A DNA stretch of 64,000 bases from Macrostomum hystrix (lineage: Eukaryota; Animalia; Platyhelminthes). Under the pieces are notes generated by a model. It saw only the letters and a program-made list of their open reading frames with translations. It was not told the origin of the DNA and made no database searches. Each line of letters opens with the position of its first letter. The first letter of the stretch is position 1. Of the stretch, positions 1-64,000 are shown piece by piece. The DNA lies in assembly GCA_950097015.1 (NCBI GenBank), contig CATNEN010000003.1, positions 9,796,001 through 9,860,000 on the forward strand, written 5' to 3'. The translations under genes were made by a program, and so were the position numbers.

Positions 1-3000
1 GACGCTGTCGACGCATTCAGAATCGACTGCGTCGACCTAGACCGTCTGGTAGGCGTTCGAGTTGGCCTAGAAAAACCTCAACCGGACGACGCCTGGCTTT
101 TCGACACAGTCAGGGTCAGCGTGCCGCAGCGCCCGGAGCTCGGCGTCCAAGTTTTCAGCAACACCAGCGCCGAACTGGGACCCGACGTGGCCTCCGTGGA
201 GCTTTATCCAGATGCTGGACTGTCAACTGCGGCCGGCACGCCCGAGCCTTCAAAACCGCTGGAAGCTGGGTCTCAACATCAGCAGCAGCAGCAGCAGCTT
301 CAGGAGCAGCGCGAGGCATCCGGAAAATCGAGATCTCAGCAGCAGTGGGACTGGGTCGTCAAGCTGCGAGTCTCGCCCGATTCCGGAGCCAAGCAGACTG
401 GTCGCCTGTTTCTGGCACTGTACGGCGATTCCGGTCACAGCAGAGACATCTGCCTGAACGCCGAGCAGAACGACGATCGCCAGAAGCAGCAGCTGGAGGA
501 GGAGCAAGTGAAGAGGTCTCTACAGGAGCTGACGCCGGGTGCTGAGTGCGAGTTCCGCATGGTAACTGAGCCGCTCGGACGCCTGTGGAAGCTTCGCCTG
601 TCTGTGCATCACCAGGACTCCTGGGACAATTTCAGCGTCAGCTCATTGCAGCTCTCTCGACTCGTCACAACAAAAGAAGGCGATGAGGAAGCAGCGGATA
701 AGCAGGAATTCCATGTTGAGCTCAATGTTAAACTCGGGCGAACCTCAGACGCTGTGCTAGCTAAGGAGAAGCCACTAGAAGTAGACAGAACCCTGAAGCT
801 GTATGAAATCGAAATGAAAGTTAGTCAAGTGTTCGGAGCGTCGAGTGACACCGAATTTTTTGTTGACGTCGGCGGCAGCAGCGGCAACTCTGGCAGGCGC
901 TTCCTGTTGCACGATCGCGAACGCTCGCTTTGGTTCAGCGAGGGCGCACTTCGACGCTTCCAAATTGAGGCCGTGGACCTCGGCAGTCCCAAGGTGCTGT
1001 TCGTTGGGCATGACAAACCCGGACGAGCTGGAGTTGGTACCTGCTTTGATTGGGTGAGATATGAGCTTGTTCTTGTTTTAGCTAATCGCCACTATGGAAT
1101 AGGACGAGAAACTAAGTTTCTTAGAAAAAGTTAGTGAGGCCGGTTTTCCTGAAAATACATTAGGAAATCATAACTTTTTTCAAAACAAATTTAGTGACTG
1201 TTTTTGAATGGAGGCAGCCCAAAGTATAATTTTTGAGTTTCCTTATTTATAACTTCAATGATCTTTAGGCTTTATTAGTAAAATATCAATTTTATAATAA
1301 TTTTACAAACTTACAAACTCATCTTTCAGGTGTCGGTACGTGAATCGTCCGCCGAGACCAAACTGGTGTTCCCCTGCGGTCGCTGGTTCGATTCCGCCTT
1401 CGATCAAGTGTCTGTTGAGCGAGAGCTGTCAGCCTGCGAGACTGTACACGCCAGCGAGGGGGAGTTTGATTTCAACGGCGGCCAGGTGGTACTCACCCTG
1501 TGCAGCGATGCTTGCTCCGATCCTTATAAAGGACCTGTACATGTGAGTCTGTGGGATGGTTTTATAGCTACTCACCGGAATACGACCCGTCTGAGCGAAT
1601 ACGAATAAAAAATCTCACCTTAGCAACCATCGGAAATCCCAATAGAGAAACATACTGAAAAACCTCTCCTTGGCAACCATCGGAAATCCCAATAGAGAAA
1701 CATACTGAAAAACCTCTCCTTGGCAACCATCGGAAATCCCAATAGAGAAACATACTGAAAAACCTCTCCTTAGCAACCATCGGAAATCCCAACAGAGATA
1801 CCTACTCAAAATCTCTCCTTAGCAACCTGAAATCGCTCCCATCATTGGTCATCCAGGTGACAGCCGTCGGCGCCAAGGGCCAATCCGGCGGACTGACGCA
1901 GCCCAGCATCGAGATTCAACCAGGCGGCCTGGCGGAGTTCGCCGTCGACTTCAGCCAAGGCACCACCGGCCGAGTCCAGCTGCTTCGCCTGCAGTTGAGC
2001 AGTCCTTCGATGGACGTCACCCTGAGCGGACTCTGCATCCGGGAGGCTGGCAACTGGTTGGCCAGCGCCATCAGCACCAACAACCCAGCGATTCGTCGCT
2101 GGTCCGCTCTGGAATTCGGCGCAGCTTCGGAGGCCGGCGCCTCGTGTCACGATGTGCCATTAGATAAGGGTCTGCGGCTGGTAAACTACATTATCGGAAT
2201 TCGAACAGCTGCCGGCGACGATGGAAATGCCAGACCGCCGAAGAGGTTCACAGTGGATATTCAGGTTGGTCCGATGTGTTAGACACAATAAACAATGCGG
2301 GTTAGACACAATGCTTCGGATGCTTCGACACGACGATTCGGGTGATAGACGCGATGATTCGGGTGTTAGACACGGTGAATGAGGACGCGATTCTTTGGAG
2401 GTTTCATACACAATTTTTAGAGCTGTTAGACACAACACTTTGTGTGTTAAACCAACTAATAGGGGTATTAGACACGTAGCTTTTTGTGTTAGACATAATG
2501 GTTCGGGGTGTTAGATACAATCGTTGATAGGTGTTGCGCACAATGCTTCTAAGGCGTTACACACAATCTTTTGGATGTCTTAGATAAAAAACTTAGTGTG
2601 TTAGACAAACTGGTTCGGGTTGCGATGATTCGGGGTGTTAGACGCGATGATTCGGGGGTGTTAGACGCGATGATTCGGTGTGATAGACGCGATGATTCGG
2701 GGTGTTAGACGCGATGATTCGGGTTTCGATGAGTTAGTTCTGCAACATCCAACTCGGCAATTTCTCGCACAGGGTCGCCACGGTCGCACAGAGGGGCGTC
2801 CGCTAGGTCCGCGCGCCCTGATTCGCGAAGACTTCGGCCACCGACCGAATGGCATGGACACTTTCCTGGTGCCGGCTGTCTATGTGGGTCCTCCGCTGCG
2901 GCTGACGATCGCTCTGGCTGATCGCGACGCTGCCGCTGACGACTCGGACAGTCCAGACTCGATCTCCTGGCCAATCGCGGAGGTCATTCTACGCGAAGGC

Positions 3001-6000
3001 GAGTTCAATCCGTACGAGTTCCGCTTCCTGACCAACAATGCTCGCCTGACGCCCAGCTCAACCAGTCTGCAGCTTCGAGAGCCTCAACGCGTGCCAGCGG
3101 CTGCGGGGCTGACTGGCCTGCCGGAGTTTCCCAGGACAACCGGACGGTTCAACGTCGTCCTGCACATCGGCAGCGTTGGCTGGACTGGCGAACCGGCGAA
3201 TTGTCGGCTGAGACTGTCTGCCAGCGGCACAATGTCACTGGCGGACACTCAGCCGCAGGAGCTCCTGCCTGCAGGAGACCGCGGCCTGGCCAGCTACTCG
3301 GTGCACCGATTCCTGCTGGACTTTGGCGATATCGGCGAACTGACCAGGCTCCGGTTGGACCTGACTGGCGTTCCTGAGGCTCGCCTCGAGGTGACCAAGC
3401 TCCGCCTATCGGACGCCGGGTCGAGCGCCGAGTTTTTCTTGCCGGTGAATCGGGTGCTGGCCTGCGGCGAGTCCGTCGAGCTGGCCGCCTGCCGGCCGGG
3501 AGTGCCGCAGCCGCGCACCCTGGCCTATCAGATCAGCCTGAGGCTGGGCGCCGGTCGGAACGGTGCTGGTTGTGGCGACTTGGCAGCCAACAGTCTGAGC
3601 CTGAAGCTGCACGGCGATATGGGCGAGTCGGGCGCGATGCCGCTGCCGCCGAGTCAGCAGCCTCTGTCGCCGGGTCAAACTCTGCACGCTCGGCTCAACT
3701 GCCTCTCTGTTGGCCAGCTGACTGGCCTCACAATCGGTCACGACTTTCCCGGACGGGGCCAGGGCGTGTACATCGACCACGCCACGGTGTCCTACGCAGA
3801 TCCGAGCGTTGCCACGGTGTACTTCCCCGCCAAACGCTGGCTGGACGCCGGCTGGGGCGACGGATTCACCCAGGCGAGGCTGGGCCCGCCGGCGCTGGAC
3901 GCTGTCGCCTGCTCGGAGGTCGACTGGTTGCTAGAGGTGGCCACTGACGAAGCTGACGCACTGCTCGGTCTGGCAACGGCTGGAAGGCTGCGGGTTCGAC
4001 TGCAGCACCAGCGAGACGCCGACGGGCGAGCCTTCGTCACCGAGGTCGGCAAAGACGCCGACGATGGGGCTAGAGACTCGGCCGACGAGGAAGACGAAGA
4101 CGAGGACGAGACGATGCTGCTGACGCCAGTGACAGAGCCCGAATCACAAGCTGGCGACCAGCGCCGATGCCTGCTGACCTTCCGCCGCCGGCTGCCACTG
4201 GCAAAGCCGACCTCGCCATCAGTTGCGCTCGTGTCGGCGGATTCCGATATTGGCGAAATCGCGTCGTTGACTCTGCTCCTAGATGGCGCATCTTCGTCAT
4301 CGTCGGAGCAGGATCAGCCGTCGTCAATTCGAGTGTCGTCAGTTAGCCTGGCGGAGACTCGCTACAGCCGGTGGTGCGCGAAATTCCTGCCAGCAGGCGA
4401 TGGCCAGCCAGCTGCGCTCACTTCGCAGCTGAAACTGACTTCGCCGACATCTTCAAGTGTAGAGAATTTTCAGTCTCTAGTTGAAGCTCCAGCCCGCGGC
4501 ACAGTGTCCTTCGGTCGTTGGCGTCTAGAGACCTGGTCGAGGCCGGCGGACTCGGAGAAGCTGCCACCGGGCTGGATTGAGTTCGTCAGCAGTGGCGACG
4601 TATCGAGCGGACGGCTGCCACTGACTGGCCTGGCTGGCCAGGGCAAGGAGGAATTTCTGGTCAGCTTCGACCCAGTGTCAGTGCACGAGGTTTTCAAGAT
4701 CCGGCTGGGATTGGACGAAGCTGCAGAGTCCAGCGGAGGCGGTATTTGGCTATTGGACAAGGTGAGCAGTGAATGATGGTTGCTATGCTGCAGAGTGATA
4801 GCTCATGAGGCTACTGCAAGCAATTATTCAACGTCTCGGAAATGAAAATTTGTGTGCATGCCCTAGCTAGACAGAGGGAGAATCGAAAGAGATGAGACAG
4901 CGGAGAGATGAGACAGTGGAGAGATGAGACAGTGGAGAGATGAGACAGTGGAGAGATGAGACAGTGGAGAGATGAGACAGTGGAGAGATGAGACAGCGGA
5001 GAGATGAGACAGCGGAGAGATGAGACAGTGGAGAGATGAGACAGCGGAGAGATGAGACAGCGGAGAGATGAGACAGCGGAGAGATGCGAAAGCGGAGAGA
5101 TGAGACAGCGGAGAGATGAGACAGCGGAGAGATGAGACAGCGGAGAGATGAGACAGCGGAGAGATGAGACAGCGGAGAGATGAGACAGCGGAGAGATGAG
5201 ACAGCGGAGAGATGAGACAGCGGAGAGATGAGACAGCGGAGAGATGCGAAAGCGGAGAGATGAGACAGTGGAGAGATGAGACAGTGGAGAGATGAGACAG
5301 CGGAGAGATGAGACAGCGGAGAGATGAGACAGCGGAGAGATGAGACAGCGGAGAGATGAGACAGAGCAGATGTGAGAAAGGGGGAAGTGAGAACGAGAAG
5401 AGATAAGAAAATACAGGGGCGATAAATTTGTTTAATTAAGGAGCTATTCGGGCCGTATCAGACCTCCGGACAGAATGCTGTTTGTACAATCGCGAAATCA
5501 ATCGAGTCAACATCGTGAACTCATCTTTTGCAGATCCGCCTACAAGACCTCGACACAATGGACACCTTTGCTGCATCGATTAATCAGCAGCAGGCAGCTT
5601 CAATCACTCCAGGCGACTGTATCGAAGTTCAAGCAGATTGGCCAGGCGCTCATCTATTGGATACAGTCGACTACGAAGTTTCGTTGAAGGTCGGCGCCGG
5701 TTCCAACTCGGGCACCGCTGGTGGAGTCTACGTTAACTTGCACAGCGCCGACGGCGTCAAATCCACCGGCGAGCGGCTGCTGGCCAGAGGCCTGACACCC
5801 GGCCAGGAGGTCACCCGACGATTCCGTTCGCTGCGCCTCCTGCCTGACATTGGTCGGCTGAGCCTTCGTTGCGACGCAGGCGGACCCGGCAACGGAGTGT
5901 TTGTCGAACGGCTGACAGTCAGACAGCTGGCTGTTAACGGTAGCGATTCCAGCGTCGGCGGCGGCGGCAGCAGGAAGCTGAAGTTCCCGGTGCACCGCGG

Positions 6001-6079
6001 ACTGGACGAAGGCGACGAAGACGGTCGGCTGTCGCTGGAGCTCTTCCCGGCAGCTGAGTCGACAGAAGCCTCTAATTGA
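1..6079 (+). CDS. LOXHD1: Multi-PLAT/LH2-domain protein (LOXHD1-like), 5'-partial. Exons <1-1053, 1330-1542, 1857-2264, 2773-4761, 5534-6079
   Basis: Repeated PLAT signatures: LYGDSGHS, FQIEAVDLGSPKVLFVGHD, FPCGRWFD, LHGDMGESG, LTIGHD, YFPAKRWLD, VYVNLHS, FPVHRGLD. All four GT-AG introns are phase 0 and join the ORF-track segments in frame. Orthology to LOXHD1 is inferred from domain content only. Confidence 0.8.
1610..1828. repeat. 50-bp tandem repeat, about 4 copies, in intron
   Basis: cggaaatcccaa starts at 1631, 1681, 1731 and 1781. Confidence 0.9.
2275..2725. repeat. Degenerate ~22-bp tandem repeat (gtgttagacgcgatgattcgg) in intron
   Basis: Recurrent tgttagac...gattcgg motif, best conserved at 2620-2722. 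Confidence 0.75.
4888..5365 (-). repeat. 16-bp minisatellite (gagatgagacagYgga), same family as the arrays inside the hAT-type MITEs at 36.8 and 44.8 kb
   Basis: Period 16. It is the reverse complement of the tctcatctctcc-type arrays, and cgggccgtatc at ~5449 matches the MITE subterminal motif gatacggccc in reverse. Confidence 0.9.
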
Positions 6080-6088
6080 GCTCTTTGA

Positions 6089-6473
6089 CAGTAGAAAGAC
6101 TACGGGGGATAAGACCCACTGCCTACTTCACGATAGCTCCCAAACCGAATGACCGATTTTCGTGAAAGTCCCGATTTTCGTCGAGATATTCAGCGACTCT
6201 CGTCGAAGACCCTGATGAAGGACAACAAACATTGCTCTGCATAAAGCACCATGGCGAATCCACATTGGTTCAATAATTTGATTTTGATTAACCATTTAAT
6301 CAATCCAGAATCGTCAGAGATAACAGCCGACACGATGCCCTTTCGTGGTTTTTGCCACCAGTCACCCCGACGAGAATCGTTGAATATCTCGACCATGCTG
6401 ATGTTTTGGTTGAATATTTTGAGAAATGCAGAAAAAATGTTGATGTATAAAATACCCCGTGGTATTTCTATTG
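6089..6473. mobile_element. Putative MITE with short inverted ends (CAGTAGAAA...TTTCTATTG), 10 nt after the PLAT-gene stop
   Basis: An internally deleted relative at 38964-39056 shares both ends and the ttggttgaatatttt..gaaaaaatg segment. Confidence 0.6.
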
Positions 6474-6681
6474 TTAACGGACTCTTGAACAACCAACGAT
6501 AGGATTAGATCGAGAGCCAGTTTTTAAAGTTCATCTACTCAAATTGATTTCCTAGCTTACTCCTATAAGCATGAGGACGCGTACAACTTATTATGTCCTT
6601 GGACATAACAGACACAAATTTCTACCCCTTCTACGGCTCGTATAATTATTTTATTTTCTCTTCTTGTATAAGAGGAAAGTA

Positions 6682-7080
6682 GGGGCGGATAGCTCAGTCA
6701 GTAAGGTGTCGGACTCTGGATCAGATGGTCCTGGGTTCGACTCCCGACCTAGTTTAGAACTATTCGTCCTGCCTTTGGCAAGCTGCTTTGCCCTGATGTG
6801 CACAGTCTACTCAGCTGCAAATGAGTACCGACATTTCGTCGGGTAATAATAATTCCGGCTGGCGTGGAATAAAGCAGTTCTGTGCGGCAATTCAGTGGGT
6901 TTGGATGCTGCCGATATGTTTGGAAAAAATAAATTCCATTGCTGACACGCGGCTTTCAACCCGGCGTCCGAGAGAGCCGGAGTGTACATTAGGTGTGCAG
7001 TCCCCACCTGTGCTTGACACACAACACCTGCACTGGCCCTTGGGTCTAGTGTCATTATTATTACTCGTATTATTATTATA
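6682..7080 (+). mobile_element. tRNA-derived SINE (family 1)
   Basis: A box TAGCTCAGTCAG, B box GGTTCGACTCC, no acceptor-stem pairing, non-tRNA body, (TTA)n-like tail. Confidence 0.75.
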
Positions 7081-7969
7081 TTGTATAAATTGGTTGCAGC
7101 TTGTATCTAGGACTAAAGCGCATGACATGGACTGAAAATTGACCTCTTTTAGTTCGTAATATATTCAATTACAACTGTAATTCGCTTAATCAGTGCACCA
7201 ATAGACAATAATCTGCGCAACCTCAGTAACTGCAACACCGTCAGTCTATTCTGTAGATTGTAGATTAATATTTTCATACTTGGTCATATATGGTTACTCG
7301 TATGATGTACTCGTAAGCCCTCAACATAAAGTTCAGATCTTATATATATTTCTAAAACCCACACAAACTAAGTGACCCTATAGACATGCACCAGCACATT
7401 TCTATAAGGAAACTACCTGTGCAAAACCGTTCGCAATGTTCTAGTATTCATAGAACCTCTGAGTTTTACTTCTAATCTCACCTGGTGTGAGTAGAATATT
7501 ATCTAGTATACTCTATCTACTAACCGTTTATAATATGTTGTAGTAAGTGTACTCTTTGAAATGATAGCTTCGTGTTGTAAAATATAAAATTGAAGACTAC
7601 AAGGTTGTGAATCTTGAGAATGTCTATTAACGGCTGTGCATCGAAGTTAGATTTCTTTGCTTTTCTGCATGATTGATGTCTTTTCGCGATTGTCAAAATG
7701 TCTTTATAATAAAGAAGTTTATTTTTCCCCATAATTGCTTATTAATTTGCACTTCATATTATATGAATTGGCGAGACGAGTAAACACAGAGCTAGCATCA
7801 AATCATTATTATTATTTCTTTATTTACGAACTGGAAGAATGGACTGGTAAGAGAGGAGAGAAAACTGGATATTAGAAATATGGGGCAGAGAGAATTGAAA
7901 GGAGAAAAAGGGAATCAGAAGACCGGATGAGGGGATGGGGAACAGCAAAGAATAGGAAAGATATAAGAC

Positions 7970-8642
7970 GGGGGGAGAAGATTAGAAAGATAAGTGAGGG
8001 AGCGGACTAGAAAGATAAGTGGGGGGAGAGGATTAGAAAGATAAGTGGGGGAGAGGACTAGAAAGATAAGTGGGGGAGAGGACTAGAAAGATAAGTGGGG
8101 GAGAGGACTAGAAAGATAAGTGGGGAGAGGACTAGAAAGATAAGTGGGGGAGAGGACTAGAAAGATAAGTGGGGGGAGAGGATTAGAAAGATAAGAGGGG
8201 GAGAGGACTAGAAAGATAAGTGGGGGGAGAGGATTAGAAAGATAAGAGGGGGAGAGGACTAGAAAGATAAGTGGGGGAGAGGACTAGAAAGATAAGTGGG
8301 GGAGAGGACTAGAAAGATAAGTGGGGGGAGAGGACTAGAAAGATAAGTGGGGGGAGAGGATTAGAAAGATAAGTGGGGGGAGAGGATTAGAAAGATAAGT
8401 GGGGGAGAGGACTAGAAAGATAAGTGGGGGGAGAGGATTAGAAAGATAAGTGGGGGAGAGGACTAGAAAGATAAGTGGGGGAGAAGATCAGGAAGATAAG
8501 ACGGGGAGAGGATTAGGAAGATAAGGCGGGGAGAGGATTAGGAAGATAAGACGGGGAGAGGATTAGGAAGATAAGGCGGGGAGGATTAGGAAGATAAGGC
8601 GGGGAGAGGATTAGGAAGATAAGGCGGGGAGAGGATTAGGAA
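7970..8642. repeat. Purine-rich ~26-bp minisatellite (ggggagaggactagaaagataagtg)
   Basis: About 25 tandem copies with a variable G-run. Confidence 0.95.
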
Positions 8643-10034
8643 GAGAAAATGGGAATAGAGAAATGGGAACAGATGATGGGAAAAAGTAATAGGGAAGAGG
8701 GTAGGGTAAAAATGGGGAAGCCGGGAAGAGAATACGTGGTATTGAATGGGAAGTGTGGATGAGGAAGAGATACTGAAAGACATGGAAGATTTGCGAAAAG
8801 AAAATGGAGTAAGGCAAATAAGGAACACACAGAAAATATAATATTCCTGCCACACAAAAAACTGCTGGCAATTACAATGGCAAAAAATTAACAAACAATA
8901 CGCGAGTGCCCAATAGGCGTACTTATTTATTTAATTTGATAGCTGGAACAAGTTGCACGCAGAGATATGAACAGTTTATTAGTAGTTTATAACAAATGGC
9001 TGCCTTTTAGCATATTGTGAAGCTACTAGCTCTCTGACTTGCTGACTAAAAATATGTTTTTGCACCAGTTCAACTGTAATAACATAAAACTTAACATATA
9101 AAACCAGAGTATTAATTAAATTCAACAAGCAGCCAGTCATGCAGTCGAATTGACCTATCTTGTTTTACTCTATGAATGTGAGCATTGACACACGCGAGCA
9201 AAAGCAGAGACTAAATTATTATATAAATTGAATTGAGAAAATAAAGACACACTCTATATTATATCGCTGAGATCAACCAGAATGAGCGAGCGAATGAATA
9301 GTAAATAATAAGCGATTTAAAAGTACACGGAGTCGAACCCGGGACCTTGCAGTTCGGAGTCTATAGCTCTTATCGTCTGTGCACGGTTGCCTCCTGCCGA
9401 ACAAATTTGGACGAAAAACGCTAAACAACCGCTTATTTAATTTAGTTAGTAGTATGTACAACAAACCAGTTATAACTAAGGATTCATTTTCATGCTTTGG
9501 TCATCCCAAACTTGTTCGATCAGCGTGGAGCACAGAAATAGTAAAATAAAAAACACACAAATAACAACAGGGTGCATTGCTTGCAGCAACAGCAGCAGCA
9601 GCAAGCGAGGAATAGATAGATATAAATAATTTCGCGCGAGATCATCAACTAATGCTTAAAATAAATTCGATAATTTATTGTAATTATTTCTAATGACTTG
9701 GAGACAATTATTTTAAAACGAATGTCAACTTAATAGTCGATAAAAGTACACAATAATAATACGAGAGCTACTGTTATATGAGTAGCCAAGGTGCTCAACA
9801 GAAATTGCTTTAGTTCTATAAATTGTAATAAAGTTTAAGACTGCGAGTAATACAGTAAGCAATTATTATCAGATGTGCTATCTGTACAGTTCACAAAAAT
9901 GGGCAATAATAATAGGAAACTCAGAGAAAAAATACTGAAAATTATACAGATCCTGGTCCCACCCGTTAAAAAACAGGCACTAGAAGCGAAAAATATATGT
10001 ATACGGGAAATTTTCAACTATGCTAATAACTCAC

Positions 10035-10340
10035 GGGAATACAAGAATTGGATAATTGGGAATACAAGAATGGGATAATTGGGAATACAAGAATGGGATA
10101 ATTGGGAATACAAGAATGGGATAATTGGGAATACAAGAATTGGATAATTGGGAATACAAGAATGCGATAGATGAGAATACAAGAATGGGATAATTGGGAA
10201 TACAAGAATTGGATAATTGGGAATACAAGAATGCGATAGATGAGAATACAAGAATGGGATAATTGGGAATACAAGAATGGGATAATTGGGAATACAAGAA
10301 TGGGATAATTGGGAATATAATAATTGATAATTGGGAATAG
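10035..10340. repeat. 23-bp minisatellite (gggataattgggaatacaagaat), downstream of or in the 3' UTR of PPP4R3
   Basis: Period 23, about 13 copies. Confidence 0.95.
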
Positions 10341-10737
10341 AAGTTTGTATACAATATAATTGGGATCTGACCAAAAAACGAATACACAATGCTATACACA
10401 AATAACACAAAGACGGTGTGCTCAGAGGCTCAGAGAACACCCAACTGTCGCTAACCCACCAGGTGCAGTTATGTACAGCAAGAACAGCAATAAAACTATT
10501 GTTTACTTTAAAACAGAAAAGAAAAAGCCATTGAAAATCTAGACTTCAAATATGCGAATTAGGAGATTGCAATTATAATATGATTTGTTGAACATGCAAA
10601 ATCAATTAAACAATAATGAAGCATCTATTGCTAGCCTGTAAAGGAACTGGTTGCGGACGAAAAACATCTCGGATTTCACTTGATAAAACTGACACGTGAC
10701 TACTTACTCATTGCTTAAAACCAGTAGTAGAAGCTTA

Positions 10738-13700
10738 TTATCCATTCATGCTACTGTCAACCTCCATGCTGCTTCCATCTTCGTCTGTTGAAATTGAAGA
10801 ACTGGACGACGAGGGCGACAAAGAGAGGCGAATTCGTTTGGCAGCGGCGATGTCGCTATTGGTTTCCATAGCAACCTGGTCGCGTTGATTTTCAGTGTCT
10901 TTGTTGACCTCTTCCTCGTCTTCATCATCTTCTTCTGTGCTGGCGACGTCTTCATTATCTTCCTCGCTAGTGGCTTTCAAACAGCCGGCTACACTTGAGT
11001 TCACCTTTTCAACTAACAGATTGTCATCTGCGGAGGCAGCCGCGGCAGTGCTAGTCGAGGCTGCGTCTACGAGCTGCTGCTGACGGCTAGATGGTACCCT
11101 GTTTAAGTTGAAACATATTTATTGTTAAAGGAGTTTGTGTTTAAAAATTAATACATTTTGTGGGGTTTTTAATGAGGGCCATTACCAATGAGTCAGGGAA
11201 TAAGTGGGTCATGTCAATCGGACAGGGAATAAGTGGGTCATTGTCAATGAGTCAGGGAATAAGTGGGTCATGTCAATCGGACAGGGAATAAGTGGGTCAT
11301 TTTCAATGAGTCAGGGAATAAGTGGGTCATGTCAATCGGACAGGGAATAAGTGGGTCATTGTCAATGAGTCAGGGAATAAGTGGGTCATGTCAATCGGAC
11401 AGGGAATAAGTGGGTCATTTTCAATGAGTCAGGGAATAAGTGGGTCATTGTCAATGGGACAAGGAATAAGTGGGCCATTAACAATGAGTCAGGGAATAAG
11501 TGGGTCATTGTCAATGAGTCAGGGAATAAGTGGGTCATGTCAATGAGTCAGGGAATAAGTGGGTCATTGTCAATGGGACAGGGAATAAGTGGGTCATTGT
11601 CAATGGGACAGGGAATAAGTGGGTCATTGTCAATGGGACAGGGAATAAGTGGGTCATTGTCAATGGGACAGGGAATAAGTGGGTCATTGTCAATGGGACA
11701 GGGAATAAGTGGGTCATTGTCAATGGGACAGGGAATAAGTGGGTCATTGTCAATGGGACAGGGAATAAGTGGGCCATTAACAATGAGTCAGGGAATAAGT
11801 GGGCCATTAACAATGAGTCAGGGAATAAGTGGGTCATTGTCTATGGGACAGGGAACAAGTGGGTCATTGTCAATGAGTCAGGGAATAAGTGGGTCATGTC
11901 AATGAGTCAGGGAATAAGTGGGTCATTGTCAATGGGACAGGGAATAAGTGGGTCATTGTCAATGGGACAGGGAATAAGTGGGTCATTGTCAATGGGACAG
12001 GGAATAAGTGGGTCATTGTCAATGGGACAGGGAATAAGTGGGCCATTAACAATGAGTCAGGGAATAAGTGGGCCATTAACAATGAGTCAGGGAATAAGTG
12101 GGTCATTGTCTATGGGACAGGGAACAAGTGGGTCATTGTCAATGAGTCAGGGAATAAGTGGGTCATGTCAATGAGTCAGGGAATAAGTGGGTCATTGTCA
12201 ATGGGACAGGGAATAAGTGGGTCATTGTCAATGGGACAGGGAATAAGTGGGTCATTGTCAATGGGACAGGGAATAAGTGGGTCATTGTCAATGAGTCAGG
12301 GAATAAGTGGGTCATTGTCAATGGGACAGGCAATAAGTGGGTCATTGTCAATGGGACAGGGAATGAGTGGGTCATGTCAAATGGGTCAGGGAAAGAGTGA
12401 GTCATGTCAATGGATGGGTCAGGGAACGAGTGGGTCATGTCAATGGATGGGTCAGGGAACGAGTGGGTCATGTCAATGGATGGGCCAGGGAATGAGTGTG
12501 TCATGTCAATGGGCCAGGGTCATGACATAAGATTACAATAGGATCTTGAGGAGACCAATCAAAACTTGATTAAAAACAAGTAGCAACCATCGTCAAGTTG
12601 CTTTGCTGTCTGGAGTTTAAAAAAATTGCCAACTAAGACTAAAAAGTGATCCTTAAAGGCAATAATGGGACCGAAAATTAATCGAAAAAGTATGAAAATG
12701 CAATAATTGCATTTAGTAAACAGGAGTAACTATGACTTTAAAATATTAGTCCGAAGCCTTGTCGTCTAAATCATTGAAAACTTTTTATTCAAAAGCAGTT
12801 AAAAAGCAAATAAACAAAAGTCAAATAGGATTAAAAGACATAATTTTCTGTGTGGATTAAAGCCTTAGTATAAAATAACGGACCCTCGATTGTCCAACGA
12901 GGACACTGAAGACGAAGGAGAATAATATGGTTTCTGTTGCATTCGATGCTGATTGGACAGCTCAGATCGCAGTCTACGACGCTTGACTAGCTGCATTGGA
13001 GGGCTAGTGTGAAGCGAATAATATTACACTTTAGCTAAGCTTAGTTTAGATCATTTAACATAAATATGGTTAGATACCTATTCCACTAATCGCATATCCC
13101 TAACCGAAGAATCTCACATCCCTATCCCAAGAATCTCAGATCCCTATCCTAAGAATCTCAGATCCCTATCCTAAGAATCTCAGATCCCTATCCCAAGAAT
13201 CTCAGATCCCTATCCCAAGAATCTCAGATCCCTATCCCAAGAATCTCACATCCCTATCCCAAGAATCTCAGATCCCTATCTCAAGAATCTCAGATCCCTA
13301 TCCCAAGAATCTCAGATCCCTATTCCAAGAATCTCACATCCCTATCCTAAGAATCGCAGATCCCTATCTCAAGAATCGCAGATCCCAATCCCAAGAATGC
13401 CAGATCCCTATCTTAAGAATCTCAGATCCCTATTACAAGAATCTCAGATCCCTATTACAAGAATCTCAGATCCCTATTACAAGAATCTCAGATCCCTATC
13501 CTAAGAATCTCAGATCCCTATCCTAAGAATCGCAGATCCCTATCTCAAGAATCGCAGATCCCTATCCTAAGAATCGCAGATCCCTATCTCAAGAATCGCA
13601 GATCCCAATCCCAAGAATGCCAGATCCCTATCTTAAGAATCTCAGATCCCTATTACAAGAATCTCAGATCCCTATTACAAGAATCTCAGATCCCTATTAC

Positions 13701-16700
13701 AAGAATCTCAGATCCCTATCCTAAGAATCTCAGATCCCTATCCCAAGAATCTCAGATCCCTATCCTAAGAATCGCAGATCCCTATCCCAAGAATCGCAGA
13801 TCCCTATCCTAAGAATCGCAGATCCCTATCCCAAGAATCTCAGATCCCTATCTCAAGAATCGCAGATCCCTATCCCAAGAATCTCAGATCCCTATCCCAA
13901 GAATCTCAGATCCCTATCCCAAGAATCTCAGATCCCTATTCCAAGAATCTCACATCCCTATCCTAAGAATCGCAGATCCCTATCTCAAGAATCGCAGATC
14001 CCAATCCCAAGAATGCCAGATCCCTATCTTAAGAATCTCAGATCCCTATTACAAGAATCTCAGATCCCTATTACAAGAATCTCAGATCCCTAATACAAGA
14101 ATCTCAGATCCCTATTACAAGAATCTCAGATCCCTATCCTAAGAATCTCAGATCCCTATCCTAAGAATCGCAGATCCCTATCCCAAGAATCGCAGATCCC
14201 TATCCCAAGAATCTCAGATCCCTATCCTAAGAATCTCAGATCCCTATCTTAAGAATCTCAGATCCCTATTACAAGAATCTCAGATCCCTATTACAAGAAT
14301 CGCAGATCCCTATCCCAAGAATCGCAGATCCCTATCTCAAGAATCGCAGATCCCAATCCCAAGAATGCCAGATCCCTATCTTAAGAATCTCAGATCCCTA
14401 TTACAAGAATCTCAGATCCCTATTACAAGAATCTCAGATCCCTATTACAAGAATCTCAGATCCCTATTACAAGAATCTCAGATCCCTATCCTAAGAATCT
14501 CAGATCCCTATCCTAAGAATCGCAGATCCCTATCCCAAGAATCGCAGATCCCTATCCCAAGAATCGCAGATCCCTATCCCAAGAATCTCAGATCCCTATC
14601 CCAAGAATCGCAGATCCCTATCCTAAGAATCTCAGATCCCTATCCCAAGAATCTCACATCCCTATCCCAAGAATCTCAGATCCCTATCCCAAGAATCTCA
14701 CATCCCTATCCTAAGAATCTCAGATCCCTATCCTAAGAATCTCAGATCCCTATCCCAAGAATCTCACATCCCTATCCTAAGAATCTCAGATCCCAATCCC
14801 AAGAATCTCACATCCCTATCCCAAGAATCGCAGATCCCTATCCCAAGAATCGCAGATCCCTATCCTAAGAATCTCAGATCCCTATCCCAAGAATCTCACA
14901 TCCCTATCCCAAGAATCTCACATCCCTATCCTAAGAATCTCAGATCCCTATCCCAAGAATCTCACATCCCTATCCTAAGAATCTCAGATCCCTATCCCAA
15001 GAATCTCACATCCCTATCCTAAGAATCTCAGATCCCTATCCCAAGAATCTCACATCCCTATCTTCTCGCAGATCCCTATCCCAAGAATCGCAGATCCCTA
15101 TCTCAAGAATCGCAGATCCCTATCTCAAGAATCGCAGATCCCAATCCCAAGAATCTCAGATCCCTATCCTAAGAATCTCAGATCCCTATCCTAAGAATCT
15201 CAGATCCCTATCCCAAGAATCTCACATCCCTATCCTAAGAATCTCAGATCCCTATCCCAAGAATCTCACATCCCTATCCTAAGAATCTCAGATCCCTATC
15301 CCAAGAATCTCACATCCCTATTTTCTCGCAGATCCCTATCCCAAGAATCGCAGATCCCTATCTCAAGAATCGCGAATCCCTATCTCAAGAATCGCAGATC
15401 CCAATCCCAAGAATCTCAGATCCCTATCCTAAGAATCCTAAATCTTGTAACATAAAGATCCCAGATCCCAGTTCTCAAACAGAGGATCTTAACAATCGCA
15501 GTCACTTACCCAACAATGGGCGAATCCGGTGCATGTCGCTTGTTCCTAATTGAGCACTCTCTGTTAGCCTTCTCCATTAGCTGGTGATACCGTCTCTGCA
15601 TTGACTGGCACACATCGGAAGCAACTGGCGAGTGTTTAACAGTAGCCAATAGAGCCTGCCATTGTTCAGACTCAACAATGTGAACAATAGCCGGAGCAAT
15701 ATCGTCAACTAGGACGAATTCCAGTAGCTCCAGAATGGCAGAGTGTACCATATTGTATCGGACACCGTTTCTGGTTAATAACTCAAGCACCGGGTCAAAC
15801 ATCCGCCTCTGCCTAATGAGGCAACGATGATAAAGATCATCTTTAGTGGCTATGAATCTGCGCAGTAAGCGTATGGCGCTCAATGCTAGAAAAGTGTGCC
15901 TCGAGCGCAATAGAATAAGCGAATGTTCCATCAGATCGCTGGTTAATAGTACACCGCGAAAATGATTAGCGTGCTGCTCGGCTGAGAACACGGCCAAGCT
16001 AAGTATGCAGTGCTGCAATTGTGCCATGCGATAGCTGTCATTTAGTGGACCCTGGTTAGTACTGTCTGCATTATCATCAGGCAATGGCGTGTTGGATATC
16101 AGCGGTTTCATGAGACGCGGCATGACTCGCTGATAGAAATAGCGAAGAAATTCAGGCTTGACAGGAGTCGAACGAACCGGGCAGAGAAGCTGCGTGTGGG
16201 ATAGGTATGGGGTCCTTAACTGTCTCCGATTTCGATTCCGATCATCTAGTTCCTATATTTCCTCGTTTTAAGTCCAGATCGTAAAAACAAAAACTATATT
16301 CTTAATTTTAAATAAAATTCAAATTATAACCTAGATTTTAAATAACCTGGTTCAGCTCAAAATCATCTAATCTAGATTCCAAAAAACCACGTTAAGATTT
16401 TATATAACAATACTGGTACTAAATGACATAATCCGGATCCTAAATCTCATAATCCGGATCCTAAATCTCATAATCCGGATCCTAAATCTCATAATCCGGA
16501 TCCTAAATCTCATAATCCGGATCCTAAATCTCATAATCCGGATCCTAAATGACATAATCCGGATCCTAAATTTCATAATCCGGATCCTAAATCTCATAAT
16601 TAATCCAGATCCTAAATCTCATAATCCGGATCCTAAATCTCATAATCCGGATCCTAAATCACCTTATCCCGATGCTAAATCACCTTATCCAGATGCTAAA

Positions 16701-19700
16701 TCACCTTATCCTGATGCTAAATCACCTTATCCTGATGCTAAGTCACCTTATCCAGATGCTAAATCACCTTATCCAGATACTAAATCACCTTATCCAGATG
16801 CTAAATCACCTTATCCAGATACTAAATTACCTTATCCAGATGCTAAATCACCTTATCCTGATGCTAAATCACCTTATCCAGATGCTAAATCACCTTATCC
16901 AGATGCTAAATCACCTTATCCAGATGCTAAATCACCTTATCCTGATGCTAAGTCACCTTATCCAGATGCTAAATCACCTTATCCAGATGCTAAGTCACCT
17001 TATCCAGATGCTAAGTCACCTTATCCAGATGTTAAATCACCTTATCCTGATGCTAAGTCACCTTATCCAGATGCTAAATCACCTTATCCAGATGCTAAGT
17101 CACCTTATCCAGATGCTAAGTCACCTTATCCAGATGTTAAGTCACCTTATCCAGATGCTAAGTCACCTTATCCAGATGCTAAATCACCTTATCCAGATGT
17201 TAAATCACCTTATCCTGATGCTAAATCACCTTATCCAGATGCTAAATCACCTTATCCAGATACTAAATCACCTTATCCAGATGCTAAATCACCTTATCCA
17301 GATACTAAATCACCTTATCCAGATGCTAAATCACCTTATCCAGATGCTAAATCACCTTATCCAGATGCTAAATCACCTTATCCTGATGCTAAATCACCTT
17401 ATCCAGATACTAAGTCACCTTATCCAGATGCTAAATCACCTTATCCAGATGCTAAATCACCTTATCCAGATGCTCTATCATCTTATCTGGATCCCAAATC
17501 ACTGAAATCAAATTTCTAAAGAAATGGAAATCGCATAGTCAAGATCTAAACATATAAAACTCAGATCGCAAAGCATGCCTCTCAAATCCTTAATTTTCAA
17601 AATTCAGACTTCACGACTACATTAAAAAAAGCTTTAAAGAACTAACTGCAAGTCACTCACACTGCCAGCAGGATTTGTGAGTGCCGCATCGGGGTCCAGC
17701 AGGGCCCGAATCAAACAGGTCAGCCGATGAGCCTCAGACATCTCCGGATCAGTGTCCTGACGCATCCGATCCACTAGGCGATTGAGCAGCATCTCAGAGT
17801 CTGGTCTCTGGCTTATCAATGCTACCCTCAGTATATAGTCGCGCAGCAGAGGAGCAGAATGATCAACCAGGCACTGTCGGCGGTTAGAGAAACGATTCGA
17901 CTCGAAATTTTACTTATAACAAGCAATCTGGGATCTGGGATCTTAACTCTGAGATCCGGGGTAGAACTAGGGAATTTATGATTGAACTCTGGGATCAGGA
18001 TTGGAACTAGGTGATTTATGATTGAACTCTGGGATCAGGATTGGAACTAGGGGATTTATGATTCAACTCTGGGATCAGGATTGGAACTATGGGATTTATG
18101 ATTGAACTCTGGGATCAGGATTGGAACTAGGTGATTTATGATTCAACTCTGGGATCAGGATTGGAACTAGGGGATTTATGATTGAACTCTGGAATCAGGA
18201 TTGGAACTAGGGGATTTATGATTCAACTCTGGGGTCAGGATTGGAACTATGGGATTTATGATTCAACTCTGGGATCAGGATTGGAACTAGGGGATTTATG
18301 ATTGAACTCTGGGATCAGGATTGGAACTATGTGATTTATGATTCAACTCTGGAATCAGGATTGGAACTAGGGGATTTATGATTCAACTCTGGGATCAGGA
18401 TTGGAACTAGGGGATTTATGATTGAACTCTGGGATCAGGATTGGAACTAGGTAATTTATGATTCAACTTTGGGATCAGGATTGGAACTAGGTGATTTATG
18501 ATTCAACTCTGGGATCAGGATTGGAACTATGGGATTTATGATTGAACTCTGGGATCAGGATTGGAACTATGGGATTTATGATTCAACTCTGGGATCAGGA
18601 TTGGAACTATGGGATTTATGATTGAACTCTGGGATCAGGATTGGAACTAGGTGATTTATGATTCAACTCTGGGATCAGGATTGGAACTATGGGATTTATG
18701 ATTGAACTCTGGGATCAGGATTGGAACTATGGGATTTATGATTCAACTCTGGGATCAGGATTGGAACTAGGGGATTTATGATTCAACTCTGGGATCAGGA
18801 TTGGAACTAGGGGATTTATGATTGAACTCTGGGATCAGGATTGGAACTATGGGATTTATGATTGAACTCTGGGATCAGGATTGGAACTAGGTGATTTATG
18901 ATTCAACTCTGGAATCAGGATTGGAACTAGGGGATTTATGATTGAACTCTAGGATCAGGATTGGAACTATGGGATTATGACTGAATTTTACTATCAGGAT
19001 TAGAAGAACTCAGAATAAATTATAGAAACTTAAGACAAGGATTAGAAAAATAATTTGGATTTTTGTGATTAGGGTAATAAACAATAAAACTAAAAAAAAT
19101 GCAGACCTGTAGCACATCGGTAGCGGCAGCCCCAATTTGAGCACAGGACTCAGCCGCTTTAAACATACTACTCAAAGCGTCTAATAAGCGTCCTCCTTCA
19201 AGCAGTCGCTCCTGCAGCGAAGCCAATTCTCCAAGGCCGCACTGACCAGACGGGCAGCAGCAGCAGAGTTCTCGAAGGAATCTAGCCAGATCTAGCATTC
19301 GATTGCTGTGATTGGATTGCTGGCCCTGTACACCAACCTCTTCGTCGCATAGGCCGTCAAATAATTCGTTAATGAGTCCGTCATCGTGCACCACGTCTGA
19401 GGCGATTTTAAGTCGACCGGTTAGCACCATACCGCTTAGCTCCGACTGCTGACCGAAGCCAGCGGACGAGCCGCCGCCGCCCTCGCCGCGTAGGGCCAGG
19501 GTGAGAAATTGAACATCGTCTAGCGGACTAGGCGGCGGCAGAGCCGAGTCCAGCAGATACTGCAGCCGGTATTGGCGCCGGATGCGTTCAGCGAGGCCGG
19601 GTTGACTATCGAAGGCTAGGACGTGGCGCGGACTGGAGGCTGCGCCGAGGACGAAATCTCGATGCCGCACGCGACCAGAGGGTCGATATTCCAGCATGCC

Positions 19701-22700
19701 AAAGGTGGCTAGTAGCCTCTCATCCGACATTGTGAGATCTTCTAAAAGGCGACGATTATTCAGCATCAGAAGGCAGGTGATCAATTCGTACAGCTGATGC
19801 AGGCAAGCGGAGTCGCCACGTGCTTCGGCTCTATAAAAGTGACAAAGTTGATTTTTTGGATTTAAAACAGGCAAGTCAGTTTAGTAACGTTTCTTTTAGA
19901 TTATGAACGCTTAATAAAACTAGTGGATCTAGAAACCTAGTTTACTGAATTAAGAATCCTGGATTACTATATTTAAGAGAACTAGATTACTAGTATAAAT
20001 GGCCACTGGATTAGGAATACTATCCTAGACAACTGGATTAGGAATCCTGTCCTAGACAACTGGATTAGGAATCCTGTCCTAGACAACTGGACAAGGAATC
20101 CTATCCTAGACAACTGGATAAGGAATCCTATCCTAGACAACTGGATCAGGAATCCTGTCCTAGACAACTGGATTAGGAATCCTATCCTAGACAACTGGAT
20201 TAGGAATCCTGTCCTAGACAACTGGATTAGGAATCCTGTCCTAGACAACTGGATTAGGAATCCTGTCCCAGACAACTGGATTAGGAATCCTATCCTAGAC
20301 AACTGGATAAGGAATCCTATCCTAGACAACTGGATAAGGAATCCTATCCTAGACAACTGGATTAGGAATCCTGTCCTAGACAACTGGATTAGGAATCCTA
20401 TCCTAGACAACTGGATTAGGAATCCTATCCTAGACAACTGGATTAGGAATCATGTCCTAGACAACTGGATTAGGAATCCTGTCCTAGACAACTGGATTAG
20501 GAATCCTATCCTAGACAACTGGATTAGGAATCCTGTCCTAGACAACTGGATTAGGAATCCTGTCCTAGACAACTGGATTAGGAATCCTGTCCTAGACAAC
20601 TGGATTAGGAATCCTGTCCTAGACAACTGGATTAGGAATCCTGTCCTAGACAACTGGATTAGGAATCCTATCCTAGACAACTGGATTAGGAATCCTGTCC
20701 TAGACAACTGGATTAGGAATCCTATCCTAGACAACTGGATTAGGAATCCTATCCTAGACAACTGGATTAGGAATCCTATCCTAGACAACTGGATTAGGAA
20801 TCATGTCCTAGACAACTGGATTAGGAATCCTGTCCTAGACAACTGGATTAGGAATCCTATCCTAGACAACTGGATTAGGAATCCTGTCCTAGACAACTGG
20901 ATTAGGAATCCTGTCCTAGACAACTGGATTAGGAATCCTGTCCTAGACAACTGGATTAGGAATCCTGTCCTAGACAACTGGATTAGGAATCCTGTCCTAG
21001 ACAACTGGATTAGGAATCCTGTCCTAGACAACTGGATTAGGAATCCTGTCCTAGACAACTGGATTAGGAATCCTGTCCTAGACAACTGGATTAGGAATCC
21101 TGTCCTAGACAACTGGATTAGGAATCCTGTCCTAGACAACTGGATTAGGAATCCTGTCCCAGACAACTGGATTAGGAATCTTGTCCTAGACAACTGGATT
21201 AAGAATCCAAGACTACTGGATTAAGAATCCTAGACTACTAGATTAAGAATCCTGGAGTACTGGATTAAGAATCCTAGACTACTAGATTAAGAATCCTGAC
21301 TAAGAATCCTGATTAAGAATCTTCGGTTACTGGATTAAGAATCTTCGGTTACTGGATTAAGAATCTTCGGCTACTGGATTAAGAATCTTCGGTTACTGGA
21401 TTAAGAATCTTCGGCTACTGGATTAAGAATCTTTGGCTACTGGAATTAAGAATCTTCGGCTACTGGAATTAAGAATTCTTGGCAATTGGATTAAGAATCC
21501 ATGGCTACTGGATTGAGAATCCATGGCTACTGGATTTATAATCCTTGGCGACTGAATTAGGACTACTGGATTAAGTTTCCTGGATTACAGGATTAATTTT
21601 TCAGGACTACAGTATAGTATGGACTTGAGGACTATCGGATCAAGCATCCTTAATAACTGAATATAATAACGGACCACATAATAGGCAATAAGTGCTTACT
21701 CTGGGAATAATACGCAGCACAACCTTCGAGGATAATCGCGTCTAAGCGCCGAGTCGGCCAGCTGCATGGCGGCAATCATTGGCGACGGACACAGGCGAGA
21801 GGAAGCCAGCAATCTGACAGCTTCGGCCAGTCGGCCGGTCTCGCAAACCGGGAGTTCTACACCACCGCCGCCGAAGCCCCCAGTCAGACCAGGTGCGCCG
21901 CCGTCAGGTCCGACAACATAGTCGAATTCATCCGCATCGGCATCATCGTCGGCGACATCCTGGGTGACGTCAACGGATGGATCCTTGCCCTGGACCCAAC
22001 AGATGCGAGCCCAGACCTCTTCGCATCCTTCCTTTTCCTGCATTAATATTGATAGTGGAAATTTGCAGTGGCGACAAATTTAAAACTATTTTTTTCCACA
22101 CTGGCTTGCATTGCAGTGGGCAACTAACACGTAGAACCAGTATAAGGCCTCTACTAATTATTCCTATTTTTGGAAGGCCCTTCAGGTCCAGAAGAAAGGC
22201 ATAAGAAAATAAAGAAATTTAGGTCCTTTAGAAACACTGACCTTCGGGTCCTTGAGAATGGTACTGAACTCAATGTCGTTGAGAAACACTAACCTTCGGG
22301 TCGTTTAAAGGACAACTATACCTTCAGGTCCTTGAAAAGGCAACTATACCTTCATGTCCTTGAAAAGGCAACTATACCTTCAGGTCCCTGAGAAACACTG
22401 ACCTTCAGGTCCTTGAGAAGGCCACTAACTTCTAGGTCCTTGTATAGGCTTAAAACTTCAGGTCCTTAAAAACACTAGCTTTCCGGTCATTCAATGTCAT
22501 ATTTTTCAGGTCTTCTCGAGGCTACTAACTTTTCAGGGTCTTTCAAATCCAGTTAATAGGCAACGAACCTGAAAACTCAAAGCCAGGTCCAAAGACTCAG
22601 CTTCAGACCAGACAATGAGAGTCTCCTGCTGTTTCTGATAAGCTGTGTCCTGTTGAATGCGCGACTCTAACAGTGTTGATCCATCTAGCTCAGACACAAC

Positions 22701-22964
22701 CCACAGGCCAATGCCAGTTAGTCGTTCAATATAGGCCGAACTAACATAGCCTGTGCCTCGATCGTCCCATTGTCGATCGTCATTTAGTACATAGAGCTTT
22801 ACGCGACGCCTTAGATTAGCATTGCCACTGCCGCCACTGGTAGTGCTACCATTGGTAGCGGGTGCAGTGGTTGCGGGCTCGAATCCAGAGGCACCAGTTA
22901 GTACAACAGAAGCCAAAGCGCCAGCATGATCAGTTGTGTTATCAGCCACAGAATTAGTAGACAT
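10738..22964 (-). CDS. PPP4R3: Protein phosphatase 4 regulatory subunit 3 (SMEK/Psy2). Exons 22964-22569, 22037-21700, 19830-19107, 17873-17661, 16189-15510, 13003-12884, 11098-10738
   Basis: EVH1-like N-terminus [24 protein letters not shown]...[31 protein letters not shown]|[27 protein letters not shown]. Also [40 protein letters not shown] and an acidic C-tail. All junctions are GT-AG with matching phases (0,2,0,0,2,2). Confidence 0.93.
11184..12515. repeat. ~30-bp minisatellite (cagggaataagtgggtcattgtcaatggga) in PPP4R3 intron 6
   Basis: About 44 copies with 29-31 bp variants. Confidence 0.97.
13108..15440. repeat. 22-bp minisatellite (aagaatctcagatccctatcc) in PPP4R3 intron 5, with higher-order blocks
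   Basis: About 105 copies, period 22. Confidence 0.97.
16418..17495. repeat. Two abutting related 21-bp minisatellites (atccggatcctaaatctcata, then atccagatgctaaatcacctt) in PPP4R3 intron 4
   Basis: Period 21 throughout, with a unit switch near 16660. Confidence 0.97.
17960..18978. repeat. 40-bp minisatellite made of two diverged 20-bp halves, in PPP4R3 intron 3
   Basis: attgaactctgggatcagga + ttggaactaggggatttatg, about 25 copies. Confidence 0.97.
20006..21600. repeat. 27-bp minisatellite (ctggattaggaatcctgtcctagacaa) followed by a degenerate 22-bp array, in PPP4R3 intron 2
   Basis: Period 27 up to ~21200, then ggattaagaatcttcggctact-type units. Confidence 0.97.
22215..22480. repeat. Degenerate ~27-bp repeat (accttcaggtccttgaaaa) in PPP4R3 coding intron 1
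   Basis: Recurrent ccttcaggtcctt motif. Confidence 0.7.
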
Positions 22965-23907
22965 TTTAGAATTATTTTTCAGCTAAACAAATAGGAGATC
23001 GCTACTTTGATTTAGCCAACAAAATCGAGAAAACTAAGTCCTTGGTCTAGAAGCCTCATATGGAGAGGTAATTCTACTGTGACTTAGATGTTGCTTCTGT
23101 TCCAAGGCTGAAAAACAGCAGTGGGTGTAAAGTTTAGCTGACAGTTTTATCTTCAACAAAATGAAGTCATATAATAGTTTTTCATTTTAAAGATTTTTCT
23201 AATGAGAAAGATAATTTGTGCTTAAATAATAAAAGAACAAGAAAAATAAATTTGTGTCTCTTGTGCTCTAGTTGTTTCCAAGTTTAAGGCTTGGAAAAAC
23301 TTGTTTTAACTATAAAACAAAAGTTTTCAAAGTTAGAACAGTACCACCCTCCCCACCCCTCCTCACATCGTGTTGGCACCTATCTTTCAACACTTATAAT
23401 GAAATCAGTTTTGACAACTCTTTTTGATAATTTAGAGTGTGAAGTGTGTTCACACCTCTGCCCTATCACCCCACCCTCACTTTATTGATGATGAACTAAC
23501 CAAACTTTAAAGCATGCCAATTGGCTGGATGATAAAGTGTCCTACCTTCCAAGTGGATGACAAAGGTGTAAGATGACAAAGTTGAAAGATGATGAAGTGT
23601 CTAGGATCTGGTAGGCCTAACAACTGCTTTGGTCATATCTTACAATATTTTACAATAATATCTTACAATTGCAATGCAATCATTAACTTTACTGAAGTAA
23701 TTGTTATTAAAGTGAAAAATAATTGATATTAAGCAATACTTTACACACAAAAATGTGTGCATCTTTGTACAATTTATTTTCTCCTTTGTCTGTCACAATT
23801 TAAACTTAGGCCCTATATTTATGCATAGGCCTATGAATATATACACAGTAAACTTTAGTGCTTTCTTCTAATTCTCAATTCCGTTGATAAATACCCACAC
23901 TAAATAG

Positions 23908-24501
23908 GGTAACAGGACAATTCGGTAACAGACAATTCGGTAACAGACAGTTCGGTAACACCACAGGACAGTTCGGTAACACCACAGGACAGTTCGGTAA
24001 CATATCAAGGGACAGTTCGGTAACAATTGATTAAACTGGATCGGAAGGGTTTTTTGCGAAATTATTTTATATTTAGTTTGGTAAAGTTACAAAGTAAAGT
24101 CAATAGCACTTCGAACCATATTTAGCTTTTCGAAATATGAGTATGAGCATGAGGTTGCATTTTGCATGTTACATATTTCACATTTGGGCGTCAAATAGCG
24201 ACAATGTACCGTCATCAAGTCATTCATACAGATATCAGTGAGGCCAAATTTCGTGTGATCACACAATTTGCACTAATTTTTCATCCCTTTGTACATCCCT
24301 TTGAACGAGCCTTTACCCTACTTGCACACTCTAAATGACGTGTCAGTTTCAGATACATCAGTAACATCAGTCAGTTGTGTCCTAGCAACGATAGTAGATA
24401 CATTGTTAGAACAAACCTAGATTGATTTTATTGACTTTCAATTGTTACCGAACTGTCCTTGAGTGTTACCGAACTGTCTGTTACCGAACTGTCCTGTATT
24501 C
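23908..24501. mobile_element. Non-autonomous DNA transposon (foldback/MITE) with repeat-built TIRs and an 8-bp TSD
   Basis: Left-arm gacagttcggtaaca repeats are mirrored by right-arm tgttaccgaactgtc repeats. Identical flanks ctaaatag at 23900-23907 and 24502-24509. Confidence 0.9.
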
Positions 24502-26099
24502 CTAAATAGTTATTGGGCTAAGTGACCAATAAAAGCTTGACTTCAAAATAAACACCTTCAACATTACATTTCACATTTCCTTTTTTACATTAGACCTAAA
24601 GACCACATGATAATATAACTATAAATAAATCACAAAGTATTTTTAGCCATTTTTAATGTATGGCTATGCTTTGCTATAGGCCTACACCAGAATAAACTAG
24701 GCCTAACCTACACCTGGCATGCGTACTTATAGTTATACATAGGCCCTAATTAAAACCTTGGGCTTTTGCCGCTTTAACAAGTTTCCTACAGATTTATAGG
24801 CCCCTAGCATAAAACTGTTCGGTATATCTTCGGTATAATATATGTTACGTACATAAGAGCATATGCTACTACTGTATCTCAGCAATGTTCTTAGCTAGCT
24901 GAAATTTACATCACTTTATTAAATTAGACCTAGGCCTATTACATCATATATGGATGCACATTGCACTGTGAACCTGTCATAAAGTCATACTTGTACTAGC
25001 TACTTTGTCTTGATAGGCCTAGCCATGCACTTCGGTAACAACCACTTTTGTAACGAATGATAAGATTTGATCTGATTTTGTTTTTTTTAAGTACATAGCT
25101 TAATGACATGCATGCATGCAGGCCTTGGACTAGTGAACAACAAAAATATAATATTTCAATTTTTCGGAAAAATGTACTAAGTGAATAAAGTATAACTAAA
25201 GCACAATAAATGCTAAGCATCAAATATAAAAAAATTGTGGTTAACTAAAGAGAAACATAATAAAAAATGTATTTACATAAGTGAGAGCAAGAAAATTGTG
25301 GTTATTATATTTTAAAGCTAGAGTATCCAAAAGCGATGAACTGTCCCAAGCTGTACAGGAAAATGTTCTCCGCTATACGCGATATGCACAAAAATGCATG
25401 CATCTACTAAAGTATCTTCTACAATAGTAAAGTTCATATCCAGCTTTTTTGGATATGCAAAAGGCAATTTAACTGTTCAAGTATAATTTTCTTTTGCAAA
25501 AATGCTTAAAATATACATAACGTATAAACTTAGGCACAGGTGGTACAACAAATTCGATAACACGCTGCACATATTAAAAGCAATCGGTCGCTATGGTTAA
25601 AATAATTTCCTGACAGGATTCATTTGCAATGACCTTTTCAACAATGAGACTCTTTCGATTGTTTCAGTGTTTCAATTTGATCTAGCGCGTGGACTATCCA
25701 TGCATGTGGCATTACGATTGCATGCGGTGAAGTCCAGTTGCGAATCCTGGTCCTCCCTGATTTACATGGAGGGTTATTAAATGCAGTAGAGCAAGTCCGA
25801 AATGTGGTTATACATTTATTCATGCATGCGTAAAAAGCATGATTGTCTGCATATTTAATCAAATTGATTATTATTGGAATCGATTGGAAATCGTTGCTTT
25901 TTCAAAAGGGCTCTCTAAAAATATCAGGCTTTTTTTACATTCAGGCATAATTTAAATTACAGTAGTTCAGAGTTCATTGACATATTTCAGTCATGACCTA
26001 GCTACATTTACATTAAATTTAACTATATACTTCAGATGATTTGACTTCAATTGTGACGAAATACTGTATCTATGCCGTTACGCGAAACAACGCTAGTTG

Positions 26100-26798
26100 T
26101 GTACATCTTGACGAACTTGACCCATGCAGTTCGGGTGGCTCTCAATGGCGTTACCAACGCTGGTGTCGGCGAATTCCAACATGCGACGTTCACCAGCGAC
26201 ACGGTTGAACAGGGCGACTCGACACGACCAGCGCTGCACACAGAGCAACAGGCAGTGTAGCTTTGAGTTCGTAAAAGCGTCAGTGATGCATTATGATGGA
26301 CTGATGTTGCCCAGCTTCAGAAAATATGTCTTTTTAAAATAGTGACTGTTCGGTGTCGCAATAGGCTGGCAGACAACAAACGTTTTATCCGCATCAGCTG
26401 ACCTGTCTCGCAAGCCATCGGCGCTGATTGCCAGAAAGTCGTCCTCTTTCTTAGACCGTTTTCGTAATGTCGGCTTCCATGAGTCACTGTTGTTGAGTAC
26501 AGGAAACAGAGACCCGTTGGCGAATCTCCAACCACACCATGACTTCCCAGCCTCCACCAGTAGGTCCGTCACTCCGATCAAGTAGATCAAGTTCCAGTGA
26601 TTCACAGCTCGGATGGAAGCCAGGTCCATCAGCAGCTCCCGCCGATATCCTGACACCGTCTGGCTGCATCGCACTAGCTGTCGATATTCGAGTCGTTACC
26701 GATGAAGACGCAGCTTCCGAACGGTCACTGAAAGGACTGACGCAGGATCCGGTCACCAGCCCGGCAAGCACAAGCAAGAGTTTTACCTGGCGTGTCAT
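26100..26798 (-). pseudogene. C-type lectin-PAN family pseudogene
   Basis: Homologous pieces (MTRQVKLLLVLAGLVTGSCVSPFSDR; ELLMDL..AVNHW..IGVTDLL..WRFANG; LKLGNISPS*; WVKFVK) are split across frames by indels and stops. Confidence 0.9.
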
Positions 26799-28120
26799 GG
26801 AAAAGCTGGCTGAATAGCTTTGGGGGAATCGAGTCAATGGTGGCAGCAATTAATGTGTTATTGCTCTGCTGAGGGCCAAACAGAGCAGCTCTGGTTCCCG
26901 ATTGATATCATTTTTAATGATGTTACATCCTTGCGATGCCTTTAGTTGTAAAAGCTCCAGAAGTATTTTGCAAACAGAGAAAATCAAACAATTATGTGTT
27001 TGTTAGGCCACAATGCAAAAAGGCTTTACATCATTGAAACTCGCAGAAAATTTTAATGAGTTCTCACGCTTTAGCATAGAAACTTGCTGAATTCAGAATT
27101 GTTTTTCTGAAATTTACGAGAAATGTTGGAGCTAAAAAGTCCCTAAAATAAAAGTTGTTGTAATAAATGTCCTATTAAATAAGCAAAAGCGCACAAAACT
27201 TTTTCTGTTGAAATATTCATGCATGAAACTTGTTCTCCTAATGCCTAATTCTCTTCTCTGTTTCCCTCTTTGTGAGATTTTGTTCCACATTTTTACTTAT
27301 ATAATTGTAAGTGAAAAGAACTTCTCTTTGTCGACCATGTTATTGTCACCAAGGACTTTTTATGAGAAAAATAAACACAAAAACCGTTGGAAATCAGTTA
27401 TCAATCAGTTCGGTGTCTTAAAGTATTTATTTATTGTGGCGCCGTCGGTCCATCGCGGCCAGGCGCATTGATAGCCTGAGCGTGGGCGGGCACGGTGCCG
27501 CCAATGTCCTTTAACTCTTCACTGACCTATTAATGTACATGCCTATTGTGTGGCACGTGGCCACCGCTCAATAATATCGCACGTTGTACTTGTATCTCGC
27601 GTTCTATATAAGTGATGTGACTGATGCACAAATATATTATCGTGTTCGCTCCAAACTAACAAACATAAGAGTCACTCTAAACGACACGACATTTATTATA
27701 TTGATCATCTATCAGAAGTGGCTAGATGAACAAGTCTCGATACTTTTTACTTCCAATGTAAAGTTTGTTATGCAGCATAACAAATTATTCTTTAAAGCGG
27801 TATTTCTACTCGTATCATTATGCAAATCCTTTTAACTTTCCCAAGGTTGCGTTCAAATATCCCTTAAGCTTTAGCCCTATGGAAAAGACGTTTTAAATTT
27901 CCGAAAAATAACGAACCACCTGTGCGGCTCGTAGCTCTGCTAGACTTGCAGCCTGACCGATCGGACCAAAGGTTAACCCCACTTGCAAGCCTCACATGTC
28001 ATCGATATGTCATTGGTAGGAGGAGATCAACGAATTCAAAAAAAGAAAGAATCTTTATAAGGTTAGACAATCCGTCTTAAACTTGTTGGCTTCGTATTTT
28101 TAATTTAAATCTCATAAATT

Positions 28121-28831
28121 TCAGTACGTCTTGACGAACTTTACCCAGTTCGGGTCGGTCTCAATGGTGTTACCAACGCTGGCGTCGGTGAAGTCCAGCA
28201 TGCGACAGGCGCTGCTGGCACGGTTGAACAGGGCGGCTCGACACTCCCAGCGCTGCTCACAGAGCAACAAGCAGTGCGGCTGTGAGCTTGCAGTAGCGTC
28301 AGTAGAGCAGTATGATGGACTGATGTTGCCCAGCTTCAGAAACTCAGTCATTTTGAAATATTTGCTGTTTGATGTCGCAAGGGGCTGGCACACAAAAGTC
28401 TTATCCTGGTGGGCAGTAGATCTGTCTCGAAGGCCTGTTTCACTCACCGCCAGAAAGTCATCGTCGTTTCTATCACTGTTCGGAAGGCCAGACATCCAGT
28501 CAGTGTTATTCAGCTCAGGAAACAAGGACCCGTTGGCGAATCTCCAACCAGTGCGTGATGTCCCAACCTCAACCAGAAGGTCCGTCACTCCGATGAAGTA
28601 GACCGAGTTCCAGTGGTTCACAGCTCGGATGGCAGTCAGGTCCATCAGCAGCTCCCCGCCGATATCCTGACACCGTCTGGCTGCATCGCACCAGCTGTCG
28701 ATATTCGAGTCGTTGCCGATGAAGACGCAGCTTCCAAGCCTGTCAGTGAATGGACTGACACAGGTTGCAGTCACTATGGCGAACATTCCAGATAGTAAAA
28801 TAATCAGATGCCTAGCTATTCTAATAGGCAT
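28121..28831 (-). CDS. Secreted C-type lectin-like + PAN/Apple protein, copy A (intronless)
   Basis: Hydrophobic signal; W-x-DA-RRC-x-DIGGEL, FIGVTD, WRFANG, DWMSGLPN and FVC (CTLD-like); HCLLLCEQRWECRAALFN..ACRML (PAN core C-x3-C-x5-C-x11-C). Confidence 0.88.
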   Translation of the reverse strand: MPIRIARHLIILLSGMFAIVTATCVSPFTDRLGSCVFIGNDSNIDSWCDAARRCQDIGGELLMDLTAIRAVNHWNSVYFIGVTDLLVEVGTSRTGWRFANGSLFPELNNTDWMSGLPNSDRNDDDFLAVSETGLRDRSTAHQDKTFVCQPLATSNSKYFKMTEFLKLGNISPSYCSTDATASSQPHCLLLCEQRWECRAALFNRASSACRMLDFTDASVGNTIETDPNWVKFVKTY

Positions 28832-29450
28832 GTCTAGCAAAGCCGGCAGAATGGAGAGTGCAGAGCGCCTGGCTTCTCAGTTGCCACATTAATTAACAGT
28901 TGTTTCCCTGTAGTGGCTTACTGTATGTTATAAACCTCAACAACAAGTAATTACCTAGTTTGCATTACTTGAACCAATCAAATTTTCCTTAACTATTCTG
29001 TCCTGTCAAGGTTTCCGCGCCTTTGTGCATCTCATTTGAAGCTTCTGCGAAATCTTGCCGCTAGGAAAAGTATTACCTGTATTGAGAAGACAGTTTCATG
29101 CTGACGACGATGACTGAATGCTTGCTAATTGGCACGGGAGCAATTTAAAAGATGTTTTCTGGTGCCTAAATTTATTATAAGCTTCCGCGCTAATTGCCTC
29201 TAGTTACAAAGGACGCTACAAAAGCATGTTGTTCGTCAAAAGTACTAAAGTTTCCTAACTATTGCTCACTCGGAGGACAAAAAGCATCTCATTTAAAAAC
29301 AGATATACTCGTAAATGTGTAAACTTTCCGTGTCTCATTTTAAAAAATAAATTTTACCAATATCTGGGTCCAAAAGTCGAAACTTACGAACGATCTTATA
29401 AATGAGTGGCTTCATTTGGTCTTGCATTGTCCTATTAAGAGGTGTAATAA

Positions 29451-29600
29451 CAGTGTTGGGCGCGATACTTCAACAAATTATCGCTTTAAAGCGATACTCC
29501 GATACCGATCCTCTAAAAGATATCGGCGATATTTGTTGGTCCGATACCAAAATTTGAGTATCGCGCGAATACTTTATTCCGATACATCATTTTTTCGTGT
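29451..29600 (+). mobile_element. Left end of an hAT-like MITE (CAGTGTTGGG plus cgatac subterminal repeats); other end not found
   Basis: CAGTG start followed by clustered cgatac/gtatcg motifs. Confidence 0.4.
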
Positions 29601-30459
29601 TTTCTGTATCTATCAAGCCAAAAATTAATAAAAATCTATTAGCTACATTTTTCGACACTAAATTAGACTCTAGTGAGACGTGGCTGACCAGAGAAGAAGA
29701 TTAAATGGGCGAAATATTGTTATAATTTGTTATATTGTGGTAGCACTCTGATAGTCTTTGTCAATAATAGAAAACTCTTTCAAGTCTGGCCATAGGGCCA
29801 ACTGGCACTGTCACAATTTATAGATTTTCTTGATTCTACACTCGTAAGGCTGATTTTGGCCTTGAGTGCTACTGGTGGAAGCAGTCACAGAAGCATAATC
29901 AACATAAATGACATCATCATCAGTAGACATCATGAGTGTTCAGATCAGAATCAGAACAAAAATGTACATTACTTACATAAACTCGATATAATTTTTGTGT
30001 ATAATAGCCGCGCAGCAGGCTGGCGTGCACCGAGTTTACTTGCTGTTCGAGCGAGTCCGTCAGCGTCCAGGTCTCGGCGTTCTACAGCAGGACGGTCTCG
30101 AACACCTCGACCTAGAACAGCGCCGCCCTCTGCCGATCAGGTAGGGTCTCGGACTGCAGGACCGCCCTAACAGAACGAAAGGCAGCCCATTCGAGCTTGC
30201 GGCGACGCCGCAGATCTTCGCGGACGTCAGGTACCAGACCACCGAGGTAGACGAACTGTTGACAACGCGGAAGCTCCTGTCAACGCCTCCGTAGAAAATT
30301 GCGGCCTCAATGTCACCCGGCACGCAGAGAACGCTCTGCGGTCGAGGACAGAAGGGGGGTCGTCGGCGTAGCCAAGCACGCTGAGCCACCTTTCCGGTTG
30401 ACGTGAACCCTGAAAATAAAGTCTGAAATGTATAAAGAGGCTACAGTCTTTGAACTGTC

Positions 30460-30880
30460 CGACTTTGTGATTATAGCCTGCGTCAGTCCTTTTATTGTCA
30501 GGCTTGGATGCTGCATCTACATCGGCAATGGGTCAAATATTGCCGGCTGCTGCGACCCCGACAGACGGCGTCAGGGAGCTGCTGATGGACCTGAATGCCA
30601 TCCGAGCTGTGATCCACTGGATGTTAGTTCTTACTTCATCGGAGTGACAAACCTTCTGGTCGTGCCCTGAAGATTCGCCGACAGCTCTTTGTTTTTAACA
30701 ACAGCGACTGAAAGTCTGGTTTAACCGAACTTTGCCACAATGGTGACGACGACTTTTTAGTGGTCAGTTTTGCTGGCTTGTGAGAAAGCGAACATAAAGT
30801 TGAAGTGCTAGCCGATAGTGACACGGATAGCCGTTATTTTCTATGGATGGAATTCATGAAACCGTGCAGCATCAGCCTAG
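30460..30880 (+). pseudogene. Degraded C-type lectin-PAN pseudogene
   Basis: ACVSPFIVRLGCCIYIGNG, ggagctgctgatggacctg, YFIGVTNLL and DDDFLVVS, with multiple indels. Confidence 0.85.
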
Positions 30881-32174
30881 CGCTCGCGGCGCTCTTGTCT
30901 TCAATAGCGAAGCTCGTATCCTCAAGACTGTAGCTCGTAATTCGCACGTACTTTTGCTCGAAGTGACACCAATGAGGCAGAGAAGTCTGCTCTCCGCGGT
31001 AGGGAGATGCCTAGGCCAAGGCTCTTGCGCTACTTAAGACGCACGATGGCGTGTCTCAGTTCCATCGTCCTATTGTAAGGCTACACGACGCCACAAATCA
31101 GCGCACCGTCATGCTTGACGCTAATCCGGAAATTCAACTCCTCGATCTTGCAGATCCTTTTGATCCGAACTCTATTCTCAGTGTACGTAGCATTGTTATT
31201 GGATGTCTCATCGAATTGTGACAGTGGAGTCGGGAATGGAACCCCGAATTTCAAGCAAGGACCATTAGAAGAAGGTCTTCTTCTTGTGGTCCTTGCTTGA
31301 AATTCGTCAGTCAGCCGCTCAACTCATTAGGCTACAACATTTTACCACAAAACAAAGATTGCTTGCTGCACGTGGAAAATAATAATGATTGCAAATCCAG
31401 CTTAACACATAGAGACGATAGCTGCATGCCTTCCACCTGATGCGCATCAGTCCACTTCTAGAAGCATGTGGAACCCTTAAATTTTTTAATGGAAAAAGAC
31501 TCAAAAAAGGTTTAGCGGTATAGAAGCGCTCTTCAATGCGATTCTAAGAATGGAAGCATTGCTCCTAAAGGAAACGACAAAATAGAAGAGCACAATGAAT
31601 GTGGGCAAAAGCAACTTCAGAAATTTTTAGTCGTGTAGAACTTTTTATTGTGTAAGTTTTGTCAGAACTAGGGTGATGGAAGATTTTTGTTGCTTTTTTG
31701 CGCGTGGTGGGGAGCCGCTAATTAGAATGCTTCGTAAAACAGGCCCCTTTTTGTCACGGCAAGAAGAAAACTTCAATTTATTAGCTCGTACGAAGTTCGA
31801 CTGGACAAGCTTAATGACATTGCGCTTTATCGTTAGACATTTTCTACTTTAAAGGATATTGCGGCGAAAAGAAACAACCAAAACTATAAAGACGTTTTAG
31901 TGGGACTTTAAAAAATGTTAATTGCGCCAATAGTTCGACCGATTTAGGATTAGCAGATAGAACATACAAATATGGGCGCTATATAATAGTCAGCTTCAGT
32001 TACAAATCAGACAGATAAGCATGAACTTGTAAGACTGGTTGATATTTGTAAAGCTTGAATAAAAATATTTCCAATTTTTTTAATAACCAGAAAATACGAT
32101 GCGAAATGCGTTTTAAGCATCTAACAGATAAAAAACTGAGTTCAATCGATTTCTGAATTTATGCACGCATAAAA

Positions 32175-32882
32175 TCAGTACTTCTTAACGAACTTGACCC
32201 AGTTCGGGTCAAGTTCGATGACGTCACCAACGCTGGAGTCGGCGAAGTCCAGCATGCGACAGGCGCCGCTGACACGGTTGAACAGGGCGGCCCGACACTC
32301 CCAGCGCCGCACACAGAGCCACAGGCAGTGCATCTCCGAGCTTGTAGAGGCGTCAGAGTAGCAGTAGGATGGACTGATGTTTCCTAGCTTCAGAAAGTCA
32401 GTCTTTTCAAAATAGTGGCTGTTCGGTGTCACAATCGGCTGGCACATAAAGCTGGTGTCAGTATCAGGCGGTCGGTCTCGCAGGCCTGCAACACTAACCA
32501 CCAGAAAGTCGTCATCGATGCTTGCAGAGTTCGGCAAACCAGACATCCAGTCGCTGCTGTTTAGCACCGGAAATGGAGAGCCGTTGGCGAATCTCCATTT
32601 GCTTCGGGACCCACCAGCCTCGACCAGGAGGTCCGTCACTCCGATGAAGTAGTATTGGATCCAGTGGTTCACAGCTCGGATGGCAGTCAGGTCCACCAGC
32701 AGCTCCCCGCCGATATCCTGACACCGTCTGGCTGCGTCGCACCAGCTCGAGACGCTCAAGCCATTGCTGATATAGACACAGCTACCGAGCCTGTCAGTGA
32801 ATGGACTGACACAGGCTGCTGTCACGAAGGCAATCAGTCCGGATAGTATTAAAATCTGACGTTTAGCGTCTTTTAAAGTCAT
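32175..32882 (-). CDS. Secreted C-type lectin-like + PAN/Apple protein, copy B
   Basis: Intact paralog. The ATG at 32882 precedes the signal peptide, and an upstream in-frame ATG also exists at 32984. Confidence 0.88.
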   Translation of the reverse strand: MTLKDAKRQILILSGLIAFVTAACVSPFTDRLGSCVYISNGLSVSSWCDAARRCQDIGGELLVDLTAIRAVNHWIQYYFIGVTDLLVEAGGSRSKWRFANGSPFPVLNSSDWMSGLPNSASIDDDFLVVSVAGLRDRPPDTDTSFMCQPIVTPNSHYFEKTDFLKLGNISPSYCYSDASTSSEMHCLWLCVRRWECRAALFNRVSGACRMLDFADSSVGDVIELDPNWVKFVKKY

Positions 32883-34459
32883 ACCAACAACTATCTGAAG
32901 GTTTGAGTGCAGGCTGCAAATATTTTTTGAATATTCAGCTAAGAGTCTTTCCGTATGTGCCAGAAATGTTTGCTGAATTAGCATGTATTTACATTAAGGT
33001 CCCTTTTCATATGCTTCTGGCACCCAATGAGAATGAAAGCATGAATAGACCTGTTCTGAATCAGCCCATCACTTCTGTCTGAATTTTTTTAGAGACGATG
33101 CTGCCAATTCTGTGACTTGAATGTTAAACTAATTTTTTCAGCCAAATGACCTGTCTTGTAGTTGTAACGCACGACAGCTTCGATAGTACTATTAGTACGT
33201 ATATCAGATTGCTTTTGTTAATGCGAAGATCTTCGAGTTCTACACACTAAGAATGAGTCTAAATCGCTAAAACCTGGACGCTGGCTGAGGTACTCGAGGG
33301 ACAGCTCACGGGACCCAGCTTCGGGCGACGTTCGGGGACCATCATGGCTCTGTCAGCGAGACGATCGACTCTCTTTACAAGCGTTCAGAGCCTCTGGCAT
33401 TCTGCCCTTTCTTTATTTTCTAAGCGTATCACTGACGCAGCGCCGCCAATTTAGCGGGGCTGCTTCCGCGTCTTCGGCGGTCGTTCGAGGAGCAGATTCT
33501 CGACGGTATCTATATGGCTTGCAGCAGACTTTGCCGAGCAAACTTGCTCGCTTCCTTTGCTCCAGCCTCAGCGAAGCTCAGGCTGTTCGGCGTCGGCTGT
33601 ACAGTTTACAGTTCTCTACATGTTTAGAATGTACAGCTGTCGGCTGCACATCTGGCCCAATCGGGGCAGGTGTAGTCAATTATTTATTTTAGCGAATCTT
33701 CGTAAGCCATTGCCGACAAAATTAGCAGGCGTATTACCATCTAACGATAATTGTTTCAGGTGTAAAATATTGATGATTGCAAAGCTAGCTGAACGCCCAG
33801 AGACAATGGCTCCATGCCCAATGCCTTCCGCTTTGTGGGCAAAAAGTCCACTTCTACGCGCTAGAAGCATCTCGCGCCCTAAAGTCTCTTTTAAGTGAAA
33901 TTATCTCAAGAACGGCCCGGCCTTTAAGCCCACTTGTACGCGCTAAAAGAAGACGATGAAAAATTAGAAGCAGATTCCGAAGTAATCTGGTGTAATTTTT
34001 TTAATGAGCAGTTTTTTCAGAACTTGGACAATAGGATGATGGGAATTTTACCTTCCTTTGTGGAATGTATTTTACTACAAGCCCTTTTTTCCGTCGACTG
34101 CTCTGACTAAAAGCGTTAGGTATTCATGCCGCTGACGCATGTTAGCCTTAATTAAAGAAAATCGCAATTATTTTGTACAAAAACTTTTGGACCATTAAGG
34201 CCGTTGGACAACATTCTAATCCTTTTAATTGCACAGCAGCGCGAACTTTTAGAAGGCTCGCAAAGCTTCATCTCTTTTTTACTGAGTTGAACGTTAATTT
34301 ATTTCGAGTTCGTCAACCCGGCCAGAACTCGAGTTGACAATATCTATGTGTAATACATGAATACATGTGTTATCATTACAGCAAGTATTATTGCTGGTCA
34401 AACGAACTGTTCCTCCAGAATAAAACTGTGTCATTAATGCGGAAATAAAGCAAAGTGTC

Positions 34460-34715
34460 GGGGGTCGGTGGCAGAGTGGTTAACGTGTTTGCCTCTCGCA
34501 ACAAGGTCCCTAAGTTCGATTCCGCGGCGAGGCCACCTCAATAAGGGGCGCAGCCGTGGAGAGAAGGCTTGGGGGCTTGTCGTGCAATTTGCGCCCATGA
34601 GGGCCAACCTCCAAGGCACAGTGAGAGTGTACACTGCCTGACGATGAGAAAGTCAGGGCAGATGTACACACCTGCATGAGCGTGTGTCGTCCTTGATTTT
34701 GCATAGTCAGTGATC
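34460..34715 (+). mobile_element. tRNA-derived SINE (family 2)
   Basis: A box TGGCAGAGTGG, B box AGTTCGATTCC; body closely similar to 61653-61880. Confidence 0.85.
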
Positions 34716-34855
34716 TCGCGGACACTGTTGAAATGAGTTCTTTGAAAATTGTTGAAGTAGACGGGTGTATTTTCCACTTTTCATTTTACTGTAATTGTAA
34801 AAACTGTCCTTAGAGATATTCTAATTCCGTTTGCCAGTTAAGCTCTCTTGACTGC

Positions 34856-35253
34856 TCAGTACTTCTTGACGTACTTGACCCAGTTCGGGTCAAGTTCGAT
34901 GACGTCACCAACGCTGGAGTCGGCGAAGTCCAGCATGCGACAGGCGCCGCTGACACGGTTGAACAGGGCGGCTCGACACTCCCAGCGATGCACACAGAGC
35001 CACAGGCAGTGCAGCTCCGCGCTTGCAAATTCATCAGTGAAGCAGTAGACTGGACTGATGTTGCCCAGCTTCTTTTTTAAATACTGGCTGTTCGGTGTCG
35101 CCATCGGCTGACACACTAATCTCTTGTCATGAGCATTAGTAGATCTGTCTCGCAAACCCTCTTCACTCACCACGAGAAAGTCATCGTCGTTTCCATTGCC
35201 ATCTGGGCGGCCGGGCATCCAGTCAGTGTCATTGAGCTCAGGAAACAGGGACC
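34856..35253 (-). pseudogene. 5'-truncated C-type lectin-PAN copy C
   Basis: Homology begins abruptly at GSLFPELNDTDW with no signal peptide, and a 12-nt in-frame deletion removes TEFL. Confidence 0.88.
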
Positions 35254-36369
35254 CTTATGTCCTTAGATGATATTTTTTAAGTAATACGATATTTAAGGCT
35301 GCACAGCAATTAAATTAATCTATTTTTGACACTACTTGTAAGTAATATGGCAAGACATTTAGAAGAAAATGAAAATGAAATGAAAACTGCCGCATCAATA
35401 TATAGTAGAAAGTCTAAATCAGATGTGACGAAAAAAATGATCGGTACTGGAGATCATTTGCTTGACAGTTAAGTTTGCCAATCAATTATTTTTTAAATTA
35501 ATTTTCTTAACTAAAAGCTGTCTACATTTCTTCTTGTTTTATTTAGAAAAACGTTTTTTTCAAACTTCAATGTCACAAATTCACCTGCCAATTCATTAAA
35601 AAATATAAATTAAGAATGCCTGTCATCTGCGAAAGAGGAATGAATAGAATGCTTGAAGGTACGACAATAGTCTTAAGTCAATAATTAAAGATGGTGGTAT
35701 AACATGTCAAATTTGTTGACAAGGAACAATGTGTCACGGGGAATCCAAAAGATAAGCGCGCTTCTTTCCAAGAGTCGAAAAATTTGCACGCACCTGCAAT
35801 TTAGTCGCAGTAGCCAATTAGTTGTATGAGTACGTACTATTGAGTTTGTGTATTCAAAGGCAATACCATTCAAAGGCATTAAGGAAAGAAAAGCTGCTTT
35901 CAATTTAAAATATATCAAGCCAGTGCCACTTGTCAGAGGCTGTATGGTATAAAACGTCTCCATTTTAGAAAACCAGAGCAAAATGAAGGAGCAATCGACC
36001 ATGGTTTTTCAAAAGGTTTTTACGAAACGCATCCAGAGCTCCACTTGTTTCGCATTTTTGAAACTCTATGGTTTCTCAAACGGAAGGCAGTTGCAGTCGA
36101 AAAATTGCCATAGACAATTGATAGTATATTAGGGAGCAAGACGTGGGTTTCAAATTCTAAAATTTAACGCAGTTTTTGTCACATATTCAATGCTATCCGT
36201 GCACGAGTATACACTCAGCAACATTTAAAACGCAACACTCTAACTAGAAGAAAAATCAACTCACTCAGAAGAGTCAAAGCGCATAGTCTATGGTTCAAAT
36301 CGAGCTTCAGAAACGCGTGTAGCTTCCTCTACAACACTCTAACTAGAAGAAAAATCAACTCGACGTAAT

Positions 36370-36648
36370 TTTCGCAGTGATGGTCGAATTCGCGTCTGGC
36401 GTGAGCCACGGCAAGAGCTTCTGCAGCAGCACGTGCAAAGCTGCGATAGGCAGGGACCCTCCGTACACGTGTGGGCAGGGATTTCAATGCGAGGCAGGAC
36501 CCAGCTGGTTTTCTTAGACGCAAACGTGAACGGCGATGAGTACGCTCGTTTGCTGCAGACGCATCTGCTCCCTTATGTTAACAACCACTTTGGTGGCGTC
36601 GCAAACTGCATACTGCAGGACGATAATGCACCGGCGCACCGGGCGTTA
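36370..36648 (+). mobile_element. Tc1/mariner transposase fragment
   Basis: VHVWAGIS..G.TQLVFLD..VNG..Y..LL...LLP and ILQDDNAPAHRA, the second catalytic Asp motif. Confidence 0.88.
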
Positions 36649-36810
36649 GAGTGTTGCGTTTTAAATGTTGCTGAGTGTATAATATAAGAACCAGGCTTCG
36701 TTAGCGATCGCTACGAGCTACAAAAAATGCATGTGAAATGCCAAATTTTGAGCAAGGCGGCACAACACTCCCAACGCTGCCGCAGGTCAATAGCTAGTGA
36801 GAGTCTAGAA

Positions 36811-37545
36811 CAGGGGTCGGCAAACTCCCGCCTGCGGGCCAGATACGGCCCTCAAAGCTCTTAAATCCGGCCCGTTGCCACTTCCGACACAAATAGTATA
36901 CTGTTTCAATCTTTCCCCCTGTCTCATCTCTGCCGTGTGTTATCTCTCCCGTGTGTCATCTCTGCCGTGTGTCATCTCTCCCGTGTGTCATCTCTCCCGT
37001 GTGTCATCTCTCCCGTGTCTCATCTCTGCCGTGTCTCATCTCTCCCGTGTGTCATCTCTCCCGTGTCTCATCTCTCCCGTGTCTCATCTCTCCCGTGTCT
37101 CATCTCTCCCGTGTGTCATCTCTGCCGTGTCTCATCTCTCCCGTGTCTCATCTCTCCCGTGTCTCATCTCTCCCGTGTGTCATCTCTGCCGTGTCTCATC
37201 TCTCCCGTGTCTCATCTCTCCCGTGTCTCATCTCTCCCGTGTCTCATCTCTCCCGTGTCTCATCTCTCCCGTGTGTCATCTCTCCCGTGTGTCATCTCTC
37301 CCGTGTCTCATCTCTGCCGTGTCTCATCTCTCCCGTGTCTCATCTCTCCCGTGTCTCATCTCTGCCGTGTCTCATCTCTGCCGTGTCTCATCTCTCCCGT
37401 GTGTCATCTCTCCCGTGTCTCATCTCTGCCGTGTCTCATCTCTCCCGTGTGTCATCTCTCCCGTGTCTCATCTCTGCCGTGTCTCATCTCTCCCGTGTGT
37501 CATCTCTGCCGTGTCTCATCTCTCCCGTGTCTCATCTCTCCCGTA
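36811..37545 (+). mobile_element. hAT/Charlie-type MITE left end carrying a 16-bp minisatellite (36915-37543)
   Basis: TIR CAGGGGTCGGCAAACT preceded by gtctagaa, subterminal gcgggccagatacggccc, then a (tctcccgtgtctcatc)n array. Confidence 0.82.
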
Positions 37546-37761
37546 AAATGCTTTTTTACTGTGCAGATCCGCTCTAGTAGACACAAATGAGTTTTCATTG
37601 GATGACGAGTCGCTGAGTACTTCAATTGTTCAGTGACAGCCCAATTAAAATCATTCTTTTCTTTCAAAGCAGCGCCCATGCGTTCTTATACTCATGAAGT
37701 CCACGACATTAAACAATATTATTAACAAATTACTATTTTGCAAAATTACAGACAACCTCAC

Positions 37762-38466
37762 ATGGTCAAAAAGTTACATCACAAGTTCGCAATAGTGCTT
37801 GCACTTTTTGCGGTAGTTAGGGGACAGTGCGTCAGTCCATTCACTGACAGGCTCGGAAGCTGCGTCTTCATCGGCAACGATCCGACTGTCTCGAGCTGGT
37901 GCGACGCAGCCAGACGGTGTAAGGATATCGGCGGGGAGCTGCTGATGGACCTGACTGCCATCCGAGCTGTGAACCACTGGATCCAATACTACTTTATCGG
38001 AGTGACGGACCTACTTGTTGAGGCTGGGAAGTCACGAAGAGGTTGGAGATTCGCCAACGGGTCCCTGTTTCCTGAGCTCAATGACACTGACTGGATGCCT
38101 TTTCTGCCGAATAGTGCAAGCCAAGATGACGACTTTCTGGCAGTTAGTGTCGCTGGCTTGCGAGACAGGCCTGCTAGAGTGGATAAAAAGTTCGTTTGCC
38201 AGCCAGTCGCCACGCCAAACAGTTCCTATTTTTTAAGAGTGGACTTTCTAAAGCTGGGCAACATCAGTCCATCATACTGCTACACTGACGAATCTGCGAG
38301 CTCGGAGCCGCACTGCCTGTGGCTCTGTGAGCAGCGCTGGGAGTGTCGAGCCGCCCTGTTCAACCGTGTCAGCGGCGCCTGTCGCATGCTGGACTTCGCC
38401 GACTCCAGCGTTGGTGACGTCATCGAGAGCGACCCAAGTTGGGTCAAGTACGTCAAGAAGTACTGA
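37762..38466 (+). CDS. Secreted C-type lectin-like + PAN/Apple protein, copy D
   Basis: Intact paralog, MVKKLHHKFAIVLALFAVVRG-QCVSPF... Confidence 0.88.
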   Translation: MVKKLHHKFAIVLALFAVVRGQCVSPFTDRLGSCVFIGNDPTVSSWCDAARRCKDIGGELLMDLTAIRAVNHWIQYYFIGVTDLLVEAGKSRRGWRFANGSLFPELNDTDWMPFLPNSASQDDDFLAVSVAGLRDRPARVDKKFVCQPVATPNSSYFLRVDFLKLGNISPSYCYTDESASSEPHCLWLCEQRWECRAALFNRVSGACRMLDFADSSVGDVIESDPSWVKYVKKY

Positions 38467-38963
38467 TTTTGCAGCATTTACTAACGCTGCTGGAAACTTG
38501 ACAGGTTTCAAAGTTGAGATCAAAGTATCTTCTGTTACTATCAAATAATAATTTGATATCTGATTCGCTGTCTGGTATCACCTTTATCTTCTATATTCTA
38601 TGATCAGTTCGGAGGAATCAAAGCTGAAGTCATTTTAATTGCTTTCCAAATTGAGTCGGTCGTTCTTTTCAACGCTGCTAACAGTGAGTGATTGGTTGAC
38701 AGACTACGCGACGGTGCACTGTGGTTGAGCTGCATCTAATATTTAGACTTGATCAGTGAAATTGGAGAAATTCGCGTCCAGTGAACCAGTGAACATCTCG
38801 ACGGTCTAAAGAGCTGTCGACTTGATTATTGTTTCAGAAGATGTCCAATAAAAAGTTGGCCTAGCTTGTTCTTGAGTTTTGAGTGTGCTTGCGTTGCTCC
38901 GTTCGGGTGCGGCACTAAAAGTCATCAGGGGGAAATCCCCCCTTCGTACGAGTCTACTGTTAA

Positions 38964-39056
38964 CAGTAGAAAGACCATTCATGGCGATTGGTTGAATATT
39001 TTAGGAGACAGCGAAAAAATGCGGGTTTTTTAAATAACCTTGTGTTCTTTCTATTG
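38964..39056. mobile_element. Short deleted copy of the 6089-6473 MITE
   Basis: cagtagaaagac...ttctattg ends. Confidence 0.55.
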
Positions 39057-39571
39057 TAAAGAATTCATGTATATTCTGGGCATCTCTTAGACTTAAAGGC
39101 TGTGCCCAGTTCTTCATTTTGAAATCAGTTGAGAACATAGAGGTTTGTGGTCCTTGTGGATCAGGCAGTGCTGGATAGAAAGCTGTCAGCGCGGGAGAAA
39201 AATTGGGGTGGGGGGTTTCGCGCGCTAGTTTCAGTTCACCCTAGGTGTACAGATGGGAGGAACGGGAGTGATAATAGGCTGGTCTAGGCCAACAGGAGTC
39301 TTTGTACATCGACCTGTCGGTGTCGTAGGCGAAACGGGAAGGGATTACAGGGAATCATGCATGCACAGTTCACATTGTGCGGGGTAGCTGTTATTGAAAA
39401 AGATGTACTTTAACAGCGGATGTTTCTTGAATTATTTTTTTATATTTAGCTCGAGCTTTTATTTAACTTGAAGAATTTAATTATTTAGTGCTCCTTTAAT
39501 GTGGGTACTACTCGGAGGGTTGATAACCTAATTCGAGTGCTACTCAGCCCCTAAATGACCACATTCTGGTG

Positions 39572-39737
39572 CCGCTCGGAGCCGCACTGCCTGCGGCTCT
39601 GTGAGCAGCGCTGGGAGTGTCGGGCGGCCCTGTTCAACCGTGTCAGCGGTGCCTGTCGCATGCTGGACTTCACCGACGCCAGAGTTGGTGACGTCATCGT
39701 GAACGACAAAATCTGGGTAGAGTACATTAAGAAGAAC
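39572..39737 (+). pseudogene. PAN-domain-only fragment of the lectin-PAN family
   Basis: SEPHCLRLCEQRWECRAALFNRVSGACRMLDFTDARVGDVI. Confidence 0.85.
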
Positions 39738-42369
39738 TCAACAGTCAACTCAGTGCTGAATGAAAATGTATCCAATCTACATGATTTAATTAAAAGTAAC
39801 TATTTGCAAGAGCTAGCTTTCGAGCATTAAAGGACAAAAATACGACAGTATATTCCCACTAAGCTAGCTTATTTTCAGAATACTGTTTAAGTTATGTAAT
39901 AGGCCTCTAAAATATTAATTCTCTACAAGTTAAATTTACGCAATTTTCCGAGTAAATTTGTTAGAATTGTAAAATAATTCTCAATAATAGTTTTTTAAAT
40001 AAGCACTGTCCAATATATATTTTGTAATAAAATTATGTTTATAATCGCAAATAAAATACTATATGAGCAGAGGGTTCTCAGAGAGGAAAATAACCCTCGT
40101 GTGCCTTCGGGACAACTTTCCTTACAAACAAGTGAACAAAATATACCAAAGGATTTAATAGTTTGTTCTTATTAGAATCTATACCTGAACAGAGTGTTCA
40201 GAGAAGGAGAAAGATTTACCTGAACAATAAAGTTCAGAGGATATATAAACAGTTGACCTGAATAGGATATTCAGAGGATAACCAGAGTAATTCCCGAAGA
40301 AGTACTTTCGGAGAGTAATACCCGAATTTTTTAGTCCATTCATAGGTGTATAAGGGCCTATCGTGTGACCCTTTAATCCACAGGTACCCCTGACGGATTG
40401 AGTGCATAACCTGTGCCAAAAACCTCTCAGGCCACGTATACCCGTACAAAGAGAGAAAGAGAGAGAAGCGCTACCCTAGAGAAATAAAAGTACATTTAGT
40501 TGTAAAAAATAAGGAATATCTTCGAACATTCCTCTGATAGCAGTCCCTAATTCTGCTTGTTGGCAGCGCTACTAGTAACGTGAGTAATAGTAACCAAAAG
40601 GTAGAATTGGTATTAATGAGAGTAGAGACAGTAATTGTGAGAGTGTAACATTACAGTAGAGAATATTAAAGGGAGAGCCCTGTAGCAACTTTGGTAACAG
40701 CGGTGGGATTTTAAATATAAGAAATATAGCCCTACAACAGTTAGATAGATATATTAACTACACCTAGCCCATTGTGCATTTCAACTCGATGTTCAGCTAG
40801 TGGTAAGTAGTACAGCCACATTTTTGCACGGGACCCACAACGGCTGTAAACATTCCAGTACTTGGACTGGGAAAGCAGCAATAGCTATAGCGCTTCAAGT
40901 TTGGTGTTCCTCTTCTTCTTCACTCGTAGTTTTCCTATACTTTGTCTAGCGGTTTATTGCAGTCTAAAAGTCTTGAAGGCTATAACTCCTAACGACTATC
41001 GATACTCAGTATACCGGCTGGCAGTGGTGATCTCTCTAGATCGTTATCACTGATTCTACTTAAGAAAGAACGCAAACACAGTGATTTTCTAAACGGAGCT
41101 CAAAGTGAGTCTCTAACTAACCGGAGCGGCGAATCTTTTTCCGCGCTCTGCACCAATATATATAATGTCTTTAAAACCCTCGATCCGAGGGGAAGAAAAT
41201 ACCATAGCAACAGTACGCATGAGAATTTGGGGTGAGTGAGGTCGCAGCCTCGAGTCTAGTACAGTTATTTTCATTAGACTAGTTGGTTAGCAGGCACGCC
41301 AACCCATTTTCTATGGGAGGTGGGGAAAAGTCCTGAAAATACCTTAGTTGAGTTAGGATGCGTTCCCACTTCTACGGAGACCTCTTTCCTACTGTTCATT
41401 ATCCCCTTTCCTTTCATCGATCCCGTCTTCTTGTGCGGTCCCGTCCTCCTCCAGATCTCGTTCCCGATCGGGTCCGGGCGGCTCCCAATTCGGGCTGGGC
41501 TGGGTCGATGCCGGCAGCAGCGGGTCGGGACAGGCCGGGTTGATTCCGGCAGCGCCACGTCAGCGCAGCTGCAGGTCCGGTCTCGGGCCATTCCACGTCA
41601 GCATAGCTGCGGGTCCGGTCTCAGGCAGTTCCACGTCAGCCCCGCTGCTGATCCGGTTTCAGGAAGCTCCACGTCGGCACAGCTGCTGTCATGCCGAACC
41701 GGGTTTGTGCTGAAATGATTAAGTGATCTCGGGGCGGGTTTTGTCTAATCTTTCTCCTGTCAGTTGCTCGCCCTCTCTGCTGCTGCTATTTTTAGCTTTT
41801 AGTTTTCTGCTAACGAACTCTTAAATTCCCTTCAGATTTCTACGTCTTATAATAGCCTCTGTTGCGGGCTCGTGTAGGAGAACTCAAGGAAGAATTCAAT
41901 TATAAACATAATATTACGCAGAAAAGTTTAGTGCAGGATTTCCGAAACTTTTGAGGCTAGGAAATAGCTTGTACACCCAATAAGATACACTCAAAGAAAT
42001 TAAGAGAGACAGCCCCAATTCGCATGTCAAAGCGAGTTGTAGAAGCGAATAAATGTGCTAAATGTTTTCACAAACGGCTGTTAGCTACAATGAGTTAGAC
42101 CCAATTCTGCACTCAAAATAGATCTTACGAGTACATCTTAAATCAAGCAGGATAGATTAAGGCAAAATATGGACATTACGTTTTTTATCTGTAAAAAATG
42201 AATCGGGTGAAACAAAAACTTACATCCAATACGGGCACATGTCTCAAATTATTTAAGTTTATTTTTTATCGTCTGTACTGAGCTCAGTTGGTTAAATACC
42301 ATATTATTTTTTGTTGCGAATCTGGATTTACGTTTGAATACTATAAACAGCACCGCTAGTAACAGGTTG

Positions 42370-42489
42370 AGCCACCCTGTTCAACCGTGTCAGCGGCGCC
42401 TGTCGCATGCTGGACTTCGGCGACTACAGCGTTGATGACGTCATCGAGACTGACCCGAACTGGGTCAAGTATACGTCAAGAAGTACTGA
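42370..42489 (+). pseudogene. 3'-terminal fragment of the lectin-PAN family
   Basis: ccctgttcaaccgtgtcagcggcgcctgtcgcatgctggacttc...gtcaagaagtactga with a 2-nt insertion, plus the shared 3' flank gcagtcaagag. Confidence 0.85.
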
Positions 42490-44094
42490 GCAGTCAAGAG
42501 AGATTAGTTCGCACCGACAGAATCCAATATGAGACCGACTAAGCGGTGCAGAGTTTGCTCTGGGAATGGGTCAGCCAAGGAGATCTGGATCTAGAAACTG
42601 GAGAGACAACTCAATGACTCATCCATCAAGCAGGACAGACCTGCAGGCAAAGATCGACACTTGCTGAGTACATCAAGAGCTAAAGTGCAGCAGGCAGTTT
42701 CATCCCACGTGACAAGTTTATATTACGTATTAAAATACGAGATAAAATAATACATAAAGATTAACACTGACACTCTAAACATGTCTCAGTACTCAATGTG
42801 GGTCAGATACTCGTAGATGATAGATCAATACTTCAAAATACTCGTAGAAATACAAAAGCAGCATTTTATTTTCAATCAATTGAAATGAAACAATAAAACA
42901 AAAAATACACCTAAGAAGGGCAAATGTCTCAGGCTTATCAGGCTTACTTTTGAATATGTTTGAGCTGAGCATCAGTTGGTTAGATACCGTCACGTTTGTC
43001 GGGCATCGGTTTTTACCTTTGAATCCTAAACAGCAATGTGCTGCTTCTTGCCTGTCAAGCTGCACCCTTGGCTCTACAGTAACTGTCGATTGAAGCTCAT
43101 AATTTGCTTAGTGAAGCCCATGAAAAACAGAACTAGCGTTGATGATCCAGTAAAAATACTTTCTGTATACTTAAATAATAGTGTGAGCTAGATTTTGGTA
43201 GTAGACTTTGACAGGTTAAAAAGCATAGCGTCAATTTACTGTCGCCCGTCACATCCTCGTTAGTGCATCAAAGCAGAGGCTTATACTACATGTTGGTTTG
43301 ATACAGCTCCATTAACAAGCGTCGATCACGCAGCATTTTAGCTTCGTTTCTATCGTGTTACGAAAAAAAGCAAAAACGGACAGACCGTTTTCCGCCGCCA
43401 GAAACTGCCTTGTAAAGTGATGCAACAAAACTAGCAGAAGCTGTGCAGAGTTAAGGCTCTTAACTGCAAAGGACCACAAACAGCTTTAGAGTAAAATCGG
43501 AATCAATCCACACCGTAAGGTCGTATATGTCTGACGCTTGAATGAAAAGGTAACAACTCGACGTACTTTTTTTCAAGAAAACATTGAGACAATGTTCGGT
43601 GAAATTTGAAAACCGAGTAGGCACTTTGCCCATTCCTGGAACCCCTGAGAACACTGGAACATGGAGACACACGAAGGCCACATTCACAAAAGTAAGCACA
43701 TCTTCCACCATAATCAGGCTGTGCTAACTCTCACTGTGTACTCTGGAACCTTAAGCCTTCTCTTCACAGCTGCGCCACACAAATTACCGCAGCATTCTCA
43801 AGATCTGCTATCTGCGTCTGCAGCTCACGCTCCAGAGACTAACATGAGTAAACTGTTGCGTGTACTCACCAGGCAAGCAGATATCACTGAGAAACTCATT
43901 AAACGGTAGTTTGTTGCTGCCCAGCTGTGCTTCACAAACCATTGGGTGCTTCTTCGGTTGCGAGAACAACTTTACCGAGCATTGTAGCAGATGCAACAGC
44001 TTAGAACGGGTTTTATTGGCTCATTGGCTATTGGTGGTAGCAACAATATAAAATGTTATCGCCAATAGAATACTTAGTGCATGTTTTGCATGCG

Positions 44095-44805
44095 ATGGCG
44101 GCTAAACTACAGCTTTCTCATCTAACACTGATTGTGACGCTAATTGCCACAGCTTCAGGACAGTGCGTCAGTCCATTCATTGACAGGCTCGGTAGCTGCG
44201 TCTACATCGGCAACGATCCGACTGTCTCGAGCTGGTGCGACGCAGCCAGACGGTGTAAGGATATCGGCGGGGAGCTGCTGATGGACCTGACTGCCATCCG
44301 AGCTGTGAACCACTGGAACACGGTCTCCTTCATCGGAGTGACGGACCTACTGATTGAGGCTGGGGAGTCACGAAGAGGTTGGAGATTCGCCAACGGGTCC
44401 CTGTTTCCTGTTCTCAGAAACAGCGACTGGATGCGCGGCCGCCCAGACGGCAGTAGAAACGACGATGACTTTCTCGTGGTGAGTGAAGAGGGTTTGCGAG
44501 ACAGATCTACTAATGCTCAGGACAAGAGATTTGTGTGCCAGCCGATGGCGACACCGAACAGCCAGTATTTAAAAAAGACTGAGTTCCTGAAGCTGGGCAA
44601 CATCAGTCCAGTCTACTGCTTCACTGACGAATTTGCAAGCTCGGAGCTGCACTGCCTGTGGCTCTGTGTGCATCGCTGGGAGTGTCGAGCCGCCCTGTTC
44701 AACCGTGTCAGCGGTGCCTGTCGCATGCTGGACTTCACTGACGCCAGCGTTGGTAACGCCATTGAGACCGACCCGAACTGGGTGAAGTTCGTCAAGACGT
44801 ACTGA
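44095..44805 (+). CDS. Secreted C-type lectin-like + PAN/Apple protein, copy E
   Basis: Intact paralog, MAAKLQLSHLTLIVTLIATASG-QCVSPF... Confidence 0.88.
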   Translation: MAAKLQLSHLTLIVTLIATASGQCVSPFIDRLGSCVYIGNDPTVSSWCDAARRCKDIGGELLMDLTAIRAVNHWNTVSFIGVTDLLIEAGESRRGWRFANGSLFPVLRNSDWMRGRPDGSRNDDDFLVVSEEGLRDRSTNAQDKRFVCQPMATPNSQYLKKTEFLKLGNISPVYCFTDEFASSELHCLWLCVHRWECRAALFNRVSGACRMLDFTDASVGNAIETDPNWVKFVKTY

Positions 44806-44821
44806 GCAGTCACGAGAAATG

Positions 44822-45522
44822 ATGCGGCCCAGATGCGGCCCTCGAAGCTCCCAAATCCAGCCCTTTGTCCCTTTCAACATTATATAGTATATGGTCTCAC
44901 TCTCCCGTGTCTCATCTTCCCCTGTCTCATCTCTCCCCTGTCTCATCTTCCCCTGTCTCATCTCTCCCCTGTCTCATCTCTCCCCTGTCTCATCTCTCCC
45001 CTGTCTCATCTCTCCCCTGTCTCATCTCTCCCCTGTCTCATCTCTCCCCTGTCTCATCTCTCCCCTGTCTCATCTCTCCCCTGTCTCATCTCTCCCCTGT
45101 CTCATCTCTCCCCTGTCTCATCTCTCCCCTGTGTCATCTATCCCTTGTCGCATTTCTCCCGTTTCTCATCTCTTCTATGCCGCATCTATCATCTATCATC
45201 GATTCCATCTTATCTATCCCGTGTCTCTTCTCTCCCCTGTCTCATCTATCCCGTCTCATCTCTCCCTTGTCGCATTTCTCCCGTTTCTCATCTCTTCTAT
45301 GCCGCATCTATCATCTATCATCGATTCCATCTTATCTATCCCGTGTCTCTTCTCTCCCCTGTCTCATCTATCCCGTCTCATCTCTCCCTTGTCTCATCTC
45401 TCCCGTCTACAATTTCTCTTTCTCATCTCTCCCCTGTCTTATATTCCTACAGTCCATGTGGCCCTCTGTGGTCTTTCAGGTTCTCTCCGTAGCCCGCAAG
45501 CTAATAAGTTTGCCGACCCCTG
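44822..45522 (+). mobile_element. hAT/Charlie-type MITE lacking its left TIR, with an internal 16-bp minisatellite
   Basis: ggcccagatgcggccctc, a (tctcccctgtctcatc)n array, and right TIR AGTTTGCCGACCCCTG, the reverse complement of the 36811 TIR. Confidence 0.85.
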
Positions 45523-45719
45523 ATATAGACTGTCTATCGCTCAAATCAGTCTATCTAGTATTTTTACAGTATCGTTTTCCAAATACGAGCTTCACTCAAT
45601 TTTTAACCTGCTATATCTACTACTATACAGCTCTACGCCTTTAAAACTGAAACGGAAACATCTTTCTTTTGTGTATCAAGACTGATTTAATTAGTGTTTT
45701 CCGATCCCGATCTGTTGAA

Positions 45720-46430
45720 TGCCTTCAAGACAAGTAGCACGGACGGCAACTTTCATGTGGACGCTGTTGTCATCACCAGGATTCCTTGAAGATCAGGCCG
45801 TTTTTAGGCATTGTGTATGACATTTACCGAACCAACTTCTGCCCGAATCAGGACGTTTTAGTCGATAAAGACTTAATAATGTGCAAAGGCAGTTCAAGCC
45901 CAAGAAGAGCGCTAGATTTGGCATAAAGTTCTACTGTCTTACAGGGGCTTTCATCAGATTTCTGTGAACATTCTTCAATCGGACCTAGAATGAATTGCTG
46001 AAATTTATCTTTCAGTGAGAGGATTTTTGTCGAGCTGAGCAAAGACTGGCTGGACTTGGGCTAAAGGATTTATTGAGTCGGCTGGTTCACGTCGCTTCGC
46101 CTGGTTCAGTTTATGCTCGAACGTAATCGCATTATAACGGGACGCTGAGGGTCGACCGAGGCATCGATAACGAGCTAAAGATGCTCACACTTACAACCCT
46201 TGAGAGTCACTATAACATGCGCCCGAGTGATGTTTTTGCCGTCAAGCTGGTTGACAGAAAGGCCAGCGGTCGCAAAACTATGCACCTTTCGGACACCAAC
46301 AGCGTGCTGGAAGTACAGAAGTAAGGCGAGTCATTCGAGGTTGTGTGATCGAGGGGCAGGTGGCATCAGAAGGTCGGATTTGATATTTTGCTTCAGTTGG
46401 TGCGCAATGGAAGGATATGTTACTGCCAAC
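45720..46430 (+). mobile_element. Degraded piggyBac-like transposase remnant
   Basis: Hand translation gives QFKPKKSARFGIKFYCL (~45891) and GWFTSLRLVQFML (~46080), matching piggyBac P.KP.KYGIK and DNWFTS motifs; frameshifted. Confidence 0.65.
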
Positions 46431-46872
46431 ATAGCAACAATGTGCTGCTTCTTGCCTATCAAGCTGCACTCCTTGGCTCTACAGTAACTTTCGATTGAAG
46501 CTCGTATTTGGCTCAGTGAAGACAATTAGCGTTGATGACGTCATCCAGTAAAAATATTTTCTGAGTACTTAAATAACCGTGCGAGCTAGATTTTGATAGA
46601 AATGGTTTGACGGGTCAAAAATGTAGCGTCAATTTACTGTCGCCCGTCACATCCTCGTTTGTGCATCAAAGCAGAGGCTTATATTACATGTTGGGTTGAT
46701 ATGACTTCATTAAGACGTGTTGATCACGCAGCGTTTTTGCTTCGTTTCACAAATCATGCTACAGACGGAGAGAAAAAAGGGTTTAACTGATATACTTTTC
46801 CGCTTGCAGACAGACGGATCGATTTTCGCCATAAGAAATTTCTTCGTAGAGTGCTGCGATTGCATCAAGGCG

Positions 46873-47453
46873 ACAAAAACTATGCATCTATCTGTAGTAT
46901 CATAGTAACAAGTGTCTGAATACAAAAACTATGCATCTATCTGTAGTATCATAGTAACAAGTGTCTGAATACAAAAACTATGCATCTATCTGTAGTATCA
47001 TAGTAACAAGTGTCTGAATACAAAAACTATGCATCTATCTGTAGTATCATAGTAACAAGTGTCTGAATACAAAAACTATGCATCTATCTGTAGTATCATA
47101 GTAACAAGTGTCTGAATACAAAAACTATGCATCTATCTGTAGTATCATAGTAACAAGTGTCTGAATACAAAAACTATGCATCTATCTGTAGTATCATAGT
47201 AACAAGTGTCTGAATACAAAAACTATGCATCTATCTGTAGTATCATAGTAACAAGTGTCTGAATACAAAAACTATGCATCTATCTGTAGTATCATAGTAA
47301 CAAGTGTCTGAATACAAAAACTATGCATCTATCTGTAGTATCATAGTAACAAGTGTCTGAATACAAAAACTATGCATCTATCTGTAGTATCATAGTAACA
47401 AGTGTCTGAATACAAAAACTATGCATCTATCTGTAGTATCATAGTAACAAGTG
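46873..47453. repeat. Perfect 49-bp tandem repeat, about 11.8 copies
   Basis: aaaactatgcatctatctgtagtatcatagtaacaagtgtctgaataca, no variants seen. Confidence 0.97.
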
Positions 47454-49584
47454 ATGTGCTGTAGACTGCTGAGCAGCCTCCAGGCAATCTGTGAGTCAGG
47501 CTGTTCTAGGTCTGTGGGAGGGCTAGGGGTTGGTAGTTAGTGTTTCCCGTGCACTGTCACTTCCGCTCGCCACCCCCCTCCTCTCTCGTTCTCTCTTTCC
47601 AGCTCTGTCTGCGCACTAAGTCACATTGCACACCATTGTGCAATCGCTTAAGTTCGGAAGAAGACTGGCATAACAACGCTCAAATGCTCCTACTATGAGT
47701 AGAGCACAGTCCGACGAATTCTTGAGATGGTGTTAGTGCCGTGGTAAACACAACTTCTGTACGAATATGCACGTTTCTTGTCTCCAGTCTTCATTCCGTT
47801 TTGCGACACTTACGTCTTGCATCCCTTGCAACTCTTGCATTGTTGGTGTCCACGTTTGCGAGCTAAACTACTGCTAACTTATAGTGAAGTTAGACCGTGT
47901 ACTGCGTTTCGAAGCAGAGTACATCGTCAGATTTCAGAGCAGAACTAGGTTGCAAGAATCATTGTTTGATTCAAGGCAAGACCGAGAAAACTAGGTAAAT
48001 CTAGCCTGACTACCGGGTTGTCCACTGCTACGAAGCATTCAGTGTTGAGGCCGGTAAAATCTCTCTCTCTCGGAATCTGGTTCCTGTCTTGGTTATTTGC
48101 CAATTGTGTGTGCCACGCTACCACAGGTACAACACAAGTGTCTGAATACAAAAACTTCAGAGCGACCATAATCAGTATTTTAATTGTAAATGATATCACA
48201 CTAATGGTAAAACAAAATATATTGTTACACTGACCTAATTACGTCAGATGTGCAGCCAACATCACAGCTGTAGCTATTGCTGATCAGCCCATCGACTTAA
48301 GGGCGCCACACCCACCTAGAATTACCCAGCTATTGCTGATTACAATTTAACAGCTGGGTGAACTGAACCAGTGCAGAATTAAGAGTCGTAATTGCAAAAT
48401 ACACATTAAGCTTCGATTTATTCCGGAATCTAGCTACTAACAATGGGAGAGGAATTTACTGCTGCTGGCACGAGGGCTAAGGTCACTGGTCTGGGGCACA
48501 CAGTCCGTGCGGCGTATCAGGATTGATCAAAGTTGCCTGGTGAAAGTCCTTCGCATTCTCACTTCCTTTCCTCTGTGGGGTCCGGGATTAGTACTCGTAC
48601 AGTTTCATTAGGGGATTAAGGCGGAGTTTTTGTGACTTCAGGGGCGTGTTTAAGGAACCTGATCAGGTGGACTTCGGGTAGACTTCAGGTGAACTTTTAG
48701 GTGGGATTCAGGGCAGTATATTTGGGTTTCATAGGGGTCATATAATAGGGTGGATTTGGGTGAAGAAGGCTGATAATAGGTGTTTGGGAGAGGATTGGGA
48801 AGGTAGAGGGATTTATCCGTTTATTCCTATTAGAAAATGACTAAGGAACTCGGTTTATTTGGTAGCGAGCACAATTCTGGAGCAGAACGGGGAAAATTGG
48901 TAGGAGGTGGATCGCTTCCAGGTTGCTGCAATTTATTTCTCTCTGTATTTTTACACCGAAATTGGGGTGGGTGTGTTTCATGCTTGAGTGCGCGCAAATA
49001 ACGAACGAAGAGTATTGCGTGAATATTACGATAAGTAGCTAGCGCGTGAGGAAGAAAAGTGGCGGGAATTAAAATAAGAGAAAGAGCCTAATTATTCGCT
49101 GCCTCAGTAAGAAGGCCACATTCACACAAGTGAGTACATCTTTCCCCATCGTCAGACAGTATAATCTCTCACTGTATACCACGAATTCGCCCATATGGAC
49201 TCAAGTTTCATCACAGGCCTCAAGCCTTCTCTCCACAGCTGCGCCCCACAAATTAAAGCAGCATTCTCAAGCTCAGGGACATCTGTTTAAGAGTCGGACG
49301 CTTTACTGCTCAATGCAGCTCATGTCCCTGTGACTAACATAAGTAAACTGTTGTGTGTACACAAAAGGCAAGCAGATATCACTGAGAAAATCATTAAACT
49401 GCAGTTTGTTTCAGTTGTGCTTCACAAACCATTGGGTGCTTCTTCGGTTGCGAGAATAACTATATCGAGCATTGTTGCAGTTGCAACGACCTAGAACGGC
49501 TTTTATTGGCTAATTGGCTATTGGTGGTAGCAACAGTATAAATTTTTATCATCGATAGAATACTCAGTGCATGTTTTGCATGCG

Positions 49585-50295
49585 ATGGCGGCTAAACTAC
49601 AGCTTTCTCATCTAACACTGATTGTGACGCTCATTGCCACAGCTTCAGGACAGTGCGTCAGTCCATTCATTGACAGGCTCGGTAGCTGCGTCTACATCGG
49701 CAACGATCCGACTGTCTCGAGCTGGTGCGACGCAGCCAGACGGTGTAAGGATATCGGCGGGGAGCTGCTGATGGACCTGACTGCCATCCGAGCTGTGAAC
49801 CACTGGATCCAATACTACTTCATCGGAGTGACGGACCTACTGGTTGAGGCTGGGAAGTCACGGAGTGGTTGGAGATTCGCCAACGGGTCCCTGTTTCCTG
49901 AGCTCAATGACACTGACTGGATGCCCGGCCGCCCAGATGGCAATGAAAACGACGATGACTTTCTCGTGGTGAGTGGACAAGGTTTGCGAGACAGGTCTAC
50001 TAATGCTCAGGACAAGAAATTTGTGTGCCAGCCGATGGCGACACCGAACAGCCAGTATTTAAAAAAGACTGAGTTCCTGAAGCTGGGCAACATCAGTCCA
50101 GTCTACTGCTTCACTGACGCCTCTACAAGCTCGGAGATGCACTGCCTGTGGCTCTGTGTGCGGCGCTGGGAGTGTCGAGCCGCCCTGTTCAATCGTGTCA
50201 GCAGCGCCTGTCGCATGCTGGACTTCGCCGACTCCAGCGTTGGTGACGTCATCGAGACTGACCCGAACTGGGTCAAGTTCGTCAAGAAGTACTGA
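49585..50295 (+). CDS. Secreted C-type lectin-like + PAN/Apple protein, copy F
   Basis: Intact paralog; the upstream ~470 bp and the N-terminus are shared with copy E. Confidence 0.88.
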   Translation: MAAKLQLSHLTLIVTLIATASGQCVSPFIDRLGSCVYIGNDPTVSSWCDAARRCKDIGGELLMDLTAIRAVNHWIQYYFIGVTDLLVEAGKSRSGWRFANGSLFPELNDTDWMPGRPDGNENDDDFLVVSGQGLRDRSTNAQDKKFVCQPMATPNSQYLKKTEFLKLGNISPVYCFTDASTSSEMHCLWLCVRRWECRAALFNRVSSACRMLDFADSSVGDVIETDPNWVKFVKKY

Positions 50296-52159
50296 GCAGT
50301 CACGAGAAATTGACTCGCAAATAGAAGAGAAAAATATATGTTGCCAAATTTTCCCAATAAAGTAACATCAAAGTGACAAATATACAGGTTTACCTATACT
50401 GGCTAGTTTGCTAGCAGTTTATTCGAGAGTTATAAATTGGAGGAGCAACTTCATCCTCAAGACTTGTGCTTCAAGTTACGCAAAAATTTACATTAACCAG
50501 CCTATATAAAATATCCGGCTGAGGATTGCATCGTTTAAAGCACGTAATTACTGAAGTACTAGTAGTGTCTTTGAATGGGTCGAGAAGCTTTATTGGCACG
50601 TTACGAGGTAATCGTTAGTTTCAATTGAAAGTTCAGATATTGACATGCCGGCTTATTGCAGACAATGATAATTATAATGTTTTTTTATAGAAATAAACAC
50701 AAACGAAAAATAATAATATGATGATAACAAAGACCACGGGACAATTTAGGATTAGCTTGAAAAATACCATTTTTCTTACTTATTTAAAGTTAAGCCTGCT
50801 ATATTTAAGAAATGCACTCACTTTGGCGCCAGTGTAACTATAGTTTGTCACAGAGTATTTTAACAACGCATATTTAATTTGCCAAATTTAGCACATTTCT
50901 TTACGTAGCTCGTATCATTCAAAATTCAGGTTTTTGGCCAGTGAAAGAGGAAATTCAGAATACGACAAAAGGTGTTTGGAGTTTGATGTCCAGCTGAGAC
51001 GGCTAAAAATTGGAGATACCAAGGAAAAAATTAATTTGAGGTGAAAAAGTAAGGGAAGACAAAGTAGATAGGAAGGTGATAATAATGGGATAGCAATATA
51101 GCTGGTGCTATAACATGGATTAGGGGATAACATTCAAGCCGATGAGTTGACAACACGAGTTCAAATAAGCAAAGGGATTACATTAGAAGTACTTTCAAAG
51201 TGAGAATATATCAAGGACAGCCAAAGTAACGAGTAAATGACAAAATACTGAATATTATATTTTTTATGTATGCTTACTTCTTAGTAACTGCAAGGTTTGA
51301 TTGCTAGTGCAGACGCTCTGAAGTGACAGCTTAGTATATATTAAAATTATTCTACTTTGATTAAAATCTGATGGACACACAAAACCGCCCATCACTCTTG
51401 CTTTTGGTTAATCAAAGATCGGAGTTTACATATGAGATCGCAAGAATTTGAGTATGGCGCTTGGCGATGAAATTTCTGCACCTTTATAGCTGGTCCTGGT
51501 AAATATTGTTTGAGCTGAGAATTTGTTGATTAAATACGCGGGTCACGCTTTTAATCGAAAATATGTTAGAAATTTGATTCCTGAGCAGGAAAATTGTTTA
51601 TATATGTTTTTGCGTTTTGGCAAATAAAACTTTTTCCAGTTATATTCCTCGTGGCTTTCAGCAAATCAAGGTACCATTTTTTAGCAACTGAAGCCAATTT
51701 TTTGGAGATATGATTCGTAAATGTACCCTGCTGTTTCAGTCACGGTAATAATGCATCGACTTACGATGGGTATTTTTAACTCGTCCTATATAGAGTTTCC
51801 GAAAAGACGCGAAAAATGCCGTGAAGCTCATGCAGTGCAGCCCATGAAAGTCAAAACAAATTAACGCTGAAATCATAACGATAGAATAACCGACAATCTA
51901 ATAAACGTCACTACCGCAAGCAATGCGATTGAATTGCACGAGGAACTCGAAAAATTGTTATTGTCGTCCTTTTTTATTTAACGAGTCTGACAATAAGTGC
52001 ATTAGTATATTCAATCGGAGGCTATGACATTTTTTTATTTCTGTCGTGCCTAGCTTACGAAAGTGAATTTAGTCTATACGAGACTTAAAAACATTATTCA
52101 GGCTGATTTGTGACAATGTATAAATTCTTTTCTCCGCGGTTGTAACTGTAAAAAACCAA

Positions 52160-52438
52160 TCACTTTTCGGTCATATCAATGCTGCTAGTCGAGACAATCT
52201 GTAAACATTTCATCTGCTGTTTGCAGCATGTCAGAGCGCGGATGAAATAGTCATTGTTGACAATGCTGCAGCAGCCAGGTCGTTGGCGACAATCAAAGAT
52301 GCAGACATTGCTGCCCAGTGAGCTACATGCTAGCGTAATTGCTGTGTTGATCTTCGTTGAATTCAGCTGACCATTTGAAACCAGACTAATCGAAAGCAGC
52401 AACAGGAATCGAATCTGAACCCTTGTAGTTGATGCCAT
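52160..52438 (-). CDS. Putative small secreted cysteine-rich protein (92 aa, 8 Cys), possibly a divergent PAN/Apple
   Basis: ATG start, signal-like RFLLLLSISLVSNG-Q, pattern C-x7-C-x3-C-x5-CC-x13-CC-x5-C, and higher GC than its flanks. Confidence 0.55.
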   Translation of the reverse strand: MASTTRVQIRFLLLLSISLVSNGQLNSTKINTAITLACSSLGSNVCIFDCRQRPGCCSIVNNDYFIRALTCCKQQMKCLQIVSTSSIDMTEK

Positions 52439-53905
52439 TTAATTTACCGTATTGATCCTATCTGCTTCGGATTCTTTAGGGATGGCTGTAAAATCAGTAA
52501 TAGCGACTTTTCACTTAATAAAAATGCTGCTTCTAATAGCACAAAATCATCGCAAGTCTTACCTTAAGCCACAGTAAAAATCAAAATACCGATTTCACAG
52601 AGCTGCAACTGATGAAAAATGAAGCGTTGAATCCTGAAGTTATAGATTTTGGACTCAGAGATTTTCGCTGAAATAAACCAACTTGACTTTCTCGCATTCA
52701 AATTTAAGCACATCTTTGTGAGGGGAAATTAGCGTTTCTTTTTTTGAACGAAAAAAATCAACTTTTTCGTGATTTTTTTGTTGCAATTGCTGCGATTGTG
52801 TATGCTTCTTTAAGCCAAATTGCTTTTATTCAGTCACGTAAAGTACAGTTCGCACACGCTTCTCTATAATTCTACGATTTTTGTAACACTTTTTCAATAA
52901 AAAGTTAGCCTTTCAGACAGATTGACTTCAAGTCAACCATAGTCTGGAATCAAAATTCTATTCACACAGTAACAAAAGCAAAGTTTAAACAAGTGTAGGA
53001 AACACACGTGCTGTAAACATGTTGATACGATGACTTAAAATGTTTTGCGGATCAAAACAACTTGATACGAAACGAAATGTCGAACTAGAACTACATGCGT
53101 GGGCTACAATATACTCATTTGAGCAACCACTTAATTTGGATAAAAAGCTGTTGAACAAATATACATAACTAGGATCTCTCACAACAGATTTCTGTGTCAA
53201 AGAAGGTAATTGCTTCTAATAGATCATCTGTAGTCTGTAGATCAGCTGGCATGCAATTATTGGTCCATTTAGAATCAATTATACGAGAATTCTTCTCGTA
53301 TAATAGACCAATCATAGATGACTTCTGCGCCAGGAAAACCACTGAAGCACTAGCAAAGTACATCATAGATATATCTGGAATAAGAGCAGCTGCCCTGAAG
53401 CAACTAACATTAAAATAATTATCAGGACGTTATATTATTATATTTGATTCCTGTGTTGTCCATCGCGTTTTTACTCTTATTTTAAACTCCCATGCACTTC
53501 CTTCACCGGTTAAATAATTTTCTATTTATTACATCACTTCGTTTTTCTTCTTTTTCGATTAATTATCGAATATATATATTAATAAATCAGCACCCATAGA
53601 TGGCGTGCGAGTTTAAAATCAATAAAATATAATCAAATATAATAAAAAGTTTCTAAATTCATAGAAAATAAATTAGAAAGCCGATGCTTTTTTGAGCATT
53701 TTAATTAAGCGAATAAATATATTTAAGATGGCTTGTAAGTTTTATTTGTTTGTTTCTTCCAAATTCATTCATTGTACTATAGCAGCGGTGAGCTGTATTG
53801 CAATAGCAAAGACTACTGATACTATATTTACTATATTTATACTATTTATATTTATATTTAAATCTATCTATATAGCTCGTACTATATTTAGATAAGTAAA
53901 TATAG

Positions 53906-54570
53906 TGTGACGTTGTCACTTGTTGAAAGCGCCCCTAGCAATTTAATTTACGTGTTAATTTACATAGCTAATTTACGTGTATACTAACTAGGGCCGTTTT
54001 ACTGATGTCATCTGGTTTTCACCCTATTCTCAGTTTCGTATGGTTAAGCTGTAATTCTTAGAGTGTTACTGTTAGTAGGCGTTAGTGCACATCGCGCTGC
54101 CACAGCTTGGTTTTGCTAATGTTTAAATTGTCGTCTGCCCAGACCAGTGTACTTACACGCTCATTGGCTGGAGCCAGTTTCGAGAGTTATCGATCGCCCT
54201 GTTCTGCAGTTTACTAAGATTATTTAACTAAGGGCTTTAGGCCCGCTCGCGCTCCACCTTGCCTCGCCCCACTGGTTCTGAGTCTGTGCTGGCTCTCGTT
54301 CTGGTTCTCGTGCTTGTCCTGTCCTGTCCGGTTCTAGTTCTTGTTATCTCGCCTTATCTTCTCGTTGTCCACTTCGCCTCGCCGTGCTGTCATTGCTATT
54401 ACTATTATTGAGCTCCTGCACCTTACTTTCTTCGCCCTGCTTGTCGTGCATCCCAGTGCACCACGTTAATAAAGTGCTACCGCTACACCACAGAATTGAA
54501 CTGACTCCAGACTGAAGTGAACTTTAATTGCCGCCGCCACGGACTCTGTCTTCGTCATTTAATCGTCACA
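53906..54570 (+). mobile_element. Solo LTR (665 bp)
   Basis: TGTGACG...CGTCACA termini, 4-bp TSD ATAG (53902-53905 and 54571-54574), internal AATAAA at ~54468. Confidence 0.88.
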
Positions 54571-54768
54571 ATAGTATCTGTGGCAGAGAGTTGTCAAGAA
54601 GAAAAACACCTGCACCCACCTAAACTTTATTAAATTTTACGAGAGTATTTTTAATCCGTATTGATCGAATATGAGAAGAATGGGTCAATAATTTATTCAA
54701 TAAAAAAACTAGAGTAATATTTAAAGAACAAACATTGAATCAGCAAATAATCATCAAGTATTTATTAT

Positions 54769-57700
54769 CTAGCAGGGAATGGAACGGTCACCAGATCTCA
54801 TATTTTTCATGCCGCATATGAATTGTCGTTTACAGTCGCCAATGCATGGCTGATAAGGATTGGCCAGGTTTGACTTGTGATAGAATCTGCGGACAGTGTT
54901 GACGCGTTTTATCAGGTATTTTGGCGCGAATTCAAATATTAATTTAGTGCCATTAAAATTTCATTTACTTTATTATAGTTGCTTTTCAAGTTTAATTTTC
55001 GTTTTGCTTTTCTTGCTTTTACTAAGGCTCATGACATATAAAAAATAACATTTAACAGTTTACCTGTAGTACAACTGAAACAATGCATCACTCTGCTCAA
55101 ATCGTTTGATTAAATCGGCCCACTCATTTGGAAACGTGTTACTCAGACCGTAGTCTTTCTGTAAATTTATAAAAGCTTTTCAGTAAACATTCCGTACAAA
55201 AATAAATAAAAGAATACTAACTTGCTACTCACAGTAGGCTGATATTCCAGTACCCAATTAGGGTCGCGCCATTGGCCAGCTACATTGGCCTCAGTCAGGT
55301 TAAATATGTAGTTGTAGTAGTCCAGCACTTGCTGCAAGAAAATTGTACATACATGGTCGTCACAATCCTGACAGAGTGATAACCTGGAGAGAGTGACAAT
55401 CTGGAGAGAGTGAAAATCTGGGGAGAGTGATAATCTGGAGAGAGTGACAATCTGGAGAGAGTGAAAATCTGGGGAGAGTGACAATCTGAAGAGAGTGACA
55501 ATCTGGGGAGAGTGACAATCTGGAGAGAGTGACAATCTGGAGAGAGTGAAAATCCGGACAGAGTGATAATCCGGAGAGAGTGACAATCTGGAGAGAGTGA
55601 CAATCTGGAGAGAGTGAAAATCCGGACAGAGTGATAATCCGGAGAGAGTGACAATCTGGAGAGAGTGACAATCTGGGGAGAGTGACAATCTGAAGAGAGT
55701 GACAATCTGGGGAGAGTGACAATCTGGAGAGAGTGAAAATCCGGACAGAGTGATAATCTGTAGAGAGTGACAATCTGAAGAGAGTGACAATCTGGAGAGA
55801 GTGACAATCTGGGTAGAGTGACAAAACCGGAGAGAGTGACAATCTGGAAAGAGTGAAAATCTGGGGAGAGTGACAATCTGAAGAGAGTGACAATCTGGGG
55901 AGAGTGAAAATCTGGGGAGAGTGACAATCTGAAGAGAGTGACAATCTGAAGAGAGTGACAATCCGGAGAGAGTGACAATCTGGAGAGAGTGAAAATCTGG
56001 GGAGAGTGACAATCTGAAGAGAGTAACAATCTGGGGAGAGTGACAATCTGGAGAGAGTGAAAATCTGGGGAGAGTGACAATCTGAAGAGAGTGACAATCT
56101 GGGGAGAGTGACAATCTGGAGAGAGTGACAATCTGGAGAGAGTGACAATCTGGGTAGAGTGAAAACCTGTCAAGAGAGTGACAACCGTTTACGAGACGGA
56201 GAATCTGCAGAGAGAGAGTGACAATCAGAAGAGAGAGAGTGACAATCTGGTGAGAAAATGGTAATAACTGCACAACATCGGCACTACACTACACTGCACT
56301 AGAATACCTACCCAAGACGCATTTGAATATCCACCGTCGACTTCGTACACTCTGTAGCTGGGATTGTCGTCGGTTTTCAGGCTGCCAACAATATAGGCTG
56401 TGGCGAAGGCTCGAGTTGTGTTATCCGGGTCGAAATACACCCCGAGCTGGTCGTGATGAGTGTGACCGAAGAAGTGACCGGTAATGGTTGACTCGTACCT
56501 GTCATGAGTAGTGACGTACTCATTTCTATTATTGTGGTGATATATTTTAACGTTTCGTCAGCTGATCTTTGATGGATCAGAGAGCTCCTGGATGGTGTGG
56601 GATCTTATCAGCTGATCGATTATGGATAAGAGAGCTCCTGGATGGTGTGGGATCTTATCAGCTGATCGATTATGGATAAGAGAGCTCCTGGATGATGTGG
56701 GATCTTATCAGCTGATCGATGATGGATCAGAGAGCTCCTGGATGGTGTGGGATCTTATCAGCTGATCGATTATGGATAAGAGAGCTCCTGGATGGTGTGG
56801 TATCTTATCAGCTGATCGATTATGGATAAGAGAGCTCCTGGATGGTGTGGGATCTTATCAGCTGATCGATTATGGATAAGAGAGCTCCTGGATGATGTGG
56901 GATCTTATCAGCTGATCGATTATGGATAAGAGAGCTCCTGGATGGTGTGGGATCTTATCAGCTGATCGATTTTGGATCAGAGAGCTCCTGGATGGTGTGG
57001 GATCTTATCAGCTGATCGATTATGGATAAGAGAGCTCCTGGATGGTGTGGGAACTCATCAGATGATCGATTATAGATCAGGGAGCTCCTGGATCGTGTGG
57101 GATTTCTTCAGCCCTTCCCTACTTTGCTGAGGAGTATTAATTAGTCTAAATTATTTTTGCTCACCTCTTAGCAATTTTGAAGTAATTCCAAGAATAGCCC
57201 TTGATTAGCTCCGAGGACGGAATGTGTCCCAAGATGTGCACTTTTTCATTATTAGTTTCGGCACTTTGCAGCACATCAATTAGCCACTGAAGCTGATCGT
57301 CCGGGTCCGTTATGTTCTGCAGAATCCACCTGATTTTATTCATCGAATCAAGCAGTTAGCATAGCCTATTCCTTGAACTAAATACATGAATAAATAGGCA
57401 TGTAAATTAACGCACCAATTCAAATTGTTGCCGTAGTTGAGGTTCAGAGAAACGACACGAAATCCGGGGTAAAGAAGTTGAGTGAAATAACCGCCTCTAA
57501 AAGTTGCCAAAATACCTTGGCTTAGGAATCTGCTAGAAAGGTTTCATATTGTTCACATATTTTTTAAAATGACTCACTTGAGTACATTAGCCTTCTGGTC
57601 AGCGGGTACCCACGGAGAAAGGAACTCCCACAGCGCTGGATAGTACCAATCCATTGAATCGTTGCCTTTTATATAGCGCGGCGGAAAGCTATAGAAGCGT

Positions 57701-60700
57701 GTTAGGGTGAAGCTATGCGCGAAGTTTTTAACGAAAAAAATACAAACGCTTTGTCTTTGTCATCAAGTATATTCATTACATTTAAAGGCTGGAATGTATA
57801 TACCGTCGTTTGGTAGAACCGCCTGCTGTATATGCTACTATTTTTAGCATCGTGGTGTCACACATGGTGCTATTTTTAGCATCAAGGTCAATAGTAGCAC
57901 GCATGGCTTGCATGATAGTTTTGAACCATTGAATTTCAAAAAAAGCCCACAATATCTAGAGGAAGTCTGTAACCCTGACTTATTCAAGCAATAAATTATA
58001 CTCGAAAAAAACTCGGTCAGCCGATAGCGCTCACCTGTTCACCGGCACACTTTCATGATTGCCAAGGGCAGCCACAAACGGCAGACCTGGAAAGTACTTT
58101 CTAATCAGAGCGGTGAAATTGCGATAGACTTCGACCTGCTGCTGGCGTGTCTGCTCCCAAACATGATGATCTGGGAGGTCGCCGGTGAAATAGATTGCAT
58201 CAAACTGACCGATATGCAAGTTTCAAGAAGGTATAAATTTATTTTAATTTAGCACGCTGCTGCGAGTTCGAAAACTTTATTACGCTCACTTTTTCAGTTC
58301 GATTAAGTTGATTAAAAATCCGGTCCAGTGACCACCAAGGCAGGTCGCAGTTGTAATCACCCCAGTAGGCAGCTTTACGCTTTGATGTACCTGAGAAAAA
58401 TGCACGCATGCTACTTTTCTGGTTCGTCTGAGACTATCTTTTGGAAAATAAAATCTAGACACTGGAATTGCCACACCAATGCTTAAATGAAGCTGACATA
58501 GAGATAGCATGAAGCTGACATGGAGATAGCATGAAGCTGACATAGAGATAGCATGAAGCTGACATGGAGATAGCATGAAGCTGACATGGAGATAGCATGA
58601 AGCTGACATGGAGATAGCATGAAGCTGACATGGAGATAGCATGAAGCTGACATGGAGATAGCATGAAGCTGACATGGAGATAGCATGAAGCTGACATGGA
58701 GATAGCATGAAGCTGACATAGAGATAGCATGAAGCTGACATGGAGATAGCATGAAGCTGACATAGAGATAGCATGAAGCTGACATGGAGATAGCATGAAG
58801 CTGACATGGAGATAGCATGAAGCTGACATGGAGATAGCATGAAGCTGACATGGAGATAGCATGAAGCTGACATGGAGATAGCATGAAGCTGACATGGAGA
58901 TGTCGTGAAGTCGACATAGAGTGCTTCATCAGCCACACGCTAGTCATCAGCCGTCCTGCCAAATCCCGTCCCTCACGGGGATCTCCGTCGCTAAACCGGC
59001 AGCACGTGGGCAGGCCGCAGTCAGCACTGGCTCCCAGTCGGTACAACATGTCGACATGCACATCGCTGATGTGAGCCACTCGTAGCCGTTGACTTCCCGG
59101 CGTCGGTGGCACGATCGGTTTCACTGGCGGCTTCGGAACCGACGGCAGAGTGACATTCCAGAAATAGTTTAACTCGGGTATAGTCGCATTAGAGCAAGCA
59201 CTGCCGAGGTATTGGCCGCACACATTGTCCGGGGACAGGTATATCTTGTCTATCGCGAATGCGAAAATTGGCTGTGGAATTTGTCAGGTAAAACACACCT
59301 CTTAAATTTGCTAATAATATTGATAATGTTAATATTGATTTTGATACTCTCATTTTGATATATTGATATTGTCACTCTCTCCCCACTAAATTGCGATGCT
59401 ATTGTCCACTCCCAATATGTCTCTTTTCAGGTCTCTGCACTTGGTGGGGAGGGGCCCATTGTGTATGCCTGTGCGTTTGATTCTATTGTCTGCCTGTTAA
59501 TTGCTAGGGTGCCTGCTTCACGTGATCCTTGGAGGACAGTGCCTATTTACTTGCACTTACCACTCATGTCTATTTTAAGCAACAAGTCTGCCTGTCTTAG
59601 GATCGTTTCTCCTACTAATGTTTTACGTATGCCTGACGTCAGTTTCTATTTTTAGCAACAGACCCTTGGTTTTGGGTCTGCTGTCTGACGTCAGTTTCTA
59701 ATTATAGAAACCACGTGATGCGCCCGCTACCCCTACTTCTGTCTGCACTATATTAACTGTGCCCCGCTAAGGCCGAGACCAGAGTGTTGTCTATATTTTC
59801 TTAGTCTCCGGTTATAGTGTGACCTTTTATTCTGTCCATTTCGGGTGTGCCTGTGTGCCAGCTAAATTTTGTTCGGAAACCTACAATAAACTGCAATCGC
59901 CTCTAACTACAAGATCCAGTTGAGGGTGGCTGACGATCCTGTTGAGGGTGAATTATTCCCTTCGAGTGCGAACAACTCACTGACCGCGATGCTAGAACCT
60001 TCAGTGCACTCTCGTGGCAGCCTACTACGCCACTTTTTTGACATTCAACCCGGCTTCAGATTGGAGCCGCCTGTCTTGATCTCTGTTGTCAACGGGCATG
60101 CACTTTAGCAACATATTTGTCCCTGTGTCCTTCTCATCTCACTCAACTCAAACACAATTAGCAAAAGTCTCACACGCCAGAGAGTAACAACACCGTCGCA
60201 GACTTGAGTGGCCTCTTTAAACTTGATGATGCACACTATTTTGGCTATTTCCGGTACATAGCTTGTCTCTGAAAAACGGCATTTAAAGGTTGTGAAAGTT
60301 GTGTTATCTGCTGCTTCGATATAACTACACACTTTACTATAGGACGTAAGAGTATGAAGTGTCCATTGTAGAAAACTAGCAAATGACTTCAGGCTTATCA
60401 GGCTTATAAGTTCGTTTAAAATTTTTGTAGTTATCTGAAGCATACAAGCTACCTGAAGCAAACTGAACGAGCGTAGCTTTCGTAAGTGCAAGCTAGGCTA
60501 TAAATGAGTTGCCTGATGGCTACTGCCTAAAATTAAAGGTTTGTCTGGATGTATCAAACTGAAAGTTACCATTTGATTGAAGCTATAGAAATGAAGCTGT
60601 TATATGGATAGATTAGAAACATTACAGTATCTAATGATTTGATAATTAAATATATAACATAAATATCACAATACATGTAGTAAAGAAATAATATACTGTA

Positions 60701-61157
60701 CATGTACGCCTGCTGTAGATGAAAGTTTTGCATGCTGTTGTCAAGTAAATAATAATAGCAATAATGCCGCAGGCGATTGCAGATCACTTGGAATACAATA
60801 GACCTTGCAGCCAGCGATGAGGCAATTCTGCCCATTCCGCTGACTACCGAGCACACTCGCACACAGATATGCTGTACGCAGGCACACACTCACCTAGGGT
60901 GTACATCTGCCCTGACTTTCTTATCTTCAGGCAGTGAACACTCTCACTGTATGCTCAACAGAGACCAACCTACCGCCAGCATCCAGTGCCTTTCTAGCCA
61001 GCACTACAAAGTCCTTGCAAAGCGAGCACTCGAGTCCTCGCAGTCGGCCGTGAGTAGACAGCCACCGGATTTCAGAAGCTGGCCTAGCTTCAGCAACTGC
61101 TGAGAGCAGGCAGATGCTGCAGGCTAGAAGAAGCCAAGACTTTAATTTCATGTCCAT
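54769..61157 (-). CDS. SMPD1: Acid sphingomyelinase (saposin B + metallophosphoesterase). Exons 61157-60974, 60268-60174, 59271-58977, 58390-58290, 58204-58035, 57688-57578, 57496-57416, 57329-57165, 56498-56312, 55331-55233, 55158-55064, 54886-54769
   Basis: Signal peptide; saposin Cys (CSLC..VC..VCDG..VCG..C); Pro-rich linker; HISDVHVD, CGLPTCCR, YWGDYNCDLP, FTGDLPDH, LGNHESVPVN, HILGHIP, FFGHTH and NPSYRVY. All junctions are GT-AG with consistent phases. Confidence 0.95.
55372..56250. repeat. 17-bp minisatellite (agagtgacaatctggag) in an SMPD1 intron
   Basis: About 50 copies. Confidence 0.97.
56558..57110. repeat. 60-bp tandem repeat in an SMPD1 intron
   Basis: About 9 copies of agagctcctggatggtgtgggatcttatcagctgatcgattatggataag-type units. 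Confidence 0.95.
58488..58901. repeat. 22-bp minisatellite (gaagctgacatggagatagcat) in an SMPD1 intron
   Basis: About 19 near-identical copies. Confidence 0.97.
60775..60950 (-). mobile_element. 5'-truncated SINE family 2 copy in SMPD1 intron 1
   Basis: Its reverse complement matches 61815-61965 (acagtgagagtgt..aagaaagtcagggcagatgtac..tcgctggctgc). Confidence 0.75.
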
Positions 61158-61652
61158 GCAATAAAAATTGGTCGACCGAACGCTCTCACTTTTCTAAGTC
61201 AAAATTTGATACGAGCCAAATGTATAATTACGCAGTCTTGGCTTGCCAAGAACTAAGCTTTCAACGATAAAAATTGGGTACAAGATAACTACGAGTGATT
61301 TTCAGCGAATCTTTATAGTTGCGCAGTAAAGATTTCGCTGCTTTGCGCTTCACTATATGCAGCAGTCTAAAATTCGATAAGGAATTAAGGTGCTGAGGTG
61401 AGCAATTTCACTTGTGCTTTTAAGAAACTGACACAAACTAACATACTGCATACGGCCATACGTCATACGCCTGGTCCAATAGAGTGTAAACACATGTACA
61501 GCAGAAACTTTACGTGAAGTGCATGGGCAGTAACGCAAAAATGCACATTCACTTATAGATTGTAGCTGCCTTGAAATCGACATAATGTTTAAATAATGCA
61601 CGTGCAAATAATTAAAGCGGAACTTCAAAACAAACCTAATGGTAAGTTGCAC

Positions 61653-61965
61653 GGAGGGTCAGTTGCAGAGTGGTTAAGGCAGTCTGCCTCTCGCACCAAG
61701 GTCCCTCAGCTCGTTTCCGCGGCGAGGCCACATTCATTCGGGGCGCAGCCGCGGAGAGAAGGCTTGGGCGGCTTGTCATGCAGTTTACGCCCTTTGAGGG
61801 CCAACCTCCAAGGCACAGTGAGAGTGTACACTGCCTGACAATGAGAAAGTCAGGGCAGATGTACAAACCTGTGTGAGTGTGCTCAGGAGTTAGCGAAATG
61901 GGAATAATTGCTTCCTCGCTGGCTGCGGGTCTAGTGTCACCCAATGATTGCTCGCAGCCCTCCTG
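61653..61965 (+). mobile_element. tRNA-derived SINE (family 2), longer copy upstream of SMPD1
   Basis: Aligns with 34460-34690; A-box-like ttgcagagtgg. Confidence 0.85.
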
Positions 61966-62599
61966 CAATTAGCATGTCCATTTTTTAAGGTAGATGGCTT
62001 ACTAATGTAGTGAATCCGTCGTCAGCAAATTTTATCTTAAGAAAACAAGATCACCTTCGTAATTCAAGAAGTTAGTGGAATTGGAATAATGCTTTGTATT
62101 ATCCAACTGTTGTAGTAACTTTTGTGTGATTTTATCATGGTCTTATAGCTGTAATTCATCTAGGTTGGTATTTTTTTGTAAGGACGCTTCCTTACAAATC
62201 GATGTAGATTTTGCTGGAAATTTGTCTTTTTCAGCGAGACATTTTATACTTCATGGACTGAAAAGCTACACACAGTCTTTGGGAGCGCCGTGGAAAGGGT
62301 GTGGCTGTGAACATCTGGCCCAACTGGGTAGCTAGGCTGTGTTATTTAATCTATCTAGATGTAAAAGTGCTACCCAATTTATCCACGCAGTCAATTGACT
62401 CGTTTATGATCTATTTTTTAGCTCATTGGAAACCCTGGCGCGAAACACTAGCCAATGAGAATTCGCGACCTTGAATCACGTGGGTCATGCATGAATGTAT
62501 AAGCTTGTATGGTGATTGGTAAGCAGTGAATAACTAAATAATAAACGCTGTTTAATTCACATTCTGTGGTTAGAATAGTATATCACCTTTTCCCGTTTC

Positions 62600-63556
62600 C
62601 CTTCTGGGTCGAGCCGTCGACGATCCGGACCAGGTTGCTAGGACAATTTTGGCCATAATGGTAAAGCCATTACTTGTGGAAAACCGTTTGTAGTCCGACT
62701 ATTGCCGACATACATTTTGTCTGCGGAGTTTCTGCGAAAATGCGTCAGCCAATGTATTAAAGCAATTAACAACAACGGTGGCCGTGTCGTTGCTCTCGTC
62801 AGCGACAATCACCCTACCAACCGCAAGTGTTTTGCTTTATTTAGCGATGGAAGAGATAAGCCATGGATTGGAACGGATGCTGCACAGGAGTCAGAATTCT
62901 TCATGCTGTTCGATTTCGTTCACATTATCAAATGCATTCGCAACAATTGGCAAATGGAAGCGAATGGAATTCTAAGCATTCAACCTCCTGGCGCTGACAG
63001 ACAGATATCCGCTAAATGGTCAGACGTGGTACGCCTGTACCAAATGGAGAAAGACCACGTAGTCAAGCGCACATGTCTAACTCATGAGGCCTGTTATCCC
63101 ACAAGCATTCAGAAAACTAAAGTCAGTCTCGCTCTCCAAGTTCTCGATGAAAGGGTTGCCGCTGCATTGAGTGTGATGGATACTCAGACACTGCGGAATT
63201 TATCAAAACCATAGTGAGATTCTGGAAAATTGTCAATTGTAAAAATCCTGATCTACACACACGCATGGGATCCGGACAGGCGACCAGTCTATTCCGTTCA
63301 AGATGAAAGCATACAATTTTTAGCGCGCTCGCGGATTCGTTTAATTCGACACATTGTGGAAACGGCCGAGCTCGCCATCATTCATTGACGCCCGAGACCA
63401 AGTCAGCGCTAGTAAACTCACTGCGCGGAGCCTGTGAGATGTGTGAGGTTCTTTTGTCCGACCCACGAATCAGCTACGTTCTGCTGGCTGACTTTCACAG
63501 TGATCCACTTGAGGCTGAGTTTGGCGTGTATCGCCAAATGAGCGGCGGCAACTATC
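62600..63556 (+). mobile_element. P-element/THAP9-like transposase pseudogene
   Basis: VVALVSDNHPTNR, LFDFVHIIKCIRNNW, AKWSDV..LY, KVSLALQV and SDPLEAEFGVYRQMSGGNY; several frameshifts. Confidence 0.85.
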
Positions 63557-64000
63557 GGCGGAAGATATCCTATTCTTCTCTTAAGGAAATTAGCCAGCCA
63601 TGGGGCGGTCAGATACAATCAGCTCATGCTGTACTGCACAGCAATGATAGAAAGCATAGCTCTGTACGCCTCTGAGGCCTGGGGGGCTTTTGTCTCGTGG
63701 AACCTGGGTCCTTGGGACCGCTGTCTTTTTGAAAGAGTAAACATCAGGTGCTGTAAAGCCATACTACAAGTCAGCCAAAATACGGATGGCAACGGGGCCC
63801 GCTCGGAGTTAGGCAGATTGCCTTTATTATACAACATCCAGAAAAGAAGCATTTCGTACTGGGCCTCCATAACAAGCCGGCCGGACTCCATAATTTCCAA
63901 GTTATTGGCGGACCAAACATACAGTGATGCTGGAATCAAAGCAAAGACCAACAATGACGTTATGCTGAACTGCAGAGGCATTAGTCCTGCAAAAGCAATT
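63557..64000 (+). mobile_element. Non-LTR retrotransposon ORF2 C-terminal region (CR1/L2-group-like), running off the window
   Basis: Hand translation gives MIESIALYASEAWG...FERVNIRCCKAILQVSQNT..ARSELGRLPL..IQKRSISYW, the typical post-RT LYGSEVW / ELGR.PL / KYW motifs. Confidence 0.75.

Follow-up and report, generated by a model that had tools for sequence, protein, structure and literature searches.

Globins and the MHC are the textbook cases of conversion between paralogs and of the concerted evolution of gene families. Among invertebrate immune genes, Sp185/333 (SpTransformer) of sea urchins and the FREP genes of Biomphalaria form clusters of mixed orientation, largely intron-poor, which encode secreted proteins, show mosaic similarity among copies and have simple repeats nearby. 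The conversion of chicken immunoglobulin genes by pseudogenes is another analogue of a locus at which exchange serves diversity. Interparalog gene conversion with concerted evolution has been described for the GOT1 paralogs of Tigriopus (PMC3728101), and context for the Biomphalaria FREP genes is available (PMC10875847). Here we describe a gene cluster of the flatworm Macrostomum hystrix whose members are patchworks of one another, a mosaic with strong statistical support. We suggest, with a probability of about 0.8, that it results from germline nonallelic (ectopic) gene conversion among paralogs of a Macrostomum-specific family of secreted proteins, each with a C-type-lectin-like domain (CTLD) and a PAN/apple domain.

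The cluster and its predicted proteins

The window, that is, the whole stretch of 64,000 nucleotides analyzed (C3:9,796,001-9,860,000, C3 being contig CATNEN010000003.1), contains 10 copies of the family. All lie within 26.1-50.3 kb of the window (tblastn, with gene F as query), on both strands. Five are intact genes without introns, two are pseudogenes and three are fragments; the same 10 had been counted in the preliminary description. Each of the intact genes consists of one unbroken open reading frame: A (28121-28831, minus strand), B (32175-32882, minus), the mosaic gene D (37762-38466, plus), E (44095-44805, plus) and its sister F (49585-50295, plus). Each product comprises a signal peptide, a CTLD and a PAN domain. 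The pseudogene P1 (26101-26800, minus) gives tblastn matches in three frames and carries frameshifts, 1-nt deletions and in-frame TAG/TAA stops; P2 (30428-30861, plus) is strongly decayed, with ∼35% amino acid identity by tblastn and 70-76% by blastn. Fragment C (34856-35254, minus; tblastn) represents the C-terminal 137 codons of a copy of the E/F lineage and has ∼100 bp of 3′ flank in common with F (blastn). Fragment G (39574-39741, plus; tblastn, blastn and alignment) retains the last ∼55 codons, and H (42371-42490, plus; tblastn and alignment) the last ∼37. The homology among copies does not reach beyond the coding sequence (CDS), in which it extends from the start of the mature protein as far as the stop codon, and paralogs are 80-93% identical at the nucleotide level. 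Two 16-bp minisatellites were detected by TRF next to intact genes, one of 39 copies ∼200 bp upstream of D (36916-37544) and one of 35 copies ∼90 bp downstream of E (44894-45439); the same unit family recurs at 4888-5408, and two long tandem arrays lie between E and F (TRF). We rejected this minisatellite as a family-wide promoter of recombination, since it is absent from other family loci.

The family, which the preliminary description had not recognized, extends well beyond the window. We found at least 121 matches to it in the M. hystrix genome and relatives in M. lignano; among the matches with a named source organism, only Macrostomum is represented. Relatives were found only by a family profile, F as a single query giving no match in a set of 5.8 billion proteins. 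A cluster at C3:9.965-9.982 Mb was rejected as a source of further copies, as it yields weak CTLD matches only (27-36%) and belongs to a related but distinct family. The literature searched contains no description of a small CTLD+PAN family or combination, or of its expression; the locus defines a large family, predicted to be secreted, which is undescribed in that literature.

The AF2 model (pLDDT 87, pTM 0.81) predicts for the CTLD a double-loop alpha/beta fold of the long form, with CD23, CL-K1, DC-SIGNR and SIGN-R1 as the best Foldseek matches (prob 1.0, TMt 0.65-0.78). At the sequence level, window copies have no match to Lectin_C (PF00059) at E ≤ 1, and phmmer reaches only DC-SIGN (E = 3e-4); of two distant paralogs, L031 scores above the Lectin_C cutoff of 22.6 bits (24.1) and L042 below it (20.2). 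The C1 and C4 cysteines (C54 and C148) are invariant in 36 members, while C2 and C3, which distant paralogs keep, have given way to other residues in the subfamily of the window and in its closer relatives (DDDF..., RDR...). We searched the window copies for the canonical motifs of Ca2+ site 2 (EPN or QPD, plus WND) and found them degenerate: the EPN/QPD position reads RPD in E and F and LPN in A, B and D, and the WND position reads LRD. Some distant paralogs retain EPN or EPS. Given these degenerate sugar-binding motifs, the designation "lectin" is unproven, and Ca2+-dependent sugar binding by the window subfamily appears doubtful. Their putative function is probably the binding of glycans or proteins outside the cell, although the canonical site is degenerate. 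For the C-terminal domain, PAN_1 (PF00024, cutoff 21.4 bits) scores above the cutoff in A (24.2) and D (21.5) and just below it in B (20.2), E (20.5) and F (20.2). The model of this domain alone (pLDDT 90.9) predicts a PAN/apple fold, a beta-sheet packed on one helix. All its top Foldseek matches are PAN/apple modules, including plasminogen, HGF-N, MIC4 and SML-2 (prob 0.97-1, TMq 0.55-0.69, E only 0.02-0.3), and three of its cysteines are invariant, with a fourth in most members.

Recombination signal along the copies

The mosaic pattern is visible directly in the nucleotide alignment of the cluster, for which the PHI test gives p ≤ 0.001; two other clusters of the family carry the same signal (PHI p = 0.0005). 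That similarity changes partner along each gene, as initially proposed, is corroborated by several tests. Triplet max-chi2 yields p ≤ 0.001 in seven tested triplets: F(E|D), F(E|B), C(E|F), C(E|B), E(A|C), D(F|B) and B(F|A). The trees of different segments are in conflict, with bootstraps of 99 for (A,P1), 99 for (E,F,C), 98 for (D,O1) and 81 for (B,F), where O1 is a paralog at C3:5.60 Mb. A single tree for all segments is likewise rejected: with segment boundaries picked post hoc, after inspection of the data, three of four segments are incompatible with the whole-gene tree by AU tests (nt 88-243, p = 0.008; nt 244-360, p = 0.002; nt 554-726, p = 0.009). Sawyer-type runs are significant for D-F at nt 129-254 (global p = 0.006) and for B-F at nt 554-605 (pairwise p = 0.003). 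The points at which partners switch adjoin the near-invariant stretches to which they had been assigned, namely AIRAVNHW (ending at nt 243), WRFANG (nt 304-321), KLGNISP (nt 520-540) and RWECRAALFNR (nt 598-630).

Gene D is E/F-like over nt 88-360, and its core (nt 369-510) resembles O1, with which it is grouped there with a bootstrap of 98. The tract that D has in common with E/F (37869-37994, plus) contains 43 successive polymorphic sites identical to F. The core of B groups with the out-paralog O2 (C3:8.49 Mb), and the 5′ part of P1 is A-like (P1(A|F), nt 117-248, 15/15 sites, p = 0.003). L004 and L007 were rejected as outgroups because they nest within the diversity of the cluster, O1 with D and O2 with B.

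Could the pattern have arisen with no recombination at all, by parallel or convergent amino acid substitution and regional differences in rate among old duplicates? The partner switches of F occur mainly at nonsynonymous sites, as such a history would predict, and the PHI test restricted to strictly synonymous columns is not significant (seven taxa, p about 0.3-0.5), being underpowered with 22 informative sites. Against this, D and C change partner significantly when synonymous sites are taken by themselves: D(F|O1) p = 0.001, D(F|B) p = 0.002, D(E|O1) p = 0.004 and C(E|B) p = 0.0025. Clustered multinucleotide changes, third positions included, match other paralogs, and the CDS of E and F are more alike than the adjoining flank. 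Moreover, relative pS reverses between segments beyond what rate variation would produce: pS(D-F) is 0.03 in nt 88-243 versus 0.69 in nt 361-553, while pS(A-B) moves from 0.22 to 0.47 over the same segments. We therefore regard a history devoid of recombination as very improbable. The expectation that exchanged blocks share synonymous changes holds for the O1-like core of D against its E/F-like flanks and for the 3′ end of C; it does not hold for the tracts of F, for which the synonymous-only triplets lack significance and which parallel amino acid selection or sorting of old variants may also explain.

The pair of E and F allows individual events to be followed. The two genes differ at 47 sites, which are clustered (p = 4e-4), and at 34 of these both states are found in other paralogs (expected 16.5%, p = 4e-17). 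Polarizing the differences with fragment C (and D), we identified E as the recipient of three or more short patches. The first of them, patch 1 (gene nt 242-251; 44318-44327, plus), consists of seven clustered changes, five of which match A. Patch 2 (nt 335-348; 44411-44424, plus) is B/P1-like at three to four of seven sites, and no exact donor of it was found. Patch 3, at the PAN C-terminus (nt 639-722; 44715-44798, plus), is A-like at 7/10 sites (E(A|C) p = 0.001), in keeping with the earlier remark that E ends like the inverted copy A; A matches the patches of E at nt 242-251 and 661-722. Patches 2 and 3 are derived in E, C having the state of F. Conversely, a patch at the PAN start (nt 554-597; 50120-50163, plus) is derived in F, with C in the state of E; it is B-like at 7/7 sites (F(E|B) p = 0.001), and B matches it over its length, so that the B-like tract attributed to F is real. 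The polarity of these four patches is established. A different tract of F, following AVNHW (nt 244-360), had been taken as D-like, and this interpretation had to be reversed: synonymous sites favor E, and C and D carry the state of F there, and therefore the change (nt 242-359) took place in E and not in F. Exchange also removes differences. Over CDS nt 1-243 (49567-49809, plus), E and F have no synonymous difference in 36, and this tract would be recently homogenized, to judge from its sequence; its identity of 99.2% contrasts with 85% for the 166 nt that precede it. The exchanges thus homogenize as much as they diversify.

Assembly accuracy and the proposed conversion mechanism

The assembly was made by canu and polished with Arrow and Pilon, and with paralogs so similar to each other, Pilon may in principle have mis-mapped reads between copies and written variants into the wrong one. 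We compared the locus with independent contigs from a separate 2020 study (runs X2 and X3), a direct check that covers F. A 311-nt contig of X2 (49867-50177, F nt 301-611) runs from the E-like core across the junction into the B-like patch with 0 mismatches, and a 730-nt contig of X3 (49587-50295) spans the CDS of F with four differences, three of them at the contig end. The independent contigs therefore reproduce F across a junction, which speaks against a polishing chimera. For E and D the confirmation is partial, these genes being checked solely via contigs of paralogs that by chance mapped onto F: the E/C-type and D-type contigs agree with the assembled states of E and D at 10/10 listed sites. 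Tracts such as nt 88-360 of D also exceed the length of read-level polishing errors. Taken together, an assembly or polishing artifact is scarcely credible as the source of the mosaic. D-type contigs occur in runs X1 and X2, and an A-type contig in the RNA-like run X2 (with a loose end at 49720); transcription appears likely for F, D and A at least. The "P2-study" runs cover 49587-50436 only, leaving intergenic DNA uncovered.

The earlier proposal of repeated segmental exchange between copies is upheld by the rejection of a single tree, by the synonymous support for D and C, and by the junction of F in independent contigs. As the repair mechanism behind it, we infer repeated germline ectopic gene conversion through homology-dependent repair without crossover. 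The copied tracts would range from ∼10 to ∼270 bp, and would begin and end in near-invariant stretches because those supply the homology for strand invasion. Exchange would have taken place between inverted copies 16-17 kb apart, from A to E and from B to F, and paralogs 1.3-4.2 Mb away (O1 and O2) would also have been involved. The net effect would be concerted evolution of the N-terminal part of the CTLD and of the PAN domain, with a pS ceiling of ∼0.2. Lineage identity would be kept by a central block that is deeply diverged (from the EPN loop to beta5, with the linker; pS 0.3-0.9), and the young duplicates E, F and C would be set apart by short patches. The cluster would then be a well-supported case of short-tract conversion between inverted and distant flatworm paralogs, in an assembly contiguous enough to include donors and recipients.

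Selection and comparison with known systems

We quantified pN/pS across regions and lineage pairs, and it ranges from 0.18 to 0.62 in every one of them, the sole exception being a conversion-affected E-F segment. We therefore see no diversifying selection in this comparison, nor any excess in the putative binding loops. These values, together with homogenizing exchange and degenerate Ca2+/sugar motifs, do not bear out the initial view of the cluster as a conversion-diversified recognition repertoire. Under an adaptive scenario of this kind, selection would keep the cluster along with its pseudogene and fragment donors, and conversion would shuffle cassettes of the binding surface, in immunity, mucus or reproduction. 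Several observations are consistent with it: the patches map to the PAN domain and, in the CTLD, to regions of surface loops (the alpha2-beta2 loop and the long loop); the pseudogene P1 persists, as do three fragments; the family has many members, predicted to be secreted, is specific to one lineage and forms clusters, and its recombination signal is family-wide; D and E are flanked by minisatellites; and at least F, D and A are apparently transcribed. However, pN/pS is low everywhere and not raised in the binding loops, exchange is lowest in the most diverged block (nt 361-553), and it homogenizes too; furthermore, no exact pseudogene donor was identified, and the minisatellite is not a feature of the family. 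We thus consider such a diversity generator unlikely. Slightly less likely still is the broader proposal that Macrostomum keeps more than 100 secreted CTLD+PAN binders in which germline conversion, pseudogene and fragment donors included, is favored for recombining surface cassettes, possibly with individual-level or somatic variation. If true, the family would be a flatworm counterpart of the diversity systems of echinoderm Sp185/333 or mollusc FREPs; and if it acts in immunity, mucus or reproduction, it would offer a tractable case of homogenization versus cassette shuffling.

At the level of single domains, the predicted CTLD of the window has its fold in common with CD23, DC-SIGN/DC-SIGNR, SIGN-R1 and the collectins (prob 1, TM 0.65-0.78), and keeps the long-form N-terminal cysteine pair and the C1-C4 pair of CTLD proteins. 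Unlike those proteins, the window subfamily is devoid of the C2-C3 disulfide, and has RPD or LPN for EPN/QPD and LRD for WND. The C-terminal ∼80 residues are predicted to adopt the fold of the plasminogen N-terminal domain, the HGF N domain, the leech antiplatelet protein and the apicomplexan MIC4/SML-2 apple lectins (prob 0.97-1, TMq up to 0.69), with the cysteine pattern kept; sequence similarity to PAN/apple modules is borderline (Pfam scores of 20-24 bits around the 21.4 cutoff).

As a locus, the Macrostomum cluster resembles Sp185/333 and the FREPs in its clustering, mixed orientation, secreted products, few introns, mosaic similarity and nearby simple repeats. It differs from them in that its alignment contains no mosaic of element presence and absence, in having no dN/dS excess, and in the minisatellite being found beside two genes only. 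The mechanism that we propose is an ordinary one, and its adaptive reading is unproven. The cluster is like other families with interparalog conversion in its tree incongruence along the gene, its short tracts copied from a template and delimited by conserved sequence, its homogenized regions next to an "island" of divergence, and its new combinations in young duplicates. It is set apart from them in that the genes concerned encode flatworm-specific secreted CTLD+PAN proteins, with exchange among inverted copies and paralogs megabases apart.

Ten copies and their surroundings

The window (C3:9,796,001-9,860,000) belongs to the PacBio-based Macrostomum hystrix assembly published by Wiberg et al. 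2023 (PMC10468722), which was built in canu, then polished using Arrow and Pilon, and totals 220,453,370 bases in 42 contigs, the longest of 35,345,953 bases. ORF listing and tblastn bore out the ten copies previously described at 26.1-50.3 kb. The intact single-ORF genes lie on the minus strand (A and B) and on the plus strand (D, E and F); tblastn also recovered a pseudogene with frameshifts (P1), a strongly decayed copy (P2) and three fragments of the C-terminal part (C, G and H). Nucleotide homology between copies extends from about nt 88 of the coding sequence, where the mature protein starts, to the stop codon. Upstream homology (~330 bp) is limited to E and F, and downstream homology (~100 bp) to C and F.

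Arrays of one 16-bp minisatellite family, with 35-39 copies, lie at 36916-37544 (~200 bp upstream of D), at 44894-45439 (~90 bp downstream of E) and at 4888-5408, away from any family gene. This minisatellite is open in all three frames, giving spurious 200-aa ORFs, and did not occur at the other family loci retrieved. Between E and F, a 49-bp tandem repeat (46873-47453; 11.9 copies) shows 100% identity, suggesting very recent expansion or an effect of assembly consensus. Upstream of F (47500-48500), contigs of the DNA run X1 are up to 8,000-12,600 deep, versus ~63 in unique sequence; this stretch is thus repeated at high copy number, probably as a transposable element. The region at 8-21.6 kb is dense with long minisatellites. 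Unrelated neighbors are a PLAT/LH2-domain ORF (121-1134, plus strand), exons of a PP4R3 (SMEK) gene (15506-19874, minus strand) and a P-element/THAP9-like transposase fragment (62702-63214, plus strand).

Segmental exchange among copies

The cluster is best explained by ectopic gene conversion in the germline, leading to both concerted and mosaic evolution, within a large lineage-specific family of secreted proteins combining a C-type-lectin-like domain (CTLD) and a PAN domain. Segmental exchange between copies, the core mechanism proposed in the preliminary description, is well supported by PHI, max-chi2, AU and Sawyer-type tests. PHI was significant for A, B, D, E and F (p ≤ 0.001, unchanged when P1 was included) and also in two other family groups on contig C38, the 5.7-Mb cluster and the 27-Mb group (p = 0.0005 each). 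Triplet max-chi2 reached a permutation p ≤ 0.001 in seven triplets: F(E|D), F(E|B), C(E|F), C(E|B), E(A|C), D(F|B) and B(F|A). Maximum likelihood trees of four segments conflict, grouping A with P1 at nt 88-243 (support 99), E, F and C (99) and D with O1 (98) at nt 361-553, and B with F (81) at nt 554-726. No single tree fits all segments: AU tests rejected the whole-gene tree in three of the four (p = 0.008, 0.002 and 0.009), these segments having been picked after data inspection, while PHI and the Sawyer-type test are independent of segment choice. The latter detected a run of 43 successive polymorphic sites at which D and F are identical (global p = 0.006; nt 129-254) and a D-E signal (global p = 0.037), as well as pairwise tracts for B-F (nt 554-605, p = 0.003) and B-D (nt 614-687, p = 0.0007).

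Synonymous sites are the weakest part of the case. PHI was not significant on strictly synonymous columns, those at which all seven intact genes agree on the encoded residue and which leave 22 informative sites. When each triplet was restricted to its own synonymous codons, shared synonymous changes were found in the exchanged blocks of D and at the 3' end of C, but not in F, which gave no partner-switch signal. In D, 13 of 14 sites of the core (nt 369-510) resemble O1, and 13 of 14 in the flanks resemble F (p = 0.001); for the 3' end of C the signal is clear (p = 0.0025). Rate variation cannot explain the shifts in pS between segments: from nt 88-243 to nt 361-553, pS rises from 0.03 to 0.69 for D-F, and from 0.22 to 0.47 for A-B.

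The direction of exchange can be read within the young clade of E, F and C (core pS 0.08-0.11). The 47 differences between E and F show significant clustering (p = 4e-4); for 34 of them, both states are found in other paralogs, where random mutation predicts 16.5% (p = 4e-17), or ~45% if variable sites alone are counted. Judged against C, the copy that changed is E at nt 335-359 (B/P1-like) and nt 639-722 (A-like at 7/10 sites), and F at nt 554-597 (B-like at 7/7); at nt 242-251, E carries a block of seven changes, A-like at five sites. The tract formerly described as F switching to D is therefore better read as E having been overwritten. A and B are inverted relative to E and F and lie 16-17 kb apart from them, which fits conversion without crossover. 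The same process also recently homogenized E and F, as their identity is 99.2% over nt 1-243 of the coding sequence versus 85% in the 166 nt upstream.

Mosaicism extends beyond the cluster. The dispersed paralog O1 (C3:5,602,902), 4.2 Mb away, has its signal peptide and ~160 nt of its 5' flank in common with E and F, and a D-type core; O2 (C3:8,491,203), a dispersed single copy, pairs with B. Such single copies inside the diversity of the cluster imply exchange or movement across 1.3-4.2 Mb.

Independent contigs, transcription and selection

Since the canu assembly was polished with Arrow and Pilon, short-read mis-polishing between paralogs is a legitimate concern. We therefore placed contigs from sequencing runs on the F region (47500-52500, avoiding two tandem arrays). 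A 311-nt contig of X2, a run that comes from a 2020 study rather than from the 2023 one, matches 49867-50177 (F nt 301-611) without mismatches and so spans the junction of the E-like core with the B-like patch. Four further X2 contigs have no mismatches, and seven jointly cover 49633-50389; a 730-nt X3 contig over 49587-50295 has four differences, three at the contig end. The sequence of F is thus verified across the patch junction, against an assembly or polishing chimera, and the patches of E, D and C are verified only partly: E/C-type and D-type contigs mapping onto F carry the assembled E and D states exactly at ten sites.

Unlike X1, which covers the region everywhere at ~63x, runs X2, X3 and X5 cover only the F gene with ~100-140 nt of sequence 3' of it, plus a second small ORF. 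They thus resemble RNA data, plausibly from the RNA-Seq of PMC7336406. An A-type contig is present in X2, and the runs suggest that A, D and F are transcribed. RNA-like contigs also cover 51948-52487, around a 92-aa cysteine-rich ORF with a signal-peptide-like N terminus (52160-52438, minus strand), likely the gene of a small secreted protein adjoining the cluster.

The preliminary description had further proposed a selected combinatorial recognition repertoire. This is speculative and we consider it improbable: crude pN/pS gave no evidence of diversifying selection across lineage pairs and regions, ranging from 0.18 to 0.62 (including the block from the EPN loop to beta5) and exceeding 1 solely for E-F at nt 244-360, where conversion patches create the value.

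Family distribution and protein architecture

The whole assembly contains at least 121 family matches (tblastn), mostly single open frames of ~240-290 aa clustered on contigs C38, C39, C8, C25 and C7. The genes in the window are intronless, whereas in a subfamily at C8:0.28-0.50 Mb (L024-L030) matches are interrupted near residue 98-100, with ~90-900 bp separating the two blocks, suggesting that an intron directly precedes the GW(R/Q)xANG motif. At C3:9,983,300-9,984,700, 124 kb downstream of the window, lies a further decayed copy of the window subfamily, with frameshifts (~73% nucleotide identity); a cluster 105 kb downstream, considered as further copies, has weak CTLD similarity only and belongs to a different family. 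Searching 1.84 billion representatives with the family profile returned many full-length matches of ~240 aa, and among those looked up, organism-named sources were M. lignano proteins only. One of these (UniProt A0A1I8HX01), a 720-aa model annotated "guanylate cyclase" and probably a fused gene model, contains an entire family member at residues 447-670, with 76% identity to F. We found no description of this CTLD and PAN family in the literature searched.

Sequence and structure-model matches together indicate an architecture of signal peptide, long-form CTLD and PAN. Pfam PAN_1 is borderline at the C terminus (20.2-24.2 bits, cutoff 21.4), and residues 38-163 weakly match the DC-SIGN CRD (phmmer against PDB). 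The N-terminal domain of an AlphaFold model from a 36-member alignment (pLDDT 87, pTM 0.81) matches CD23, DC-SIGNR and SIGN-R1 (Foldseek probability 1.0, TM up to 0.78). A PAN-only model (pLDDT 90.9) matches exclusively PAN/apple modules (plasminogen, HGF N domain, leech antiplatelet protein, Eimeria PAN, Sarcocystis SML-2 and TgMIC4), with probabilities of 0.97-1.0 and modest E-values. In the family alignment, the C2-C3 cysteines of the CTLD are lost in the window subfamily; distant paralogs keep them together with EPN/EPS, and one passes Pfam Lectin_C. Sugar-binding C-type lectins carry EPN/QPD and WND where the window subfamily has RPD/LPN and LRD; given these degenerate motifs and the lost cysteines, "lectin" here denotes a fold rather than a demonstrated activity.
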